This document shows positions 1 to 64,000 of a stretch of DNA of 64,000 bases, in pieces. Below the pieces are notes generated by a model that worked only from the letters and a program-made list of their open reading frames with translations, was not told the origin of the DNA and made no database searches. The translations under genes and the position numbers were made by a program. The stretch lies in assembly GCA_036850965.1 (NCBI GenBank), contig JAZGQO010000011.1, forward strand, positions 61,687,281-61,751,280. The letters run 5' to 3'. The stretch comes from Patella caerulea (Eukaryota). Position 1 is the first letter of the stretch. Every line of letters begins with the position of its first letter.

Positions 1-755
1 TTACATTAAATCGTTCATATTGTGCACAAATCAGAGTTTTGTTCAGTGTTGACTATACATCGAACTATGCCATGTTTTTGTACTGTTTGTTTCGTCCTCG
101 TTTTCTTGTGCAGTTAGCCTTCCCGGAATAATCGTAATTGAATATATTACTACTACATTGTATTCTATTATTAATGTACAATATATTTACCCCCCTTCCC
201 ATCCATTTTCAATATACCCCCATCCCCCGCTCCCTCCCCACTGATATTCTGGTTCTGGTTTATTTGACTGATTGAGTAATTTTACCTGTATGTATATTGA
301 TATATAGTCTATTTATGATATTTTAATCATCATGTCGGCATGTTAGAAGTCTACCTGTAATTAGACCAGAATTCAATTCGTCATCTTAATTAGATCAGAT
401 AATTAATAATACGAGTATCTTTAATTGAGATTTTTCAAATAGCCGAAATTCATTAGGTCAATACCTCTGGTTACGGTTAGTTTCTCCACAAAATAGAGAC
501 GGTTGGTCGGAAAATCCTTTTTGCAAATAGTCTAAATAGATTAATAAATTAACCTTTTGACGTTTCGTGGGGTCTATATTTATGTCAGTTAGTACTGTTA
601 CTGGTGGGCCTATCGACCGATGTTAGCAAATACCCAAATCAAAATCTCTAAATATAACAGAAATATAGAAGCTCGAATAATCCTTTCTATGCGCACATAG
701 GCCTATGCCATATGGTTTGATATAAGCAACAGCGGCGTTCCATTCTAAGTTCAAC

Positions 756-895
756 GGGGGGTTGGGACGGCCTAGTGGTCTAGAGTGCCGCGCTTCGACC
801 TCTAGCTGGCCGGTCACCTCTGGCTTGCGGCTGTGGTTTCGAGCCCTGGTGTGAACGTATGTGACATGGAGATAGGGGCTCCTTCTCAACCTCGT

Positions 896-926
<31 letters not shown>

Positions 927-1047
927 ACTACTAAAGACCCCTACGCGCAGGCGAATTATTGAAATAAAATTAAAACCATATGTTAGTCCCGAAATGACCT
1001 AGTTTGTGTTGAGTGGACGTTAAACCCCATTTCTCTCTCTCTCTCTA
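756..1047 (+). mobile_element. SINE family A, subtype A1. tRNA-like head gggggttgggatggcctagtggtctagagtgccgcgcttcgacctctagctggccggtc..., conserved body, tail ...gacgttaaaccccatttc(tc)n.
   Basis: Near-identical copies occur at 8561-8848, 36641-36920 and 37338-37616. The head has a D-arm-like gcctagtggtctagagtgc and a T-arm-like ggtttcgagccc. ORF 623..928(-) is an artefact of translating this element. Confidence 0.8.
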
Positions 1048-3905
1048 AGTTCAACTCTTCATCGAATTCTAATTGTCTCAAAGGGGCATTAGGTAAGAAT
1101 AGATAGAGAGCTGGCAGTTCTTGCTATAATAGTTAAAAACAGATAATGACAAAAGGATATGCTAAAATTTTAGTCATAGTGCTTCACTCTGAACCTAAAT
1201 ATTATTATTAGCGATTCAATTTTTGGCTAGCCCCGATCGTCATTACTATTGGTGCCACAAAGTCTATTCATATCCACTTAACATCGCATGCATCCGATGG
1301 TATCAAGAATTGATTATGGTCTTGGTAAGTTCATTAATGTTAACTTAATGATTTAGATAACATTAAAGAAAGACCTGCAATAGGCAGGTATAGCTCGTGT
1401 ATAATGTATAATCCACGTTCAATCAACGATCCTAGGTCGTTGTCTTTGTAGTGAACAGGAAAAATACAAACAAAGATTAGCTCAGATAGAAACGACATTT
1501 AAGACTTGGTTGTATTGGGCAGACGACTGGTGGCCTCGTCTTGAATTCCACGCCTGCTTTTATTTCATTGATGTAGAACGCTTAAATTCCTGGGTGAAGA
1601 TTTTACTTTATATTGCAACAATAAAACTATTAAGTAATTTAACGCCAATTTTAACTCGTGTTGGGTCCACATTAACATATCAATCTCATCCATCAACCGG
1701 CTTGCCAAACACTAATTAACAAATTACAACCACATAACGCCATGACAGTTATTACGTCACATCCTATTTGGCAGCGCGGTGATTGTTGAATGATTTGGTG
1801 ACGTATTACGGCAGGGGTCGCAGAGTAAAAACATTAGTTTTTCGTTAATGATTTTATTTCCACGTTGATTACGAATCAAATAAAATTACGATTGTAAGAA
1901 GGTAATATTAATTTAGGCTACAAAGGGCATCAAATCCACTATTGATAGGGGTAAAGTGAAGGGGATGCAATGGCTCGCTTTGCTGCATGAGTTGACTTTT
2001 AGTGCCCCCTACGAAAAACGATATACCTGTTGAGTTTTTGTGAACCTCGCTGGATTTTGTTCTTCATGCAAATCAGCAGTTATCACTTCTTTGATGATGT
2101 TTACACATTGTATTTAAGGCATGGGGTCCATAAGAACGCGTAAGTAGGCCTATATTAACAAAAAATACGGGAACATTAGAAAATAATCATTAACTGCGTG
2201 AACAAATCACAACTAACTAACTTTCGTCAAAAAATTAACGCTAAGTGCATGAATATTCGTTGGTATATTTCAGGAACCAATTTTCTTTGATATTGTTGAA
2301 GCCTACAAAACATATTACACCATTATGATCTCTTAGAAAGTGAAAGGTTCTGTTCCGACAGTTTCCAGCAACATGATTTTCATGTGTTATGGTTCGGTAA
2401 CAGAATTCCAGCGAAAATCAAACCTTGTTTTAAGTTGGTATAATTTGGCCTGTTTAAACCCAGTACTTTACGAATATACGCAAATCACTTATTCTGGTGT
2501 TATGACGTATCGCTTTAAGCTAATAATTTCTCTTTCACAACTGCTTGTACATGGTATATGTTTAGAGAAGACTGGTGCGAATCCAAGTAAATAATTTACA
2601 CCCAACTTGTACTCACTGACAAGAATAACCCCTCGTGAAACACCAGCTGATAAAGTGGGGATACGCTAAATTAATTTTCTAAAATCTCCTGGAATGCCGT
2701 CTTCTAATGTTATAATCAGGACAGACTTTGTAACAACTCTTTGATGGAGTGGGATATTGTTACACAACTATTCTCAACTGACTAGCAAAACATAGTCGAA
2801 ATCTTCGGTTCCTTTCTACACTTTATTGATGAAAGGTTGTCTAAAAACTTGCCGGGGATCAGCTTGAAAACTAATCACCCCGTCTCGTAATCTACATTCT
2901 CTTACATTCTCTTAAAATCTCGCGTGTACTTAATCGAAAACGAGGCAGAAAAAGCGTTGATCTATTACGACCATGTTTTTTCTCAAAGAATGTTTTATAA
3001 TAGAAGTGTAGATGTAATGAATTCATCTGTTGTAAATTAGAACATGATGTATTTTCCGTCTCTACTTTAGATCTCTTAGAAACGTGAGCATTAAGTTCTG
3101 TGCACAGGGTACGATATTTCGTCCCCGACTTTGAGATTTGTTTCTGCGTATTTAGAAAAGATTATTTAAGAATAATCGATGTGTCAAATGTATGATTTAA
3201 GTAGTGAATAAATTTGTCAAAGATAAAAATTGTGTGTTGGGAACTGGGTTTAATTTTTATTTCGACATCTTAATTGTTTATGAAAAATCCCATGATGTAA
3301 CCTGCCCTTAATCTCAGTTTCCTTTGCTCCGTGATCAAAATCGCATAGGTCGAGCAGGCCTTATATAATTACCAAAAAACCCAGCTTTTTGAAATTCTAC
3401 AGTGTAACCAGGCCTTAAATCTCCTTCTCTCGCGCTTGTTATTGCGTCACATAAATGACGTCTAAATAGCAAGTCATAATTTATGAAGATGAGATAATTT
3501 TTAAAACACGTGTTTTACTTTGAAAATTATGATTCCCCTGTTCACATGTTTTAAAGATTTTCATGTAAATTGCTTTTTGAAATTCTAAGTTCGTGTTCGT
3601 TTAGAAAATATGAAGTCGTAATCAGATGTTAGAAAGATATTCTTATGAATAATTTATGTTTTGAAACTAGGAGTTAATGATCAGCTGTTTTAATCATCCT
3701 GTAGCTTGTCTGTGAATATCTGTAGATTAAAGGGAATAACGGTGTACGAGTTTGTTTATAGATTATTAAATGGGCGTTATTATGGTGATATAATCACGAT
3801 AAAAGCTAAATAAACATATTATGATATTCACATGTTTATGATATTGACATTAATCACCATGGTAATATAATAGTCACTTCATTAAATATCTGTACATTAT
3901 ACATA

Positions 3906-4225
3906 ACCGTTATTTCACATTTACTTGAAAATAGTTTACACTGACATTTACCGATATTTCACATTTAGAAAAACTTATTCGATATTTCACAATTATTCGA
4001 TTTCACATGTAGAAAAACTTATTCGATATTTCACATTTAGTAAATAGTATTTTAGACTAGCTTAACCGTTATTTCACACTTAGAAAAACTATTTGACAAG
4101 AAAATAACCGTTACATCACATTTCCTAGAAATTATTTTGTATTTACATAAAGATTATTTCACATTTTCAGAAATAATTTACACTAACATGACTGTTATTT
4201 CACATCTCTAAGAAAATATTTTGCA
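3906..4225. repeat. Degenerate minisatellite with a unit of about 40-45 bp built around ttatttcacatttag(a)aaaa(ct)tattcgatatttcaca.
   Basis: There are about 8 imperfect tandem units. Each contains tatttcacat plus tagaaaa/ttcgata motifs. Confidence 0.6.
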
Positions 4226-5199
4226 AATTCAAAATGGTCTTTTGTCCATGTCCTCAATTGCTGACAAATGGGTTCAAAATATGTAAATGCTGAGTGCCCG
4301 ATATCACTTCTTGTTGTGGGTATTCACATACTTTATCTTACCCTTTCTTAAATTGCGGCTACAGGATAAACGCACAAGGAAATAAACCAATAACAAAATG
4401 AAACGAGTTTATTTTTTTGATAAATGAACATATCGATTCTATTCATGAGTTTTCATTCTTTTTACACCAATAAATGTAAAATGTCTTCATTGTGGTGTTT
4501 TTTTTAGAAGATTAACCATTAATAGAAATATAAATGAGACAAACGAAGGATACATGAACTTCAATTGTGATTGGCTAAGTACTAAAATGAATCCAATATT
4601 ATCCAATCAAATTACTAAAATTGAGATTTTATGTTAGTTAAAATTTCGTGAAACAGGCCCGTGTTCTCCGGGGCATTGATAAATAAATAGCGGAAGATGT
4701 TTGAATTCGAACATTTGAAAATTTAAGTACCAAGAACGTTTGGAATTAGATAATAAGTTTTTTCAGAAGAAATAAGGAAATTGCTGGTGAAATTCCATAC
4801 AATTTTCATGTACTGTTTAAGTATCTTATGATTGTGTAATTTCTATTAATACTGAATTTGGTGGCTCCAGAAATTACTTGTTTTGAGTATTCTACTGATC
4901 ATATTGACCAAAGAAAGAGAGAGAAAGCGAGGTGTACCGTATTTCTGAAATAAATTCCACATTCTTGATGTGATTATAACCTTGTCTGTGATGACACGGA
5001 TGGAAGAAAATGGCGTTTAATTATAAAAGTTCAAAAGATTTCAACCTTCGGTGGCAACCTGAGATTTAAGATGTTGGTATGTTGGTGAGCAGACGTCGAG
5101 TTGATGGTTCTTTGGTTCTAGACTCATAGTTAACATGTAACGGACGTGTATATGGTGTGCGCCATTATCGATTTGAAGAGAAATAAATGTTTTGACATG

Positions 5200-5355
5200 A
5201 AATAAGGCCCAACGTTTTACTTTCGCCTTACTTTCCGCACCAATGATGCAGTGAATAGTTTCTGCGATATAATGCATGAAATAAGGCCCAACGTTTTACT
5301 TTCGCCTTACTTTCCGCACCAATGATGCAGTGAATAGTTTCTGCGATATAATGCA
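5200..5355. repeat. Perfect tandem duplication of a 78-bp unit.
   Basis: gaaataaggcccaacgttttactttcgccttactttccgcaccaatgatgcagtgaatagtttctgcgatataatgcat occurs twice back to back, at 5200-5277 and 5278-5355, with no mismatch that I can see. ORF 5041..5277(-) overlaps it. Confidence 0.8.
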
Positions 5356-6849
5356 TACATTTTGAAATATAATAACTTGATTTTCGGATTTTTATTTATG
5401 CAACCAACGTTACAGATTATCTTATTATAGGCCTTAATTTTTGTGAAGATAATTGAAACTGGAAATTATATTTTATTTGTTTGGAAATTCTGAGTAAGAG
5501 AAGTTCTTTAAATGGACATATACCAGGAGTCTACCACATGTGGTATATTAGACGAGGTTGTACCGAGTGGCAGTCGACTGTCATTCCATGCTGTCATATT
5601 CTATAATATAACTCACTTCAAACACAACAACATTCAGAATTCCTCGCATTTTTACTTTCAATCCCAGGAATCTTGATGAGCTACAAAGACGACTTCATTT
5701 GAAAATTTATTTTTCATTTTCCAGAAAGCGATAAGAGACCGAACACTTATTAACGAGGTTGTTATTCTGAGTACAAAAATCTCGTAGATTGCCGATTTGC
5801 AAACATATTTCATATCCTAACAGGCAAAATATTAGAATTAACCGAATGATTTATACACCCAAAGCGTTTAAAAATTCAAAATCCGCGAAGACAGCCTAAA
5901 TTAACATTTCACAGAGTAAAAGGAATTAATTATTTGATTTATGTAAATTTTTATGGGTTTTAACAAGAAAAAAGACACGAGTTTCAAAACATAAATTCAC
6001 ATTTAACAGGCTAATCAGATCGGAGATTATGTATTACGGCTCAACAGAAAAGTTTATGAAATTAAGTGACAATGGAGTTATGTCGTAATTCATATAGAAA
6101 CCGACAAGGAACAGAAAAAGATATAACTTAACTTAAAACGATGATGGTTAGGATGTAATTATGGCTGACAAAAATTTCTGTATTAAGACAAATGACTATT
6201 TATCTTTTCTTCATTATATTTTAAAAGGAATAAATAAATGAAAAAAAGATTTTATCTATTAGAAAAGTCTTTTGTTTTGTCTTTCTGTTTTTGTTGTTTT
6301 GTTTATTGGGTGTGTATTTATTTATTTTTTTTTTGTTTTGGTAGAAGGAGGGGCGGGGGGTCAATGTAAAAAATATAGAGGATGACGATATACAGAAAAA
6401 GAAATTTTCAAATGCTAATAATACAAACTCATTAAAAATAATAAATAATTTATTCCATGCGATATCAACAACACGAACAGGTCATATTTTCTGTTCCTTC
6501 ATCCTTGCTGTATCTATTCCCAAGAAAAAATAGTGTTAATGAGTTCTGTCGAGTTATGAAATAAAGCTGATTTGTTGAAAAGTGATTTTTTTTCGTTAGG
6601 TCAGGAGGTTCATATCGTTTAGTTGTGTTCTTAAGAATGAAGTCGACAGGAGTCTTGCGTTAAAAGTTGTAATTAGTGAAATGGGATATTTTTTTCAAAA
6701 AGGAAAATAGTTTTTAGTTTTAGTAGAAAAATTAATGGTAAAAGTGAGTGCTTAACAGACTGTGGTATTTTTTTTATAACACCGGGTTGTATTCTACACG
6801 GGATCACGTGACGCACGGTAAAGATCCATCCTTAGATTTCAACATTTTA

Positions 6850-7110
6850 AAATACTCTATTGCTTGTACGTGTACCACTCGCCTGCTCTGCCATTGAGTC
6901 AACTGGCGTGGTTTAGAATCCCCGGTTGTACGTGGCAAGGATTAGGGTCGCCTGTCCAACCTCGTGGGTTTTCTCCGGGTACTCCGGTTTCCTCCCACTG
7001 CTAAAGACCCCTACGCGCAAGCGAATAGTTGAAATGAAATTAATCCATATCATATTTTAGCCCCGAAATGAGACCTAATAATTTGTGTCAAGTGGACGTT
7101 AAACCTCATG
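6850..7110 (+). mobile_element. SINE family A, subtype A2. It has an alternative tRNA-like head (...gagtcaactggcgtggtttagaatccccggttgtacgtggcaagg...) on the same body and tail.
   Basis: The body and tail (caacctcgtgggttttctccgggtactccggtttcctcccactgctaaagacccctacgcgcaagcgaat...gtggacgttaaacc) are shared with A1. The head matches the copies at 47490-47770 and, in reverse, at 20235-20470, 40340-40598 and 37078-37325. Confidence 0.7.
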
Positions 7111-7134
7111 GGTACACGTATACCCCCCCCTCCT

Positions 7135-7193
7135 CCTCTCTGTCTCTCTCTGACTTGTTACTTTAAGGCTCTATGTACAACGTTTATGTTAAA

Positions 7194-7234
<41 letters not shown>

Positions 7235-7275
7235 GTTACTTTAAGGCTCTAGGTACTACGTTTATGTTAAAACCA
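7135..7275. repeat. (CT)n microsatellite combined with a duplicated 45-bp unit.
   Basis: ctctctgtctctctctgacttgttactttaaggctctatgtacaacgtttatgttaaag is followed by (ct)19 and a second copy, tgacttgttactttaaggctctaggtactacgtttatgttaaaacc. It sits at the tail of the SINE-A copy. ORF 7108..7368(+) is an artefact. Confidence 0.7.
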
Positions 7276-8560
7276 TTATCAGTGTGGCGGAAAATTACAC
7301 ATCTATTCACTTCCAAGTTTACCACTGACAAGATGGCGGTGGAGTTGGTTTTAGCTTTCTATCAATAAAGTAAACTTATCTCGTGTTAGATTTTGTAAGT
7401 AGAACCATCATCACTGCTCTTCAGCTAATTACTATCTTATTAATATACAGTTCATACACTACTGGGGGTTGGAACCAGGGTGGCTCGGTGAATATAGGAC
7501 GTTTATCCACTAACCACCACGTACCTGGATCGATCCCGATGTTTGCCGAGAGCGTGCATCGGTATATTCCGTCCCAATATCCTCTTATCAGTGATGCACG
7601 TCTAGTTCTTCGGGTAGGACGAAACCACGGAGGTACTGCGTAATGAAGGGCGTCTGCCCGTCTCCATTAGTCGGAGGGGTGGGGAAATCCCCTCCCAGCT
7701 ACGGTAGTTTACAGAGATTACTTTATTGTTTTGAATGAATTATTTTACAAAAATTTAATGTATAAATAGATAAATAAAAAAGGCATGTGTTAGTGTGCAA
7801 AATATCGACCAGACATGAGTACAAAATTTTCTTATTAACTCATTAGTGTTTTTACCGTTTGTAATTAATACAGAAAATTTCTCGTCTTTGATTCCGATAA
7901 TTAAATATATCATCTTTCTACTTCATGTATATATACCTTAATTACATACTTATTAATATACCTACTTATACCACGGTTTATATACCACGGTTTTCATTAT
8001 GTACCACAGTGTATATATCCCACTTATTACTTACCATATCTACCTAATGAATAGACAGCTTGTTGATTCGCTTCATCAACTTTTTCTCAAAACATTAATT
8101 ATCAGCCAATACTCATTTACTGCTACTTACAACAACTTAGCATTTTTTTTTAAAGCCTGCACAGATTTTCTATTAGCTTTAGACGATTTTCTAAATTAAC
8201 ATCCCAACTAAATAGGACTCCTCTCCCCTTCTTAATTTTGTATTTTATCATAATTCATTTATATCCAATCCAACCGGTCATGGATGTTCAATTTCTAATA
8301 AATATTTATTTTCTCCCATTACTTTTGAGATAATTTTTACCGTCAAAATCTGTTCCCACTTCACCTCTCATTTTAATTTAGAAATCTTCTTTATAAGTGG
8401 CCCGTTTTCATTAACCCAGTCGGCTGAGAAACGTAAGACATTAAAACAAATTTAATTTCTTGTAGGTGGTGATTCACCTCGTCGGGTTTCTAGGTTTAAT
8501 ATAAATAATTAAATCTTGCCATATTACATTTTACTATTGACGTGTTTGCTCTATTATAAG

Positions 8561-8848
8561 GGGGGTTGGGATGGCCTAGTGGTTTAGAGTGCCGCGCTTC
8601 AACCTCTAGCTGGCCGGTCACCTCTGGCTTGCGGCTGTGGTTTTGAGCCCTGGTGTCAGCGTATGTGGCATGGAGATAGGGGCGCCTTCTCAACCTCGTG
8701 GGTTTCCTCCGGGCACTCCGGTTTACTCCCACTGCTAAAGACCCTACGCGCAAGCGAATTATTGAAATAAAATTAAACCATATGTTAGTCCCGAAATGAT
8801 CTAGTTTGTGTTGAGTGGACGTTAAACTCCATTTCTCTCTCTCTCGCT
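8561..8848 (+). mobile_element. SINE A1, full length, with a target-site duplication.
   Basis: The flanks are ...gctctattataa|GGGGGG... and ...ctctctcgctctattatag. An 11-bp direct repeat gctctattata brackets the element. ORF 8496..8753(-) is an artefact. Confidence 0.85.
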
Positions 8849-9507
8849 CTATTATAGATCACTTGTAATTTTATTCACGAATCTTCTCATAATTTTATGA
8901 GAAGCATCTTTATGCGTGAAGCGCTGCCTTGCATAATTTTCCAGCGTGGTTTCCCCACCTTGAGCGTCTGACAAGGAACAAAGTGTATTCGTGCAGATGG
9001 TACGAAAACCAAGGCCCGTTGGTGTACACGACAAATAACCCGCGGCCGTTGGAATTCGGTGAACTTAAAGTAAGTGTACAAGTAAAAGTTAGAAATCGAC
9101 TTCGTGCAAAATTCTACACAAGCTGCATAGTGTACGCCCCTCTTCTTTTCCTTGATTTATGCAGAAAAGTAGGACGTTAAACCCCATTTCATTTCATTTC
9201 TTATAATTGATTATTGCCTCGTTTTACACCATTATTAAATGTTGAAATGTTTATCTATTTATATTTTTGTTGAAAGTTAATCTGAAAATTAAATAAAGGC
9301 TTGTTTCACCTAATCAATAAACTATGTGTAATGATATTTTAATTATTATTAATTTTTTTTTACCTGAAACTAAATTATCAATTTGTGTAACATCAAACAC
9401 ACGTTTTCACCTGCATGATTATTTATATATTGATGTAGACAAAAACATTAATGAGTTTATATAACAGATGAACTCCTGCGACATCGAAATGCGATAAAAT
9501 TAAATTG

Positions 9508-9630
9508 GGTTTAACGTCCTGCATTTCTGAACCAACTGGGATAATAATGACAAGCATACGCCATACAATGCGCTATGAGTGAATTTTGCCCAGTCAGCGA
9601 TATGTTCGCTTAATCGTCAACGAATTACAG
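9508..9630 (-). mobile_element. SINE family B fragment, placed immediately 5' of the SINE-A fragment.
   Basis: ggtttaacgtcctgcatttctgaaccaactggg...catacgccatacaatgcgctatgagtgaattttgcccagtcagcga matches the B-family tail region. Confidence 0.45.
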
Positions 9631-9644
9631 TGAGAGAGAGAGAG

Positions 9645-9800
9645 TGAGAGGGTGGGGTTTAACGTCCACTTGACATAAACTAGGTCATTTCGGGACTAAC
9701 ACATGATTCCACCTTATTGCAATAATTCGCTTGCGCGTAGGGGACTTTAAAAGTCTGTGGGGAAACCGGAAGACCCGGAGAAAACCCACGAGGTTGGATA
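9645..9800 (-). mobile_element. SINE A copy lacking the 5' head, in reverse orientation.
   Basis: On the + strand it reads gagggtggggtttaacgtccacttgacataaactaggtcatttcgggactaac...cgcttgcgcgtagggg...ggaaaccgga, which is the reverse complement of the A body and tail. Confidence 0.6.
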
Positions 9801-12459
9801 GCATCAAATTGCAACTGTCAAGGGTTCTGTTACGGTTATAACGACCAGCTTTATTTAATGAAATGGATAAAAAGAGAAGAAATGAAATAGGTTTCACGTT
9901 CCGCTTCCCCGAATAAACCTGGCTACTGTAGACGGATTAAATTTAATACGAAAAAAAAACCTTTGTATTTGTATAAAATTAATTTTTGATTGGTTGTCGA
10001 GTAAATAATCTTTATAATTTCTTTTTCTAGAAAAAAATATAAATTGATTGCGCGGTCTGATTTATCTCTACAGGGTCAGCACTTTATAAAATAAACCTGA
10101 GATAAAAGCCAGCTTAATTTCTTGTTATTTGTTAGCTTTAATCATATCGATTGTTGAATATTCATATTATTTTTTGCATATTCATATTACACGTAATTTT
10201 TAAATTCTAACAATTAAGAAATTCTAACTACTTAGGCTCATTATATTCAATCTTGCACATATCGCTATAGCGTTACCATATTAAACTTGGTTTGTCTGTC
10301 AACAGTTAGCCCCGCTTCAGAACAGACACTAAGCTAGTTGGCCGACATTTTAAGTTCTAAATCGACGATTTTAGTCAAAAACACTTAGTATATTTTGCGA
10401 ATTTTGTTGAGTATTTAATTTATTCTGATTCCATTTGTATATGTAATAAAATTGAATTATGACACGTGAAATGGAGTACACACGCATTATACAATAGTGT
10501 GACCATTTATTACGCTAGACAGATCTCTTTGTGCAGAATGTAGCATGATTTTGGTAGCCAGCTAATCCAAACAAAACGATAACAGTTGTTGCGGTTTTTT
10601 TTAGTATTATAGACATTTGTAGCCACGGATCAGATCCTGAACAAAGGCTACTTGAAATCATCAAAACACCTTCCCGAAAGACAAGCAAATCTCTTCTCAA
10701 AAATGAAAATACATTTTGAAAGCATGATTGACGCACATGTTCGTCCTTCTTCGTATGGCGAGAAAATGAAATATAGAATATCAAACGAAGCGACACAAAA
10801 ATCCGTTGAGAATAGAAAAAGGCATGTGGCTGTGTTTTTAAACAATGACTGACAACTACATTCGCCATGTTGATATGGTCAATTACAAAATATAACTTTG
10901 ATAAGAAACGAAACGACAAGTAAATCCGGTTAATGATATTCAATCTGGTTGGGAGTATTAGTCCGCGATACTTGAACCGATGCTAATCACAACCTCAGAT
11001 ATTTAACAAAAGCTCATTGCTGATCCGGGGGAAGTAACTCGTTCTTTATTTACCTTGATCACCGGTCAACAACTGTCAAAATTAATCAAGGAGATAATGC
11101 CCGGTAATTAGAACTCTTTTTAAGTGAAGGTAATTTAAACGCGCTATTTGTCTGACGGCCATATTGGAAACTCATCAGACGTCGACTGAGCGAAAATTAA
11201 TCAATGGCGGAGTTATTTCGTTCCGTTTATTTGACTCGGAAAAGAAAACATGCTTAAAGGTTGAACGTGTTTGATGGATCGACTTTGATATCCAATCAAC
11301 GATGACAAATTAGTGCGCGCTAATTAACTCCTCTTTTTGTCTTTTAAGATGAGTTGTCGCTATGTATTGGTTGTTGATAAGTGGAAACATTTGGTTGCTG
11401 TTAGCGTTTAGTTGTAAACAACTGCCAGATTTCCTTTACCACCCGGGATCGTTTTGACTGGGGAATTAAACTATTATAACTGGACATGACTATAATATAT
11501 TTATGTGTTCATGATTGTTAGAAAGGGGGTTGGGGACTCCCAGTGCCGACCTGATAATATTTCGGTAGGACGGAGGGCCTATCAAGGGATGAAATGCCGA
11601 GGTCCCGTTTACACATTGGCGTGCTCTTAACTATAAATAAGGAAGCGAAATAGGATTCGTTTTTTACTCAAATTGGGTAATTCACATAGCTTAAACCGTT
11701 TGGTTGGAATTTAATATCGTAATATTCAATAAAATATTTTGCCATTTTTTCATGAACATTTGATACCACCTCCCATTCATTTGGGAAGCTTGAATAGCTA
11801 ACGACTTTTGTCATCTTGCTTTCTAACACATAACAACAATAAATTAAGTTGTGCTTGAGGTAGAATGTGTTTATTTTCAAGAACGTTCGATATTTCACAT
11901 AGCCAACAATTGTATCTAATAATTTGACTCTGTCGTATAGGTACGTGTTTGTTTATTTATCTGAAGATATAAACCCATTTCGAACTCCAACGATTCCAAA
12001 CTTCTCCCTCTAGTTTATTTACTCTATTAAAGTAGCCGACTCGAACAACCCACAATCGACACGGGTATTTCACTACTGTTAGGTTTCTCGCTTCCACGAG
12101 TCCAGATTTTTACTGAACCCTAACGAAGTTGTCATTTTCCATTTTTCATAGTTTAGTAAATAAATATGGCTGACTGTTAGTAATGTTATCTCTCTGACTT
12201 CATCAGTTACAACCGGATTGTACTCGTGCGAGGTGGAAATACAAAATGTTAAAAATGTCCCAGAAATCTGGAAGCAAACATCTGGTAGGGGCCGATTGGG
12301 TACAGATTCCTCCTGAGTTTGACAGACTGGCTGTCAGTCCATGGTTAAACAGACGACATGCTACCACAACCATTTATTGTAAACATGCCCGTTAAACACT
12401 TTTAAGACTCAACTTGTAAACAGTCTTCGTGCAGCGGGCAATCGTGTGATGCAAATGTA

Positions 12460-12725
12460 AAGATAAAAATGGGATTAATGCCTTACGTTTTGGGGCTAAC
12501 GAAGACGGGTAGACGTCAATGTGCAGTGAGGAAAATTTTGCCCGGATCGTCTGTTATTGCGAATTCCAAATGTCAAAGGTTCTTTTACGTTTACTTTGAT
12601 ATGTTTACGGTTTACGGGACCTCTTTTTTTTGTGTCACATCCTAACGACTTTTTCAGTGTATACCCGTCTTCATTGGAAACGTTGATGCAGCAAAGTACG
12701 ACGTTAAACTCTATTTCATTTTATT
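12460..12725. mobile_element. Composite of SINE-B fragments, a reverse body followed by a forward tail.
   Basis: gggctaacgaagacgggtagacg...gtgaggaaaattttgcccggatcgtc...gcgaattccaaatgtcaaagg, then ...cagcaaagtacgacgttaaactctatttcattttatttt. Confidence 0.4.
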
Positions 12726-14179
12726 TTTGATTCTTGTCCGAAAGTCTAATTTGCACAAGTAGTTACGAACTTGTAAAGAATTTTGTGAATTCAGGAACGG
12801 AAATTCAAGTACATAAATATCACCGAACTAGGCTAAATAAATTACTCTAATAATCGGAAACAAAGGGAAGATTAAAGGCTCGCCATTTTCTTTGTACGGG
12901 TTGTATGCAAGTTTATGATTGACATATCCTAGTGAAAAGAAACAAAACGAAAGACAAGTGGATCTAGTTAGAGTGAAATATGATTATACATTATAAGCAT
13001 TTATATAAATTAATACCTTGTTTACGGACATCAAAGGGATGTAACACCTCAACCGACATAGGTGAGATTGTTAGGCGCGTTGACGGGTTGGATATTTATG
13101 ACGTTGTTTTGTTCATTTCGTGTCCATCTTCTGTCCGGTCTGTCATTTATTGAAATATGAATAAATACAAAATACACGAAAAATTGTCGACATTAACTTT
13201 CATGTGATCTAAAAAAAAGCAAGAAGTTACTAAAACTCCTGATTGAGAATTCAGATGTTGTATAGTGATGTCTTCTGTGCTTAAAAATAGTTTTAATATT
13301 TTTCATCAAAAACTGGATATATTTCGTCCCCGAGAACTAGAGTGCCCTGTGTCCACTACAAAAGTCGATTCGGAGGAAACAGGCTTCAAAATTTCAGAAG
13401 CACAGAACATTTCATCATTTTACTGAAATCGAAGGGCACTATTTTTGGTATTACTATTTTTGGTGTAGATATACTCAATAACACCTATAATTTCTGTGCA
13501 CAGTTTGATTCCATTCCCTAGAAAAACACTATGTCCTTCTCATGGTGGAATTATCGACGAGTAAACAAATTTAATTTAATCATAAAATAATGAAATTAAG
13601 AATAAATACATAAATAAAATAAAATAAAATAAAATGAAACATTTCTTGCTGTCATGTTTTTCGTAAAATAGGTAACAAAATGTATATACTATTATAGAAT
13701 TGTGCGCTGTTGTAACTTCATCCCATTTACTGCAATATTATTGTCTTTAATATGATTGTAAAAATAAGTTAGCAAGCACATGTTGTATTTAATATCATTG
13801 CAAATGTATGTTAGCCAGCATGTCTACTGTCTTTAATATTACTACAAATATATGTTAGCAAACAACCATTGTCTTTAATTTTACTGCGAAATGATGTCAG
13901 TTAGCAAGCAGATATTGTCTTAGAGAAAAAAAAAACCAAGGGTGAAAGAAGATTATGTAAATGAGGTGTTAAATACCTTGTCGTGTGTTTATATTAATAC
14001 GTGTAGCGTGTACCTAGTGACAAGGTACCGTCCACGACCTTTCTTTGATGTTACCGCGGATACGTCAGGTAGGCTTACAGGTAGGATGAATAATGTAGTT
14101 AATACAGGCGAGATGATGCGAGGATGATAGATTGATGATGACGGAGATGAAGTGATGGAGTTAAAGAGGATGTCGTAGA

Positions 14180-14930
14180 TTAAATCATATTTTACTGACT
14201 AAACAATATTATAATATATACAATATGTATTACAATTACTTACCTTAAACAATAATATAATATACAACATGTATTATAATATAGGATACAATTACTTACC
14301 TTAAACAATATTATAATATATACAATTGAATTATAATATAGGATACAATTACTGACATTAAACAATATATACACAGAATGTATTATAATATATAAATATA
14401 TATATTAAAATACAATATATATAGGATACAATTACTGACTATAATATATACAATATTTATTATGATATATACAGGATACAATTACTGAATTTACTATAAT
14501 ATATATGCCGTATGAATTATAATATATTCATGATACAATTTGCTATAATATATAATATGCAATATGAATTTTAATATACATGGAACAATTACGGACTTAC
14601 AATGTAATACAATATGTATTCTATTATTATACAATATATACATTATAATACATAGTGTATATAAATATCACATTATGTATTAGAATGTGTTCAACGTGAT
14701 TTTTATATACATTGTATATTATAATATTATAAACAAACTTTACTATAATGTACAATATATATTTATATACAATATGCAAGATAATATGTATAATGTTATA
14801 CGTATATGCAATGTGTGATATATACATGAAACAATAACTGACTTGTTATATTATATAAAATGTGTATTATGATATCATGTAATTTATATTCAATGTTTAA
14901 TATATTCAATTTAATTGTGTATTACTATAG
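14180..14930. repeat. AT-rich satellite-like array of about 750 bp with a unit of about 55-60 bp.
   Basis: It repeats tataatataggatacaattacttaccttaaacaatattataatatatacaatatgtat with variation. ORF 14627..14827(-), which is Ile/Tyr/Asn-rich, is an artefact. Confidence 0.65.
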
Positions 14931-17217
14931 CCATTTAAAAACTTATTGAATCCTTGCACTACTTTTCTCAAATACAACGTTCGAAAAATCAAATTCTTAA
15001 TTTGTTGGATGCCCGAATAAATTTTGGAATGTACGACCTATCGCCCACCCAGATTTTGTAACCCTAACTCAAACGGTATCCTGTAACTTAAACCCGTTAA
15101 CATCCACTTATCCTGTTGGCGTAACCTATGTGGTCGAGACCTCTGTGGATGAAAACCACCATTAGAAATGAATAACCCCGGTGGAGTTGACGTGGCCTTA
15201 AGTCGGCTATCACCATGCCGATAAATCTGTTTGACGACCAGAGGAAATATTTATATCTACATGTACATATATATATATAATGAAAGATGTTTGTCAGAAA
15301 GCGGTCGGTTATATCAACACCTTTTAGATTCTGTACTGTGCCGTTATCAACAATATTTCACGCTTGTGCATCTCGCCAGAGCAATATTATTTTTATTGCC
15401 CGTCAACTGGAGAGCTATAATTTTGACATCAAACGATCGGATTGGTCGTAAGAGATTTAACATCTGTAAAAATCATAGTCGTTAAAACCATTAATACATA
15501 TATATATTCACATACATCGCAATGGTATTACAATCAAACAGGAAGTGCTGGGAGGAAATAGGGCCCCTTGATATTGCTAATTGATTCTAGATCGCGTTCT
15601 TGAAAAAATCCGTTACTTCTGCCGACTTAAAATCCCTTACTTAAAGAGTAATTATTCAAGAGCTAAATATGCCTATTGTAGGTTTTTCTTTAGACTTGAA
15701 ATGTTATTTTATTAACACGACAAGATCATAATCAACTCTCGATGCCATTGGATGGTCCCAATTTTAAGTAGATTAGAATGGTTCGGCCATTTTATGATTT
15801 AATTTAAAAATGGTTACGATAATAAACAACCAATGCACACATCTTGTCAAAACTACAAACAGTGATAACATCGCTCAGAATGAAGTAATTTGAATGAAAT
15901 GTTCAATAAATTCATTTTACAATATCTATTTTGAGCTTTTAAAGCAAAAAGGATCATTTCTTTATCTAAATCATACATAATGTATCTTTAATGTTGCATC
16001 AACATTTGTTTGTTTTTTTTTTGTTCTGAGATCTTTTATTTTATTCTCGTCGATTCATCTTGGAAAATGGCGTCAAACTCAGATAATTACAGGATATAAA
16101 AAGATTTACTAGTAATACAATAATCATATGTTATGATATATAATTATTTATAAAGATTTACTACAGTGTAATTATTATCTAATATAACATCATCAAATCT
16201 TTTCACGTCTATTTTCAACTAGTTTCACGCTTGTAATGACATGTACAATAAACCGACTTCATATACTATTGTGAATTTTTCAAACTTGAATACAGAAATT
16301 ATAATAGCTGATGGCTATCGTAGATTACCTTTCATGGAATAAAATGACAGGGCAAAGTTTTAAATTTAGGAGAATAAAGGCGATTATAATAATATCAGCT
16401 TTAAAACGGGAGGTCACCACATTGAATCTATGAATGAAACCATATTTTTTTTTTTAAAAAAAAAGAAGAAAATAATGGGCGAACACAGAATTATTACAGC
16501 CTATTTAAACATACAATATGCAAAAGCTAAAGCTGCCTATTGCAGGTCTTTCTTTAGATCTGAAATCTAAAATTCTCTGAAAGTAGTATCCGAGTTTACC
16601 ATCTTATTTTATGTTGGATAAGTATTTAAAACAGCAAGGGGATCTTTTACGTTCACGTCCATGTCTACACGGGTTGTTCCTCGGATCTTTGTACTTCCCG
16701 ACCGACTTGTCACATTTCCTTTTCAGTCCCATAGCCACGCCACCCGTGACAGGAGAGAATCAGGCTTGAAATTCCAGAAGGTTGTTTTTCACCCACAGCG
16801 GAATTCAAACTCGGGGCACTCTGGTGGAATATTGTCTTGACGAGACATTAAACCCCGTTCCATTTAAATCTCTATATAGCACCTTATACCACTAGTCCCG
16901 AAATGACCTAGTTTGTGTCGAGGTGACGTTAAACCCCATTTTCTCTTTATACCCCTTCTGGTTTTCATTGTCCCCATTTTATTTCTATCACGAAGGACTT
17001 GTCTGTCCGAAACGGCGATTAAAAGGCTTAAACGGCCATAAAGTCACATAAACACTGTTCACTTCAAAACTAGAAATTGTTGAGATTTTTAATCTTTTGT
17101 AATGTAGTCGGTTTTAATTTCTAACTGAATTTTATCGCTTTCTTGTTTTACACGAGACTTGTCAACTATTTAGACCTACAGCTAAGATATCCCAGCACTT
17201 AGAGCTGAAATAAATAG

Positions 17218-17360
17218 GGTGAAATGAATTGGGGTTTAAAGACCCAACTTTCTTCTCCTACTGGTACAACGAAGACTGGTATAATAACCACACAGTGTGC
17301 TGTAAAGGATAATTTTGCTCTGGCAATGACGTTTCGCTCACTCAGTATCGAATTCCAACT
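17218..17360 (-). mobile_element. SINE B fragment.
   Basis: aaatgaattggggtttaaagacccaactttcttctcctactggtacaacgaagactgg...cacagtgtgctgtaaaggataattttgctctggcaatgacg...atcgaattccaactttaaagg. Confidence 0.4.
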
Positions 17361-17439
17361 TTAAAGGGTACTCTTGCTAGCACATCAACGTTTTCGTACC
17401 GCCCGAACAACAAGGTTAGGACACGTTATTTTTTGGCGT

Positions 17440-17715
17440 GATTGTTGGTTAGGGCTAGGTCCAGGGTTGGGGTTGAGATTCAGGGGCGGATCCAGGATTT
17501 TCAGAAAGAGGGGGCGTGCTGCATTAGCTTGGGAGTGCGAAGCCCGGAACCGTGATTTTTGAGAGTAAAAAATGCCCACAAGGACTAATTTCGTACTAGT
17601 ACTGTAAATTACGATTTCCAACCTAAACTATTTTCCTTCTCCTTTCTCGCGAGAATATATGGAGCTAAACATTGTTCGACACCTCAAAAAATAGAGGCGG
17701 CGTGCGCCGGGTGCG
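17440..17715. repeat. Dispersed repeat family Y, copy 1. It is about 280 bp with GC-rich ends, ggatccgggattttcagaaaggggg ... ggcgtgcgccgggtgcgcccccc.
   Basis: It matches 34470-34760 (reverse) and 59340-59535 (reverse, with an internal deletion). The shared core is aatgcccacaaggactaatttc(g/a)tactagtact...atatatggagctaaa(a/c)attgttcg(a/c)cac. ORFs 17374..17562(+) and 17385..17621(-) are artefacts. Confidence 0.55.
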
Positions 17716-18534
17716 CCCCCCACTGGATCCGCGCCTAGGATTAGCGATAGCCATGTTTACATCTCGTGACCTTTGGCCAAACCTTTTGAAACAATTCATT
17801 GAGCTATTTCGTAGACTGCATAATGATTGTTGGAATTGAATCTTAATACTTATAAATTTATTAAGTAAAATTTCAGTCAAATTAATTGTGTCGACTAGAT
17901 CGATCCGTCCTTGGTGAGCTCCAGAAAAAGAGGTAGAAATAGAAGACAGACGGACAAACAAGAGGCACAGTATCACAGAATTAGACACGGTTTTAAACGG
18001 CATTAAATTTAAGACGATCATTTTAAACGGTGCATTGTTTAAATTGAATTTAGACTGACAGGTAGTCATTACTGTCACTCAGATTATTGGACGATTAACA
18101 TCCATTAGCTGCGTATCAAAATAGTCGCTCGCGAACGGGAAAACTGCACGTGTCATTTGGCGCCCTCAAGGGAAGTAACCAGATAAGTTTATATCTAAAT
18201 ATAGACCACAAATTGTGTATGGAATGCTTATTACGTCAATTAATTAGTTGATACAGTGTTGAGTTATTAAAGCTAACGTTATTATTGTCTGTGTTAAGTT
18301 ATCTATAATAAAGGAACAATGGCTGATTGTAGTTTAAGGTTTAAAGTTGTAATACGATCTGTGACAATCTGGTGTTGATGACGATGATGTGACGTAGAGA
18401 TGCTAGAGGCGGAAGATTGTCAACATGTCTTGAAGACCATTATAACACCTGCGCTTTTTTTTTTGTATTTATGTTAAATTCAAATTTGTATTTATTTTTT
18501 AAACCAAGGACGTGTTCATTCATGTTACTCAGTA

Positions 18535-18835
18535 AGGCGCCGACTCACTAACCCGGAGGGCTCGTGTTCTCTCTCGACGTTTGCCGAGAAAGTTCATCGA
18601 GATTTTCTGGGATGACTTCCCCTTAGCGTTGGTGCAGCGTGGATCTCCTGGATGGCAAAACAACTTTCGGATGGGACGAAAGAAAAAACAGAGGTTCCGT
18701 GTAATTTAGAATACGAAATAGGAGTAGGCCGTAGCGCCCTTTCCGACCAAAATTCCCCTCACAGTAAAGTGCATGAGGCATGCCTGTCTTCTTAAAAGAT
18801 GGATGTTATACACCCTTTCATTTCATTTCATTTAA
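18535..18835 (+). mobile_element. SINE B copy, forward orientation.
   Basis: cgacgtttgccgagaaagttcatcgagattttctggg...tggatggcaaaacaactttcggatgggacgaaagaaaaaacagaggttccgtgtaattt...gtaggccgtagcgccctttccgaccaaaattcccctcacagtaaagtgcatgaggcatgcctgtcttc...tttcatttcatttcattt. Confidence 0.55.
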
Positions 18836-19689
18836 GTTAAAGGAGCTAAACTCAATATTCCCCATAATATTCGAAATCAGAAAAACGAATTAGATTTTAT
18901 TATCGGTCCATTTCTATCAATATTCTATCCCAATATTTAATATTTAAGACACAACGTAAAGTGCATTTTAAAGTCAGTACACGACCGGTGTACTGTATGT
19001 TTGTGAAATAGCTTCAATTGAACGCCCGCTTCCACCGAAGTGGTATCGGAGACACGTGTTCTGTATAGTTTTCGGACACCATTTGTAATGAACAACGAAA
19101 AACACATCGTACAAGACAACACGAAGGTTATTAGTAATGGCTGATTCTCAAACGACAAAATAATAATTATAAAAAATGCACTAAGCAGAATGCACTAAGC
19201 AGACGTAGACGACTATTTCTCCAGACATAATTGATTAGAAATTACAATATATTTTCTTTGAAAATTGAATATAAATCACTCTATGTACATTCATATTACA
19301 CCAGTTTGTGCTTCTAGACCCATTTTGGTCTATTTCAAGGATACACAAAATAGAGCAATACACCCTTTAACGTTTATGTTATTTCACTATATAGCAGGAT
19401 ATCTATAAATTCAACAAAAGGCGTTTTTTTATATTGTCACACCTGTTTTATGTGTTTATGTTTAAAAGTCGTGAATGTAAATTTAGAGATTTCCTACTTT
19501 CCCTTACACATCATAATATGGTATTTATTTCTGTCAACTAGACACAAGATTTTATAATCCACCTTATGCAAATTTATTCATCATTTTCTCGTGTTTGGTA
19601 TGGCCATGGGCAATATACTAATAATTGTCATATTTTTAAAGTATTTAATACATTACTAAGCATGATTGTGCTTGACGTATATCATGTCT

Positions 19690-20140
19690 ACCGATAACAC
19701 TGTATAACTGCAGTTGTTTGGTAATAATACTCTGTGGATCTGCAGTTGTTTAGTCATTATTCACTGTGGAACTGTAGTTTTTGAGCTATTGTACACTCAC
19801 GTGTCTAGCTACATTTCTTTAGATATACGCTGAATACCAACAGTTTTTTTTAGATATCATCATTGTATAACTTCAGTTGTTTACATATTATAAGTCTACA
19901 ATATAGAAATTCCGTTATTTGGTTATAATACACGATACAACTGCAGTTGTTTAGTTATAATACACGATACAACTGCAGTTGTTTAGTTATTATACACTAT
20001 ATACATGTAACTGCAGTTGTTTAGTTATTATACACTATCTAACTGCAATTGATCAGATTTTACCCATTGTGTGACTGCAGTTGTTTATTTATTATATACT
20101 GCATAACTGCAGTTATTTGGATATTACAGTTGTTTTGATA
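19690..20140. repeat. Minisatellite with a unit of about 35-40 bp containing aactgcagttgtttagttattatacac.
   Basis: About 11 tandem units each contain ctgcagttgtt(t/a) and tatacac(t/g)at. Confidence 0.7.
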
Positions 20141-20234
20141 TAGTGATATATTTAACATTAAACTTATTTCAGATGAAATATAAATCTTGTCCTTAAGATA
20201 TTATATGATTAAAACTTAAAAATAAACGCGCGCG

Positions 20235-20470
20235 AGAGGGTGGGGTTTAACGTCCACTCGACATAAACTAGTTCATACCGAAACTAACATATGGTTCAAT
20301 TTTGTCTTTAGCAGTGGGAGTAAACGGGAGAGCCCGGAGGAAACGGGAAAGCCCGGAGAAAACTCTTATCCTGTCCTTGTCACATACAACCGGGGAATCG
20401 AAACCACGCCAGTTGACTCAATGACAGACCTTATGACAAAACGCCCACGTGTTAACCAATCGGCCATTTA
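20235..20470 (-). mobile_element. SINE A2, reverse orientation.
   Basis: On the + strand it reads gagggtggggtttaacgtccactcgacataaactag...caaccggggaatcgaaaccacgccagttgactcaatgacagacc. Confidence 0.7.
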
Positions 20471-20924
20471 CCCCCGCCCACGTAACAAAGAACATGTATA
20501 TAAGAATGAAAGAAATTTTAAGATAAAAGTTCTATTTATTATCTATATTTTACATTATCATTGCCAATGAGATTTAGCCTTTCTATAACTATCACCACGA
20601 CGATAATGAATGTGTAATACCGTTATAGATCGTTTCACAGAACAAAACACTTATTCTTCAAATATTGTTTTTAAAAAGTATAAATTTTATTAGATTTTAA
20701 ATGATACTTTATGAATGATAAATGATATTTTATGAATGATAAATGGGAACATTACGGGCTATTATTTCTACAATGAATCAAAATTTAGTAGGTAAAACGT
20801 GAAAATTAAAATTTACTTTACGTTTTTTTTTTATTTTGGTCTAGACTGTTTAATTGTTTTAACTTTGATAAAGTCAAGGTCGAATCCGTACAGAAATCCC
20901 CGGCAATTTATGCCCTCGGAACAA

Positions 20925-21180
20925 TAGAATGAAATGAGGTTTAACGTCCAAACTGTTCTGCTCCTATTCTGGGCTAATGAAGACGGACATACGCCAGACA
21001 GTGTGCTATGAGTGACATTTTGCCCAAACAGCGGTACTTAGGTCTGCTCTTATATGCCATTCTAACTGCCAGTGTGTACACAGGACCTCGCTTTTTTGTC
21101 CCATCAGAACGACTAGACAGCTGTCCATGTCATGCCCCCCCCCCCGTCTTGAATCACTGACAAGGATAAACTACGCCGGA
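20925..21180 (-). mobile_element. SINE B, reverse orientation, ending in a C11 run.
   Basis: gaatgaaatgaggtttaacgtccaaactg...gctaatgaagacggacatacgccagacagtgtgctatgagtgacattttgcccaaacagcgg...gtcccatcagaacgactagacagctgtcc. Confidence 0.6.
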
Positions 21181-21939
21181 ATATCTGGATGAACAAAGAA
21201 TGACCATATCTTAGTATTGTTTTTTCTTCACATCCGAACGCTATAACACTTTTCCTTGCCAGACCCTTCCGCGGGTCCTCTTTATAGGTGAAAGAAAAAC
21301 CATACTGGAATTTGGAAAATCCTAAGAAACTTCCTCTGCTAACGTGCGAAAGGAGGCCGAAACCTTCCTTTGCTAAGGTGGGAAAGAAGGCCGAAACCTG
21401 GTTAGACGATGGTCGCACTTTCTGAGCAATCATGGGTCTCTGGACCTGATACAGTCATGATATCCGTAAAAGACGCTGAGTGTGATTTTAGCGTTATAGA
21501 ATACCTTGCAAACTATAACTTTGTAAAAGTTAATGTCTAAGCAGTTCAAAAATAGTTCAATTCCATTTAGTATATACAAAGGTATTGCGATTCGAAAAAT
21601 CCATCGGCCTATAGCGTTGGTATATTGATTCGTAATTAAATAATAAATAATCAATCCGAGTACATAGTAGCATGAATTAACCCTGGGGAATTTAATATTT
21701 CCTGAAATATGCAACTTACTTGTAATTCAAAACCTGTTCTGTACCTGTTCACTATTGAATTTCTATCAACATGGCTGACTTTTTATTTAATAGACTTACA
21801 AGTTCAAATCAGCTGATTCGGGATTTGTACGTATTTATTTTATCCAATTATAATTAAGTAACTAAATTTTCGAAATGTCGGGAAGAAAATATGTAGCCAT
21901 CTAATCTGAATACGGTTTAAAAAGGTTGAAGTGTGGATT

Positions 21940-22560
21940 CAAATGGTATAATTTAATATTTTGTTTTACAATAACTTCTCCCTATACGTTACCTTAACTT
22001 CTCCCTATACTTTACAATAAATTCTCCCTCTAAATCACAAAATGGTATAAATTAATAATTTAATAAAATTTCCTCCACAAAATTATTTTTTTGTACTTTC
22101 TAAATGTTTCCAGGGGTAAACTCGACGAAAATGGTTTTGGATCACTGATTTACATAGTTTTGGTCATCAACATAATGGTTCTGAGTTGAGATTTACAACA
22201 GCTATATCATTATAATAAATAAAAGAGTGGACACCATTTTAGTTTGATATTTCGTGTTAAAATAGAATAAATCATGTTAATAGTCAGCATAGTTCAACAT
22301 TTTATTAAAATATGGCGGACCCGTATTCCCATCAATCTTAATTTACATTATCCTAGAATTTTCTCATCACAATACAGTATAATTTAATAGCTTTACAATA
22401 ACTTCCCCCCTTTAAATTATAATAGTATAATTTAATATTTTAAAAATAACTTCTCCCTCTAAATCAAAATGGCATCTTTTAATATTTTTTACAATAGCTA
22501 CTCCCTCTAAATCACAAAATGGTAGAAATGAAAATTTTGAAATTATTTTTTCCTCTAATT
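21940..22560. repeat. Minisatellite with a unit of about 50-60 bp (aatggtataatttaatatttt...acaataacttctccctctaaatcac).
   Basis: The motifs ttctccct(a/c)ta(c/a) and aatggtataa(a/t)ttaata recur across about 600 bp in two blocks, 21940-22080 and 22370-22560. Confidence 0.55.
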
Positions 22561-23689
22561 CATTTTTTTCAGGGATGGGGCTTTCTTGAGAACTTATAAG
22601 TTAATTCAGAATGAAAAAAAAGAAGAAAACGAGCCATGCTTGTTTATTAGTTGTTGATCTCCGTTTGCATTGTTAGGACAATATCTAATTTTTCACGAAT
22701 AAAATTATGGGGGCTTGGATTCAATCGTATTATCACCATATCCTATTTTGCGGTGGGTGTCGAATATTGATAAATATTGAATTCATCATATCTGTCTAAA
22801 TACTGAACGGAATTGAGCCATTTTCAGACTGATATTCATATCAGAGACGAAACTTTCACAATATTATGGTGTACATGGGATCACAAACCCTTCAAATCAG
22901 TTAATTTAGAATAAAAAACAAAGGGCCATTATAGATTTGTCAGATTTTGTATTTCTTGACTTTTATTAAGTTTGGAAATTTAGAATTACATTATTTAAAA
23001 CCCATTATCATTTTCCCTTTCAATCATTGGGATGTTCTAATTTGGTATATATATATATCATATTAATAAAGCCATTTTAATGCGATAGACAAAAGCGAAA
23101 CTATGAAATTGAACTGAAAACTACATTCGTCATAACGGAGCCCCGGGGAGAATTTGTCTCGTGCAGTCCACGTGGAATTGGGGTGTTATCATTTTAATGG
23201 CATAGATTATCACCCTGAACACCCAGACGCTTTTAGAATCAATTTAGCAATCTGAATAAACATTAGTCGTTAATTATTAATTGATTGACGCCGAATTTAT
23301 AATTGCGGTTAATTGACTGAGTAAGAGAAAATATTGTAAATGAATTCTCCAATTATTCTATATGGCTATGATTTCATTTACAGACCTTTTAAATTTAAGG
23401 AGACAGAAAAAGAATTTAATTATATGTAGCCTACAATACATCACTTCCGGCACTCATTTAAATCTTTTCAAACTAAACGATAATTTTTCAGAATAATGAT
23501 TATTAATTTCTAAAGGGTTCCTTTTCGACAAGATTTAAAAGAAAACTGAGTATTGTTTTTGCAATGTCCATGCTAATTCATTGCAGGCCAGTTCGTGAAT
23601 TTCCGGAGTCGCATAATATAAATAAGTATTGGGGGGGGGGGGGATATTCGCATGGACATTGCAAAAACAGTATTCACATGGAAAGATAT

Positions 23690-24470
23690 AAAACAAAACA
23701 AAAGATAAATGAAAAAGTAGTCAAATGACACAGGAAACAATTAATTACACGGAAACAATAAAAACAATATTCAAATGTTTACAGTAAATTATTTATATGG
23801 CAAATGGAGACAGTAAAAAATCATTCACATGGAAATAGTATACAAAATATTTCACATGGAAACAGTACCAAATATTCACATTGAAATAAATATTCTTATG
23901 GGAAAGGTAAAAAATATTCACACGGAAACCTTCACCTGGACACATGGAAATGGTAAAAAAAATTATTCATATCGAAACAGAACAACATATTCACATGGAA
24001 ATGTCAAAAATAATATTCACATGGATATATTAAAAAAATACTCATATGGAAATATTAAAAAAACCCCAATAACATGGAATATTAAAAAAACCAATAACAT
24101 GGAAATATAAAAAAAACCCAAAACAAATAACATGGAAACATTACATATGATTCACCTCAAGCAAAAATATATTTACACGGAAACAGCAGATCATATTCAT
24201 TGGAAATGTAAAAAATATTCATATGGAAACAACATCAAAATTCCACATGGAAACAGAAAACAATATTAACATATTTAATAACTGCACAAAAGTGAAACAG
24301 TAAAAATTTTTTTTAAATGGAAACAGTAAAAAATATTCACGTGGAAACAGTGAAAAGTAATGACGTGGAAACAATTAAATTTATTCACATGGCAAGAACA
24401 ACAAAATTCCACATGAAAACGGAAAGCAATATTCACATGAAAAAAAAAAAAGAGAAAAAAATAACAATCA
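23690..24470. repeat. Tandem array of about 780 bp with a unit of about 25-30 bp, ttcacatggaaacagtaaaaaatat.
   Basis: There are about 28 degenerate units, each containing cacatgg and aaaca. ORF 23829..24110(+), with the periodic peptide ...HMETV...HME..., is an artefact. Confidence 0.75.
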
Positions 24471-24547
24471 TTTAATAACGGTCATATCGTAACCATGCAT
24501 TAAAGGAGCTAACTCCTATCAATTGACATATATCCTTGGAAACGCAT

Positions 24548-24915
24548 ATAATAATGTAATATGAACGTATATAAATTAAATTACATTCAATCGTTTCCTT
24601 ATTTACTCAGTTATGTTCGGCGAAATGAGTGTCGAGTCTCAATCGAATGTTAATTTCCAGCGCCTGGTTATTCCAGTCTACACCGGTAGTATTTATGCTC
24701 ATGCTCTCCATGCAGATACGAATATGAAGTCACCTTTGACATGACTTGAGAAACATATGTAGCCACGTTTTTCGAGTCCCTTGTAACAAATGGCGCTGGA
24801 ACGCACACTGGTACACGTTTCGTGTACCATTGTTAAAATGTTTATTTTGTTTAGGGATATCATAAGCGCATCTTTTCCCGGCAATATCACAACACCAATG
24901 TTGATTTAAATAGAA
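24548..24915 (+). repeat. Dispersed repeat family X, copy 1.
   Basis: It is about 80% identical to 29740-30075 (...ttacattcaatcgtttcc...ggttattccagtctaca...ggtacacg(t/a)ttcgtgt(a/t)cca(t/a)tg(t/g)taaaatgtttattttgt...cttttcccg...caatgttgatttaaat). It is inverted relative to 41205-41400. ORF 24699..24890(-) is an artefact. Confidence 0.6.
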
Positions 24916-25189
24916 AAATAAGTCCGTAGATGATTGTACTTTAATACAGAAATTTGTAACAAATGTAATTTTGAGACGCTATCTCGGTTCTCCTTGTAGT
25001 CTAACTATTAACAGCACTTCATCAGTTACCTCTCACCTGTGGGGAGCTGCGCTAACCAGGGGGTATTGCTTACATGAAACACGCCACTAAGGTTAATCTC
25101 GATTCACGCTGAAATTGGACTGGGTCATTCATACTAGTGATAATGTGGTATCCAAAACCACTGAAACAGCTCCCTGAGCTCCCCCCCAC

Positions 25190-25437
25190 CCCTCGTTGTC
25201 AGTGACGCTGGACGAAGGACCTTACAAGGACAACTGTCTAGTTGAGCGGATGGGACGAAAAACCGAGGTACCGTGTACACAAAGATCCCTTGACAGTTTG
25301 AATTCGATAGAAGCGTAGGCCGTCGCTGTCAGGACAAAATTCCTTCATAGCACACTGCGTGGTGTATGCTTGTCTTCGATAGCCCCGCAGTTCGGAGCAG
25401 AACAGTAGGACGTTAAACCCAATTTCATTTTTATTGG
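25190..25437 (+). mobile_element. SINE B, truncated at the 5' end.
   Basis: ...gtcagtgacgctggacgaaggacc...gagcggatgggacgaaaaaccgaggtaccgtgtacac...gttcggagcagaacagtaggacgttaaacccaatttcatttttatt. ORF 25238..25450(-) is an artefact. Confidence 0.65.
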
Positions 25438-26505
25438 CAATAGTTAGCATTTAACCCCTGTGTCGGAAACTGCCCAACGATAAGGGGCGGGGATGGCAAC
25501 AAGAGTTACAGATTCCCGCAACATGTTCTCGACCCACATCGGGACTTGAACCGAAACACCTATTCGAAATTTCAATCCCTATCTAGTCGACAACTGCGGT
25601 TGGCTACAGCAATTGGAAGGTGTATCTCACTATGTAATTATCTACGAGTTATGCATTATTTAACACAGAACTGTGTTTAATATCCCTGTTAGTTGTTTCA
25701 CCGTGTTACAGTCATGATAGGTGTATAATAAGTACAATATCTACTGACAGATTGTACCCCCGAGCTTCAATTCACCGCTTTCATCTCTGACAGATCCTAA
25801 CAGCCGTTTTTACCCGCTGCGCATGTCCTACATGACACGTCTGTTTCAAGTTGTAAGGAGCCGCCATGTTTGTTTTATACGTACAAGATGATAGATTAGG
25901 CGTTTAGTCGACAATGGTGATTACCACAGACGTACACGCGTTTCTTAAAGAAAAACAAAACTATGAATAATTTAGTTAAACGCCGTCTTTAAATCCACAA
26001 TTTAGAATTAATTAACATGCAAAACAAACAAGTGGTAGATAATTATGTAAATAAGAAGTAAAATTTATGACGTAAATAAAACCAGCAGGTCGTGTTACGT
26101 GTCTTGTTAGAAAGAACGTGATGGTTCCTGTCATTTTTTTTTTTTTGCTTTTATGTCCGACTTTTTCTCCTTTTTTTCAAACAAATACTCAGTTCAAGTG
26201 TACTTAATTCCGTTTTTAATATGTCTAGCAATCCAGTCAACTTCAATAGGCGTACAATGTAAACACAACAGGCGTACGTCAATAGACCTTGCATAGGCCT
26301 ACATTGATCGTCAAATAGGTCTATCATGTCATCCCACCTCAATAGACCTATCATATTAAAACTCTAATGACAGTTAGGTGTGTGAGGTTTCAGATTGGGG
26401 TGACACATTGCTAATGTAATAATGTTTTTTTTCAACATGTTAGGATAATTTGTTTGTTTATTTCCAATGAAAACTGTACTTAATAATATTTTTTTCTCAT
26501 TACAG

Positions 26506-26978
26506 AGGCTAAAAGAAGAGAACAGTCGGCTTTGTTTGGTAAAAATCAACCCCCGAAAAAACGGCGAAAATCACGAACAGCGTTTACAAATCAACAAATT
26601 TATGAATTGGAAAAAAGATTTTTATATCAAAAATACCTTACACCTGCGGATCGGGATGAAATTGCGCAGAACCTTGGACTAACAAATGCGCAAGTGATCA
26701 CGTGGTTTCAGAACAGGCGCGCAAAGTTGAAACGAGATTTGGAAGAGTTGAAGAATGACGTTACAGCCACTAAATCTATAGACCCGTCACTTCCGTTAGA
26801 TGTTGATATTTCTAAAGTTGCTGATACCCTGATAATCGCATCGCGTAGTCCTAGTCACAGTAGTCGCTCACCCACATCCAGTAATCCGTGTTCTGAAAAA
26901 AGTCCCTCGAAGGTGCACCACGAAGCCTCTGACGATGAGGAGGAGGACATTGATATGAGTGACGAGCAAACAACGTGA
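26506..26978 (+). CDS. lbx: Terminal homeobox exon of an Lbx (ladybird-class) homeodomain transcription factor. It starts after the acceptor ...tttttttctcattacag|AGGCT at 26504-26505 and runs to the TGA at 26976-26978.
   Basis: The translation reads ...LFGKNQPPKKRRKSRTAFTNQQIYELEKRFLYQKYLTPADRDEIAQNLGLTNAQVITWFQNRRAKLKRDLEELKNDV..., a complete 60-aa homeodomain. It is near-identical to vertebrate LBX1 (IFGQRQTPKKRRKSRTAFTNHQIYELEKRFLYQKYLSPADRDQIAQQLGLTNAQVITWFQNRRAKLKRDLEEMKADV). The acidic C-terminal tail SDDEEEDIDMSDEQTT resembles the LBX1 tail. The reading frame is open from the acceptor through the ORF-track start. The M at 26532 in the track is really a TTG Leu codon, so this is an internal exon start and not an initiation codon. 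Confidence 0.9.
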
Positions 26979-27333
26979 ATCACGTGTTAATCATGTGACA
27001 TTGTTCATAGTGTATTTATAGTATCAATTAGTGATGACGTTGAATTTTAAAGTGTCGACCTTTTAAAGTGCCGACCACTAACTAGCATCTAACTTGGCTA
27101 ATTTCGATGTGGGTTTAGCTTGTTTTTATTCATCAGATGAATACTATGTCGTCATGATCCAAAATTGTGATGTCATTATTGACTCAAGGTCAAATTGTAA
27201 ACTGTGACCCAAAGTTTTTGTTTATGAAATGACCTATGATAAGGGCATTGATGTTAAAATGGTTTCTAGAAGAAATGTGCTGAAGAAATTAATGTGAAAT
27301 ACGAAAACTGTGTGTGTGAAATATAAACAAACA

Positions 27334-27339
27334 AATAAA
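27334..27339 (+). promoter_or_regulatory. Candidate polyadenylation signal (AATAAA) in the presumed Lbx 3' UTR.
   Basis: An AATAAA hexamer lies about 355 nt downstream of the Lbx stop codon, in AT-rich sequence. No other annotation competes for it. Confidence 0.25.
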
Positions 27340-28269
27340 AAAGGCAGACAGACTAATGACAATTTCTATATTAGGAATTGTGTCAAAATTTATCGTAGTG
27401 AAACGTTAATCAATGGAATGGAACGAAGAGTCTCCAAAAATAAGACTTGGTGTATCTTATAAACTGTGTATAAACTTTGTACTTGTCAATAACTAAGCGT
27501 AAACAGGTCTCATTTTCAAAATTAAAAATATTTTCAGTGATCAATTCAATTGTTTGCAGTTGGTTCGAATAATCGAATATGTTAACAAGATGGCGGAACG
27601 TGTTCTCATTCGTCTTGTTTTTATACAATTAGAACAAGACACAACATGTCCGATTGGTGACCCTGAAAGTTTCGCACCTGTATAGACTTAGGATACTGTT
27701 GAAATAATCCGAAAGTTCCGAATTCACACAATTCCAATAAAATGACAATGTTCTGCAAGTCCCAATAATAGACGTGTTTTGAGCAGAGTCATGACGTAAT
27801 GAAATATGCTGATTGGTTTATTTATTTATTCGGTTGTTCACTTATCGCATGCTTGTTGACTCGAAATTTCATGTGTTGACTCGAATATCAGAAGTTGGGC
27901 CAATCGATTTCCTGGAACGTTGAATCGAGTACACCACAAGTTTAAATTGAAGGAGGTAGGCCTACATGTAAATCCTAAAATTGTAGCCGTTGATACTTAT
28001 GTTTAGTGTATTATGGGTAAACTAGTATTTATGAAATAATATTATAAACTAAATGAATTATTGTCTTTGTTGTTTTGGGTTTTTTTTAGATGCGAGTGGG
28101 GCGAGGCAGCGGCCGCCGGGTGTGGAGATGCCTTGGACTGGACTATCGTCCGTCCGGTTGTCAACAAAGGTTGTCTAATAAACATAATAAAGCGATATTA
28201 CCATTTGCTACTGTGGTTAAAAACGGACGATGTGAACAGGAAATGGAGGTTAGCCGCTTGCTGGTCTGC

Positions 28270-28440
28270 ATCTAAATTGGCTAATAATGACGGACATACG
28301 CCATGTAGTGCTATGAGAGTAATTTTGCCCAGACAGCGGCGTTACCGCCTACTCATCATCAATTACCAACTGTCTAGGGATCTTTTGAATTCACACCAAC
28401 AAGGACACAGTGACACGGGCCCTCGGTTTACCGTCCAACC
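28270..28440 (-). mobile_element. SINE B fragment.
   Basis: gctaataatgacggacatacgccatgtagtgctatgagagtaattttgcccagacagcggcgttaccgcctactc...cgaattcacaccaacaaggac. The C-terminal half of ORF 28061..28474(+) is an artefact of this fragment. Confidence 0.5.
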
Positions 28441-29739
28441 CCAAAAGGTTTCCTTCAAATCCCTCTCCCTTTAATCTGATTTTACACTACCCCATGCCAC
28501 GAGATTTTTTTTCTATCAGCCGTGCTAATCACGTCGTGACTTATCACCTGGTATTCGTCGAAGCCTAAACAATTTTGGATTATCTTTTGTCAGCTTTTTT
28601 ACGCCGTTTAATCACAGAGTCTCCAGAACGTTTAATACTCTAAAAGTTCTCAGAACCGTTAGAAATTAGACTAATACAAAAGCTTTTCTTACGCCATTCG
28701 TTGCTACCTTTTAGGGTTACCCTCAAATATTTGTCCATTGCGCACCCCATCGGTATTTTTCTAGTATTTTTCCAGAAAGATTGGGTGTCGTGTACTTTTC
28801 ATATATACCAAAATAACCACCGGATAATTAGTTTCATGCATAGGCGTACGAGGCGGGGGAAAAAAATAGAGATCTGAAAAGAACTCAGAATTGTGAGATC
28901 GGTCATTAGCCGAGGAGTTTTTGAAAATGGGGTGGGGGTAGGGGTACAGCCTTGTCGGGGAAGGTTATGGTCTTGTGGGGAATGAATGCTCAGTTTGTCG
29001 GGAAGCGTCGCGCCGTCTGTCGGGTATTACATATTTTTAATAATATGGAACCGGAAAGAAAGCACTCCAGTCAATGACGAACACGTACGCCATCTGAACA
29101 GAACTAGCACGTACACATGGCCTTTCTCAGTTCCTGAATACCGTGTTCCTGTATACTGGCATTCAACTCCATGCACTGGACGAGCCAAGTGATAGAAGTG
29201 AGCAGCTGAAAATTTTCTTTAATAATAATTGATAAGTTTGTAATAATATTGTACCTTGTAGTCACATATGATATACATGTCCGGTGGCTCAATAGGCCGC
29301 ATTGGGCCCTTTTCTTTGGAAATAAATAATCATAGTTGAATGTAAAGTTCCACAGGCAAGAATTATACAAAGATACCAGTTTTTATGCTGCAACTGACAT
29401 AATTTACTACACACTCCAAATTACTAGAAAGTATTCGAAAATCGCGTCTACCGCCGTCTGGTTTTCAAAATTTTCTAGAGGGGAGGCCCCCCAGATCCCC
29501 CGTCGCACGCCTCATACCTCCGGCGCTCGCGGGCGGACGGCTTCGTCCGCGGACTCTAAAGAAATATATTTGTCGGGAAAATATGCTGCTCCCCCCCCCC
29601 TCAAACAAGTTCGACCTCGTACGCCTATGGTTTCATGAGAATGTAGCTTTAATTAAGGTCATTTAAATTATAGAATTTTGAAACGGAAAGTATTATTATA
29701 GAATGTATCGGAGATAATGATTTAAAGGCGCTAAATACT

Positions 29740-30075
29740 GTATAATACTGTAATATGAATGTATATAAACTGATTTACATTCAATGGTTTCCGTTTTACT
29801 CTAATTTCAAATCAGTTATGTTCAACTAAATAAGGCAGCAATCGCAATCGAATGCAAATTTCTATATTCTGGTTATTCCAGTCTACATACGCCGTTTGGT
29901 TTGGTGCAATGTTTCTATTCTCGTTCCTCGAGTCTCTTGCTAGAACTGAGACACGATTATGGTACACGATTCGTGTTCCAATGGTAAAATGTTTATTTTG
30001 TCTTAAATATTGGACATCAGAAGCCCATCTTTTCCCGCTAAGATAACAGCATCAATGTTGATTTAAATTGATAAA
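29740..30075 (+). repeat. Dispersed repeat family X, copy 2.
   Basis: See copy 1. Copies 1 and 2 are direct repeats about 4.8 kb apart that flank the Lbx homeobox exon. ORF 29852..30046(+) is an artefact. Confidence 0.6.
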
Positions 30076-30249
30076 TAATTCGTGTTTTCAATGTTCTAGA
30101 TTTTGGATGATAATGAGTTAGAGACTTAGCTACTTTAATATCTTCTGCACAATCCTTACAGTGGTGAAAGGGAGTTTGCGAATTCAGATTAAATCAGATA
30201 CTCATGCGCCACTCTTATCTTTTGTCCCACGACTTACTCTACTAAAACT

Positions 30250-30570
30250 TTCAAATTGTCCAAAGAAAAACAATCGCTGAGGAAATTTTAAAAGGAGAAT
30301 ATATTGGGCCTCATAATTACCCACATAATTTTTGCTAAAGAAAACAGATCATTGAAGAAATTTTGAAAAAGAGAAAATATTGGGCCTAATTTAAATTTTG
30401 TTCAGAATGTCAAAGGGGGCGGGGGGGGGGGGTGTAAAGGAGAATATATTGGGCCTCATTATCACCCACATAATTTTTGCTGAAGAAAACAGATCGTTGA
30501 AGAAATTTTGAAAAGAGAAAATATTGGGCCCGATTTAAATTTTGTTCAGAATGTCAAGGGGAGTGGGAGG
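30250..30570. repeat. Tandem duplication of a unit of about 135 bp, with a G-run separating the copies.
   Basis: aaggagaatatattgggcctcat(a/t)at(t/c)acccacataatttttgctaaagaaaacagatc(a/g)ttgaagaaattttgaaaaagagaaaatattgggcc(t/c)(a/g)atttaaattttgttcagaatgtcaa(a/g)gggg appears twice. The copies are separated by ggcggggggggggg. Confidence 0.7.
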
Positions 30571-31469
30571 TAGTGGTACCTACCATTTTTCTAAATTTTC
30601 CTAAGAGGGTGGAGAGACTTGTCTTGTTATTAAAACCACACGTTAGTCTCAAAACAGCCTAACTACAGTTAATAAAAATTCACCAATCCTCACAACACTT
30701 CGAATTCTCTTCATAAACAAAACGTTATATCTCGTAACGCTAAAGTTAAACATAACCGGAAGTGGATGTAACTATGAGCCGAATATTAACGCGTGACTGG
30801 TTGCTATGAATGGTAAATCTATTAAAGAATAGGCAAGTAAATTAAATTAAACCGTGTGCATGCAACAAGAGTATTATTGTCTAAATTATGTCAGTAACGA
30901 GGCTTAAAATCTCTGCTATTTCACTTAACTTGACAGCTAAAAGTTCTCAACTTACGCCATGATTTAAGGCGAGTTATCAACGCGATGACCCACGAAGCTA
31001 TAAAGCAGTGAAGTTATTCACCACATAAAGCTGTTTAGAAAATTAAAATACTTCAACAGATATCCGACTTGAACTCTTCTCAATAGGAAATACGATTATT
31101 CTGTTGTTTTCTTTCTTCTCGTAATGGTTAAATAATTTAATTTTATTTCATCATGTGTTCTTATTATGTTTGTATTCTATTGGTCGGGCTATTTTTTTTA
31201 AACAAACGATAGTTTTATTTTTGACAGTAAAACTTACAATTCCTCCTTCAAGTAGAAAGAAAAGCTGCAATATCTGGTTACACCCCGTATCTCGGTAATA
31301 ATATGAAATGTAATGGGGTTTAACGTCCTATTTTACTGCACCAACCGGGTTAAGGATTACCAGTATACGCGATGATCTTTGAGGGAAATTCTATCCGTAC
31401 AACGACTTTTTCACCAACTTTTTTTACAGTGGTCAATCTTTTAAGATGTGTGGGGGGTGGATCAGTACG

Positions 31470-31690
31470 TGCGCATTGTATCATAAGGTCTGTCATTGAG
31501 GCAATTGGCGTGGCTTGGATTCTCCGGTTGTACATGGCAAGGTGTGCGGTCGCTTGTCCAGCATCGTGGGCTTTCTCCGGGTCCTCCGGTCTCCTCCAAT
31601 TTCTAAAGACCCCTAGCGAAGCGAATTGTTGAAATTTAACTGAACCATGTCTTAGTCCCAAAATTGTGTCGAGTGTTTGTTAAATACATC
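31470..31690 (+). mobile_element. Diverged SINE A2 copy.
   Basis: ggtctgtcattgaggcaattggcgtggcttggattctccggttgtacatggcaagg...ctaaagacccctagcgaagcgaattgttgaaat is recognisable but substituted. ORFs 31350..31661(-) and 31372..31632(+) are artefacts. Confidence 0.5.
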
Positions 31691-33649
31691 CTCCCCCCTG
31701 CCTCTCTCCAACTTTTAAGGCCTCCTTAACGTGCACACCGACGAGAACACGAATATTTTTTTTATGAATTATCAGTCTACTCTCCATCGAATTCCAACTG
31801 TAAAGGCCGTTTTTTTATGCTTGGACATCTATGAAAGGGTCTTTAGTGTGCATACCAACGGGTACGAGGATTCTGAACGAAAACTTTTCTTGTGACTATC
31901 AAGATTCTAACGATACTAATGACTGATAACTCCTTAAAGGCAATTATTTAAGACACGCGTGTTGGGTAGATCGGTTTCCTCTCTAATATGTCGCTCCTTT
32001 TATTAAACATCAAACAGTCACGTCAAAATACAATCAACGCCATTTTACACCATGCACGTGGGGTCAGGGGTCAACCATAAATCCCACCCTATGACATCAC
32101 AATCGTTTAACCAGTTAAAACAACCGTCACGGGCGGGGAACGACAGTTATTGTGGAAATGAACCGTGGCTAATAAAGGAGTATAATGATTTCAAATTATA
32201 CCCTTGGTTTATTATGTAGAGAAGGAGATGAAAAGAATAGCCACGGCAGTTGTAATTCACTCCCTGTGCCCTTTAATTTACTGCGGAGTTGTTTATTCAC
32301 TGTGGTTCTTTTATTACACCGCCATCTTAAATGACGTACGGTCTTTACCTTTGTTATTCGGACAAACTACTCTCTTTTATCCGATAAGAATTAGAATAGC
32401 GTTCAGATGATATTTATGGGGAATGATTTCAAGAAGATAAACAAATTTTGAATTATGTATTTCTAAATGGGTTTCGTTAATGACAAACAAATTCTACGAA
32501 AACACCGCGCGAACATGTAGCACTTTTATTCCTTATAATGTTGTCTTGAGTCTGTCCCTCCAGCCAATAGAAATCATTGTCACAAAAGATGCATTTACAT
32601 GTAACATGAACCTATCATTATGCGCCTAGTGGATGGATTGGAGTTGGTAATAAAGAGCGCGCAAGTCACGGGCAGCTGTTTTATGATGGAGCCTAGTTTA
32701 CCACACACAATGGCCTCTAAAAGGGGCTGAGGGACTGTTTTGGTTGTAATTAAATTACACCATCGGCTATTTAATTACCCGCATATTATTATATACAGTT
32801 ACACATAGGCTTATGTGATCAACCTTCAAACCATTTATAAAGACAGAAAACCTAAAGCGCAGTCCATAAGCTTAAAGATGCATTATGCAAGAATTAGATG
32901 AAGACTTGACCCTTCTTTAAGTAATAGTTCAGAAGCAAAATTGAATATTTTGAAAATGTCATTCAAATTACTTTATTCTGGACGAAGTTATGACTGTTTG
33001 AAATGTGCACAGCGTAGATCGTTTATTATCGTTAATTCATTATCGTTCAAATCCATTTTAATCACGGTCACCCTATGGTCTATAGAGAGTTGATTATGGG
33101 CTTTTGTAAAAAAGAAATGTTTGTATAATAATTTATATCAGATTTGAAGCCATAAAAAGACTTGTGATAGATAGTTTTAGCTCCTGCATAATGCATCTTT
33201 AAATTTAGACATGGTTAAAAACGCCAACGAAGAAATCTTCCATTGAGTAATTAGGAAAACTGGTGTGACTTATTCTACGTGTAAACGTGAAATTCACCTC
33301 GAGTAAAAAGGCCGGCATTTTATAACCAATTTAGATTTAATCGTCTGAACGGACAATACAGTAGAAATGTCTGCAATGTATGTGGAAGCGGACGTTAACC
33401 TCTAGCTAGTAATAGCAGAAACGTTTTACATATTTTAAGTGAAAGAGTGATCTGACTCAACAAGGTGTTGTCTCACTGACCAGGAGGCTTCACAAGAAAG
33501 TGTCTCGATGGTTTTTCAGCTTGGTCAGCGGTACAGCACGGAGGACCCGGCGAGGGAATGAGGCGAAAATGGAAGACCCATGTAGATGTCGGCGTGTATT
33601 TAAAAGAAACCATAAAGATTAGAATTCAACGAAGAGTGTGCGGACACGC

Positions 33650-33752
33650 CGCTGTACGGGCTAAGTCTCCCCAATAGCACACCCAATGGCGTATGTCCCT
33701 GTTCATTATTCCCTTTAGTGCAGAAAAGTATGACGTTAAACCCCATTCCACT
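33650..33752 (+). mobile_element. SINE B 3' fragment.
   Basis: cacccaatggcgtatgtccctgttcattattccctttagtgcagaaaagtatgacgttaaaccccattccacttc. Confidence 0.45.
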
Positions 33753-34469
33753 TCTTTATTTTCCTCTAAATGTTTCCTTTAATATCGACAGACCAATAAC
33801 ACTTAAAGTCTACGCCGTACAGTGCGATACGTTAAATGATTTATTAACAGCACATCCTTTGTCAGCCATCAATTTCAATAGGGCCATAATCTAGCCCAAA
33901 ACACTAATGATAGATTTATTAATGTTATAAGCGGTGTTAAATGTAGTTTTCGTTAAGATCGTAAGCGACTAATAGGGGGGTAAACTTTGATGGTAGGATT
34001 CCTGGGTAATTAACCAATCAACATCAAACGGTAAAGAAATATTGTCAATGTTCATGGAAGTAGCCGGTATGAAGCTGAGGTGTTTTATGGAAGTACCATA
34101 GGCCTATATATATTAATACTGCCTTTCAGTCGAACAAATGAAGGGAGGAACGTAAGTGATCAGAAGCATTAAAACTTAAGGACGATATCTCATAAATAAT
34201 ATATGAAATGAAATGAAACGGAGTTTAACTTCCAACTTTCTGCACTCAGTTAGGCCTATGAAGACGGACATGCGCCATGCATTATGTTATGAGGGTCTAG
34301 GTCAAACTTGAGGTGATCATTAATGGTGCAGGGCCATCACAGAAAATCGGGTTTAGGCCTTATTCGAACGACATTACGCTCTTCGTCTAAAGGCTCTCTG
34401 TCAAGCATGGGTTCGATTCGGGAACCTCCCGGTTACTGAGACATCTACAGCGTTTAGTCGTTAGGATGC

Positions 34470-34760
34470 AGGCGCGGATACAGAGGGGGGGGGGCGCACC
34501 CGGCGCACGCCCCCTCTATTTTTTTGCAATGGCGAACAATTTTTAGCTCCATATATTCTCGCGGGAAAGGAGAACAAAAACAGTTTAGGTTGGAAATCGT
34601 AATTTACAGTACTAGTATGAAATTAGTCCTTGTGGGCATTTTTGTCCACTCAAAAATCATGGGTCGGGCTTCGCACTCGATCCCAACTTGGTGCAGCACG
34701 CCCCCCCCCCCCTTTCTGAAAATCCTGGACCCGTACCTGGGATGGGACAAAACCGATCAG
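34470..34760. repeat. Dispersed repeat family Y, copy 2.
   Basis: cagagggggggggcgcacccggcgcacgccccctctatttttttgcaatggcgaacaatttttagctccatatattctcgcggg...actagtatgaaattagtccttgtgggcatttttg...ccccccccccctttctgaaaatcctggaccc. ORF 34524..34787(+) is an artefact. Confidence 0.55.
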
Positions 34761-34832
34761 AATTCAATAAAGAGACGTCGCTGTTAAGGCACAACGTCAT
34801 ACACTGCATGTCATATGCCCAATTAGGAAAAA

Positions 34833-35175
34833 TGAAATGAAATAGGGTTTAACGCTACTTTTCTACTGTGCTAATGAAGACGGGCATACAGTGTGCTATG
34901 AGGGAATTTTGCCCAGACAGCGACACTACGACCTATTCCTATATCGAATTCAAATTGCCAAGGATCTTTTACGTGCACGCCAATGTGTTCATGGTATATT
35001 GTTTTTTTTTGTCTCATCCGCACGACTAGATATCTGTACTTGTCAGACACTCCTTCCTGCTCCACTGATAAGGTGAAACACGCAGGAAAACACCGTGAGC
35101 GAACCCCGCGTCCCCCAGGCTAGCGAGCCAGTTTCTTACTCCTTACGCTCTTAGCCACTGTGGCCCCCATCACTG
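34833..35175 (-). mobile_element. SINE B, reverse orientation.
   Basis: aatgaaatgaaatagggtttaacgctac...ctaatgaagacgggcatacagtgtgctatgagggaattttgcccagacagcgac...ccccaggctagcgagccag...cttagccactgtggccccc. ORFs 34871..35065(-) and 34891..35076(+) are artefacts. Confidence 0.65.
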
Positions 35176-36640
35176 TTAGGACGTTAACCCACAAGCCCCC
35201 ACCCCGCCTTTGTATCATTTATGCACGTCTCATCTAGTAAAACACACTCCGCTAGTTCTGATGATATTTAATATGTTTACGAGAAACTTGAAATAACTCC
35301 AGAAATTCCAATAATTACATTATAAAAAATAAAACAATTTTTGGGAGCGAAATCTTGTTCTTTTATCAGGCTGTTAGGATATCAACCTGGATGAGATGAT
35401 TTAAACAAGCCCTCTGCTCGCCATGAAACTATTCCCTAATGGATATTAACAAAGATAGCACTGTAGATAAATTAAATAACTTCTGAAATATTGAAATACT
35501 TGTCAGCATCCATCTAGAATATCAGGCCACAATCGCATTCAGACGTTTCATCATATTTTCGTATTTTCAAATTTTTGCCTTTAAATTATTAAAAAAATTA
35601 CGTTTTCTTTTGATCGCCTAATAGTCATGACGTCATGAATCGTTAACGCGAGATATAGGGGTCAAAGGTCGATCTCCCGTCTCGTGCATGCTGGGATCGT
35701 GACAGGAAGTGGTGATAGCGTCGTTTTGAAGTCGGTGTTTTTGCGCGGATTTAGTGCTTTAAATTATGTTGTTGTCGATCGACACAGAGTGTGATGGTAG
35801 TTGGTTATCGCTAATAGAGTAATATATTCGTCCATGTTTCTTTATTGTCTCAATTTTATCAGAGAGACGCCTTGTAAATAGACAAACTGCTTCACAGATA
35901 AATTACCAGCACGTCAGCACCCTGTGGATGTGTTAGACTTAATTACATGCTTTATTAGGTACGCTTATGGATAAGTGGAATAAGTTCAAATCTGAGGATC
36001 TGTACGCGCGTCTAGATATTAGTACATGTAGGTCTATTTCTTCTTTCACTCTTTTTGCATGGCATTTTTTTGGGGGTCTAAATCAGCTGCCAGGTTTTGG
36101 TGAATATCATGATTTTGGTGCGGAAAAATCAGGAAATAAAAAAAAAAAGAAAGAATAAGTTAGGATGGTCGCCTACTACGGATTCCTCTGACCAGGCATA
36201 GCTAAAAATCGGGATGGTCAACCCTTTCAATATTTTTATCAGAAGATTATGATATATTAGGCATTGAAAAAGATTAAGATCGTCGGAAAGTTAAAAGAGA
36301 ATTTCTAGCCAGAGTCCATTATAAATCTTTTTAAAATGTCTACAAATGACATAACAATAATAAAAAATGACTATAATTAACAATAATTATGAAATTAGAA
36401 AATATTTTAAAACATTTAATGGCCTTTTAACATATTGACCAGCATGAAAAACTTGATAACGATAAGAGGATACTTGTCGAAACGTCGTGCTTTTTATAAT
36501 AATCTAGTGATTGTATCCAATAAAAACTGTGTTCTGTTAATGAAAAACTCCCTTGAAAGATTTACTACGATTTGTTTTTCAGACATATCTCGGATTTGCC
36601 ATACTTATCCAAAAGATATCAGTTCATTTCGGTGATTGGA

Positions 36641-36920
36641 GGGGGGGGGGGCTAGTGGTCTAGAGTGCCGCGCTTCGACCTCTAGCTGGCCGGTCACCTC
36701 TGGCTTGCGGCTGTGGTTTGGAGCCCTGGTGTGAGCGTATGTGGCATGGAGATAGGGGCGCCTTCTCAACCTCGTGGGTTTCCTCCGGGCTCTCCGGATT
36801 CCTCCCACTGCTATAGACCCCTACGCGCAAGTGAATTATTGAAATAAAATGAAACCATGTCTCAAAATGACCTAGTTTGTGTCGAGTGGACGTTAAACCC
36901 CATTTCTATCTCTCTCTCTC
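36641..36920 (+). mobile_element. SINE A1, full length, with an 11-bp target-site duplication.
   Basis: tttcggtgattgga|GGGGGGGGGGGCTAGTGG...ccatttctatctctctctct|cggtgattgga. The direct repeat cggtgattgga lies on both flanks. ORF 36605..36808(-) is an artefact. Confidence 0.85.
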
Positions 36921-37077
36921 GGTGATTGGAAACTACAATATTGTGAAAGATGAATCTCTGTAAGGATTATCATTCGATAGATGCTTTCATTCCATTATGG
37001 GCAAAGTTATGATGAACTGAAAAATTTCGCATCATTGTCATTCTCTGGATATAGTCTAAACAAGTTTGGAGAGAGAG

Positions 37078-37325
37078 ATAGAGAGAAATGGGGTTTAACG
37101 TCCACACAAATTAGGTCATTTCGGGACTAACATGGTTAATTTTATTTCAATAATTTGCTTGCGCGTAGGGGTCTTTAGCAGTGGGAGGAAACCGGAGTAC
37201 CCGGTTGAACAGGCGACCCTACTCCTTGCCACGTACACCCGGGGATTTGAAACCACGCCAGCTGACACAATGGCAGGCTGTATGATATTGCGCGCGCACG
37301 CTAACCATTCGGCCACCCACTCCCA
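37078..37325 (-). mobile_element. SINE A2, reverse orientation.
   Basis: agagaaatggggtttaacgtccacacaaattaggtcatttcgggactaac...cacccggggatttgaaaccacgccagctgacacaatggcaggc...ctaaccattcggccaccc. Confidence 0.7.
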
Positions 37326-37337
37326 AACAAAATTGGG

Positions 37338-37450
37338 GGAGAGAGAAATGGGGTTTAACGTCCACTCAACACAAACTAGGTCATTTCGGGACTAACGTAT
37401 GGTTTAATTTTATTTCAATAATTCGCTTGCGCGTAGGGGTCTTTAGCAGT

Positions 37451-37481
<31 letters not shown>

Positions 37482-37616
37482 ACGAGGTTGAGAAGGCGCC
37501 CCTATCTCCATGTCACAAACGTTCACATCAGGGCTCGAAACCACAGCCGCAAGCCAGAGGTGACCGGCCAGCTAGAGGTCAAAGCGCGCCACTGTAGACC
37601 ACTAGGCCATCCCCCT
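37338..37616 (-). mobile_element. SINE A1, reverse orientation. It forms an inverted repeat with the 36641-36920 copy.
   Basis: It is the reverse complement of the A1 consensus through ...ctagaggtcaaagcgcgccactgtagaccactaggccatccccc. ORF 37449..37634(+) is an artefact. Confidence 0.8.
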
Positions 37617-37709
37617 CAAACAAGTTTGGAGTAAAATCATTTGATGCGCTGGGGCTCTCTAACCAGGAGGCATCTGATTCGCTTTTTTGGGGGTGGGGGG
37701 GGCAAATAT

Positions 37710-37835
37710 TTGCACCATAGGGTCCGGAATTGAGTCAAGTGGCATGGCTTTGATAACCCGCTTGTACGTAGCAAGGAGTAGGGTCGCCTGTCCAACCTCT
37801 CGGGTTTTTCTCCGGGTTCTCCATTTTCCCACCTG
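37710..37835 (+). mobile_element. SINE A2 fragment, truncated at the 3' end.
   Basis: gagtcaagtggcatggctttgataacccgcttgtacgtagcaaggagtagggtcgcctgtccaacctctcgggtttttctccgggttctcc. Confidence 0.5.
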
Positions 37836-38461
37836 GCCCACGTCTCCATTCGCTCATCGCAAACATTGGGTTCTCTCTCCCCAAAAATATTATTTGAAAG
37901 AATTCCTAAAGTTTTAATTTTGTAATGTGCCAAAATTATACTCAAGTAAATAGAAAATAAAGATGCATCATGCTAGGTTTAGATAAAGAGCTGACCGTTC
38001 TTGCTATAACCGTTCATAAATAGATAATGAATAATAGATAATGAATAATTACTTTATTATGAGCACAGAGAGTTAATAGATGAGTTTTTTTTTTATGCGA
38101 ATACATTTCTCAATAATAATTTATAAACCATTTAAAGCCAGAAAAAGACCTGCATACTTCTTTCTTGTAAAATGTATCTTTAAGAACAAAACCGAGTTTT
38201 TATGACACTTATCCTCAGGGCGTGATTATCCTACGTCTTGGAATTTTTTATATGAATTGTTTCTAGAAATTAAAATAAAAAAAGAACGAGACGGATGTGC
38301 TTTCTTACGCAATGGTCATAATTAAATATTAATGATTGAAAAATGCGATTTTTAAAAACAAAAATTGATAGATTTTTTCTTTAAAAAATACCATTATTAA
38401 ATACTAATTAAGTTTCTGGTTGTCGCCAGGGGAGGTGACGAGAAAAAAATCTAAAAATGTT

Positions 38462-38808
38462 AAATGAAATGAAATGGGGTTTAACGTCCTACTCTTTTTG
38501 CACCTAACCTGGGCTAATGGAAGACGGGCATACGCCATACAGTGTGCTATGAGGGAAATTTTGCCCGAGCAGCGGCGCTACTGCCTACTCTTATATCGAA
38601 TTCCAACTCCAATGCGTAAACGGGACCTCGGTTTTTCGTCCCATCCGAACGACTAGGCAGCTGTCCTTGCTAGGCCCTCCTTCTGCATCACTGACAAGGG
38701 GAAACCACGCCGAAAAATCGAGATGAACTTTCTCGGCTAATGCAGGGATCACACACCCGACCTCCAGGCTAGCGAACCAGCGCCTTATCCACTTAGCCAC
38801 CGTGACCC
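38462..38808 (-). mobile_element. SINE family B, full length. On the + strand it reads tail first, gaaatgaaatggggtttaacgtcc..., and ends with a tRNA-like head, ...ctccaggctagcgaaccagcgccttatccacttagccaccgtgacccc.
   Basis: The reverse complement of the right end, ggggtcacggtggctaagtggataaggcgctgg...gtgatccc, resembles a tRNA head (D-loop tggataaggcg). The tail (cattt)n/gacgttaaaccccatttc is shared with family A. ORFs 38474..38656(+) and 38591..38800(-) are artefacts. Confidence 0.75.
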
Positions 38809-39647
38809 CTTAAAAATGTTAAGATACATATAATGAAAGGTAGGTGATAACAGTTTGGCATGTAACCATTAATCTTCCCCGAAAGGATGAGGGAATATAA
38901 GAGAAGGAGGGAGAGAGCGACGGGGTTTTACGTCCACTCAGTACCAACTAGGTTTTTTTGGGATTAGCCGATTGCACATTATTGGACCAGGAACTCAACA
39001 TCTTGTTCTTATTTCAGCTCTCTCTTCGAGTAAAAGGCTTGACCAATTCATGAAACTTGGTTTATTTGTTCCTTGGGCAATTCGATTTTGATATTATGTC
39101 GCAATGTTAAGATGACGGTGTTCACGTCATAATGGGTTCCTGGTCCATAGTGGGGCCTTTAGCAGTGGTGGTGGTAGTTGTTGGGGTGGGTGCGGGGGTA
39201 GGTTAGACTACCCTGCATGATGGAATCGAAAAGGTACCACTGTCTGTACGGAAAATGAAATTACAAGATATCCGGCTCTGAAGAAGAGAGAACTGAAATT
39301 CAGTCTGTCCCAACTTGTACAATCCGATTGAAACACAGATCCTATTTCGTTTCGTTTTTGATAGTTGAAAATTTCGTTTTACTTGTCGTCATGAGTTCTA
39401 GTTGATATAAGGAATTAGGCGATGAAATGGTCTGTTACGGCTCTGCTCGGAACTGTGGGTAAAAACCTAGAAACGTCAACGCTGATTGATTAATCAATGT
39501 CTGACGTCATATGCCAAACGCCACTTGAATGACTGTAAACAATCGAAAGTATAATGTAAACCGAAACAAAATATAGATCTGTATTTTAATCAGGCTGTAA
39601 CTTGTGTGAACTTAATAGCAAGTAGAGGAGGACCCCACTACACATAA

Positions 39648-40152
39648 GCCCCGTTTACACTTGGCCGCGATAAGCGTGCCGTACTGGGCACGGTGCTACA
39701 CCGCGATAAATTTCAAGAAATTGAACTGTTTACATTACCGGTTTTGGAACCGTGCCAAGCACGACACATGTGGGACTCTTGAAAGAAAAGTTAATTTCAG
39801 TCCCTAAGCAAGTTACCCGGATGAAAACAATTGTCGCGGTTGATTTTGGTCCGTGTAGCCATTTTGACAGAACTGATGACAGAGCTGTCAAAGTTCGCGG
39901 GAAAAAAGGTCAAGGTTCATTTGGCGCATAAGCAGTAATCCGTGCTCAGACCGGTTAGGGTTTACACTACGAAAATTTAAACCGAGCCGTTCTTGGCACG
40001 GTTCCGAGACCACCTCACTTCAGTGGGCCAGATTGGCACTGTACTCGGTACGGCACGCTTTTGTTTGACCCGTTTACACTACAAAAAAAATTAACGGTGC
40101 CGTACCAGGAACGACACCTGGCACGCTTAAAATTTGTAATGTAAACGGGGTT
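39648..40152. mobile_element. MITE-like element of about 500 bp with ccccgtttaca termini.
   Basis: It begins ccccgtttacacttggccgcgataagcgtgccgtactgggcacggtgctacacc and ends ...cacgcttaaaatttgtaatgtaaacgggg. Internal subrepeats include gtttacact and cacggtgc/gcaccgt with inverted symmetry. Confidence 0.45.
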
Positions 40153-40339
40153 ATAAACAAACCAGACAAGACAAATCCAATGACCAGCCATGAGGCTCTA
40201 AAGCACTGTAAAGTCCACTGTAATGATACAGACTTCATTCAAAATGAAAAACACAAAACAATGATTCACAATAAAGACGGAATTGAAAAATAGCAACCGA
40301 TTTTGACGGTGGTCGTCTTCTGAATGGCGATCGTCTGCC

Positions 40340-40598
40340 ATGTGAGAGAGATAGGTTAAAGTCCACTCGACACAAACCAGGTCATTTCGTGACTAGTATA
40401 TGGTTCAATTGCATTTCAATCAATCGCTTGCGTGTTGGGCCTTTACCATAGGGAGCAAACCGGAGGACACGGAGAAAACCGACGAGTTGGACAGGCGACT
40501 CCGCTCCTTGTCACGTACAAGCAGTGAAGCGAAACCGCGCCAACTGACTCGATGAGAGGTCTTATGATGCAACGCGCGTTAACCATTCGGCCACCCAA
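40340..40598 (-). mobile_element. SINE A2, reverse orientation.
   Basis: gagagataggttaaagtccactcgacacaaaccaggtcatttcgtgactag...caagcagtgaagcgaaaccgcgccaactgactcgatgagaggtc...gttaaccattcggccaccc. Confidence 0.7.
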
Positions 40599-41204
40599 CA
40601 CCCCTGACGTCATGGGTTAGAACGTCAAACCATAAGAACGTCAAACCAAAATCTAAACATGAATAAATAAAGTGTTCCAAGACAACATATTCTTTGCCAG
40701 ACTTTGTAAAATTTCGTGACATCCGAATCTCTCCATGGTGAATTAGGCACTTGAATGGTGGTCAAATTATAATGCATTTTCAGGTTTTTTGTGACAATGA
40801 GTTTGCGAGTACAACTGTCTTCTTTAGCCATGTCGAGGCAAAAACGTAGACCTTAAACACCCTACTAGAAGATGGAACCTCGCTTTATCATCTCCCCCGA
40901 ACGACTAGATGTTTGTCCCTTGTCAGGACCTTCGTTGTCGACGAACACTAAACTAGATCCCGGGACCTGCGTCTCAGTTAGCCAACCAGCGTTGTACCCG
41001 CTAAATCATCGTGACCCTCTCTCACGTGGTTAAGCTGGCCTAACTGTCACGTCCAGTGAAAGAATAACTTTATCTATTTCCCATTAGCATCAGTAAGCTA
41101 ATAACATATATAAACATTATCAATTGATTACTCCTGTGGAAATAGCAATTAATCATGGCGGTTCATTTAAAGTAGCTAAGTCTCCAACTCAATATCATCC
41201 AAAA

Positions 41205-41400
41205 TCTTCAACATTGAAAACACGAATTATTTAAATCGACATTGATGATGTGATCTTACCGGAAAAAGATGGGCTTCTAATATCTAATATTTAAGACAAA
41301 ATAAACATTTTACCATTGGTATATGAATCGAGTACCATGATGCGTTTCTGCCCCAGTTGTAACAAGAGACTATAGGAACAAGGCTACACATATTCCTTAC
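41205..41400 (-). repeat. Dispersed repeat family X, partial copy 3, inverted.
   Basis: atttaaatcgacattgatgatgtgatcttaccggaaaaagatgggcttctaatatc...taaacattttaccattggtatatgaatcgagtaccatga is the reverse complement of the 3' half of copies 1 and 2. Confidence 0.55.
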
Positions 41401-42794
41401 AAGTCTTATACGGAACCCCTAACTTACATCGAGATGGCTTTGTAATCTGCAGTGCAATGGGGTGGCAACCGTGTGAACTAATGACGTCTTTCTGAAATTA
41501 AAGTCCACCAATCAGTAATGGTTTCACCATTAAAACTTGAATGTTAATTGTCGTCTCTTAAACGAGATCCAGTTTTTCCCAAAATTTCGTTGGGTAGTGG
41601 GCTTTCTACCACAGATGAAGCAACGCGTGGCATCTGCTTGCTCATAAACACATATAAGGTTCACCAAGAAAAAAACAATTTTCCTAACTACATATCAACG
41701 AACCAACCTCCCAACTCCCGTATCCTTCCGCCTCAAAATCATGAATATTGATCAAAACCAGGCAGAAAATGTATTTTCAAACCCCCTTTTTTAGTTCCCA
41801 CACAAGTCAACAACAATCGCCATGCAAAAGGGAGAGAAAGACTAAAAATAATTTTCGCCCTTCGTAGGAATATTTTGTGAGCTGTGTCAAAAACACATGT
41901 TGTAAAGACTGTAGCAGATTTGGTTGGTAACGCTTTTCACGGATTGGGGGCTGCTGTAATGTGTACATGGTGGTATCCAGATTGAACGAGGTTCCTGGCT
42001 TTTGGTCCATCATTAGTCAATGTCTGTTACAGCCAATTGTCACATCTTGTTAAAAGAAAACCACTTTACTAGGTGTTACTTCCAACTAAAAACGTCGGCC
42101 GTTAATTTGTCAAGTCAATAAAGTCAAAAGGATGGGAGAATCCATCGCCCATTATAGGAAAGATAGCGCCAGTGTAAAATAGCTTTATTGCGGGAACTTC
42201 GCTGAGTAATGATCGACCGGCTAGAAAGCTATTTTGACACGATGAGGTGATGAGTCTTCATTATGGACAACCAGCCGAACCAAAATTGTAAATTAGATAT
42301 AATTTCTATAAGAATGAAGTGAAATGGGTTGAACGCCCACTTCAATTACCAAGATGTCTGTACATATGGGGGAGCAAGTAAAAGAACCGTTGGCAGTTGG
42401 AGGTCGACGAAGTGTATGCTTAAACGCCAATGTCCGGGCAACACTTCTTTACTGCATGGTTATTTACACAAGGTTTCTGAATTCCTATTGCATTTCATCT
42501 CGCCTACATAACAAACTCAAATTTTGACCTAAACAGCTGTCCGTATCGATTAATCGACATTGGAGTACCGGAGTAGTTTGAATTAGGTGTGTTTGAGATG
42601 TAAAAACTTTTGACGGCTGCCAGTGGATGTCTTGTAATAATCTATAGTGCTTGTCTGAAGATCTGAGACTGTGAATAGTCGACGCTACTCGTTCTCACAA
42701 ATTGAAATACTTCTATTAACTTTATGTGACGTTCATCTAATGTTATTGATGACTAACAAAAGGTGTGAATATGCTTTATCTTCAAGACTGTTAT

Positions 42795-42970
42795 ACGCGA
42801 AATGAAATGCGGTTAACGTCTTACTTTTCAACACCAAACGGGTGTACGCCATGTATTATTCTATACAGCATATTTTGTACAACCAATTGCACAACGACCA
42901 ACTCTTATCTCGAATTCCATCGCCCCATTCGAATGAATGACCTTGTGCTGGAAACAAGATAGCCAGATAG
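42795..42970 (-). mobile_element. SINE B fragment, reverse orientation.
   Basis: gaaatgaaatgcggttaacgtcttacttttcaacaccaaacgggtgtacgccatgtattattctatacagcatattttgtacaacc...atctcgaattccatcg. ORF 42765..42962(+) is an artefact. Confidence 0.5.
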
Positions 42971-43119
42971 CTGAATTTCAGGTGGAGATTCCGGTGTCCT
43001 GACGCCCACCCCGACTAAATATGAACGGAGTTGACGCAAAGTATATATCATATTATCTGGTGACGGTATGGACATGTATCCTCCATGGTTCTTTTACCAC
43101 AGGACTTTCCATCGTCCCC

Positions 43120-43325
43120 TTGTTACTGATGGAAGAGGGGCGGGGATAGCAGGGAACAGTGAATAGTCGTTCAAATCGGACCAAATTCTGAGGCTCCCCG
43201 TACACGTTGACGCGCACGTAAATAAAGCCTTGACAGTTGGAATTCGCAATAAGAGTAAGCTGTAGCACAGCTATCTCAGCAAAACGTTCCTCATAGCACG
43301 TTAAACCCAATTTGATTTCATTTCA
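43120..43325 (+). mobile_element. SINE B fragment, forward orientation.
   Basis: ccccttgttactgatggaagagg...agtcgttcaaatcggacc...ctcatagcacgttaaacccaatttgatttcatttc. ORF 43053..43310(-) is an artefact. Confidence 0.55.
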
Positions 43326-43796
43326 CGTCGTTTCGTTTCGTATCTTTGAGAAACAGAAATGTTCATAAAGTATTAACCGGAACTTTCTCCTGGTAACAAT
43401 TAAACACCGAACTCGAGATAAAGTGTCTGGTTAATCGAATGTAATGAAGAAATACGGAAAATCCCATGAGACTGGCAGTAAATGGATGGAGTGACGTTAA
43501 TTTGAATGAAAAGCCGCGCTTAAATGGAGAATCGTCTGGTGAAGGTAAATTGTTAGAAAATGGATCATCTATAATGCATGGTATCTGTCAAATATTATTG
43601 CTCGTTGCTTTCGTTCAGCCTGTCAATTTATCGGTAAAGTGATCATTTGAAACTGTCGGTTTTCAGCAGACGGCTTGTCAGTTGAGCATCTTGTTGATTT
43701 AGAATTGAAGAAGAAGGTTGACATCTTTGATAATATTAAAATTGATGATATTTAACATATCAGCCCACGTATAGAGTCTACGTATATTGTCATATT

Positions 43797-44262
43797 AGGG
43801 ACCTTTCGCATCGGTACGAAAACGAATACGAAAACGAACACGTCATCAATTCGTGTGTACTTGTGACGTCAATCCGTAATGAGTGTTCGGCCAGAGAAAA
43901 ACGTTACGCGTGTGGAGCTAGATTCACGTATATACGCAAACGAAAATGTTTTATGTCTCGTACACAGATTTTTCCACAATTTTTCGAGGCCTTGTGTATA
44001 TTGTTGATTGTATAGTGTTTGTAGAATGTGTTCAACAAATGCAATATTCTGCTTGATTTGTTGTACATCTACCAAATTATCGATTGAACACTTTGCCTGG
44101 ACAGAGAAGTTCATGGAATGGAAATTAGCCCATGTAGCTATATTATCGTACATCGGATTGCGAAACCATGTGTTAGAGGATACTTATACGTATACGAAAA
44201 CGTAAACGAACATATTATGTTCGTTTTCGTGTTCGTTTTCGTACCGATGCGAAAGTTCCCTT
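43797..44262. mobile_element. MITE-like non-autonomous DNA element of about 465 bp with roughly 45-bp terminal inverted repeats.
   Basis: The left end is gggacctttcgcatcggtacgaaaacgaatacgaaaacgaacacg. The right end is tgttcgttttcgtgttcgttttcgtaccgatgcgaaagttccc, its reverse complement with about 3 mismatches. The interior holds only short overlapping ORFs on both strands (43869..44153-, 44008..44205+, 44118..44378+), which I regard as spurious. Confidence 0.6.
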
Positions 44263-45334
44263 TTACCAGAAGTAAATTTACGCGTTCTTGTCATAGATGG
44301 ATCGAAAGAAAAAATGCGCGGTCATGTGACATTATCAGGACATGTACGCGATCTCGTGATATGTCCAGAAGGCCGTAAACGCGGCCATTTAATATGATAC
44401 GCTCTTAACATTGGCACCGGTGAACACAGTGGTGTAAGATTTTTATTTCGACGCCACTCACACACCTACGCTATTCAGGCCTATTCGTGATTCAAGAATG
44501 TAGAATATTGATCTTCCAGGGCTAGGGACGGGGCCATCAAGTCTCATCCTATATACCTACCATCCGAAGCGTTATGCTTGGATGAAAACACACATTTCAG
44601 AAAGTTTTTAAAATGGTAGCTAAAATAATCTGATCAGGACTACTTTTGTGGCTCTCTATCATCGGTTTTGTGGACTACATCAAGTCCGCTTCGTGTTCGG
44701 GCTGATGAACGTTTTACTAGTTTTCACAACTTTGTTTTTGTTTTTAAGTAGTAATTTTATTGATCAAAAGAGAACCCGATGTTTTATAGAAATCGATCTA
44801 CTGGCGTAACGATGATAAATCGCTAATGCCCGCCTATTGTAAACCTACGATCTAGAGGTGATGACAACAATTGGCGGGAAACATCACTCAACAGACGTAA
44901 AACGTATGACGTGTCAGTTCCTATTAGCACGAGCTGGGGTAAATTCAACTTAAAACCGGAACAATGAGACAGAAGGGATTGCTAGTTAAACATTTATCGA
45001 GTGCGGAAAACGATAATTTAATAAAAATGTGATCTATGAGCGGACACAACATGATTTACATTTTTTTCTAACATTAGGTGTGTCGCAGACGGATAATCAC
45101 ATTTAAAAGAAAATATCTAACTCTGAGAATATTTTCTGTGTGTTTTTGTTTTTTTTATCTTTCATCGCCATGAAGATATTACAGTCTTATTATATTTTGA
45201 TATCCAGTCTGACAGTTGAAAGTTGATTTTTTTATAGCAACATTATCAATTGCAGAGGTGGCAAATTAAAGAAAAAAAGTAAGGCTGGTTTTTTCATTTG
45301 CCTTACTGGTGGTATTATTAATTGTAAGCGAAAT

Positions 45335-45555
45335 AAAATGAAATGGGGTTTAACGTCCTATTTCTTTGAACCAACCTGTTCAAAGAAGATGGGAATGTGC
45401 CATTCAGTGTGATACGAGGGACATTTTGTACTGGCAACGGTGTTACTATACTCTTGTATACCTGTAGACGTTTTTCTGTTTCATCCGAACGACTAGACGT
45501 TGTTCCATGCAAGTTCCTCCGTCCCGCACCACCGCAGCTACCAAGAAATGTTAAA
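45335..45555 (-). mobile_element. SINE B, reverse orientation.
   Basis: aaataaaatgaaatggggtttaacgtcctatttc...gtgtgatacgagggacattttgtactggcaacgg...tttcatccgaacgactagacgttgttcc. Confidence 0.6.
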
Positions 45556-45729
45556 TTCGTTGGTGATCTGCCAATATCGCGAGAAAATATTTTTTTTTTT
45601 GAAAGAGTATTTGTCATAAAGGGGTTATTGATGGATACTATGAGTGTTAAAGCCTGTGATCATCATTTGAGTGATTCTGAACACCTTGCAAGCTACAGTA
45701 TTTTGAAAGTTGAATGTCTAAAAATACCT

Positions 45730-45895
45730 TGCCCGTCCAACCGCGTGGGTTTTCTTCCGGTTCTCTTGTTTCTTCCCACTGCTAAAGACCCCGACGCACA
45801 AGCGAATTATTGAAATAAAATGGAACCATATGTAAGTCTCGAAATGACCTAGTTTGTGTCGAGTGGTTGTTAAATCCTATTCTCTCGTTTCAATT
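45730..45895 (+). mobile_element. SINE A copy truncated at the 5' end.
   Basis: ccaaccgcgtgggttttcttccggttctcttgtttcttcccactgctaaagaccccgacgcacaagcgaattattgaaataaaatggaacc...gtcgagtggttgttaaatcc. It abuts a SINE-B copy at 45335-45555. ORF 45397..45813(+) is an artefact. Confidence 0.6.
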
Positions 45896-45924
45896 TGTTT
45901 TAATCAACCCAATCTGGTCTATAT

Positions 45925-46250
45925 TTCGTTTCGTTTTTTAATACTCTCGATGGCCTACACTACATAAAGATCAGAGCAGTCGTAGCGATAGGTGACGTCA
46001 GAGTTCATACGAGCGGCTTTTGACCATATGACGTCAGAATTTGATTAACCAATCAGTGTTGACGTTTCTAGTCGATTAACCACAGTTCCGTGCATTACAC
46101 GCAAAGAACTCACCGTAACATACCTTTTCATTGGCTAATCCCTCACTTCATCTAAAACGCCACTAATATAACAACTCTTGCAGATCCTAGTTTAGTAAAG
46201 ACAAGTAAAACAAAATTTTGAACTATAAAAAACGAAACGAAATAGTGTCT
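45925..46250. mobile_element. MITE-like element, copy 1 of 2, with TIRs of atatttcgtttcgttttttata.
   Basis: It starts aatatttcgtttcgttttttaatactctcgatgg and ends ctataaaaaacgaaacgaaata. The copy at 46575-46995 shares about 85% of the interior, e.g. ...gacgtcagaatttgattaaccaatcagtgttgacgtttctagtcgattaaccacagttccgtgca.... Confidence 0.55.
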
Positions 46251-46574
46251 GTTTTAATGAGGTTGTCCAAATATAGCTCAACTCCGTTCACGGTTTACAA
46301 ATATATTATGAATTGAAACTTTTAGCACACCAAGTAAAAGTATCCCTTGCAGACGATTAGTGTTTGGTAATTTGTTTTTAATCCAACCCACCGTTCATAT
46401 ATAATTTGGTCTGTTTTCTTATTTAAAGATGCATAAATGTATAGAACTAAATCTGCTTATTGCAGGTCTTTCTTTTAACTTGAAATGTTATATCAATTAA
46501 TAATTCGATATTTATTCATACACCAAGCCAACTCTCTAGATCAGCGAATAGCAATCTGATTAAAATACATATAT

Positions 46575-46995
46575 CAATATTTCGTTTCGTTTTTTTATAC
46601 TTTCGATGGGATACGCTACAGGAGAACGCTAGATCGGAGACGGTCCTACGCATTTTATGACGTCACATGTGGATTGTGGGTTAGGGTAGGACCGTCTCCG
46701 ATCTAGCGTTCTCCTACGCTACATGAAAATCTGACCGGTTGCAGCGATAAGTCGCGATCGTGTCAAAGATCATACGCGCGGCTTTGATCCTATGACGTCA
46801 GATATTTGATTAATCAATCAGCATTGATGTTTCTAGTGGATTACGCACAGTTCCGTGCACCACACGCCAAAAACTCGCCGTTATAGACGGTTTCATTGGT
46901 TAATCCCTCACTTCAACCAGAACGCAGGTAATTTAACAACTCTTTCAGATTATAATGTAATAAAGACAAGTAAAACGAAATTTTGAACTATAAAA
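46575..46995. mobile_element. MITE-like element, copy 2. It carries an insertion of about 110 bp that contains a perfect 29-bp inverted repeat.
   Basis: The TIRs are the same as in copy 1. The extra segment 46612-46722 contains ggagaacgctagatcggagacggtcctac (46619-46647) and its exact reverse complement gtaggaccgtctccgatctagcgttctcc (46689-46717). Between them is a 41-bp spacer containing tgacgtca. Confidence 0.55.
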
Positions 46996-47489
46996 AACGA
47001 AACGAAATATATATAGAACCCGTGTTTTAAACAGTTTGATCGAATATAATTTAAATTGATTGAAACACCATCGCGATTTAATAATTTGATTTGAAAATAA
47101 ATAAACGAGCCTTTGCTTATATCGTAACAATGGTACTTGACAACCGAGACTATATTTTTGATTATCTAGTATTAAACAATTATATATAGTAAGAACGATC
47201 AGCCCTTTATCTAAATCTGACATAATGCATCTTTCAATGTTAAAATATAGCTATAAGTGCAATTTAGCTGGGATTGAAATATTAACAAGTCTTAGTTGCC
47301 GACACGATTGTCATGGAAGGGAAGGGGGTGTTGGTATGGAGGGGTGGGGCTTGTTTCAGTAGATAATAATAACGACTTTTTCAAGCAGTAATACATTAGT
47401 AAAATTAGGTTTCCTTCAAGGCAAAAAGAAAGGTTTATGTTTGGTCAGTATTAACCTAGTATTGTTTTTGATATATATGAATGTTCTGG

Positions 47490-47770
47490 GAAATTGCATG
47501 GCCGAATCGTTAGCACATGTGCGTTGTATCATAAGGTCTGTTATTCGATCAACTGGCGTGGTTTCGATTCCCAGGTTGTATGTGACAAGAGTAGGGTCGC
47601 CTCTCCAATCTCGTGGGTTTTCTCGCCCCCCCCCCGGTTTCCTCCCACCGCTAAAGACCCCTACGCGCAAGCGAATTATTGAAATAAAAATTGAATCATA
47701 TGTTAGTCTCGAAATGACCTAGTTTGTGTCGAGTGGACGTTAAACCTCATTTCTCTCTCGCTCTCCATTC
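47490..47770 (+). mobile_element. SINE A2, full length.
   Basis: Head ...tggccgaatcgttagcacatgtgcgttgtatcataaggtctgttattcgatcaactggcgtggtttcgattcccaggttgtatgtgacaag.... Body and tail ...gtcgagtggacgttaaacctcatttctctctcgctctcc. ORFs 47416..47670(-), 47441..47722(+) and 47494..47682(+) are artefacts. Confidence 0.75.
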
Positions 47771-48871
47771 ATATTCTCTCATTACATTTTATACTTTATC
47801 AAGCAATGATCATAAAGACTATAGAGAAACCGAATCGAAACGTCGTCCAGTAAATGAGCATTAATTGTATTCCATAGAATTGTGTCATGTGTATTTAAAT
47901 GGATGACTTGTTTGATTGTATAAAAGGTTAAGGAAGACAGATGTTGATGCGATTATCAGAGAAACAGATCCACAACTTCACACATCCTTTACAGACAATG
48001 AGAACCTATTAATGGCCACTGGTAATTTATCCTAAAAGTCACTCGATTAGTGCTAATAAATCAGACACGCCCCTTGATCATTATAAACCTATATAATCAA
48101 TGTCTTTAAGGGACATGTGGTAGTATGGTATGCTTTACCCGACGAAAATGTGGTGCTGCAGTTTAACATGTGTATACATTTTGGCGGATATTTCAATCCG
48201 TGAAGTTAGAATCGGAAGCGATTTAATAGTTTAGGTATTTATAGCCGGTTTTTATGACGTATTAATTAACTTCCCCATAGACATTCTATTAGCTAGTATA
48301 ACACCTCGGTTAGATTGTTCACATCGTCTGGGAAATTATTCATTGTGGTTTTATTAACCCCCATCTCTAGCTTTATAGTCCATTACTATTTTGCTTTAAT
48401 ACCAAGATTTTTATTGTCTGCAAAATTTCCCACTTCACTTGTCAGCGGAAACATCCATTTTAAAACCCCGTCTAAATACAATGTAAATCACCACCTTTTA
48501 TTGGGTAACTTGATTTTGATCTTGTCCATATCCCTTTCAATGTTGATATCCCAAAAGAATAACCGTCCTAATCTATTATTACGTTATGCTGGCGTCAACA
48601 ACAAATGGCGTGATAGGTTTAATGGATTGGCGGTCGTCGCTGTTGGCACAATTTTCTTTAAAAAAATAAAAAGATTTGCTGCGCTGTGATTCCAACTGCC
48701 AAGGGATATTTAGGCTTACGCTAGTATGTGTACTAGAGAATCTCTGTATTGGTGTCATTCGAAAGAAATGGCGATACCCCTTGTTCACCATTGGCGTTGG
48801 GTGGGGTGGGGTGTTGGGAGAGAGGGGGGGGCATTTAAGGACTAATATATGGTTCAGTTTTATTCTAATCA

Positions 48872-49132
48872 GGTTTCCCCTTGTCAGTGATGCAGAACGG
48901 AGGGCCTGACAAGAACAGCTGCCTAGTCGTTCGGATGGAATGGAAAACCGAGGTCCTGTGTACACATTGGCGTGCACATAAAGGATCCCTTGACATTTGG
49001 AATTCGATATCAATGAAGGCCGTAGCGCGGCTGCCCGGGCAAAAATTTCCCTCATAACACACTCTATTGCTTATGGTCGTCTTCCATTGGCCCAGGTTAA
49101 GTGCAGAAGACTAAGACGTTAAACCCTATTTG
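48872..49132 (+). mobile_element. SINE B, forward orientation.
   Basis: cccttgtcagtgatgcagaacggagggcctgacaagaacagctgcctagtcgttcggatggaatggaaaaccgaggtcctgtgtacac...agacgttaaaccctatttg. ORFs 48579..49055(-) and 48865..49062(-) are artefacts. Confidence 0.65.
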
Positions 49133-49489
49133 TTTCTGTACGGGGCTGTCGTAGGATAGACGACCCCGCTACTTTTCACGTGCGAATAAATTCAAGTTGG
49201 TTGGGTAACCAGGCCACATTACTCAATATCAGACCTTATGATCTAAAATGCACTCAATAAATCATTGGTTTGATTAGGAAAATGTAAGACGTTAAACACT
49301 CTTCTTTCATTTAACTAATCGTTTATTTTTTTTTTATTTCTAGAATCGAATTATATGTAAATTATCTGTAATTATGTATTGTCAGGGGTCTCATTAAAAC
49401 TAAATAAATGGATAATTGCTCCTTACTTCCGTCCCCTTTGTCCAATTAGTAGACCCAAGGTTTTTTGTCGAATAGTAAGTGTATGAGAA

Positions 49490-49800
49490 CGACATTGCAC
49501 ATGGTAATCCTGATTCGTAAACAGTGATTTTCTGGTAATCTTAACATGGTTGTTATAGTGGTAATAAACATTCTTAAACACAGTGGTTGTGTTGTAATCT
49601 TAACTCGTAAACACGATTGTTATATGGTAATCTTTATTCGTAAACACGATGACCATATGGTAATCTTGATTCGTAAAGATGGTAGTTAGGTGGCAATTTT
49701 AATTCGTAACCACGGTGGTGGTTAATTGGTAGACTAATCTTTATTCTTAAACACGGTGGTTGTGTGGTAATCTTTATTTGTAAACACGTTGGTTGCTATT
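49490..49800. repeat. Minisatellite with a unit of about 40-45 bp, ggtaatcttgattcgtaaacacgatggttatat.
   Basis: About 7 units each contain tcgtaaacac(g/a) and ggtaatct. Confidence 0.7.
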
Positions 49801-50359
49801 ATTGAAAGCGGGGTAATACAATCATATCAAATATAAAACTATTTACAATCCGTACACTTTAAAAAAAATATACTGTTACATTCAACATTATACAGAGGCT
49901 CTTGAAAACGTCGACATAACCATAGACTAAAATAAACCAAGCAGAATATAATCTTTCTAAAATGGCATATTGGTTGAAAAATGATTAAAAACAATCAATA
50001 TTAACAGAAATACTAGCTGTCTATCAACAAACATCGAGTACAAGATGGTATCTAGCCCACGTTTTTCTGTTGTTGATAAATTTAAAAAAAGGAAAATGGT
50101 TATTGACATTTTGAATTAATACCCCAGCAATAACCCATGAGTATCCCCAACTCCTTCCCTCCCCCAAACACAAAACCCCAAGACAACTTATATAGGCTCT
50201 TGCCCGTTGTTCTACCCGATTTATTTTATTGAATAAAATAATGTTCAAACTAAACTAATCAACACACAGCCTCGTAAACAATATGACCAGAAAGTGCTAC
50301 TGGATCTATTTTATGTCCCTGTAGAGGAGTAGGGTGACTGATCGATGTAACGTGTGCGC

Positions 50360-50500
50360 TTTTGGTCATTAGGTGTGTCTTTAAGGCCAATGCCGTGTGT
50401 TGATCCCGGTCTTATACGCGACAGGAGCGTGTCCAGCCACGTGGGTGTTCTCCGTGTCCTTCTTAAAGAGCCCTGCGGATAAGCTAATTATCTGAATAAG
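50360..50500 (+). mobile_element. Highly diverged SINE A2 relic.
   Basis: ggtcattaggtgtgtctttaaggccaatgccgtgtgttgatcccggtcttatacgcgacaggagcgtgtccagccacgtgggtgttctccgtgtcc...gagccctgcggataagctaattatctgaataag follows the A2 consensus with many substitutions. Confidence 0.4.
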
Positions 50501-53257
50501 AATATACCTCGCTCACAGAATACCTTCAAAACTTAAATTGAAAATAATATTAAAAAATTGGTTTCAAACGTGTATGTTATCAACCACAATATATATATAT
50601 ACGGCTAAACAATTAAAGGAAATAATTCTATACAAAATAACTATAAAAGTATCAAAGTTATAATATATCCCTTTTGTAATGACTTTGTTCCTAAGTCTAA
50701 CAAATATGACTTTCAAGTCCGTAATTCAAGGGGAACAACTCCTTTTAAGTGAGTCAATTTCTTTCGGGATCACCTCGTCATTGGCGCTAACAGTCGGTTC
50801 ATGTGCATTTGGTGTGTGGTGCGGTCCTCCTTCACTTTCTATAAAGAAAGTATTTTTTAAAGGGCAACTGATCCATGAAATTCAAAATAGCGCAAAATAA
50901 AACAAAATCAATAGAATATGATACAGAAAAATTCAGTAGCATGAAAATATAGATACACATTATAAAAAGCATTCTGACCGTCCTGACTGGACTACGTGAT
51001 TTTTGGGTGTGGTCTAAAAACTGCCTTCTTAAATAAGGATAAGAATTATGTCCCTTTATTTTCGGTAAAAATGTCCGACAAGAAAAAATTTGAATCCCCA
51101 TCACTGGTCAATACCTTTGGTAAACATGAATATATAGCTGTTATATTACGACTAAACAAAAGGGTAGGACAAGGGGTATGAAAAGCTGCACCAATTACCA
51201 TTAATAAAATAATATATCAAAAATACTGAAATATATTAAAATACCAATTTGTACAAAAAAAATATAGTAAGGGATTCAAAGTTACTCCCCTTATCAACAA
51301 TCAACAGTAAGGGATTCAAAGTTACTCCCCTTATCCACAATCAGACATTAAAGTATGCAAGTACAATCATAATATTTTATGAAAGAATGTACACACTGAA
51401 AATATACAAAATGAATATATAAATGTCAATTATATCCCTTTAGTTAAAACAATATGTTTCTATAACAATATTGTTTTAAATATAAAAATACCGAACCGCT
51501 CCAGGTCTTTGCACCGAGTTAAAGGGCAATTTTGGTGCCATTATCACATATGTCATAGAGCCCATTGCTATGTTTTCTATTTTGTGTGTCACTTCCGTTT
51601 TTCTTTCAAATCATAGTTATACATCTATCGTATCAATGATCTATGTGTTAAAAATACATTTGGAATGTGTTTAACCAATTCTATCACATATGAAATAATG
51701 GCTGACACCAGTATTGCCCTTTCAACAGTTCTATCACATTTATGATAATGGCTGGCACTAATATTGTCCGTTAAAACGGGCTATATTATGGCTATCTACA
51801 AACTTATTGAATCTTACAAATCACCACTTTTCCCAAATATAAGATATCTTAGATGTTTTTTTAAAAATTCATTTTCATACTAAACACTTAGTTTTATTAA
51901 AAGCTGAATAATGACAACAAATTATTCTGGCCAGCTTATATTACCTGCCATTTAAAAAAACCAAAAACCAAACAATAATAGCCCACATAGTTATCCATAT
52001 TAAGACTACAAGAGTTATCTCCGCTGTATATTTATAATCAGAACATGCGCATTAGGCAAGCTGTTCGTCATGTATTTTATACAGTACTATTTATGATGAA
52101 CTCTGTTTATTTTTAGTGAAGCCTGTACCATGACAGGCCCGGGACTGTAGAGCGCAGTGGACGCTTACGGCTGGCCCCCGGATCCATTCACTTGATTTGA
52201 TATTTTCCGCAGGTTAATCTTATAGGTTTTTGTTTTTCGTGTAGTGTGGCCCTCCTGCACTTAGTATTATAGTTAAAGATGTATCAGACTGAAACTGAAG
52301 ATCGTACTACATCTACTGTAATTTTGGATGTCACCGTAACCCGAAATGCAATTACATTAAACATTTTTTTAATGAAATGTCGCTACTGTGGCCTTAGACC
52401 TGACCAGAAACGGAAATAAAAATTACATTCCACAAAAGGAAGGTCTCTAATTAAAGTAAATTATCAAAAATATCTTCCTTTCAAAAGTTATATAGGGGGA
52501 GATAAGTCCGATGTCAACAGTTTAACTTCAACACTGCTGGCGATCAAAATCCCCGAAGGACTTACTTATATTGCAGTCCATTATCAAATTGAAGTCCATT
52601 ATCAAATTGAAGTTCAGTATAAATTATCAAAAAAGTATTTTCCTTTCAATATACAACCCACACAAGGTGAAATAGTCCTTTTTCAACAGTTTAACTTAAA
52701 CACTGTTTAGGATCAAAATCCGGGAAGAACTGTTGAATAGACTCAGCATTAAGTTCAATGACGTGATTAACATCTGTATCTGTACAGTGTTGATGATAAT
52801 TAGCGTAAATATTGTCAGTTAAACACATTATACCATTTAACAGATGCCTGCAAAACAAAACAACAGAGAATCAATCGGAGATATTTGGGGGAATGGGGAC
52901 CGTCGTAAAATTCCGTCCAAACGAATATCCTGAGTGAGGGGGTTGAACGACATCGTGGATAGAAAATGATAAATCATTTAAAAGGTCGGTTCCTTAGTCT
53001 TTAACCCGCATCAAAATCCAGCTCTGTCAACATGTTATTACCCTGTCGGTGCGGGTAGGCTGGTGGGTAGCGATCTATCGCGGGTTCTGCGTATGGACGA
53101 AAGTGTTGACATTTTGTGACCCCCCCCCCCTTAAGATAAATATTGTTGATTTTGCCCCGAATCCCTTGTCAAGAATTGTTGAAGTCTGGAATATACATGG
53201 TCGTATATCATGGCGTCCTCATAATTGCCATATGAGATGCAGAGAGAGTGAATGTGG

Positions 53258-53475
53258 TGTAACGCCCACTCGACGTAAACTAGGTCATTTCGTTAAATTG
53301 TAATTGTATTTCAATAATTCGCTTGCGCATAAGGTAGTGGGAGGTAACCGGAAGATCAAGAGAAAACCCGCGAAATTGGGCATGCGGCCCTACTCCTTGT
53401 CACGTACAACCGGAGAATCGAAACCACGCCAGTGACAAACCTTATGACACAGCTCGCACCAGCTAACCATTGAGT
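53258..53475 (-). mobile_element. SINE A2, reverse orientation.
   Basis: gtgtaacgcccactcgacgtaaactaggtcatttcg...caataattcgcttgcgcataagg...caaccggagaatcgaaaccacgccagtgacaaaccttatgacacagc. ORF 53049..53303(+) runs into it. Confidence 0.65.
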
Positions 53476-54405
53476 CATATATCCATGCAACACGAAAAGG
53501 AAGCTAAATATACCTTAATTGATGAACACCAATAGTAATAAACTTTTAGTAATATTTTTGTTGTATATGTATTTGACATAAAATATGGGGTCTATTTTGT
53601 GGGTTATGGTTCAATCTTACGATTCTAAATCTCTGAATGAAAAAAACCCACATGTTGTGCCCAACCGCCTCAAGGCTTAAGCACATGTTGATTTTACCTG
53701 GTGATTAAACAAGGGCTGAGAAAAACACTTAACCAGAATGTCCCACACCCACGTATTTATACTTACATGCATCTTGCTTTATTATTTTGTGTTCTCATAA
53801 TTTCCATGAAGAACGGTCGACAACTCGTCAAATACTGGAGAACGACAGCGTTATCTCGACATGGATTATAAACAACAGTAGAGTCTGAAAAAAGATGACA
53901 TAAATAATATTTTGTTTAGACACATACTGACCATAGCATGCTTACTTTCACAAGGGCAGTTGATCTTGGACATTTTTTGTAAGGTTCGGCATTCGGAACT
54001 GGCTTCTGGCGCTCAGCTGAGTGCTGTGAAAATTTTTCGGATAATTAAACCATCAACAAACCAAGACAAAAGTATTGATATCATTCAATCGTTCACTATA
54101 TCAACAGTTGCTGGGGCCACTGTACTAGAAGACGTTTAGATTATGAATGAAAAAATGGTAGTGGAAGTAGGTTTAAGTTTTATGGGAGGTGGAAGATGCT
54201 GGCAGAACGGAAGGAGTAGCTGATTTAACGACGCCATCTTCATTTGTGTATTATCGTCTGAACGAACGACCACATATATCTATCCACAAAAAAATGGGCA
54301 CCAAGAATATATCTGACGCATGTTATTGTTTTAATCTTCTAAATTAACACCACAAAACACCTTTTAAAGAAATATATAAGGAGCAAAACGGTCATTGACA
54401 CTTAC

Positions 54406-57405
54406 CTGTTGAGTTTGAAAGAGAAGCTGAAGGTTCATCTGCAGTTGTATTGGTATTGTTTGCACTGGTTTGAAGAATATCTGTGAATCCAGATCTATCG
54501 GCGTCTCTGGCATTATTGTCGATTTCTGCATCCGTCTGATTTGACAATGATCCTCGAGTTAACCGTGGAATCTCAGACTCATTCCAATTGCTGGTTGTAT
54601 TTAAGGATAAAGCAGGAGTCGATACGATAAACGACGAATCCTTTGATTTTAAATCAGTAGCTTCCTGGGAGTCGTTTATGGGAAGAAGAAGCTTGTTATT
54701 GGTGGATGTAAAATTTTGATCCGGCTTCACACGAGTGCCGTTTACGTCTGTGTTGATTGACAATGAAGGAACAATAGAATGAACAATAGGGTCAACCAGC
54801 TTGCTTTCATTGACGTTCGGCTTCAGAGAATCCTCTTGTGTGTTGTTAGGTCCTTTAAATGTATTGTTTACCACACTATTGAATTGAGCGTGGCTCATAT
54901 TCGAAGGATGAAGCCCGTGCATTAAATGATCTTTCTTATGCGCCTCGTCCTTGACCTTGATGACATGGGTTATTATACCTGGCTTGTGTACAAGAGGTGG
55001 GGGAGTGGCGATCTGCTTTCCACTTTTGGCAAAAGAATCTCTAGTCTCGGGAGCAACTACATCTGTGTGGTAAGCAGGAACATTGTCGCCAAGCATGGTA
55101 GATGGTGGTGGAAGAGGCATGTTGTTAGAGGGTCCCAACTCGGACTCGTGTTTCTCCGGATGAATGACATTCCTCGCCTGATGAAACTCTTTCCAGGACG
55201 CGGTGCCAGAAGCAGGTGGGTAGGGCATGAAATTAGACGGACCCAACCCAGAATTACCCCCAGTAGGATTCCCAGTCAAATCGGTTTGAATATCTCCTTC
55301 TCTTTCCCGGAGCTCCTTCATGTGACGCCCTTTATCAACTGGATCTTTCTTTGTTGGGGAATTTTGATCAGCAGGGGAATCACCCGAGTCTATGAATGGA
55401 GTATGACTGCCCCCCGCTGCTGCTGAAAGTTGCGGTTGGGTGGCCTTAGACATACTTTGTGCAATGTGGGCTATTTCTCTAGAGAGCATTTGTTGAAAAT
55501 GATGATCATTTAGATCTGGTTTGTATCTTTTGTGGGGTTGTTCAAAACGAGGGATGGAAAGGCCGGGAATAATAGCGTTATTGATTACATCACTGGAACT
55601 GATAGAAGACTTGTTCTTCTTGGATATATCGCTGGTATCTTGCGGCATGTCGTGAAATCTCTGGGGATGGATCCCATATTCCTCTTGATTTAGCTCATGC
55701 GTCAAATCATGTAACAAATCATGCTCCTCAATTTGATGATTTTCATGGCGTTCTTCCTCGACTTCGTCCCTATCTCGTCTATCCGGGTTTCCTCTTTGAG
55801 CGTCTGATACAAGTGCTGGACTGTCGACAAGGTTATTAATAGAGTTTTCATTATGCATAATTCCATCTGGATGGTAGGACTTGGTATGTTCTCCTTGTTC
55901 TTCAGTGTATGAATCTCCCAAATGGTCGTACTCCCCCGTAAAATGATTTACTGAAAGTGGTCGTTCCGGTTGTAGTTTATCTGCCACTTCTCCCGAACCC
56001 ATATCCCCGTCTTCGTCTCTAAGGATGCTGGTTTGTGTAGTGAACACCATGCTGAATGGCGTTTCAGGATAATGAAATCTTCGAAATTCCTGGGATCGCC
56101 TATGATAGGATTGATTATGCGATGAATATCCCCCTTCTGAATTCTCCCCGTCTACATAATCATGATTGACATGATTATTTCCACTATCGGTATGGAGTTC
56201 GATGGAACTATGGGGATCATAGTCCTCATAGGAATCGGGATCCTGCTCGGGGTCCGGACCATGATCAAAAATATTCATCCCATGGTGGTCTTTCGGTTGA
56301 CTTCCTGGAACATGATTGTATTCAGGGGCTTTCCAAATATCAGCATCTCCATCAAAATCTTCGAAATGCTTTGAGTGATAATCTCCTGTATGATGTTGTT
56401 GTTGAAAATCTTCAGATGAACTTGAATACGTTTCATGTGGTGGAATTGCATTATCACTGTCTTCAAAATCTTCTTTATCGGGAAAATGAAATGTATTCTC
56501 TTCTTTCAAGGTAATATTTCGTGGGTCCGGATCATCCGCTGAAAAGTCTGTAGCTCCAAATGAATTAAGCACTGGCGTCTCCAGGGCATCCGTATCATTT
56601 AAGTTTATTATTCGATCGGGAAAGTCTAACCGACCATCGAAAGCTGAAGAGTTGCCCAAAGATCCAGGAGCGGTATCATCTGCAACCCAAAGCGACGTTT
56701 CATTAGATAAATTTTGAACATTGAACATGTCGGTATCGTGATTGTGGACATTACCGTGATCGTCTTCATGGTCATATGTCTGGTTCATGGGATAAATTGG
56801 TGGAATGGTGTCAAAGGGCGATTCTTCGAATGATGCAGTATTCGCTACTGTTGAAGTTGGTACTTCTGTAGAGACAGTGACCGGTTGTGATATCGAACTT
56901 GTAAACGTTGTATTTATAGAGGGTTTAACTGGATTTAAATTTGTTTGCGGAATTTCCTCCCCAATGGGGGTAGGTGTAGATATAGGAGCGTGGGTAGATG
57001 ATGCACTACTGTCCGTTGCTGTAGAAGCTGCAAAAAATGACACCGTACTGGCGCCGGAAAACGCAGTACTGTTGGTATCTACAGTCGTGGTATTATATGA
57101 CGACGTTACTGTGGTTGATGCCACAGTAACGCTCGTTGCTGCAGTAGTTGTAGTAAATGATGCTTTTTTTGTAGATGAAAACGCTGTGGTTGACTCAGTG
57201 GTTGGCGAAGTGGCTGATGCAGGGTTCTGGGTGGCGGGGGATGTTGAGAGAGTAGGCGGAGTACCTGAAGATGGCAGAGTGACTGTGGTGGAAGATCGTG
57301 TTTCTGTTGTAAATGAAGGTAAAGCTATTGGTTCTGTGATAGTAGGAACAACTTCAGTTGGTATAGTTACAGACTTGGGAATATATTTAGTTCTTATTTT
57401 TGTTC
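54406..57405 (-). CDS. Large internal exon of about 3.0 kb from a gene encoding a cysteine-free, probably secreted, intrinsically disordered protein. The N-terminal part is Ser/Thr/Pro-rich and mucin-like. It is followed by a long acidic His/Asp/Glu/Tyr-rich region with many N-x-S/T sequons.
   Basis: The 910-aa ORF 54392..57124(-) stays open upstream past its first Met as far as a strong minus-strand acceptor, ttctttcctttgttccag|GAACAAAAATAAG. The AG sits at 57407-57406 and the intron is phase 1. The exon ends at a classic donor CAACAG|GTAAGTGTC, with the exon ending at 54406 and the donor phase 2. The terminal ...GKCQ* of the ORF is therefore intron read-through. Composition: roughly 200 aa of TTVTSSYNTTTVDTNSTAFSGASTVS-type low-complexity sequence. 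After that come stretches such as DHEDDHGNVHNHDTD and DHHGMNIFDHGPDPEQDPDSYEDYDPH. There are internal repeats (GLGPSNFMPYPPA / ELGPSNNMPLPPP) and a single Cys in about 1000 residues. The plus-strand ORFs 56805..57431 and 54926..55426 are its antisense shadows. Confidence 0.75.
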
Positions 57406-58326
57406 CTGGAACAAAGGAAAGAATGTATTAAATATAACAATAACTAACAATTGAGGATTCAAAACATCTATATTTAAGCGATAAACACTTCCTGTTTCGC
57501 ATTTAGAGGAGTGTTATTGTCCAATAGACATGTCCTGGGATCATTAGGACCCGAGACGCGTATCGACATTGTAACATGCTTTTTTACGATTTTAAAAGAC
57601 ATTACTAAAACAGAAGGGTGTTATTATCCAATAGACAGTGTCTAATTAACCAATCAAAACGCAAGGTTTACCCTGAAGCATGTTACAATGGTTAATTCCG
57701 CGTATCAATGGTGTTCTCATCAGGATTGTCTGGAAGCCAATTACTACCATCTTCGTGTTGTATACATGACGTATTCATCGATCACGAAACAACGTTGAAA
57801 TATCACCAGCACATGCGCGAACTTATTACGTTCACACAGGCCAAATTGACAACGCACACAAGCCAAATGAACAGCAACCATTCGCGAAATCTTATTGTCC
57901 ACTCTTACTTTGACTAGTTGTATACGGAGCCGCGCATTTTGTCCCGCGAACTTTTCCCGTTACTGACATTAGGGGGAATGGTTTTATATAGGCTAAGATT
58001 GTTCCCAAATCCCACTCAATTATCCTGAATAAATTATTGTTTAAACACAAATCAAATTGATCTGACATTTGTTTTAAATTGGTTATATTTAAGCTCCTGT
58101 GCTGATGGATTGTGTCGGTGACCTTTGACGCCTAGCTTATATCTACAAACCTGATGACACCGATTCTTGGTATCAAAGTCCAGAACCTCGCTTCCCTTGG
58201 TTATAAGTATGGCGGGTGCCGTGGACGAAAGCAGTGTATTATGGCAAAGCTTTCTAGAAATCTGATACCAATTCTCACTCGATTACTTCACATTGTTAAT
58301 AATTCTTAGTCTGGCTTTAAACTCAC

Positions 58327-58526
58327 CTTCTTCGTGTGAATCTTTGATCTGCAAACTTTTAAAATCAAAAACTATTTTAGACGCCGGCATATCGTTAGCC
58401 TTCAGCTTTTTAATCATCCGTTTCCTTTTGCCCAAACCTTCTAACATCATTCCCGCCAAAATGTCAGACGTCAAGCCTCGTCTTGAGTTTAACAGGATGA
58501 TGAAATCAACAACCACACTTCCAGGA
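58327..58526 (-). CDS. Candidate 200-bp upstream exon of the same minus-strand gene.
   Basis: The minus-strand frame is open across the segment. It is flanked by the acceptor ttgtttttacctag|TCCTGG (AG at 58528-58527) and the donor GAAG|GTGAGT (GT at 58326-58325). It encodes ...SPGSVVVDFIILLNSRRGLTSDILAGMMLEGLGKRKRMIKKLKANDMPASKIVFDFKSLQIKDSHEE. The donor leaves one nucleotide (phase 1), which matches the phase-1 acceptor of the big exon at 57406. The junction codon is g|ga = Gly. Confidence 0.45.
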
Positions 58527-59339
58527 CTAGGTAAAAACAACGAGAAAGATAGATTAGTTATATTTACTTGCCGGCTTCAAAAGTGGGGACAGGGGGCGGT
58601 ACCACACAAAAACAACAAGACAGGACATACAAAAACACGGTCATTGTAAGCAATAAAAATGACATAATATCAAATCAACTGAAGGGTTCCGGCGTTGTGT
58701 AAAAAAATAAGGTTTTTTTTTTTTAATCCATTGATATTTTTTTTTATATTGTTTTCTATAATTAAATGTTACATACTGAATTTGACTACATAATAGAGTT
58801 GATTAAGCCGTGAAAAATTTGATATTTAACGAAAGATGACACACAGAGACTCTAACAAGTAAATTGTCAGAGGTTTGGGAGTGTATAATATTTGCAAAAT
58901 CGCTGATCTTTTTTTTTATTCCCGAGGCAAAATGTGCAAATCATGACCAGCATCTTCAAAATTAGAGACAGTTTTACCTTAAATCTATGACGACTGTGTG
59001 ATTATATCTGTCCATAAGAGGTCCAAGTTCAAATACCTGATTTAACTATAAAATAGAATATAACATAAAAATATCATATCATATGCAATGAGTAAATTGA
59101 CACGTTTATGTTAAGGTACCAAAGGGCGGAACTTCAACTTTACAGGACCAAAAACCGTCGTACACCCATGACATTTGAAAATGCCGCTGTCGTGAAAAAA
59201 TTCCCAACCACACAATACACACGGAACCATATAGATTAAAATTACTATACATTTTTCCGGAGGCGTGTAGAGGTTTGGTGCTGCCCGGGAGCAACTCCTA
59301 CATTGTGCGCCCCAAACATTAAGTATAGGGCAGTGTACT

Positions 59340-59535
59340 CAGAAACAGGCGCGTGCCCCCTCTTTTATTTAGGTGGCGAACAATTTTTAGCTCCATATAT
59401 TACAATACTAGTATGAAATTAGTCCTTGTGCGCATTTTTTCAACTCAAAAATCACGGGCCGGGCTTCGCACACCCAAGTGGGTGCAGCACGCTCCCTCTC
59501 CCCCTTTCTGAAAATCCCGGATCCGCCCCTGAGAA
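59340..59535. repeat. Dispersed repeat family Y, copy 3, with an internal deletion.
   Basis: gcgcgtgccccctcttttatttaggtggcgaacaatttttagctccatatattacaatactagtatgaaattagtccttgtgcgcatttttt...ccccctttctgaaaatcccggatccgcccctgag. Confidence 0.5.
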
Positions 59536-61429
59536 ATGTGGTAATGGAAGGCGTTTCAAATATGTCAAAATAAACCAAGCATGGTAATTACCTCCCGTTC
59601 AATATGTTTTGATACAACTCTGTATAATTCACCAGCGTGGTTGCCTAAATCATTCGTCCATTTTAAACTCGTTATTCGGATTATGCCCTCAAAATCTACC
59701 GCTGTAACATAAAACAATAATAACTACAAAATCGTCGACAATACTGGTAGTAATAATTAATGTTCATTTTTCAGAAGTCCCCAACTCCACGAAAATGGAC
59801 TCTTTAACGCTTGATAAAAATATCTACATTAAGAGTGTTTAGCTCCCTGGTAGAACTTGATTGACACAAATTAGTTTTAAATGTTTCTGCAGTGATGATA
59901 AGGACGTGCAATGACAAAGGCTAGAATAAAGGCTGACAGGCAGTTAAGTCCACCTTTTATGAGCAGCTATTGGAAATAAACTGTAACGTTTACTTCATAT
60001 AACCCGGGCCTTTCAAAGGTTTAAAATGTGGAGGGCTAGATACTTTTACCCTACCGCCTCCTTTCCAACACTAGTAACATAAACATCACTCAGTCTGCTT
60101 ATATATGTTCTGGTGACATTGACCCATAGACTTATAGGCCTTTGGTTGACGCGATGGCTGCACCTCCCTCTCGTTAGGCATGCCTATAACTCGGAACGTT
60201 AATATGATTATGAGGTTTCAATCAAAGATGTTTTGATGGAATGTCAGAGTGAAAAAGTTGACAAAGATATCTACGGATGGGTATAGTCAAGGCAAATTAG
60301 GCAAATGAGCCAGACAGCCAATGGAGATATTTTATAACCGAAGTGATTTGGTAAATCAAGGAACATAACTCGACTATAGCTATTTACCTTCCTAATCAAA
60401 AATAAAAATATTGAATCCCTCGGATAGGATCAATATATTTGCTAAACGAGGTTATCTGGTGTTATGATGTTGGAACTTTGTTTCAGATGGGAAATGGCGT
60501 AACCCGGTAGGGTGGGGTGAGTAGGGTTTGATCACAAGTGCTCCATGCATCTGGGTAACACTTGCAAACTACGTTCTTTGTACTACATCACTGTCCCACC
60601 AACTCGTCTAATTAGTTATCATTTAGGCCAAGCCAATTTAATCTTTAGTTCTTCGAGATCTTGATAAACCACTTAGTCACGTGAAAAATATTGTAAGCCT
60701 AGGTCACAATCAGTCTACGGGGGAAATTTGAGCAACCCTGTGTGACACTTGCTTGCGTGTGTTCGATCATTAGATGATGGTAGACTGGCCGAGTTTTTGT
60801 CTGCACATACAAAATTTTCACCCGGTTTCTTGCGGCTGGTCTGCGAGCTATCAAACCCTTCGATCCGTGTGTCACAGATCACGTACGCGTGTTGTGGGCC
60901 AGGCGTTATTTAGAATTTCCCAAAACTTGAAAATGTGGAACTTAAATCTTCTGAGAAAAGCAACCAAGTATTTTTTAGACTATTGTTCTTACATAATAGG
61001 TGTTCTCGAAGAAACAAAAGTTCAATTTGATGTGGCCTTATTCTGAGTTTGCTACATAGGTTTGTTATAGTATAGGCTACTCACTTTGGACCTCGCTTGC
61101 AACATATTCTGATGACGTATCGACTGACGTACTTCCTGCAGGGACATGAACACCTTTCTTTACTGTAAATAGAATTCCATGTTAAATCGTGGACATACTT
61201 TTTGCATATACGCATTATAGCTAGCTCTCCTAATTAGCGTTTGACAGATGTTTAAGGCTTCGTTGTATGGCGGATTAATTTACATTTTTCGTCAAAGACC
61301 AAAGAGAGTTCACGTTAGTAGAACTGAACGTTTCAGCATTTATCGACGCAGTTTAAATTTTACAGGACGGAGATTCCGTGGAATTGTAAGATTAGGTTTC
61401 TTGCAGTTGATGACACTAGTAGTTTGCGT

Positions 61430-61760
61430 TGTTAGCATTTGACACTTTAGATTTTTAAAATTATTTGCATTTGACGTTATTAGCATTTTGATATAGACGG
61501 TTAGTTATTTGCATTTTACGTTATTAGCAGTTGACGTAGATGGTTAGTTATTTTGATTTGATGTAGATAGTTATTTGTATTTGACTTTATTAGCATTTGA
61601 CGTAGATGGTTAGTAACTTCCGTTTGACGTTATTAGGATTTAACATAGATGGCTAGTTACTTGCACATGAGGTTACTAGCATTTGATGTTATATACCATG
61701 AATTTACTAGGAATTGACGTTATTAGCATTGGCCGATATAAATAGTTCCTAGCATTTGAC
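61430..61760. repeat. Minisatellite with a unit of about 40 bp, ttagcatttgacgtagatggttagttatttgcatttgacgttat.
   Basis: About 8 units have alternating catttgacgt(t/a) submotifs. ORF 61248..61442(+) abuts it. Confidence 0.7.
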
Positions 61761-61779
61761 GTTAGGTATAGTGCCTGAA

Positions 61780-62050
61780 TAATGTATAATAAACAGGGCT
61801 ATTAGGGTAGAATATCCGAATAATGTATGATAAATAGAACTACAAAGATAGAATACCTGAATAATGTATGATAAATTGAGCTATAAAGATATAATATCTG
61901 AATAATGTGTGATAAATAGAGCTATAAAGAAAGAATACCCGAATAATGTATTATAAATAGAGCTATAAGGAAAGGTATTTTATCTGAACAATGTATGATA
62001 AATACTATAACGACATATATAATTACCTGAGTAATGTATGATAAATCCCA
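61780..62050. repeat. Minisatellite with a unit of about 41 bp, ctgaataatgtatgataaatagagctataaagatagaata.
   Basis: There are 6-7 units, directly adjacent to the previous array but with an unrelated unit. Confidence 0.7.
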
Positions 62051-63216
62051 GTGCTATTGATATGACAATTATCACCACAGCTAATGCTATTAAACCAATA
62101 CAAAATTTAGATCGCGGTCGTCTATAAACACTTGTAGAACTTGATACTGGAATATATAAAACGATGAATCAGTTCCGGCCTTATATTGACGTAGAAACCT
62201 TGTGGTTGCAACTTATCTTGGGAGATCTTAAAAGAAAATCACTTTCAGTTGGCCCTTAACACTGCCCATTCAAATGACTACTTATTGACTATCTGCTAAA
62301 CTAAAATGGCTAGCACGGACAATTTGACTTGTTTTTGTTTGATTGGGGGCGGTGGTGGTGGAGGTGGGGGTACAGTATGTCCTCTATTGGCACTCTCCCA
62401 AACAGAGTTGCCATCTCTTTCAGTTCACACTAACTAGATAACCAGAATGACTTAGTGGCAGCATATATGGTTATTATTATGACGTCATATTTTATGTGCT
62501 TTAGACTGAGAGGCGGTCATGACACGTAATAATGATAATAATGGATCGCTATAAAAGAGTGTTACATTACAGAAATTATGATAGGAGGCCGACGATTGTT
62601 TAATAAAGATTACGGCTTAGATTAAAGATGCATAATGTAGGAGCTAAAAATATGCCTATTAGGCCTACACATCTTTTGGCATCAAATATTACATAGATAA
62701 TTACTTAAACGTGCATACACACGACAATTTAATCCATTAATTGACTCTCTGAGATTAGAACACCGCAGCTCTTTAAGAGTTGAACGATAAAATAGATACA
62801 TGTAATCAAGTCTTAGTTTCGGTTGTCAAGTACCCTTGCCAGGTTAATGAATAACCAATGTTGTTTTTTTGTCAAAATTTCAAACCTTCATAACTTCACA
62901 CAAGATAAAGTCATTTTTACTGAAATTTTTAATATATTCATTTTTCATTATGTATCTTTAAACTTTTATAGCAAGAGCGACCAGGTCTAAATTTTACATA
63001 ATGCATCTTTAAGTTGTATGTAATACTTTTGGGCGCTGGTTTCAAACGTGACATAATTCTAGTTGCCTAGTTACCAATAATGTTTATGTGTGCTTTAGTC
63101 CGAATACATTCCTACTCCAGTCTTAAACAAGCTTAAAACAAAACTGGGAGAAAATCTACACAAATTCTTAAATAAATCAATTTGAACACCACGCTATCCC
63201 CATTTTATTTACAAAC

Positions 63217-63459
63217 CCGAATATTTAGTTCCCGAACTTTCTGACGGAAGATAAGGACGGGATTTAAAACCTGTCACGTGATTCGGGTTGTCATAGACGA
63301 CGAAACCATATTCCATAGAGTCGACGTTACCAAGGGTACTTGACGTCATGTGATCACTTGACCCCGACCCAGGGCCAAGCTGGGTCATGTGAAACATCAC
63401 GTGGCTATCCAGGATGGCGGCATAATTTAACACCGGTAACTTTCCATTTCTTGCTGTCA
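63217..63459 (-). CDS. Candidate 243-bp symmetric (phase-1/phase-1) coding exon on the minus strand. Its product is unidentified and has no Cys.
   Basis: A strong acceptor tttttttttcttttccag|TGACAGC (AG at 63461-63460) opens an 81-codon frame: .TARNGKLPVLNYAAILDSHVMFHMTQLGPGSGSSDHMTSSTLGNVDSMEYGFVVYDNPNHVTGFKSRPYLPSESSGTKYSG. A possible donor G|GTTTGT lies at 63216-63215. The donor choice is uncertain. The phase does not join directly to the 58526 exon, so intervening exons or a separate gene are implied. Confidence 0.3.
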
Positions 63460-64000
63460 CTGGAAAAGAAAAAAAAATGTTTAAAAATAAAAGTCAGGCA
63501 TATTTTTTTCTAATAAAGACGATTTTACATCATTGTAGAATAATTGTAGTTTGTCCATCTTAAAATATGAAAATGCGTTTGTCGGAGAAATCGAGACAGT
63601 GTATTGAAATCATAATAAAAAAAAAAATGGATTATTCGTAAAAACTGAAAGAGTGAATCGTCGGCAAATAGTTCTTACTCAGAGTTATGTCGGTTTTTGT
63701 TCTTCCCGTTTATGGCATGGGGCTAGGGACAATAGAATAATTCATAGATTTTATTCTTTACGTGGCATTTAGTTATTGGGAAACACATTAACAGAACACC
63801 CCCTTTAACGGAGTCTAAAAATGATTTCAATGGATTGAAAACGCTATAATGATAATAGAAACGTCAGAATTAACGTGAAAACCAATTAAAACATAATAAT
63901 TTTAACTTTTGTAGTATTGAAAATAAAGGGATAGAATGGAGTGGGGTTGAAAATGGCCTCACCACTTTAGTGTTATTTTGCGATAACTACCCAAGTATGT

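Follow-up and report, generated by a model that had tools for sequence, protein, structure and literature searches.

Two unrelated SINE families with a common LINE-type 3' tail in and around a patellogastropod-like Lbx locus

A stringent LINE is characterized by a specific 3' sequence that is followed by a short tandem repeat rather than by poly(A). Among the described SINE/LINE pairs of this stringent type are UnaSINE1/UnaL2 of eel and the CR1-, L2-, CR1-Zenon- and Nimb-dependent SINEs of bivalves (PMC11481361, PMC4758252). In bivalves, homologous LINE-derived tails are common to different SINE superfamilies (PMC11481361); bodies and tails are shared among mollusc SINEs (PMC4758252), and a mosaic or "jigsaw" evolution of SINEs has been described for gastropods and bivalves (Matetovici et al. 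2016, PMC4758252; Martelossi et al. 2024, PMC11481361). In Patellogastropoda, Matetovici et al. encountered neither MESC nor Snail-domain SINEs (PMC4758252). [quoted passage not shown]

The window considered here, which is the whole stretch of 64,000 nucleotides that was analysed, surrounds an Lbx homeobox gene and is colinear with the Lbx locus of Lottia gigantea (L001). It contains two families, A and B; these are genuine SINEs and belong to a type already known, since tails of LINE type that several SINE families have in common have been described in molluscs before. Like the members of the stringent pairs, A and B terminate in a specific sequence and a short tandem repeat, without poly(A), and display target-site duplications (TSDs) of about 10 bp, 5' truncation and homologous tails on different families of one genome; unlike them, they share a block of only 19 nt without a demonstrable conserved stem-loop and end in repeats that differ from each other, (TC)n and (ATTTC)n. 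The head, body and tail modules of mosaic SINEs are likewise recognizable, as one A body occurs with two heads and one tail occurs on two bodies, and the copies lie in and around Lbx just as mosaic SINEs accumulate in or near genes; however, neither A nor B is described in PMC4758252 or PMC11481361. Over 38 kb of the colinear Lottia locus, blastn and nhmmer detected no A, no B and no tail. The present locus exceeds its Lottia counterpart by approximately 22 kb, and A and B give approximately 6.8 kb of this excess.

Both families were defined by MAFFT alignments and iterated nhmmer profiles of the 64-kb window, which yielded 44 copies or fragments (Table 1), comprising 19 of A (10 on the plus and 9 on the minus strand) and 25 of B (11 plus and 14 minus); the profiles found none beyond position 53480. 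The initial annotation had spoken of about 35 copies in both orientations, occupying a large share of the window; the many copies and the two orientations are borne out, the count is higher, and the share amounts to 8,548 bases, equal to 13.4% of the window and 16.2% of positions 756-53475. Two neighbouring pairs that it quoted do adjoin, namely B at 9494-9629 (-) beside A at 9653-9801 (-), and B at 45332-45535 (-) beside A at 45731-45880 (+).

Family A, of approximately 265-290 bp, proceeds from a head that contains both box motifs through a highly conserved central block, CTCGTGGGTTTYCTCCGGG..CTCCGGTTTCCTCCCAC, and an A/T-rich 3' body to the tail and (TC)n. Two head variants, A1 and A2, stand on this common body in the alignments, as had been proposed, but they are related to each other: 93 of 139 head positions align (score 68; shuffles, -8 ± 9.5), and the differences fall mainly between box A and box B. 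The A1 head therefore has the appearance of an A2 head that was remodelled or replaced in part, and not of an independent one. Family B (approximately 340 bp) differs from A in both head and body; its head holds box A TGGCTTAGTGG and box B GGTTCGATCTC, as read directly from the consensus, and is followed by a body unrelated to that of A, the tail and (ATTTC)n. To our knowledge, the B body has no recognisable named counterpart, while the central block of A, CGTGGGTTTYCTCCGGG..CTCCGGTTTCCTCCCAC, presumably bears a close resemblance to the Deu/Nin-DC core of vertebrate and invertebrate SINEs. Family A is further comparable to the Nin-DC/Deu SINEs in its patellogastropod-like host (judged by the Lbx exon and Lottia synteny), its box A/B head, its strongly conserved central block and its variable 3' part; its length sets it apart from the 369 bp of Lgi-Nin-DC-SINE1, and the PcH-sat primers (PMC11121367) have no match in the window.

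Table 1. Copies and fragments of families A and B, with positions counted from the first letter of the window.
Feature	Position	Strand	Details
A1 full length	756..1043	+	tail + (TC)n; TSD TCTAAGTTCAAC 744-755, 1044-1055; 1.4% from A1 consensus
A1 full length	8560..8845	+	TSD GCTCTATTATA 8548-8558, 8846-8856; 3.3% from A1 consensus
A1 full length, 5' end replaced by G run	36641..36919	+	TSD CGGTGATTGGA 36630-36640, 36920-36930; 4.5% from A1 consensus
A1 full length, in tandem with A2 at 37070..37324	37337..37617	-	target AAACAAGTTTGG 37618-37629; 2.2% from A1 consensus
A2 full length, in tandem with A1 at 37337..37617	37070..37324	-	target AAACAAGTTTGG 37058-37069
Degenerate target copy AAACAAAATTGG between tandem A1 and A2	37325..37336		
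A2, 5'-truncated	6883..7109	+	profile 42-258
A, 5'-truncated	9653..9801	-	profile 111-257
A 3' fragment with tail	16876..16940	+	tail-only remnant just upstream, 16844-16861
A2 with head and internal deletion	20241..20471	-	
A2	31448..31685	+	13% diverged
A2 head/body fragment	37709..37855	+	profile 32-177
A 3' fragment	38920..38996	-	
A2, near full length	40354..40598	-	
A, 5'-truncated	45731..45880	+	profile 109-258
A2 full length	47494..47751	+	7% diverged
A2 3' part, split by B copy	48829..48916	-	same A2 as 49151..49264
A2 5' part (head), split by B copy	49151..49264	-	same A2 as 48829..48916
A2 head/body fragment, old	50331..50508	+	17% diverged
A2	53251..53479	-	13% diverged
B full length, best preserved	38462..38810	-	head GGGGTCACGGTGGCTAAGTGGATAAGGCGCTGG..., tail + (ATTTC)n; TSD AACATTTTTA 38811-38820, 38452-38461; 8.7% diverged
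B full length with head	34831..35162	-	profile 1-342
B near full length	18531..18827	+	profile 16-342
B near full length	33460..33757	+	profile 17-342
B head + 5' body only	7476..7642	+	profile 1-188
B head + 5' body only	40862..41013	-	profile 1-195
B 5' half	16655..16825	-	profile 36-199
B 5' fragment	21218..21366	-	profile 41-176
B 5'-truncated, with tail	20923..21194	-	profile 77-342
B 5'-truncated, with tail + (ATTTC)3	8934..9198	+	profile 85-342
B 5'-truncated, internal deletion just before tail	43100..43299	+	tail 43297-43314
B 5'-truncated, inside A2 copy	48862..49135	+	profile 89-337
B 5'-truncated	25192..25431	+	profile 104-339
B 5'-truncated	45332..45535	-	profile 111-342
B 5'-truncated	34207..34398	-	profile 126-342
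B 5'-truncated	28238..28458	-	profile 133-336
B 5'-truncated	17220..17415	-	profile 148-340
B 5'-truncated	12463..12651	-	profile 150-336
B 5'-truncated	42799..42945	-	profile 175-339
B 5'-truncated	9494..9629	-	profile 200-341
B 5'-truncated	31303..31422	-	profile 213-341
B 3' end only	12657..12724	+	profile 270-341
B 3' end fragment, weak	8400..8460	+	profile 276-340; E=1.4e-4
B internal fragment, weak	11569..11711	+	
B internal fragment, weak	42386..42459	+	E=2.8e-4

Activity was staggered, B and A2 being old and A1 the latest wave: the four A1 copies lie 1.5-4.7% from their local consensus, against 7-19% for A2 and 9-32% for B, all of these values being underestimates, especially for A1 (n = 4), since the consensuses were built from few local copies. 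The fairly recent activity suggested at the outset thus holds for A1, given its low divergence and intact TSDs. Five TSDs of 10-12 bp, with a sequence that differs from copy to copy, are present in the window; three A1 copies and one B copy have intact ones, AAACAAGTTTGG is found around the A1+A2 tandem, and older copies have lost theirs. Both TSDs reported earlier, GCTCTATTATA and CGGTGATTGGA, are exact, and TCTAAGTTCAAC, AACATTTTTA and AAACAAGTTTGG were recorded beyond these two. Truncation in B is graded and one-sided (5'), as it is in A. Every testable mark agrees with SINEs moved by LINE-type target-primed reverse transcription, and the elements are short, non-coding and dispersed in both orientations, with box motifs, TSDs, 5' truncation and a complex tail followed by a repeat.

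The tail GACGTTAAACCCCATTTC occurs 22 times on the two strands with at most three mismatches, where 0.10 matches are expected, and each of the 22 closes a copy of A or of B on its 3' side. The claim of one tail on two otherwise unrelated families is upheld: the only part common to the A and B consensuses is AGT(A)GGACGTTAAACCCCATTTC, a 19-nt exact block, GGACGTTAAACCCCATTTC terminates the profile consensus of each family, and once the tail is taken away A and B reach a local score of 20 at best, at the level of shuffles (17.6 ± 2.1). As the similarity is limited to the tail, A and B are two families and not one, and the tail belongs to both consensuses. In every intact copy, the repeat begins directly after the 19-mer. 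Folding of the tails with Alifold gives a weak GAAATG/CATTTC pairing for A (-4.8 kcal/mol) and no consensus structure for B; single-sequence folds disagree among A, B and the metagenome contig L006 (see below), and neither approach found a stem-loop that is conserved between the tails of the two families. A B-internal stretch, ...GGGACGAAAAACCGAGGTCCCG..., was considered as an older copy of the tail and dropped, its local alignment being no better than shuffles.

The initial annotation placed the autonomous partner elsewhere; in agreement with its statement that the window lacks a reverse-transcriptase ORF, no reverse-transcriptase or endonuclease Pfam domain was found in the 118 stop-to-stop ORFs of at least 70 aa from the whole window, among which the Lbx homeodomain is the only Pfam match. 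Looked up as an exact sequence, the 910-aa ORF returned no record. In metagenome contigs, exact matches numbered 0 for a 24-mer and four for the 19-mer (L006 informative, L004 weak, L003 and L005 chance), while tail scans gave only two chance matches without extended similarity in prokaryote genomes and 0 matches in viral contigs. Because neither the window nor the metagenome, prokaryote-genome and viral collections yielded a LINE that has this tail as its 3' end, it is by analogy with the known pairs that we infer a tail borrowed from one partner LINE. Taken as a whole, the best explanation, and one that we consider likely, is that two unrelated SINE families were mobilised through their common tail by one stringent LINE.

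On L006, 47 nt that are homologous to the tail region of A, ...GTCCCCGATATGACCTATAATGTGTTTAGTGGGACGTTAAACCCCATTTC (nhmmer E=2e-5), are followed by (AATC)4, a different microsatellite that starts at exactly the same point, so that beyond the source genome, too, the tail is the mark of a retroposon 3' end. A protein search with an ORF of L006 gave 200 metagenome matches, which were not informative as to its host. This homology runs approximately 28 nt upstream of the shared block in A and not in B, which points to a larger portion of the source in A than in B and counts against a transfer of the tail between the SINE families themselves by recombination or template switching, with one family capturing it from the LINE, the other copying it and the same LINE mobilising both. 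Such an exchange is possible but somewhat unlikely in our judgement: only 19 nt are common, with a sharp boundary, A and B often adjoin or nest and so have the opportunity, and module exchange is the favoured model for mollusc SINEs (PMC4758252, PMC11481361), yet no feature of the window separates it from independent capture. A broader and decidedly speculative proposal, which we would not expect to hold, is that an undescribed, long-lived LINE lineage may have the roughly 47-nt 3' module ...GTCCCGAAATGACCTAGTTTGTGTYGAGTGGACGTTAAACCCCATTTC as its recognition end; the lineage would be conserved across distantly related animals and would in this limpet have driven at least three successive SINE waves (B, A2 and A1), the conservation across animals being read from the near-identical module with a different microsatellite on L006; if this were true, the use of the AAACAAGTTTGG site twice would hint at a sequence-preferring endonuclease.

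The heads bear on a further alternative, in which family B would be the 5'-truncated 3' untranslated end of the partner LINE and its "head" a chance flank or a chimera. A search for TRGCNNAGTGG (box A) and GGTTCGANNCC (box B) gave seven box A...box B pairs, every one of them at one fixed position within A heads, versus approximately two per Markov control; together with the boxes of the B consensus, putative internal Pol III promoter motifs are present in the heads of both families. ARAGORN at its default setting calls no tRNA in the window, and the Rfam tRNA model has no match on the 64 kb (E<=1); with the cut-off at E<=10, 2.3 kb spanning four heads and the best B head by itself (94 nt) gave none either. 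Only when the ARAGORN threshold is relaxed to 85% does the B consensus head appear tRNA-like; its anticodon loop is then abnormal (8 nt), the "anticodon" has four bases (cgct) and an amino acid is not assigned. The A1 and A2 heads are never called, the relaxed threshold included; a tRNA ancestry of the heads is faintly suggested. The B head may resemble tRNA-Arg, and the A head may resemble class II (Leu/Ser-like) tRNAs. The sole Rfam match, MIR7533 (37 bits), is a hairpin formed by two inverted SINE tails and was rejected. That most B copies are 5'-truncated in a graded manner, as LINE 3' ends are, and that individual B heads have no Rfam tRNA match would suit a LINE end; nevertheless, six copies reach profile positions 1-17 with the same head containing box A and box B, the full copy of 349 bp has its 10-bp TSD directly at the head, no copy continues upstream of the head, no reverse-transcriptase or endonuclease domain lies beside any B copy, and the consensus head folds as a cloverleaf at the relaxed ARAGORN threshold, all of which makes this alternative very improbable.

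The window also holds MITE-like families C and E with terminal inverted repeats, but the notion that A and B are themselves non-autonomous DNA transposons (MITEs) is refuted, with hardly any probability left to it, by TSDs of 10-12 bp without a fixed short motif, by truncation that is always 5', by the 3' microsatellite that terminates the elements and by the lack of terminal inverted repeats in A1, A2 and B, for which the 5' 40 nt scored 5-6 against the reverse complement of the 3' 40 nt, with shuffle means of 5.2-5.6. Equally negligible, and refuted as well, is the case that the initial annotation had named against itself, with the common tail arising by chance or as an artefact of simple repeats, or with A and B forming a single family that mis-assembly has split into chimeras: low-complexity repeats do come after the tail, yet the 19-mer itself is complex, far in excess of expectation and part of both profile consensuses, A and B have no similarity beyond it, each family has separate TSD-bounded full-length copies, and an independent 3.1-kb ENA contig (L002), reached by a protein search with an ORF read through A1 in which only two ORFs matched, both of L002, carries three further A copies at 90-95% identity.

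If one stringent LINE did mobilise both families, then, by analogy with UnaSINE1/UnaL2, RNA polymerase III would transcribe master copies from the internal A and B boxes, and the reverse transcriptase of the LINE, probably encoded elsewhere in the genome, would recognise the RNA 3' end by GGACGTTAAACCCCATTTC and the short repeat in terminal position. The repeat unit would extend the last bases of the tail, from ..ATTTC to (ATTTC)n in B and from ..TC to (TC)n in A, and a repeat continuing the tail in this way is the pattern that would be expected of slippage at the start of reverse transcription. Integration would produce the 10-12-bp TSDs of arbitrary sequence that are seen in the window, incomplete reverse transcription would give the graded 5' truncation observed in many copies, and the process would have run in the staggered waves recorded here, with B and A2 early and A1 last.

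Tail sharing is an ordinary and well-known way for SINEs to use the copying machinery of one LINE; the present case poses no challenge to the current understanding of SINE biology, and its value lies mostly in annotation. A and B, together with the nearby MITE-like families, account for about one sixth of the sequence surrounding Lbx, and all of these families should be masked and named before regulatory elements or genes are sought in its vicinity. The shared 19-nt tail offers a precise probe for the partner LINE, and A1, on account of its recent-looking activity with intact TSDs and a divergence of a few per cent, might be used as a presence/absence marker for comparing species or populations of limpets.

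The repeats between positions 756 and 53475 had been described in the initial annotation as two SINE families, A and B, with different heads and bodies and one 3' tail in common, and this observation is confirmed. The 19-nt tail GACGTTAAACCCCATTTC is matched 22 times with no more than three mismatches on both strands of the window, compared with 0.10 matches expected. When each match is viewed with its flanks, the sequence upstream is of two types, one per family: family A reads GTCCCGAAATGACCTAGTTTGTGTYGAGTG, tail and (TC)n, and family B reads CATTAGCCCAGGTTAGGTGCAGAAAAGTAG, tail and (ATTTC)n. In alignments, family B has its own head and its own body, and the sole similarity between the A and B consensus sequences is AGT(A)GGACGTTAAACCCCATTTC; once the tail is removed, their best local alignment score is 20, no better than that of shuffled sequences (17.6 ± 2.1). 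A tail missing from a family consensus, as a simple-repeat artefact would be, and a single family split by chimeric assembly both fail as explanations, because the tail is contained in both profile consensus sequences and nothing else is common to the two families. No hairpin shared by the tails of the two families could be demonstrated.

Iterated nhmmer profiles recovered 19 copies or fragments of A and 25 of B from the window, in both orientations, which together cover 8,548 bases, 13.4% of the whole window or 16.2% when the interval 756–53475 is the reference; none of either family was found by these profiles beyond 53480. When the window is compared with itself, repeated sequence makes up 17% of it. 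The adjacent pairs of B and A copies had been placed correctly in the initial annotation. In addition, a 5'-truncated B copy lies within an A2 copy of opposite orientation, and the central block of A lacks about 55 nt at the junction, making this a nested insertion with an accompanying deletion; since a B copy sits inside an A2 copy, the activity of the two families overlapped. A MIR7533-like hairpin (Rfam, 37 bits against a gathering score of 230) was rejected as a microRNA gene, the match being explained by the inverted tails of A1 (+) at 36641–36919 and A2 (-) at 37070–37324.

The anatomy, target-site duplications (TSDs), truncations and common tail can be read directly from the copies, and this anatomy is, on sequence grounds, that of SINEs which would be transcribed by Pol III and inserted by target-primed reverse transcription. 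Neither family has terminal inverted repeats; box A and box B motifs occupy a fixed place in the heads (TGGCTTAGTGG and GGTTCGATCTC in the B consensus), with seven box A/box B pairs in family A versus about two per control; and each element ends in the specific tail followed by a short tandem repeat. Truncation in the nhmmer profiles is always 5' and graded; for instance, B copies begin at profile positions 1, 16, 36, 77, 85, 104, 126, 150, 200, 270 and others. TSDs are 10–12 bp long and vary in sequence from copy to copy; the two of 11 bp reported initially lie where they had been placed, and three more were found. One of these flanks a tandem of A1 and A2, arranged head-to-tail, with a degenerate third copy of the target between them; apparently one target site was used twice, the alternative being a dimer that formed beforehand and was then inserted. 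Such apparent double use of the AAACAAGTTTGG target hints at a target preference of the endonuclease.

Family A consists of one nearly identical body with two head variants, A1 and A2. Two alternative heads on a common body had been proposed and stand, and a wholly independent A1 head does not, given that 93 of 139 head positions align, far above shuffles. The heads align and differ mostly in the stretch that separates box A from box B, and A1 thus looks like a subfamily whose head was remodelled or replaced in part. A1 copies open with runs of 5 to 11 G, their length differing between copies, and at 36641 the run stands in for the head's initial ~10 nt; slippage and untemplated addition as reverse transcription ends are both possibilities. 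The tRNA ancestry of the heads is the weak point of the SINE interpretation. No A or B head was recognised as a tRNA by ARAGORN at default settings or by Rfam, and the B consensus alone was called tRNA-like by ARAGORN at a relaxed threshold, with an anticodon loop of 8 nt. Family A has a longer spacing of box A and box B (51–57 nt), which together with the motifs GATGGCCGARTGGTYTA / GGCGTGGTTTCGA presumably recalls class II (Leu/Ser) tRNAs, just as the B head is taken here to resemble tRNA-Arg, and both likenesses serve as leads.

Divergence from the local consensus is 1.5–4.7% for A1, 7–19% for A2 and 9–32% for B, these values being floors because few copies went into the consensus sequences. 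The TSDs of A1 are intact, those of A2 are mostly lost, and one TSD of B is intact. No A or B insertion was detected by blastn or nhmmer at the colinear Lbx locus of Lottia gigantea, and three additional A copies, at 90–95% identity, occur on an ENA contig (L002) unrelated to the window. The window itself is eukaryotic and A/T-rich (G+C 32–42%), and is colinear with the Lottia locus through eight conserved, mostly non-coding blocks of 74–85% identity. Together with the Lbx match, this colinearity points to a gastropod host that is near Lottia yet distinct from it, probably also a patellogastropod limpet. The interval 1618–43573 measures 42 kb versus 20 kb in Lottia, and A and B SINEs account for 6.8 kb of the excess. 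The window yielded no exon 1 of Lbx, and therefore much of 1–26500 may be intron. The remaining features are collected in the table; of these, repeat family C resembles MITEs and has no relation to either A or B, and the 910-aa open reading frame, which has no Pfam domain and no exact product on record, probably corresponds to a large exon from a gene for a secreted or disordered protein.

Coordinates of individual copies, target sites and other features of the window
Feature	Position (strand)	Detail
TSD of A1 copy	756	TCTAAGTTCAAC
TSD of full B copy	38462-38810	AACATTTTTA
TSD at both outer ends of A1+A2 tandem	37058-37631 (-)	AAACAAGTTTGG, 12 bp
Third target copy, degenerate	37325-37336	AAACAAAATTGG
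G runs opening A1 copies	756-761, 8560-8565, 36641-36651, 37613-37617	
B copy nested in A2	48862-49135 (+)	within A2 (-), 48806-49270
MIR7533-like hairpin	36885-37106	
Lbx (ladybird) homeodomain exon	26502-26978 (+)	Pfam Homeodomain 2.5e-20; best named full-length match LOTGIDRAFT_63559 (Lottia gigantea), 81% identity including the non-homeodomain C-terminus
910-aa open reading frame	54392-57124 (-)	rich in Ser/Thr/Asp/His/Asn; open frame runs ~100 codons further upstream
Repeat family C, ~245 bp	17487-17721, 34489-34733, 59348-59532	terminal inverted repeats CAGGGGCGGATCCAGG ... CCTGGATCCGCGCCTG
Repeat family D, ~215 bp	24775-24921, 29923-30138, 41167-41379	3 copies, 79-84% identity
Repeat family E, ~300 bp	45954-46244, 46713-47009, 39327-39532; L002 1097-1247	MITE-like; terminal inverted repeats ATTTCGTTTCGTTTT ... 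AAAACGAAACGAAAT; also on the ENA contig bearing A copies
Minisatellites (short tandem repeats)	19914-20111, 22376-22537, 23941-24125, 49570-49791, 61461-61659, 61774-62046	self-comparison; unrelated to A and B

That the window has no reverse transcriptase had been noted from the start and is borne out: open reading frames of at least 70 aa contain no RT or EN domain, a search that badly decayed fragments would escape. Scans of metagenome, prokaryote-genome and viral collections with the tail pattern gave one informative match, a metagenome contig (L006) that reads GTCCCCGATATGACCTATAATGTGTTTAGTGGGACGTTAAACCCCATTTC(AATC)4. Over 47 nt it is homologous to family A's 3' end (nhmmer E=2e-5), and the homology stops at exactly the same boundary, followed by a different microsatellite, (AATC)4, which supports the tail as the putative business end of a retroposon module existing beyond the Patella caerulea genome. 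The same contig carries an open reading frame at 120–395 (-), …KYSDFGPIEGY…, with about 200 relatives on short JGI/ENA metagenome contigs, and it therefore represents a repeated element of a eukaryote.

From these features we infer Pol III transcription, tail recognition and the LINE itself, and the course that was most probably followed is this. Master copies would be transcribed by Pol III from the internal boxes; the reverse transcriptase of a LINE of the stringent type, with its gene outside the window, would recognise the 19-nt tail and terminal repeat; target-primed reverse transcription would generate the 10–12-bp TSDs; and slippage at initiation would extend the last bases of the tail into the terminal repeats, ATTTC into (ATTTC)n and TC into (TC)n. 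Each family may have acquired the tail from the LINE on its own, or one may have acquired it from the other. The interpretation offered in the initial annotation is supported in its testable parts, with the tail putatively of LINE origin and the heads possibly of tRNA parentage.

Mollusc SINEs are modular, with bodies and tails common to several families (PMC4758252), and in bivalves, SINEs belonging to different superfamilies carry homologous tails derived from LINEs, with CR1-Zenon, Nimb, L2 and CR1 as partners (PMC11481361); A and B likewise have one tail between them. Nin-DC SINEs have been described in Lottia gigantea, and in truncated form they abound in the genomes of Patella (PMC4758252, PMC11121367). 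The PcH-sat primers, which stand for the 3' part of the Lottia Nin-SINE, have no match in the window. The central block of family A may resemble the Nin-DC/Deu core, and family B is not known to match any named family. The finding is ordinary SINE biology correctly described, and at most it contributes new family members from a clade that has been little studied.

Follow-up and report, generated by a model that had tools for sequence, protein, structure and literature searches.

A 3-kb exon of Patella caerulea encodes the probable mucin-like acidic stalk of a predicted SEA-domain membrane protein

What kind of protein is encoded by a 3000-nt exon with no recognizable domain? Such an exon lies on the minus strand of the window analysed here, a 64,000-nt stretch of the genome of the limpet Patella caerulea. 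A sequence-only reading of this DNA had assigned the exon to an orphan gene for a cysteine-free, secreted, disordered protein of the metal- or mineral-binding type. We examined the complete gene, its orthologues and its likeness to known proteins.

Gene structure and the exon 7 reading frame

The exon is the seventh of a nine-exon minus-strand gene (CDS 63388..52691), in which exons 6 and 7 are the pair described previously (Table 1). In the CDS reconstruction, splice sites are GT-AG at all nine exons, and the translation matches the GenBank protein SNE40_017849 (1322 aa) exactly, residue by residue. This protein is labelled only as a hypothetical protein in the Patella caerulea annotation, and no accession of its gene is mentioned in the searchable literature.

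Exon 7 spans 57405..54406 (-), between the acceptor ttcctttgttccag| (AG at 57407-57406) and the donor CAACAG|gtaagt (GT at 54405-54404). Exon 6 terminates in AAGAAG|gtgagt with one nucleotide left over, and both exons join through a phase-1 acceptor to read ...DSHEE-G-TKIRTKY... The deposited protein models of P. caerulea and P. vulgata use this same junction. Together with the identity between the CDS and SNE40_017849, they confirm the boundaries and the junction exactly as predicted from the DNA letters. The expected continuation of the gene beyond 54406 was also found, in the form of two short exons encoding a six-Cys domain.

The exon 7 translation is 100% identical to SNE40_017849 over its full length. 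At the local base composition, a stop-free run of 1011 codons has a chance of ~7e-32. A Pfam search of this translation detected no domain, protein sequence searches retrieved no homologue outside Patella, and there is no second copy of the exon within the window. Tandem Repeats Finder returned nothing significant, only trivial arrays of two to three copies (score <=46). Exon 7 is not repeat-derived; such an origin, with clearly intracellular homologues, was what the sequence-only reading had named as fatal to its proposal. The low-complexity DNA here also yields long antisense ORFs, of 208 and 166 aa.

Table 1. Features of the SNE40_017849 gene (positions in the window)
Feature	Position	Strand	Description
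Coding exon 1, 118 nt	63271..63388	(-)	Start codon and most of the predicted cytoplasmic tail, aa 1-39
Exon 1 alternative donors	63331 and 63217	(-)	
In-frame upstream ATG before exon 1 start	63397-63395	(-)	
Exon 2, 120 nt	62027..62146	(-)	RRPRSK and predicted signal-anchor TM helix
Predicted TM helix FCIGLIALAVVIIVISIALGFII, aa 54-79	62105-62028	(-)	Coordinates checked
Exon 3, 78 nt	61085..61162	(-)	Juxtamembrane linker; homologous Haliotis exon 81 nt, equal phase
Exon 4, 110 nt	59592..59701	(-)	SEA start (beta1/alpha1); 110 nt also in P. vulgata and Haliotis
Exon 5, 68 nt	58978..59045	(-)	SEA, through the residue preceding the cleavage loop; 68 nt in the three species
Exon 6, 200 nt	58327..58526	(-)	Second half of SEA, including the G|SVVV motif
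GSVVV motif in exon 6	58522-58508	(-)	Translation of these positions
Exon 7 part 1, aa 232-440	56780..57405	(-)	PTS (Pro/Thr/Ser-rich, mucin-like), by composition
Exon 7 part 2, aa 441-900	55400..56779	(-)	Acidic, His/Asp/Glu-rich, predicted disordered, by composition and charge-hydropathy
Exon 7 part 3, aa 901-1231	54406..55399	(-)	Pro/Asn/Ser/Thr-rich; 13 N-glycosylation sequons
Exon 8, 118 nt	53767..53884	(-)	First half of the C-terminal 6-Cys helical domain
Exon 9, 157 nt with the TAA stop	52691..52847	(-)	Second half of the 6-Cys domain

Membrane anchor and SEA domain

The whole protein contains one hydrophobic segment (23 residues, aa 56-78), with RRPRSK just before it; the Kyte-Doolittle 19-residue mean peaks at 3.29 at aa 58. 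The first 55 aa are hydrophilic. By hydropathy, there is no N-terminal signal peptide and no C-terminal TM segment, the sole hydrophobic segment lying ahead of the SEA domain. On the basis of hydropathy and the positive-inside rule, we predict a type II single-pass membrane protein, at variance with the secreted protein proposed earlier. Release of the ectodomain could occur only via SEA cleavage and shedding.

The predicted cytoplasmic tail is ~55 aa long, and its length varies with alternative donors of exon 1. Three of these donors are common to both Patella species: GTACCCTTG|GTAACG, GTGACAG|GTTTTA and ATATTCGG|GTTTGT, corresponding to isoforms X3, X2 and X1 of P. vulgata. The tail segments gained or lost in this way contain YGFV, YDNP and PYLP.

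The SEA domain (PF01390) was detected at aa 108-180 with a score of 45.3 bits (E=1e-11), above the Pfam gathering cut-off of 26.4, and the Haliotis orthologue scores 29.6 bits. Exon 6 encodes the second half of this domain, contrary to the view of the gene as an orphan without any domain family. GSVVV is located at aa 166-170 and aligns with GSIVA in Haliotis; both correspond to motifs reported as sites of autoproteolysis between beta2 and beta3 (PMC6954182, PMC2958558). Taken by itself, the motif suggests that the domain cleaves itself at GSVVV. The full SEA fold is ferredoxin-like, beta-alpha-beta-beta-alpha-beta. A low-confidence AlphaFold2 model (pLDDT 57) gives beta-alpha-beta-beta-alpha, in the expected order, and GSVVV falls between its predicted strands E52-60 and E67-78. 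Foldseek searches with this low-confidence model returned MUC16 SEA domains as the most probable hits (0.98-0.99), but with E ~0.02. [quoted passage not shown]

Composition and conservation of the stalk and C-terminal domain

Exon 7 encodes a stalk of ~1000 aa that contains no Cys and consists, in order, of a PTS block of 209 aa, an acidic His-rich block of 460 aa and a sequon-rich block of 331 aa. The single Cys previously counted in the exon belongs to the intron read-through GKCQ*. In the PTS block (aa 232-440), S, T and P account for 17%, 25% and 11% of residues (S+T 42%), in line with the Ser/Thr/Pro-rich N-terminal part already recognized. The acidic block (aa 441-900) contains 12.2% D, 8.3% E, 8.3% H and 3.3% Y, with a net charge of -63. 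On a charge-hydropathy plot, this block falls among disordered sequences, owing to its low hydropathy and high net charge, in agreement with the disorder claimed for it. A strongly acidic region rich in His, Asp, Glu and Tyr is therefore present, but it covers ~460 aa and not the ~750 aa first estimated, as the last 331 aa of the exon are N/S/T/P-rich with a net charge of just -11.

N-x-S/T sequons were put at more than 20; we found 24 in exon 7, compared with 14.5 +/- 3.3 in shuffled sequences (24 is reached in 6 out of 2000 shuffles). Internal repeats are likewise present, as the pair GLGPSNFMP / LGPSNNMP at 55249-55223 and 55138-55115. A sequence similar to GLGPSNFMP, GLDPSDLMP, occupies the collinear position in Haliotis. 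The exon 7 segment is acidic, His/Asp-rich and mucin-like, predicted to be extracellular and probably heavily glycosylated.

The limpet stalk is capped by a C-terminal domain of 91 aa, encoded by exons 8 and 9, with six of the seven Cys of the whole protein. The protein is thus not cysteine-free, as had been supposed, because these two downstream exons encode a 6-Cys domain. The six Cys are invariant among P. caerulea and its Haliotis and Crassostrea relatives, and the domain is homologous to domains in Haliotis and Crassostrea proteins. The AlphaFold2 model of the 6-Cys domain is all-alpha and confident (pLDDT 88.6); the domain found no match among Pfam families or PDB folds.

In Patella vulgata, LOC126815847 matches the exon 7 translation at 83% identity. 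Exon 7 measures 3000 nt in P. caerulea and 2997 nt in P. vulgata, with in-frame indels only and a dS of 0.21. Between both species, dN/dS is 0.04 for SEA, 0.36 for exon 7 (0.47 in the PTS region and 0.37 in the acidic region) and 0.31 for the C-terminal domain. Judged by these substitutions, the gene is under purifying selection.

The gene of Haliotis asinina XP_067656306.1 has nine exons with identical phases (0,1,1,1,0,2,1,1,2) and homologous junctions; exon 9 is 157 nt long, in equal phase, in P. caerulea, P. vulgata and Haliotis. The Haliotis gene is a 1:1 orthologue, and both it and P. vulgata LOC126815847, likewise an orthologue, show the same TM-SEA-stalk-6-Cys architecture, with nine exons in the same phases and an acidic stalk devoid of Cys. 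The Patella and Haliotis proteins align at their termini (E=8e-22 and 6e-19), but not in the middle. Exon 7 of Haliotis measures 3849 nt, its stalk being 283 aa longer than that of Patella, with 0 Cys in 1281 aa, a net charge of -91 and 26 sequons. Its order is also a PTS region followed by an acidic His-rich patch. XP_067656306.1 was automatically named 'serine-rich adhesin for platelets-like', which reflects similarity between low-complexity sequences and should not be taken to assign a function.

The split between limpets and abalones is several hundred million years old. From one to the other, the giant exon has kept its length, absence of Cys, charge and block order, while its sequence is unalignable. 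The lineage specificity described as usual for such proteins holds for the exon 7 sequence, detectable only within Patella, but not for the gene itself, which has its orthologue in Haliotis. The composition bias persists in the orthologous loci; therefore, the sequence-only reading passes a test of its own, for which it had named loss of the bias in related species. As composition is kept where sequence cannot be aligned, the gene is well suited to work on how disordered regions are constrained.

Relation to known proteins and alternative explanations

Candidate mucins have been operationally defined as proteins with PTS and SEA in which the PTS lies in a single large exon (PMC1552070). SNE40_017849 fits this definition, with a SEA domain and a PTS region (aa 232-440) inside the 3000-nt exon. 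It shares with vertebrate SEA mucins (MUC1, MUC3/12/17, MUC13 and MUC16) a juxtamembrane SEA domain with G|SVVV, a long Pro/Thr/Ser-rich, Cys-free and probably glycosylated stalk encoded in one large exon, and a short cytoplasmic tail. As in those mucins, shedding of the ectodomain would be expected. However, these mucins are type I, whereas the limpet protein is a predicted type II protein whose signal anchor is N-terminal. Its PTS region has no tandem repeats, EGF modules are absent, and it adds the 460-aa acidic His-rich region and the distal 6-Cys helical domain. Because of the missing PTS repeats and the reversed topology, the likeness is functional and does not prove family membership. 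A SEA-tethered mucin design appears to occur in gastropods in the reverse membrane orientation to the characterized vertebrate type I SEA mucins.

TTSPs have the same N-terminal layout, with a cytoplasmic tail, a signal-anchor TM and a SEA domain with GSV(V/I)(V/A), and enteropeptidase likewise contains a mucin-like segment. Unlike them, the limpet protein has no S1 protease, LDLa, CUB or SRCR domain (Pfam, all 1322 aa), and its C-terminal effector consists of the 1000-aa disordered stalk and the 91-aa helical Cys domain. The latter is also found in Crassostrea virginica XP_022290496.1 (LOC111102138), where the six Cys and one Asp are invariant and PTS linkers separate the 6-Cys copies; the SEA match of this protein (20.8 bits) is under the Pfam cut-off of 26.4. 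In contrast to the limpet protein, XP_022290496.1 has at least three tandem 6-Cys copies N-terminal to SEA and a WAP domain at its end, and lacks the long acidic stalk.

SNE40_017849 does not represent a new kind of system, and none of the present evidence links it to biomineralization. We consider it likely to be a sheddable, mucin-like glycoprotein of the cell surface, type II in topology and tethered through its SEA domain, in which exon 7 encodes a long acidic stalk. If exon 7 is the glycosylated acidic stalk of an annotated cell-surface protein, the product is best seen as an unusual membrane-mucin relative rather than an orphan secreted mineral-binding protein. In such a protein, SEA would cleave itself at G|S while folding, leaving the large ectodomain held non-covalently on a membrane stub until force pulls the two apart and the ectodomain is shed. 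The stalk, densely O- and N-glycosylated and polyanionic, would extend as a hydrated brush, within a glycocalyx, a mucus interface or an apical matrix, and keep the helical Cys domain far off the membrane as a distal binding module. Selection would target its length and composition and not its sequence. For work on the surface, mucus or matrix of limpets, the gene is an uncharacterized candidate.

A secreted acidic matrix protein of shell, radula or adhesive mucus, chelating Ca2+, Zn2+ or Fe through its His/Asp-rich region, seems unlikely. Limpets do make iron-mineralized teeth and Ca-dependent acidic mucus proteins, a study of limpet mucus described bands that were acidic or bound Ca, and the charge and His content of the 460-aa region have a comparable counterpart in Haliotis. 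Ectodomain release through SEA cleavage could also make the protein effectively secreted. Nevertheless, a membrane anchor is predicted instead of a signal peptide, and the His residues are neither clustered (11 close pairs, 10.8 expected from shuffles) nor enriched beside Asp/Glu (15 versus 14.0 expected), nor more conserved than the exon average (0.84-0.87 versus 0.84). No repeated metal-coordinating motif was found among the His residues. The text of the P. vulgata pedal-mucus proteome paper and the supplement examined with it contain no peptide or accession of this protein and no mention of SEA, and the SEA protein of the Lottia shell matrix has another architecture, binding chitin and carrying multiple SEA domains. 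Histidine-rich glycoprotein and acidic shell-matrix proteins are presumably similar to the limpet stalk in composition (acidic, His-enriched, glycosylated and Cys-poor). In contrast to them, the limpet protein lacks a signal peptide, repeated metal motifs and His clusters, and Pfam and protein searches of exon 7 found no sequence relationship to acidic or His-rich extracellular disordered proteins. Metal or mineral binding by SNE40_017849 is speculation; if the acidic His-rich part binds cations at all, it would do so diffusely and electrostatically rather than through motifs.

Still less likely is a mechanosensory or signalling receptor similar to MUC1 or yeast Msb2, in which a SEA-tethered force switch would signal through an alternatively spliced Tyr tail. 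A SEA domain with GSVVV does adjoin the membrane, cleaved SEA domains have been tied to force-dependent dissociation in the literature, and the conserved exon 1 donors add or remove the YGFV, YDNP and PYLP segments. However, the tail is short, the Patella-Haliotis alignment begins only at aa 41, with conservation limited to juxtamembrane residues, and Pfam recognized no signalling domain in the whole protein. SEA cleavage would leave only an N-terminal stub with no known pathway.

We regard as similarly doubtful a wider proposal in which SNE40_017849 and its Haliotis and Crassostrea relatives would constitute an undescribed mollusc-wide family around a new extracellular 6-Cys domain of four to five helices, always accompanied by SEA and PTS. 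In gastropods, this domain would form the tip of a polyanionic His-rich stalk, type II in orientation and cleavable in SEA, and the shed ectodomain would be a cation- or mineral-interacting part of some extracellular material, for instance the iron-mineralized radula, the shell or the adhesive mucus.

Finally, the idea of a non-functional gene (a transcribed pseudogene, or an open frame in low-complexity DNA that arose by chance or from repeats), to which the low-complexity antisense ORFs and an exon 7 without Pfam domain or homologue outside Patella might point, is effectively refuted by the open frame, the dN/dS of 0.36 with in-frame indels only, the single copy of exon 7 in the window, the canonical splice sites of nine exons that yield the annotated protein, and the retention of their structure and phases in Haliotis.

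Gene model and the large exon

SNE40_017849, a Patella caerulea hypothetical protein of 1322 aa, was retrieved as a 100%-identical, full-coverage match in a protein search with exon 7, which also found Patella vulgata LOC126815847 (83% match). When the protein was threaded onto the window, nine GT-AG coding exons on the minus strand (63388..52691) reproduced it exactly. The published Patella caerulea annotation was built with BRAKER, using RNA-seq of a pool of head, foot/mantle and viscera (PMC11003540). The gene, which the sequence-only reading had taken for an orphan, is real and already annotated, yet uncharacterised.

The 3000-nt exon proposed in that reading, its splice sites and its in-frame phase-1 join to the 200-nt exon (...DSHEE-G-TKIRTKY...) were all confirmed in the sequence. 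At the local base composition, the chance probability of a 1011-codon open frame is ~7e-32. Exon 7 has no second copy within the window, and tandem-repeat and self-similarity tests found neither feature in it. Pfam searches with exon 7 alone and with the SEA half-exon alone retrieved no credible domain. A DNA_ligase_IV match from single-exon Pfam searches was sub-threshold and was rejected as spurious.

Exon 7 contains no Cys at all; the single Cys attributed to it sits in intron read-through. The complete protein does contain cysteine: its C-terminal domain holds six. Other compositional claims held up. Ser, Thr and Pro make up 53% of aa 232-440, the exon encodes 24 N-x-S/T sequons (more than 20 had been claimed; shuffles gave 14.5 +/- 3.3), and the internal repeat pair was located as GLGPSNFMP / LGPSNNMP. 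The His/Asp/Glu-rich region is strongly acidic, as described (aa 441-900: D 12.2%, E 8.3%, H 8.3%, net charge -63), but extends over ~460 aa and not roughly 750 aa. Two antisense ORFs lie within exon 7. They are low-complexity, Val/Gly/Asp-rich mirror frames of the coding strand and almost certainly not genes.

Features of the gene and its surroundings (window coordinates, or residues for protein parts)
Feature	Position	Strand	Description
Acceptor upstream of ATG exon	63461-63460		polypyrimidine-AG
Upstream in-frame ATG	63397-63395		three codons upstream (MFHM...); start in Patella vulgata models
Alternative exon 1 donors (n=3)	63331, 63271, 63217		phase 1; correspond to Patella vulgata isoforms X3, X2, X1, respectively
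Intron 2 tandem array	61774-62046		~6-7 copies of a 41-bp unit, abutting exon 2 donor at 62027
Donor-like site in intron 2	about 61857/61856		CAG|GTATTC
Exon 6	58526..58327	minus	200 nt; phase-1 donor
Exon 7	57405..54406	minus	3000 nt; polypyrimidine-AG acceptor, CAG|GTAAGT donor
Antisense ORF	56805-57431	plus	208 aa
Antisense ORF	54926-55426	plus	166 aa
Protein part 1			hydrophilic N-terminal tail, ~55 aa
Protein part 2	aa 56-78		sole hydrophobic segment of the protein, preceded by RRPRSK
Protein part 3			SEA domain; Pfam PF01390, 45.3 bits against a 26.4 cut-off, E=1e-11
Protein part 4	exon 7		Cys-free segment, roughly 1000 aa
Protein part 5	exons 8-9		C-terminal domain, 91 aa, six Cys
SINE-like repeat copies (among others)	769-1046, 6888-7109, 8573-8849, 9633-9801, 36649-36920, 37071-37613, 40344-40554, 45735-45886, 47499-47765, 53241-53459		last copy in intron 8

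Predicted membrane anchor, SEA domain and isoforms

The SNE40_017849 entry carries a precomputed Pfam SEA domain, and in our Pfam searches the match emerged only with exons 4-6 joined. The peptide PGSVVVDF, encoded by exon 6, contains GSVVV, the canonical autoproteolysis site of SEA domains, which lies in the beta2-beta3 loop (PMC6954182, PMC2958558). The structural model of the domain is poor (pLDDT 57); its elements nevertheless follow the expected order, beta-alpha-beta-beta-alpha, G|S falls in the hairpin loop, and Foldseek gives the SEA domains of MUC16 as the most probable matches. [quoted passage not shown] A word-indexed protein search with the N-terminal 244 aa gave no match and missed even the protein's own entry, which is taken as a limit of the index and not as a sign of absence.

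The three alternative exon 1 donors known from Patella vulgata isoforms are conserved in Patella caerulea. They add or drop cytoplasmic-tail segments with Tyr motifs (YGFV, YDNP; PYLP...KYS), and exon 7 is unchanged across all isoforms. The acceptor upstream of the ATG exon suggests a start of this exon at 63459, preceded by one or more 5'-UTR exons. A further predicted Patella vulgata isoform, X4 (P0009, 1169 aa), has its start (MERYNH) within the SEA domain, so that tail, TM helix and the N-terminal half of SEA are absent. As a membrane protein X4 would not function, which makes an annotation by-product or a transcript from an internal promoter the probable explanation.

Conservation of the stalk and the C-terminal domain

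Exon sizes are equal in Patella caerulea and Patella vulgata, except for three additional in-frame codons (MFH) upstream, at the start of the Patella vulgata model, and for exon 7 (3000 versus 2997 nt), where all indels are in-frame. Between the two species, dN/dS is 0.04 for SEA, 0.08 for tail and TM, 0.36 for exon 7 (dS 0.21) and 0.31 for the C-terminal domain. Judging by its dN/dS and in-frame indels, exon 7 is coding sequence under constraint, weaker than that on the folded parts.

With the 91-aa C-terminal domain as query, exhaustive phmmer searching returned five matches. Two of these, P0004 and P0006, are translated repeats and were discarded as spurious. The abalone protein Haliotis asinina XP_067656306.1 (1629 aa) was found at E=9e-12. 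It aligns with the Patella caerulea protein over TM and SEA (30% identity, E=8e-22) and over the C-terminal domain (36% identity, E=6e-19), and nowhere between them. The Haliotis gene has nine exons with phases identical to those of Patella (0,1,1,1,0,2,1,1,2), homologous junctions and a giant exon 7 of 3849 nt. The composition bias, whose loss in orthologues would have counted against the sequence-only reading, is kept in this orthologue: the stalk has no Cys in 1281 aa, a net charge of -91 and 26 sequons, and its blocks follow the Patella order, a Pro/Thr/Ser-rich (PTS) block and then an acidic His-rich patch. Thus, across these two genera, the composition, length and gene structure of the stalk are conserved and its sequence is not.

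Across six copies of the C-terminal domain, taken from three molluscs, six Cys and one Asp are invariant. AlphaFold2 modelled the domain confidently as all-alpha (pLDDT 88.6). A PDB sequence search found no relative of it, and a Pfam scan of every copy retrieved nothing credible. HMMER searches with the domain also found Crassostrea virginica XP_022290496.1, in which at least three tandem copies, with PTS linkers between them, precede a weak SEA match and a WAP domain. The N-terminus of this oyster model looks truncated, because it begins inside a domain copy. Given the tandem copies with PTS linkers beside SEA and WAP, the 6-Cys domain looks like a mobile extracellular module tied to SEA/PTS contexts in molluscs. 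A profile search with the 6-Cys alignment retrieved only short oyster genomic fragments and missed known family members, again taken as a limit of the index and not as a sign of absence.

Classification, possible binding and surrounding repeats

The analysis shows which parts the protein has and how they are ordered, that the gene is under purifying selection, and that it is deeply conserved. The protein would insert as a type II membrane protein, unlike the type I SEA mucins. The SEA domain may cleave itself, leaving the fragments tethered non-covalently until force-dependent shedding. The stalk would be polyanionic and extended, with dense O- and N-glycosylation, and would present a distal head acting in binding. 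SNE40_017849 belongs neither to the SEA-type transmembrane mucins, given its predicted type II topology and a PTS region free of tandem repeats, nor to the TTSPs, as Pfam detected no protease domain in it. Lang et al. use an operational rule for mucins in which PTS and SEA domains occur together and a single large exon holds the PTS; by this rule the predicted architecture makes the protein a candidate mucin. It fits best among SEA-tethered mucin-like surface glycoproteins, as a new architectural variant with an undescribed 6-Cys helical domain.

The observation behind the sequence-only reading was confirmed, and its interpretation as a secreted, metal- or mineral-binding disordered protein is supported in part. 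Metal or mineral binding may occur but is speculative. The stalk His residues show no clustering, no enrichment beside Asp/Glu and no above-average conservation. The protein goes unmentioned in the paper on the limpet pedal-mucus proteome and in its available supplement, and the SEA protein of the Lottia shell matrix differs in architecture. Literature searches on SEA domains in Patella and on mucus and shell proteomes did not turn up the protein, and we found no literature citing any accession of the gene.

The 41-bp unit of the intron 2 array copies the 3'-terminal ~20 nt of exon 2 plus its donor (ATTTATCATACATTACTCAG|GTAATT). The donor-like site kept in one copy could be a cryptic donor. 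Rfam and tRNA scans of the whole window found nothing. Outside the gene, window 1-52000 looks gene-poor and repeat-rich, with no long convincing open frames seen. Self-matches cover about 17% of the window. As many as 14 copies of a dispersed SINE-like repeat of ~270 bp are spread over both strands, and the repeat may be related to the Nin-SINE/PcH-Sat elements of Patella caerulea (PMC11121367).
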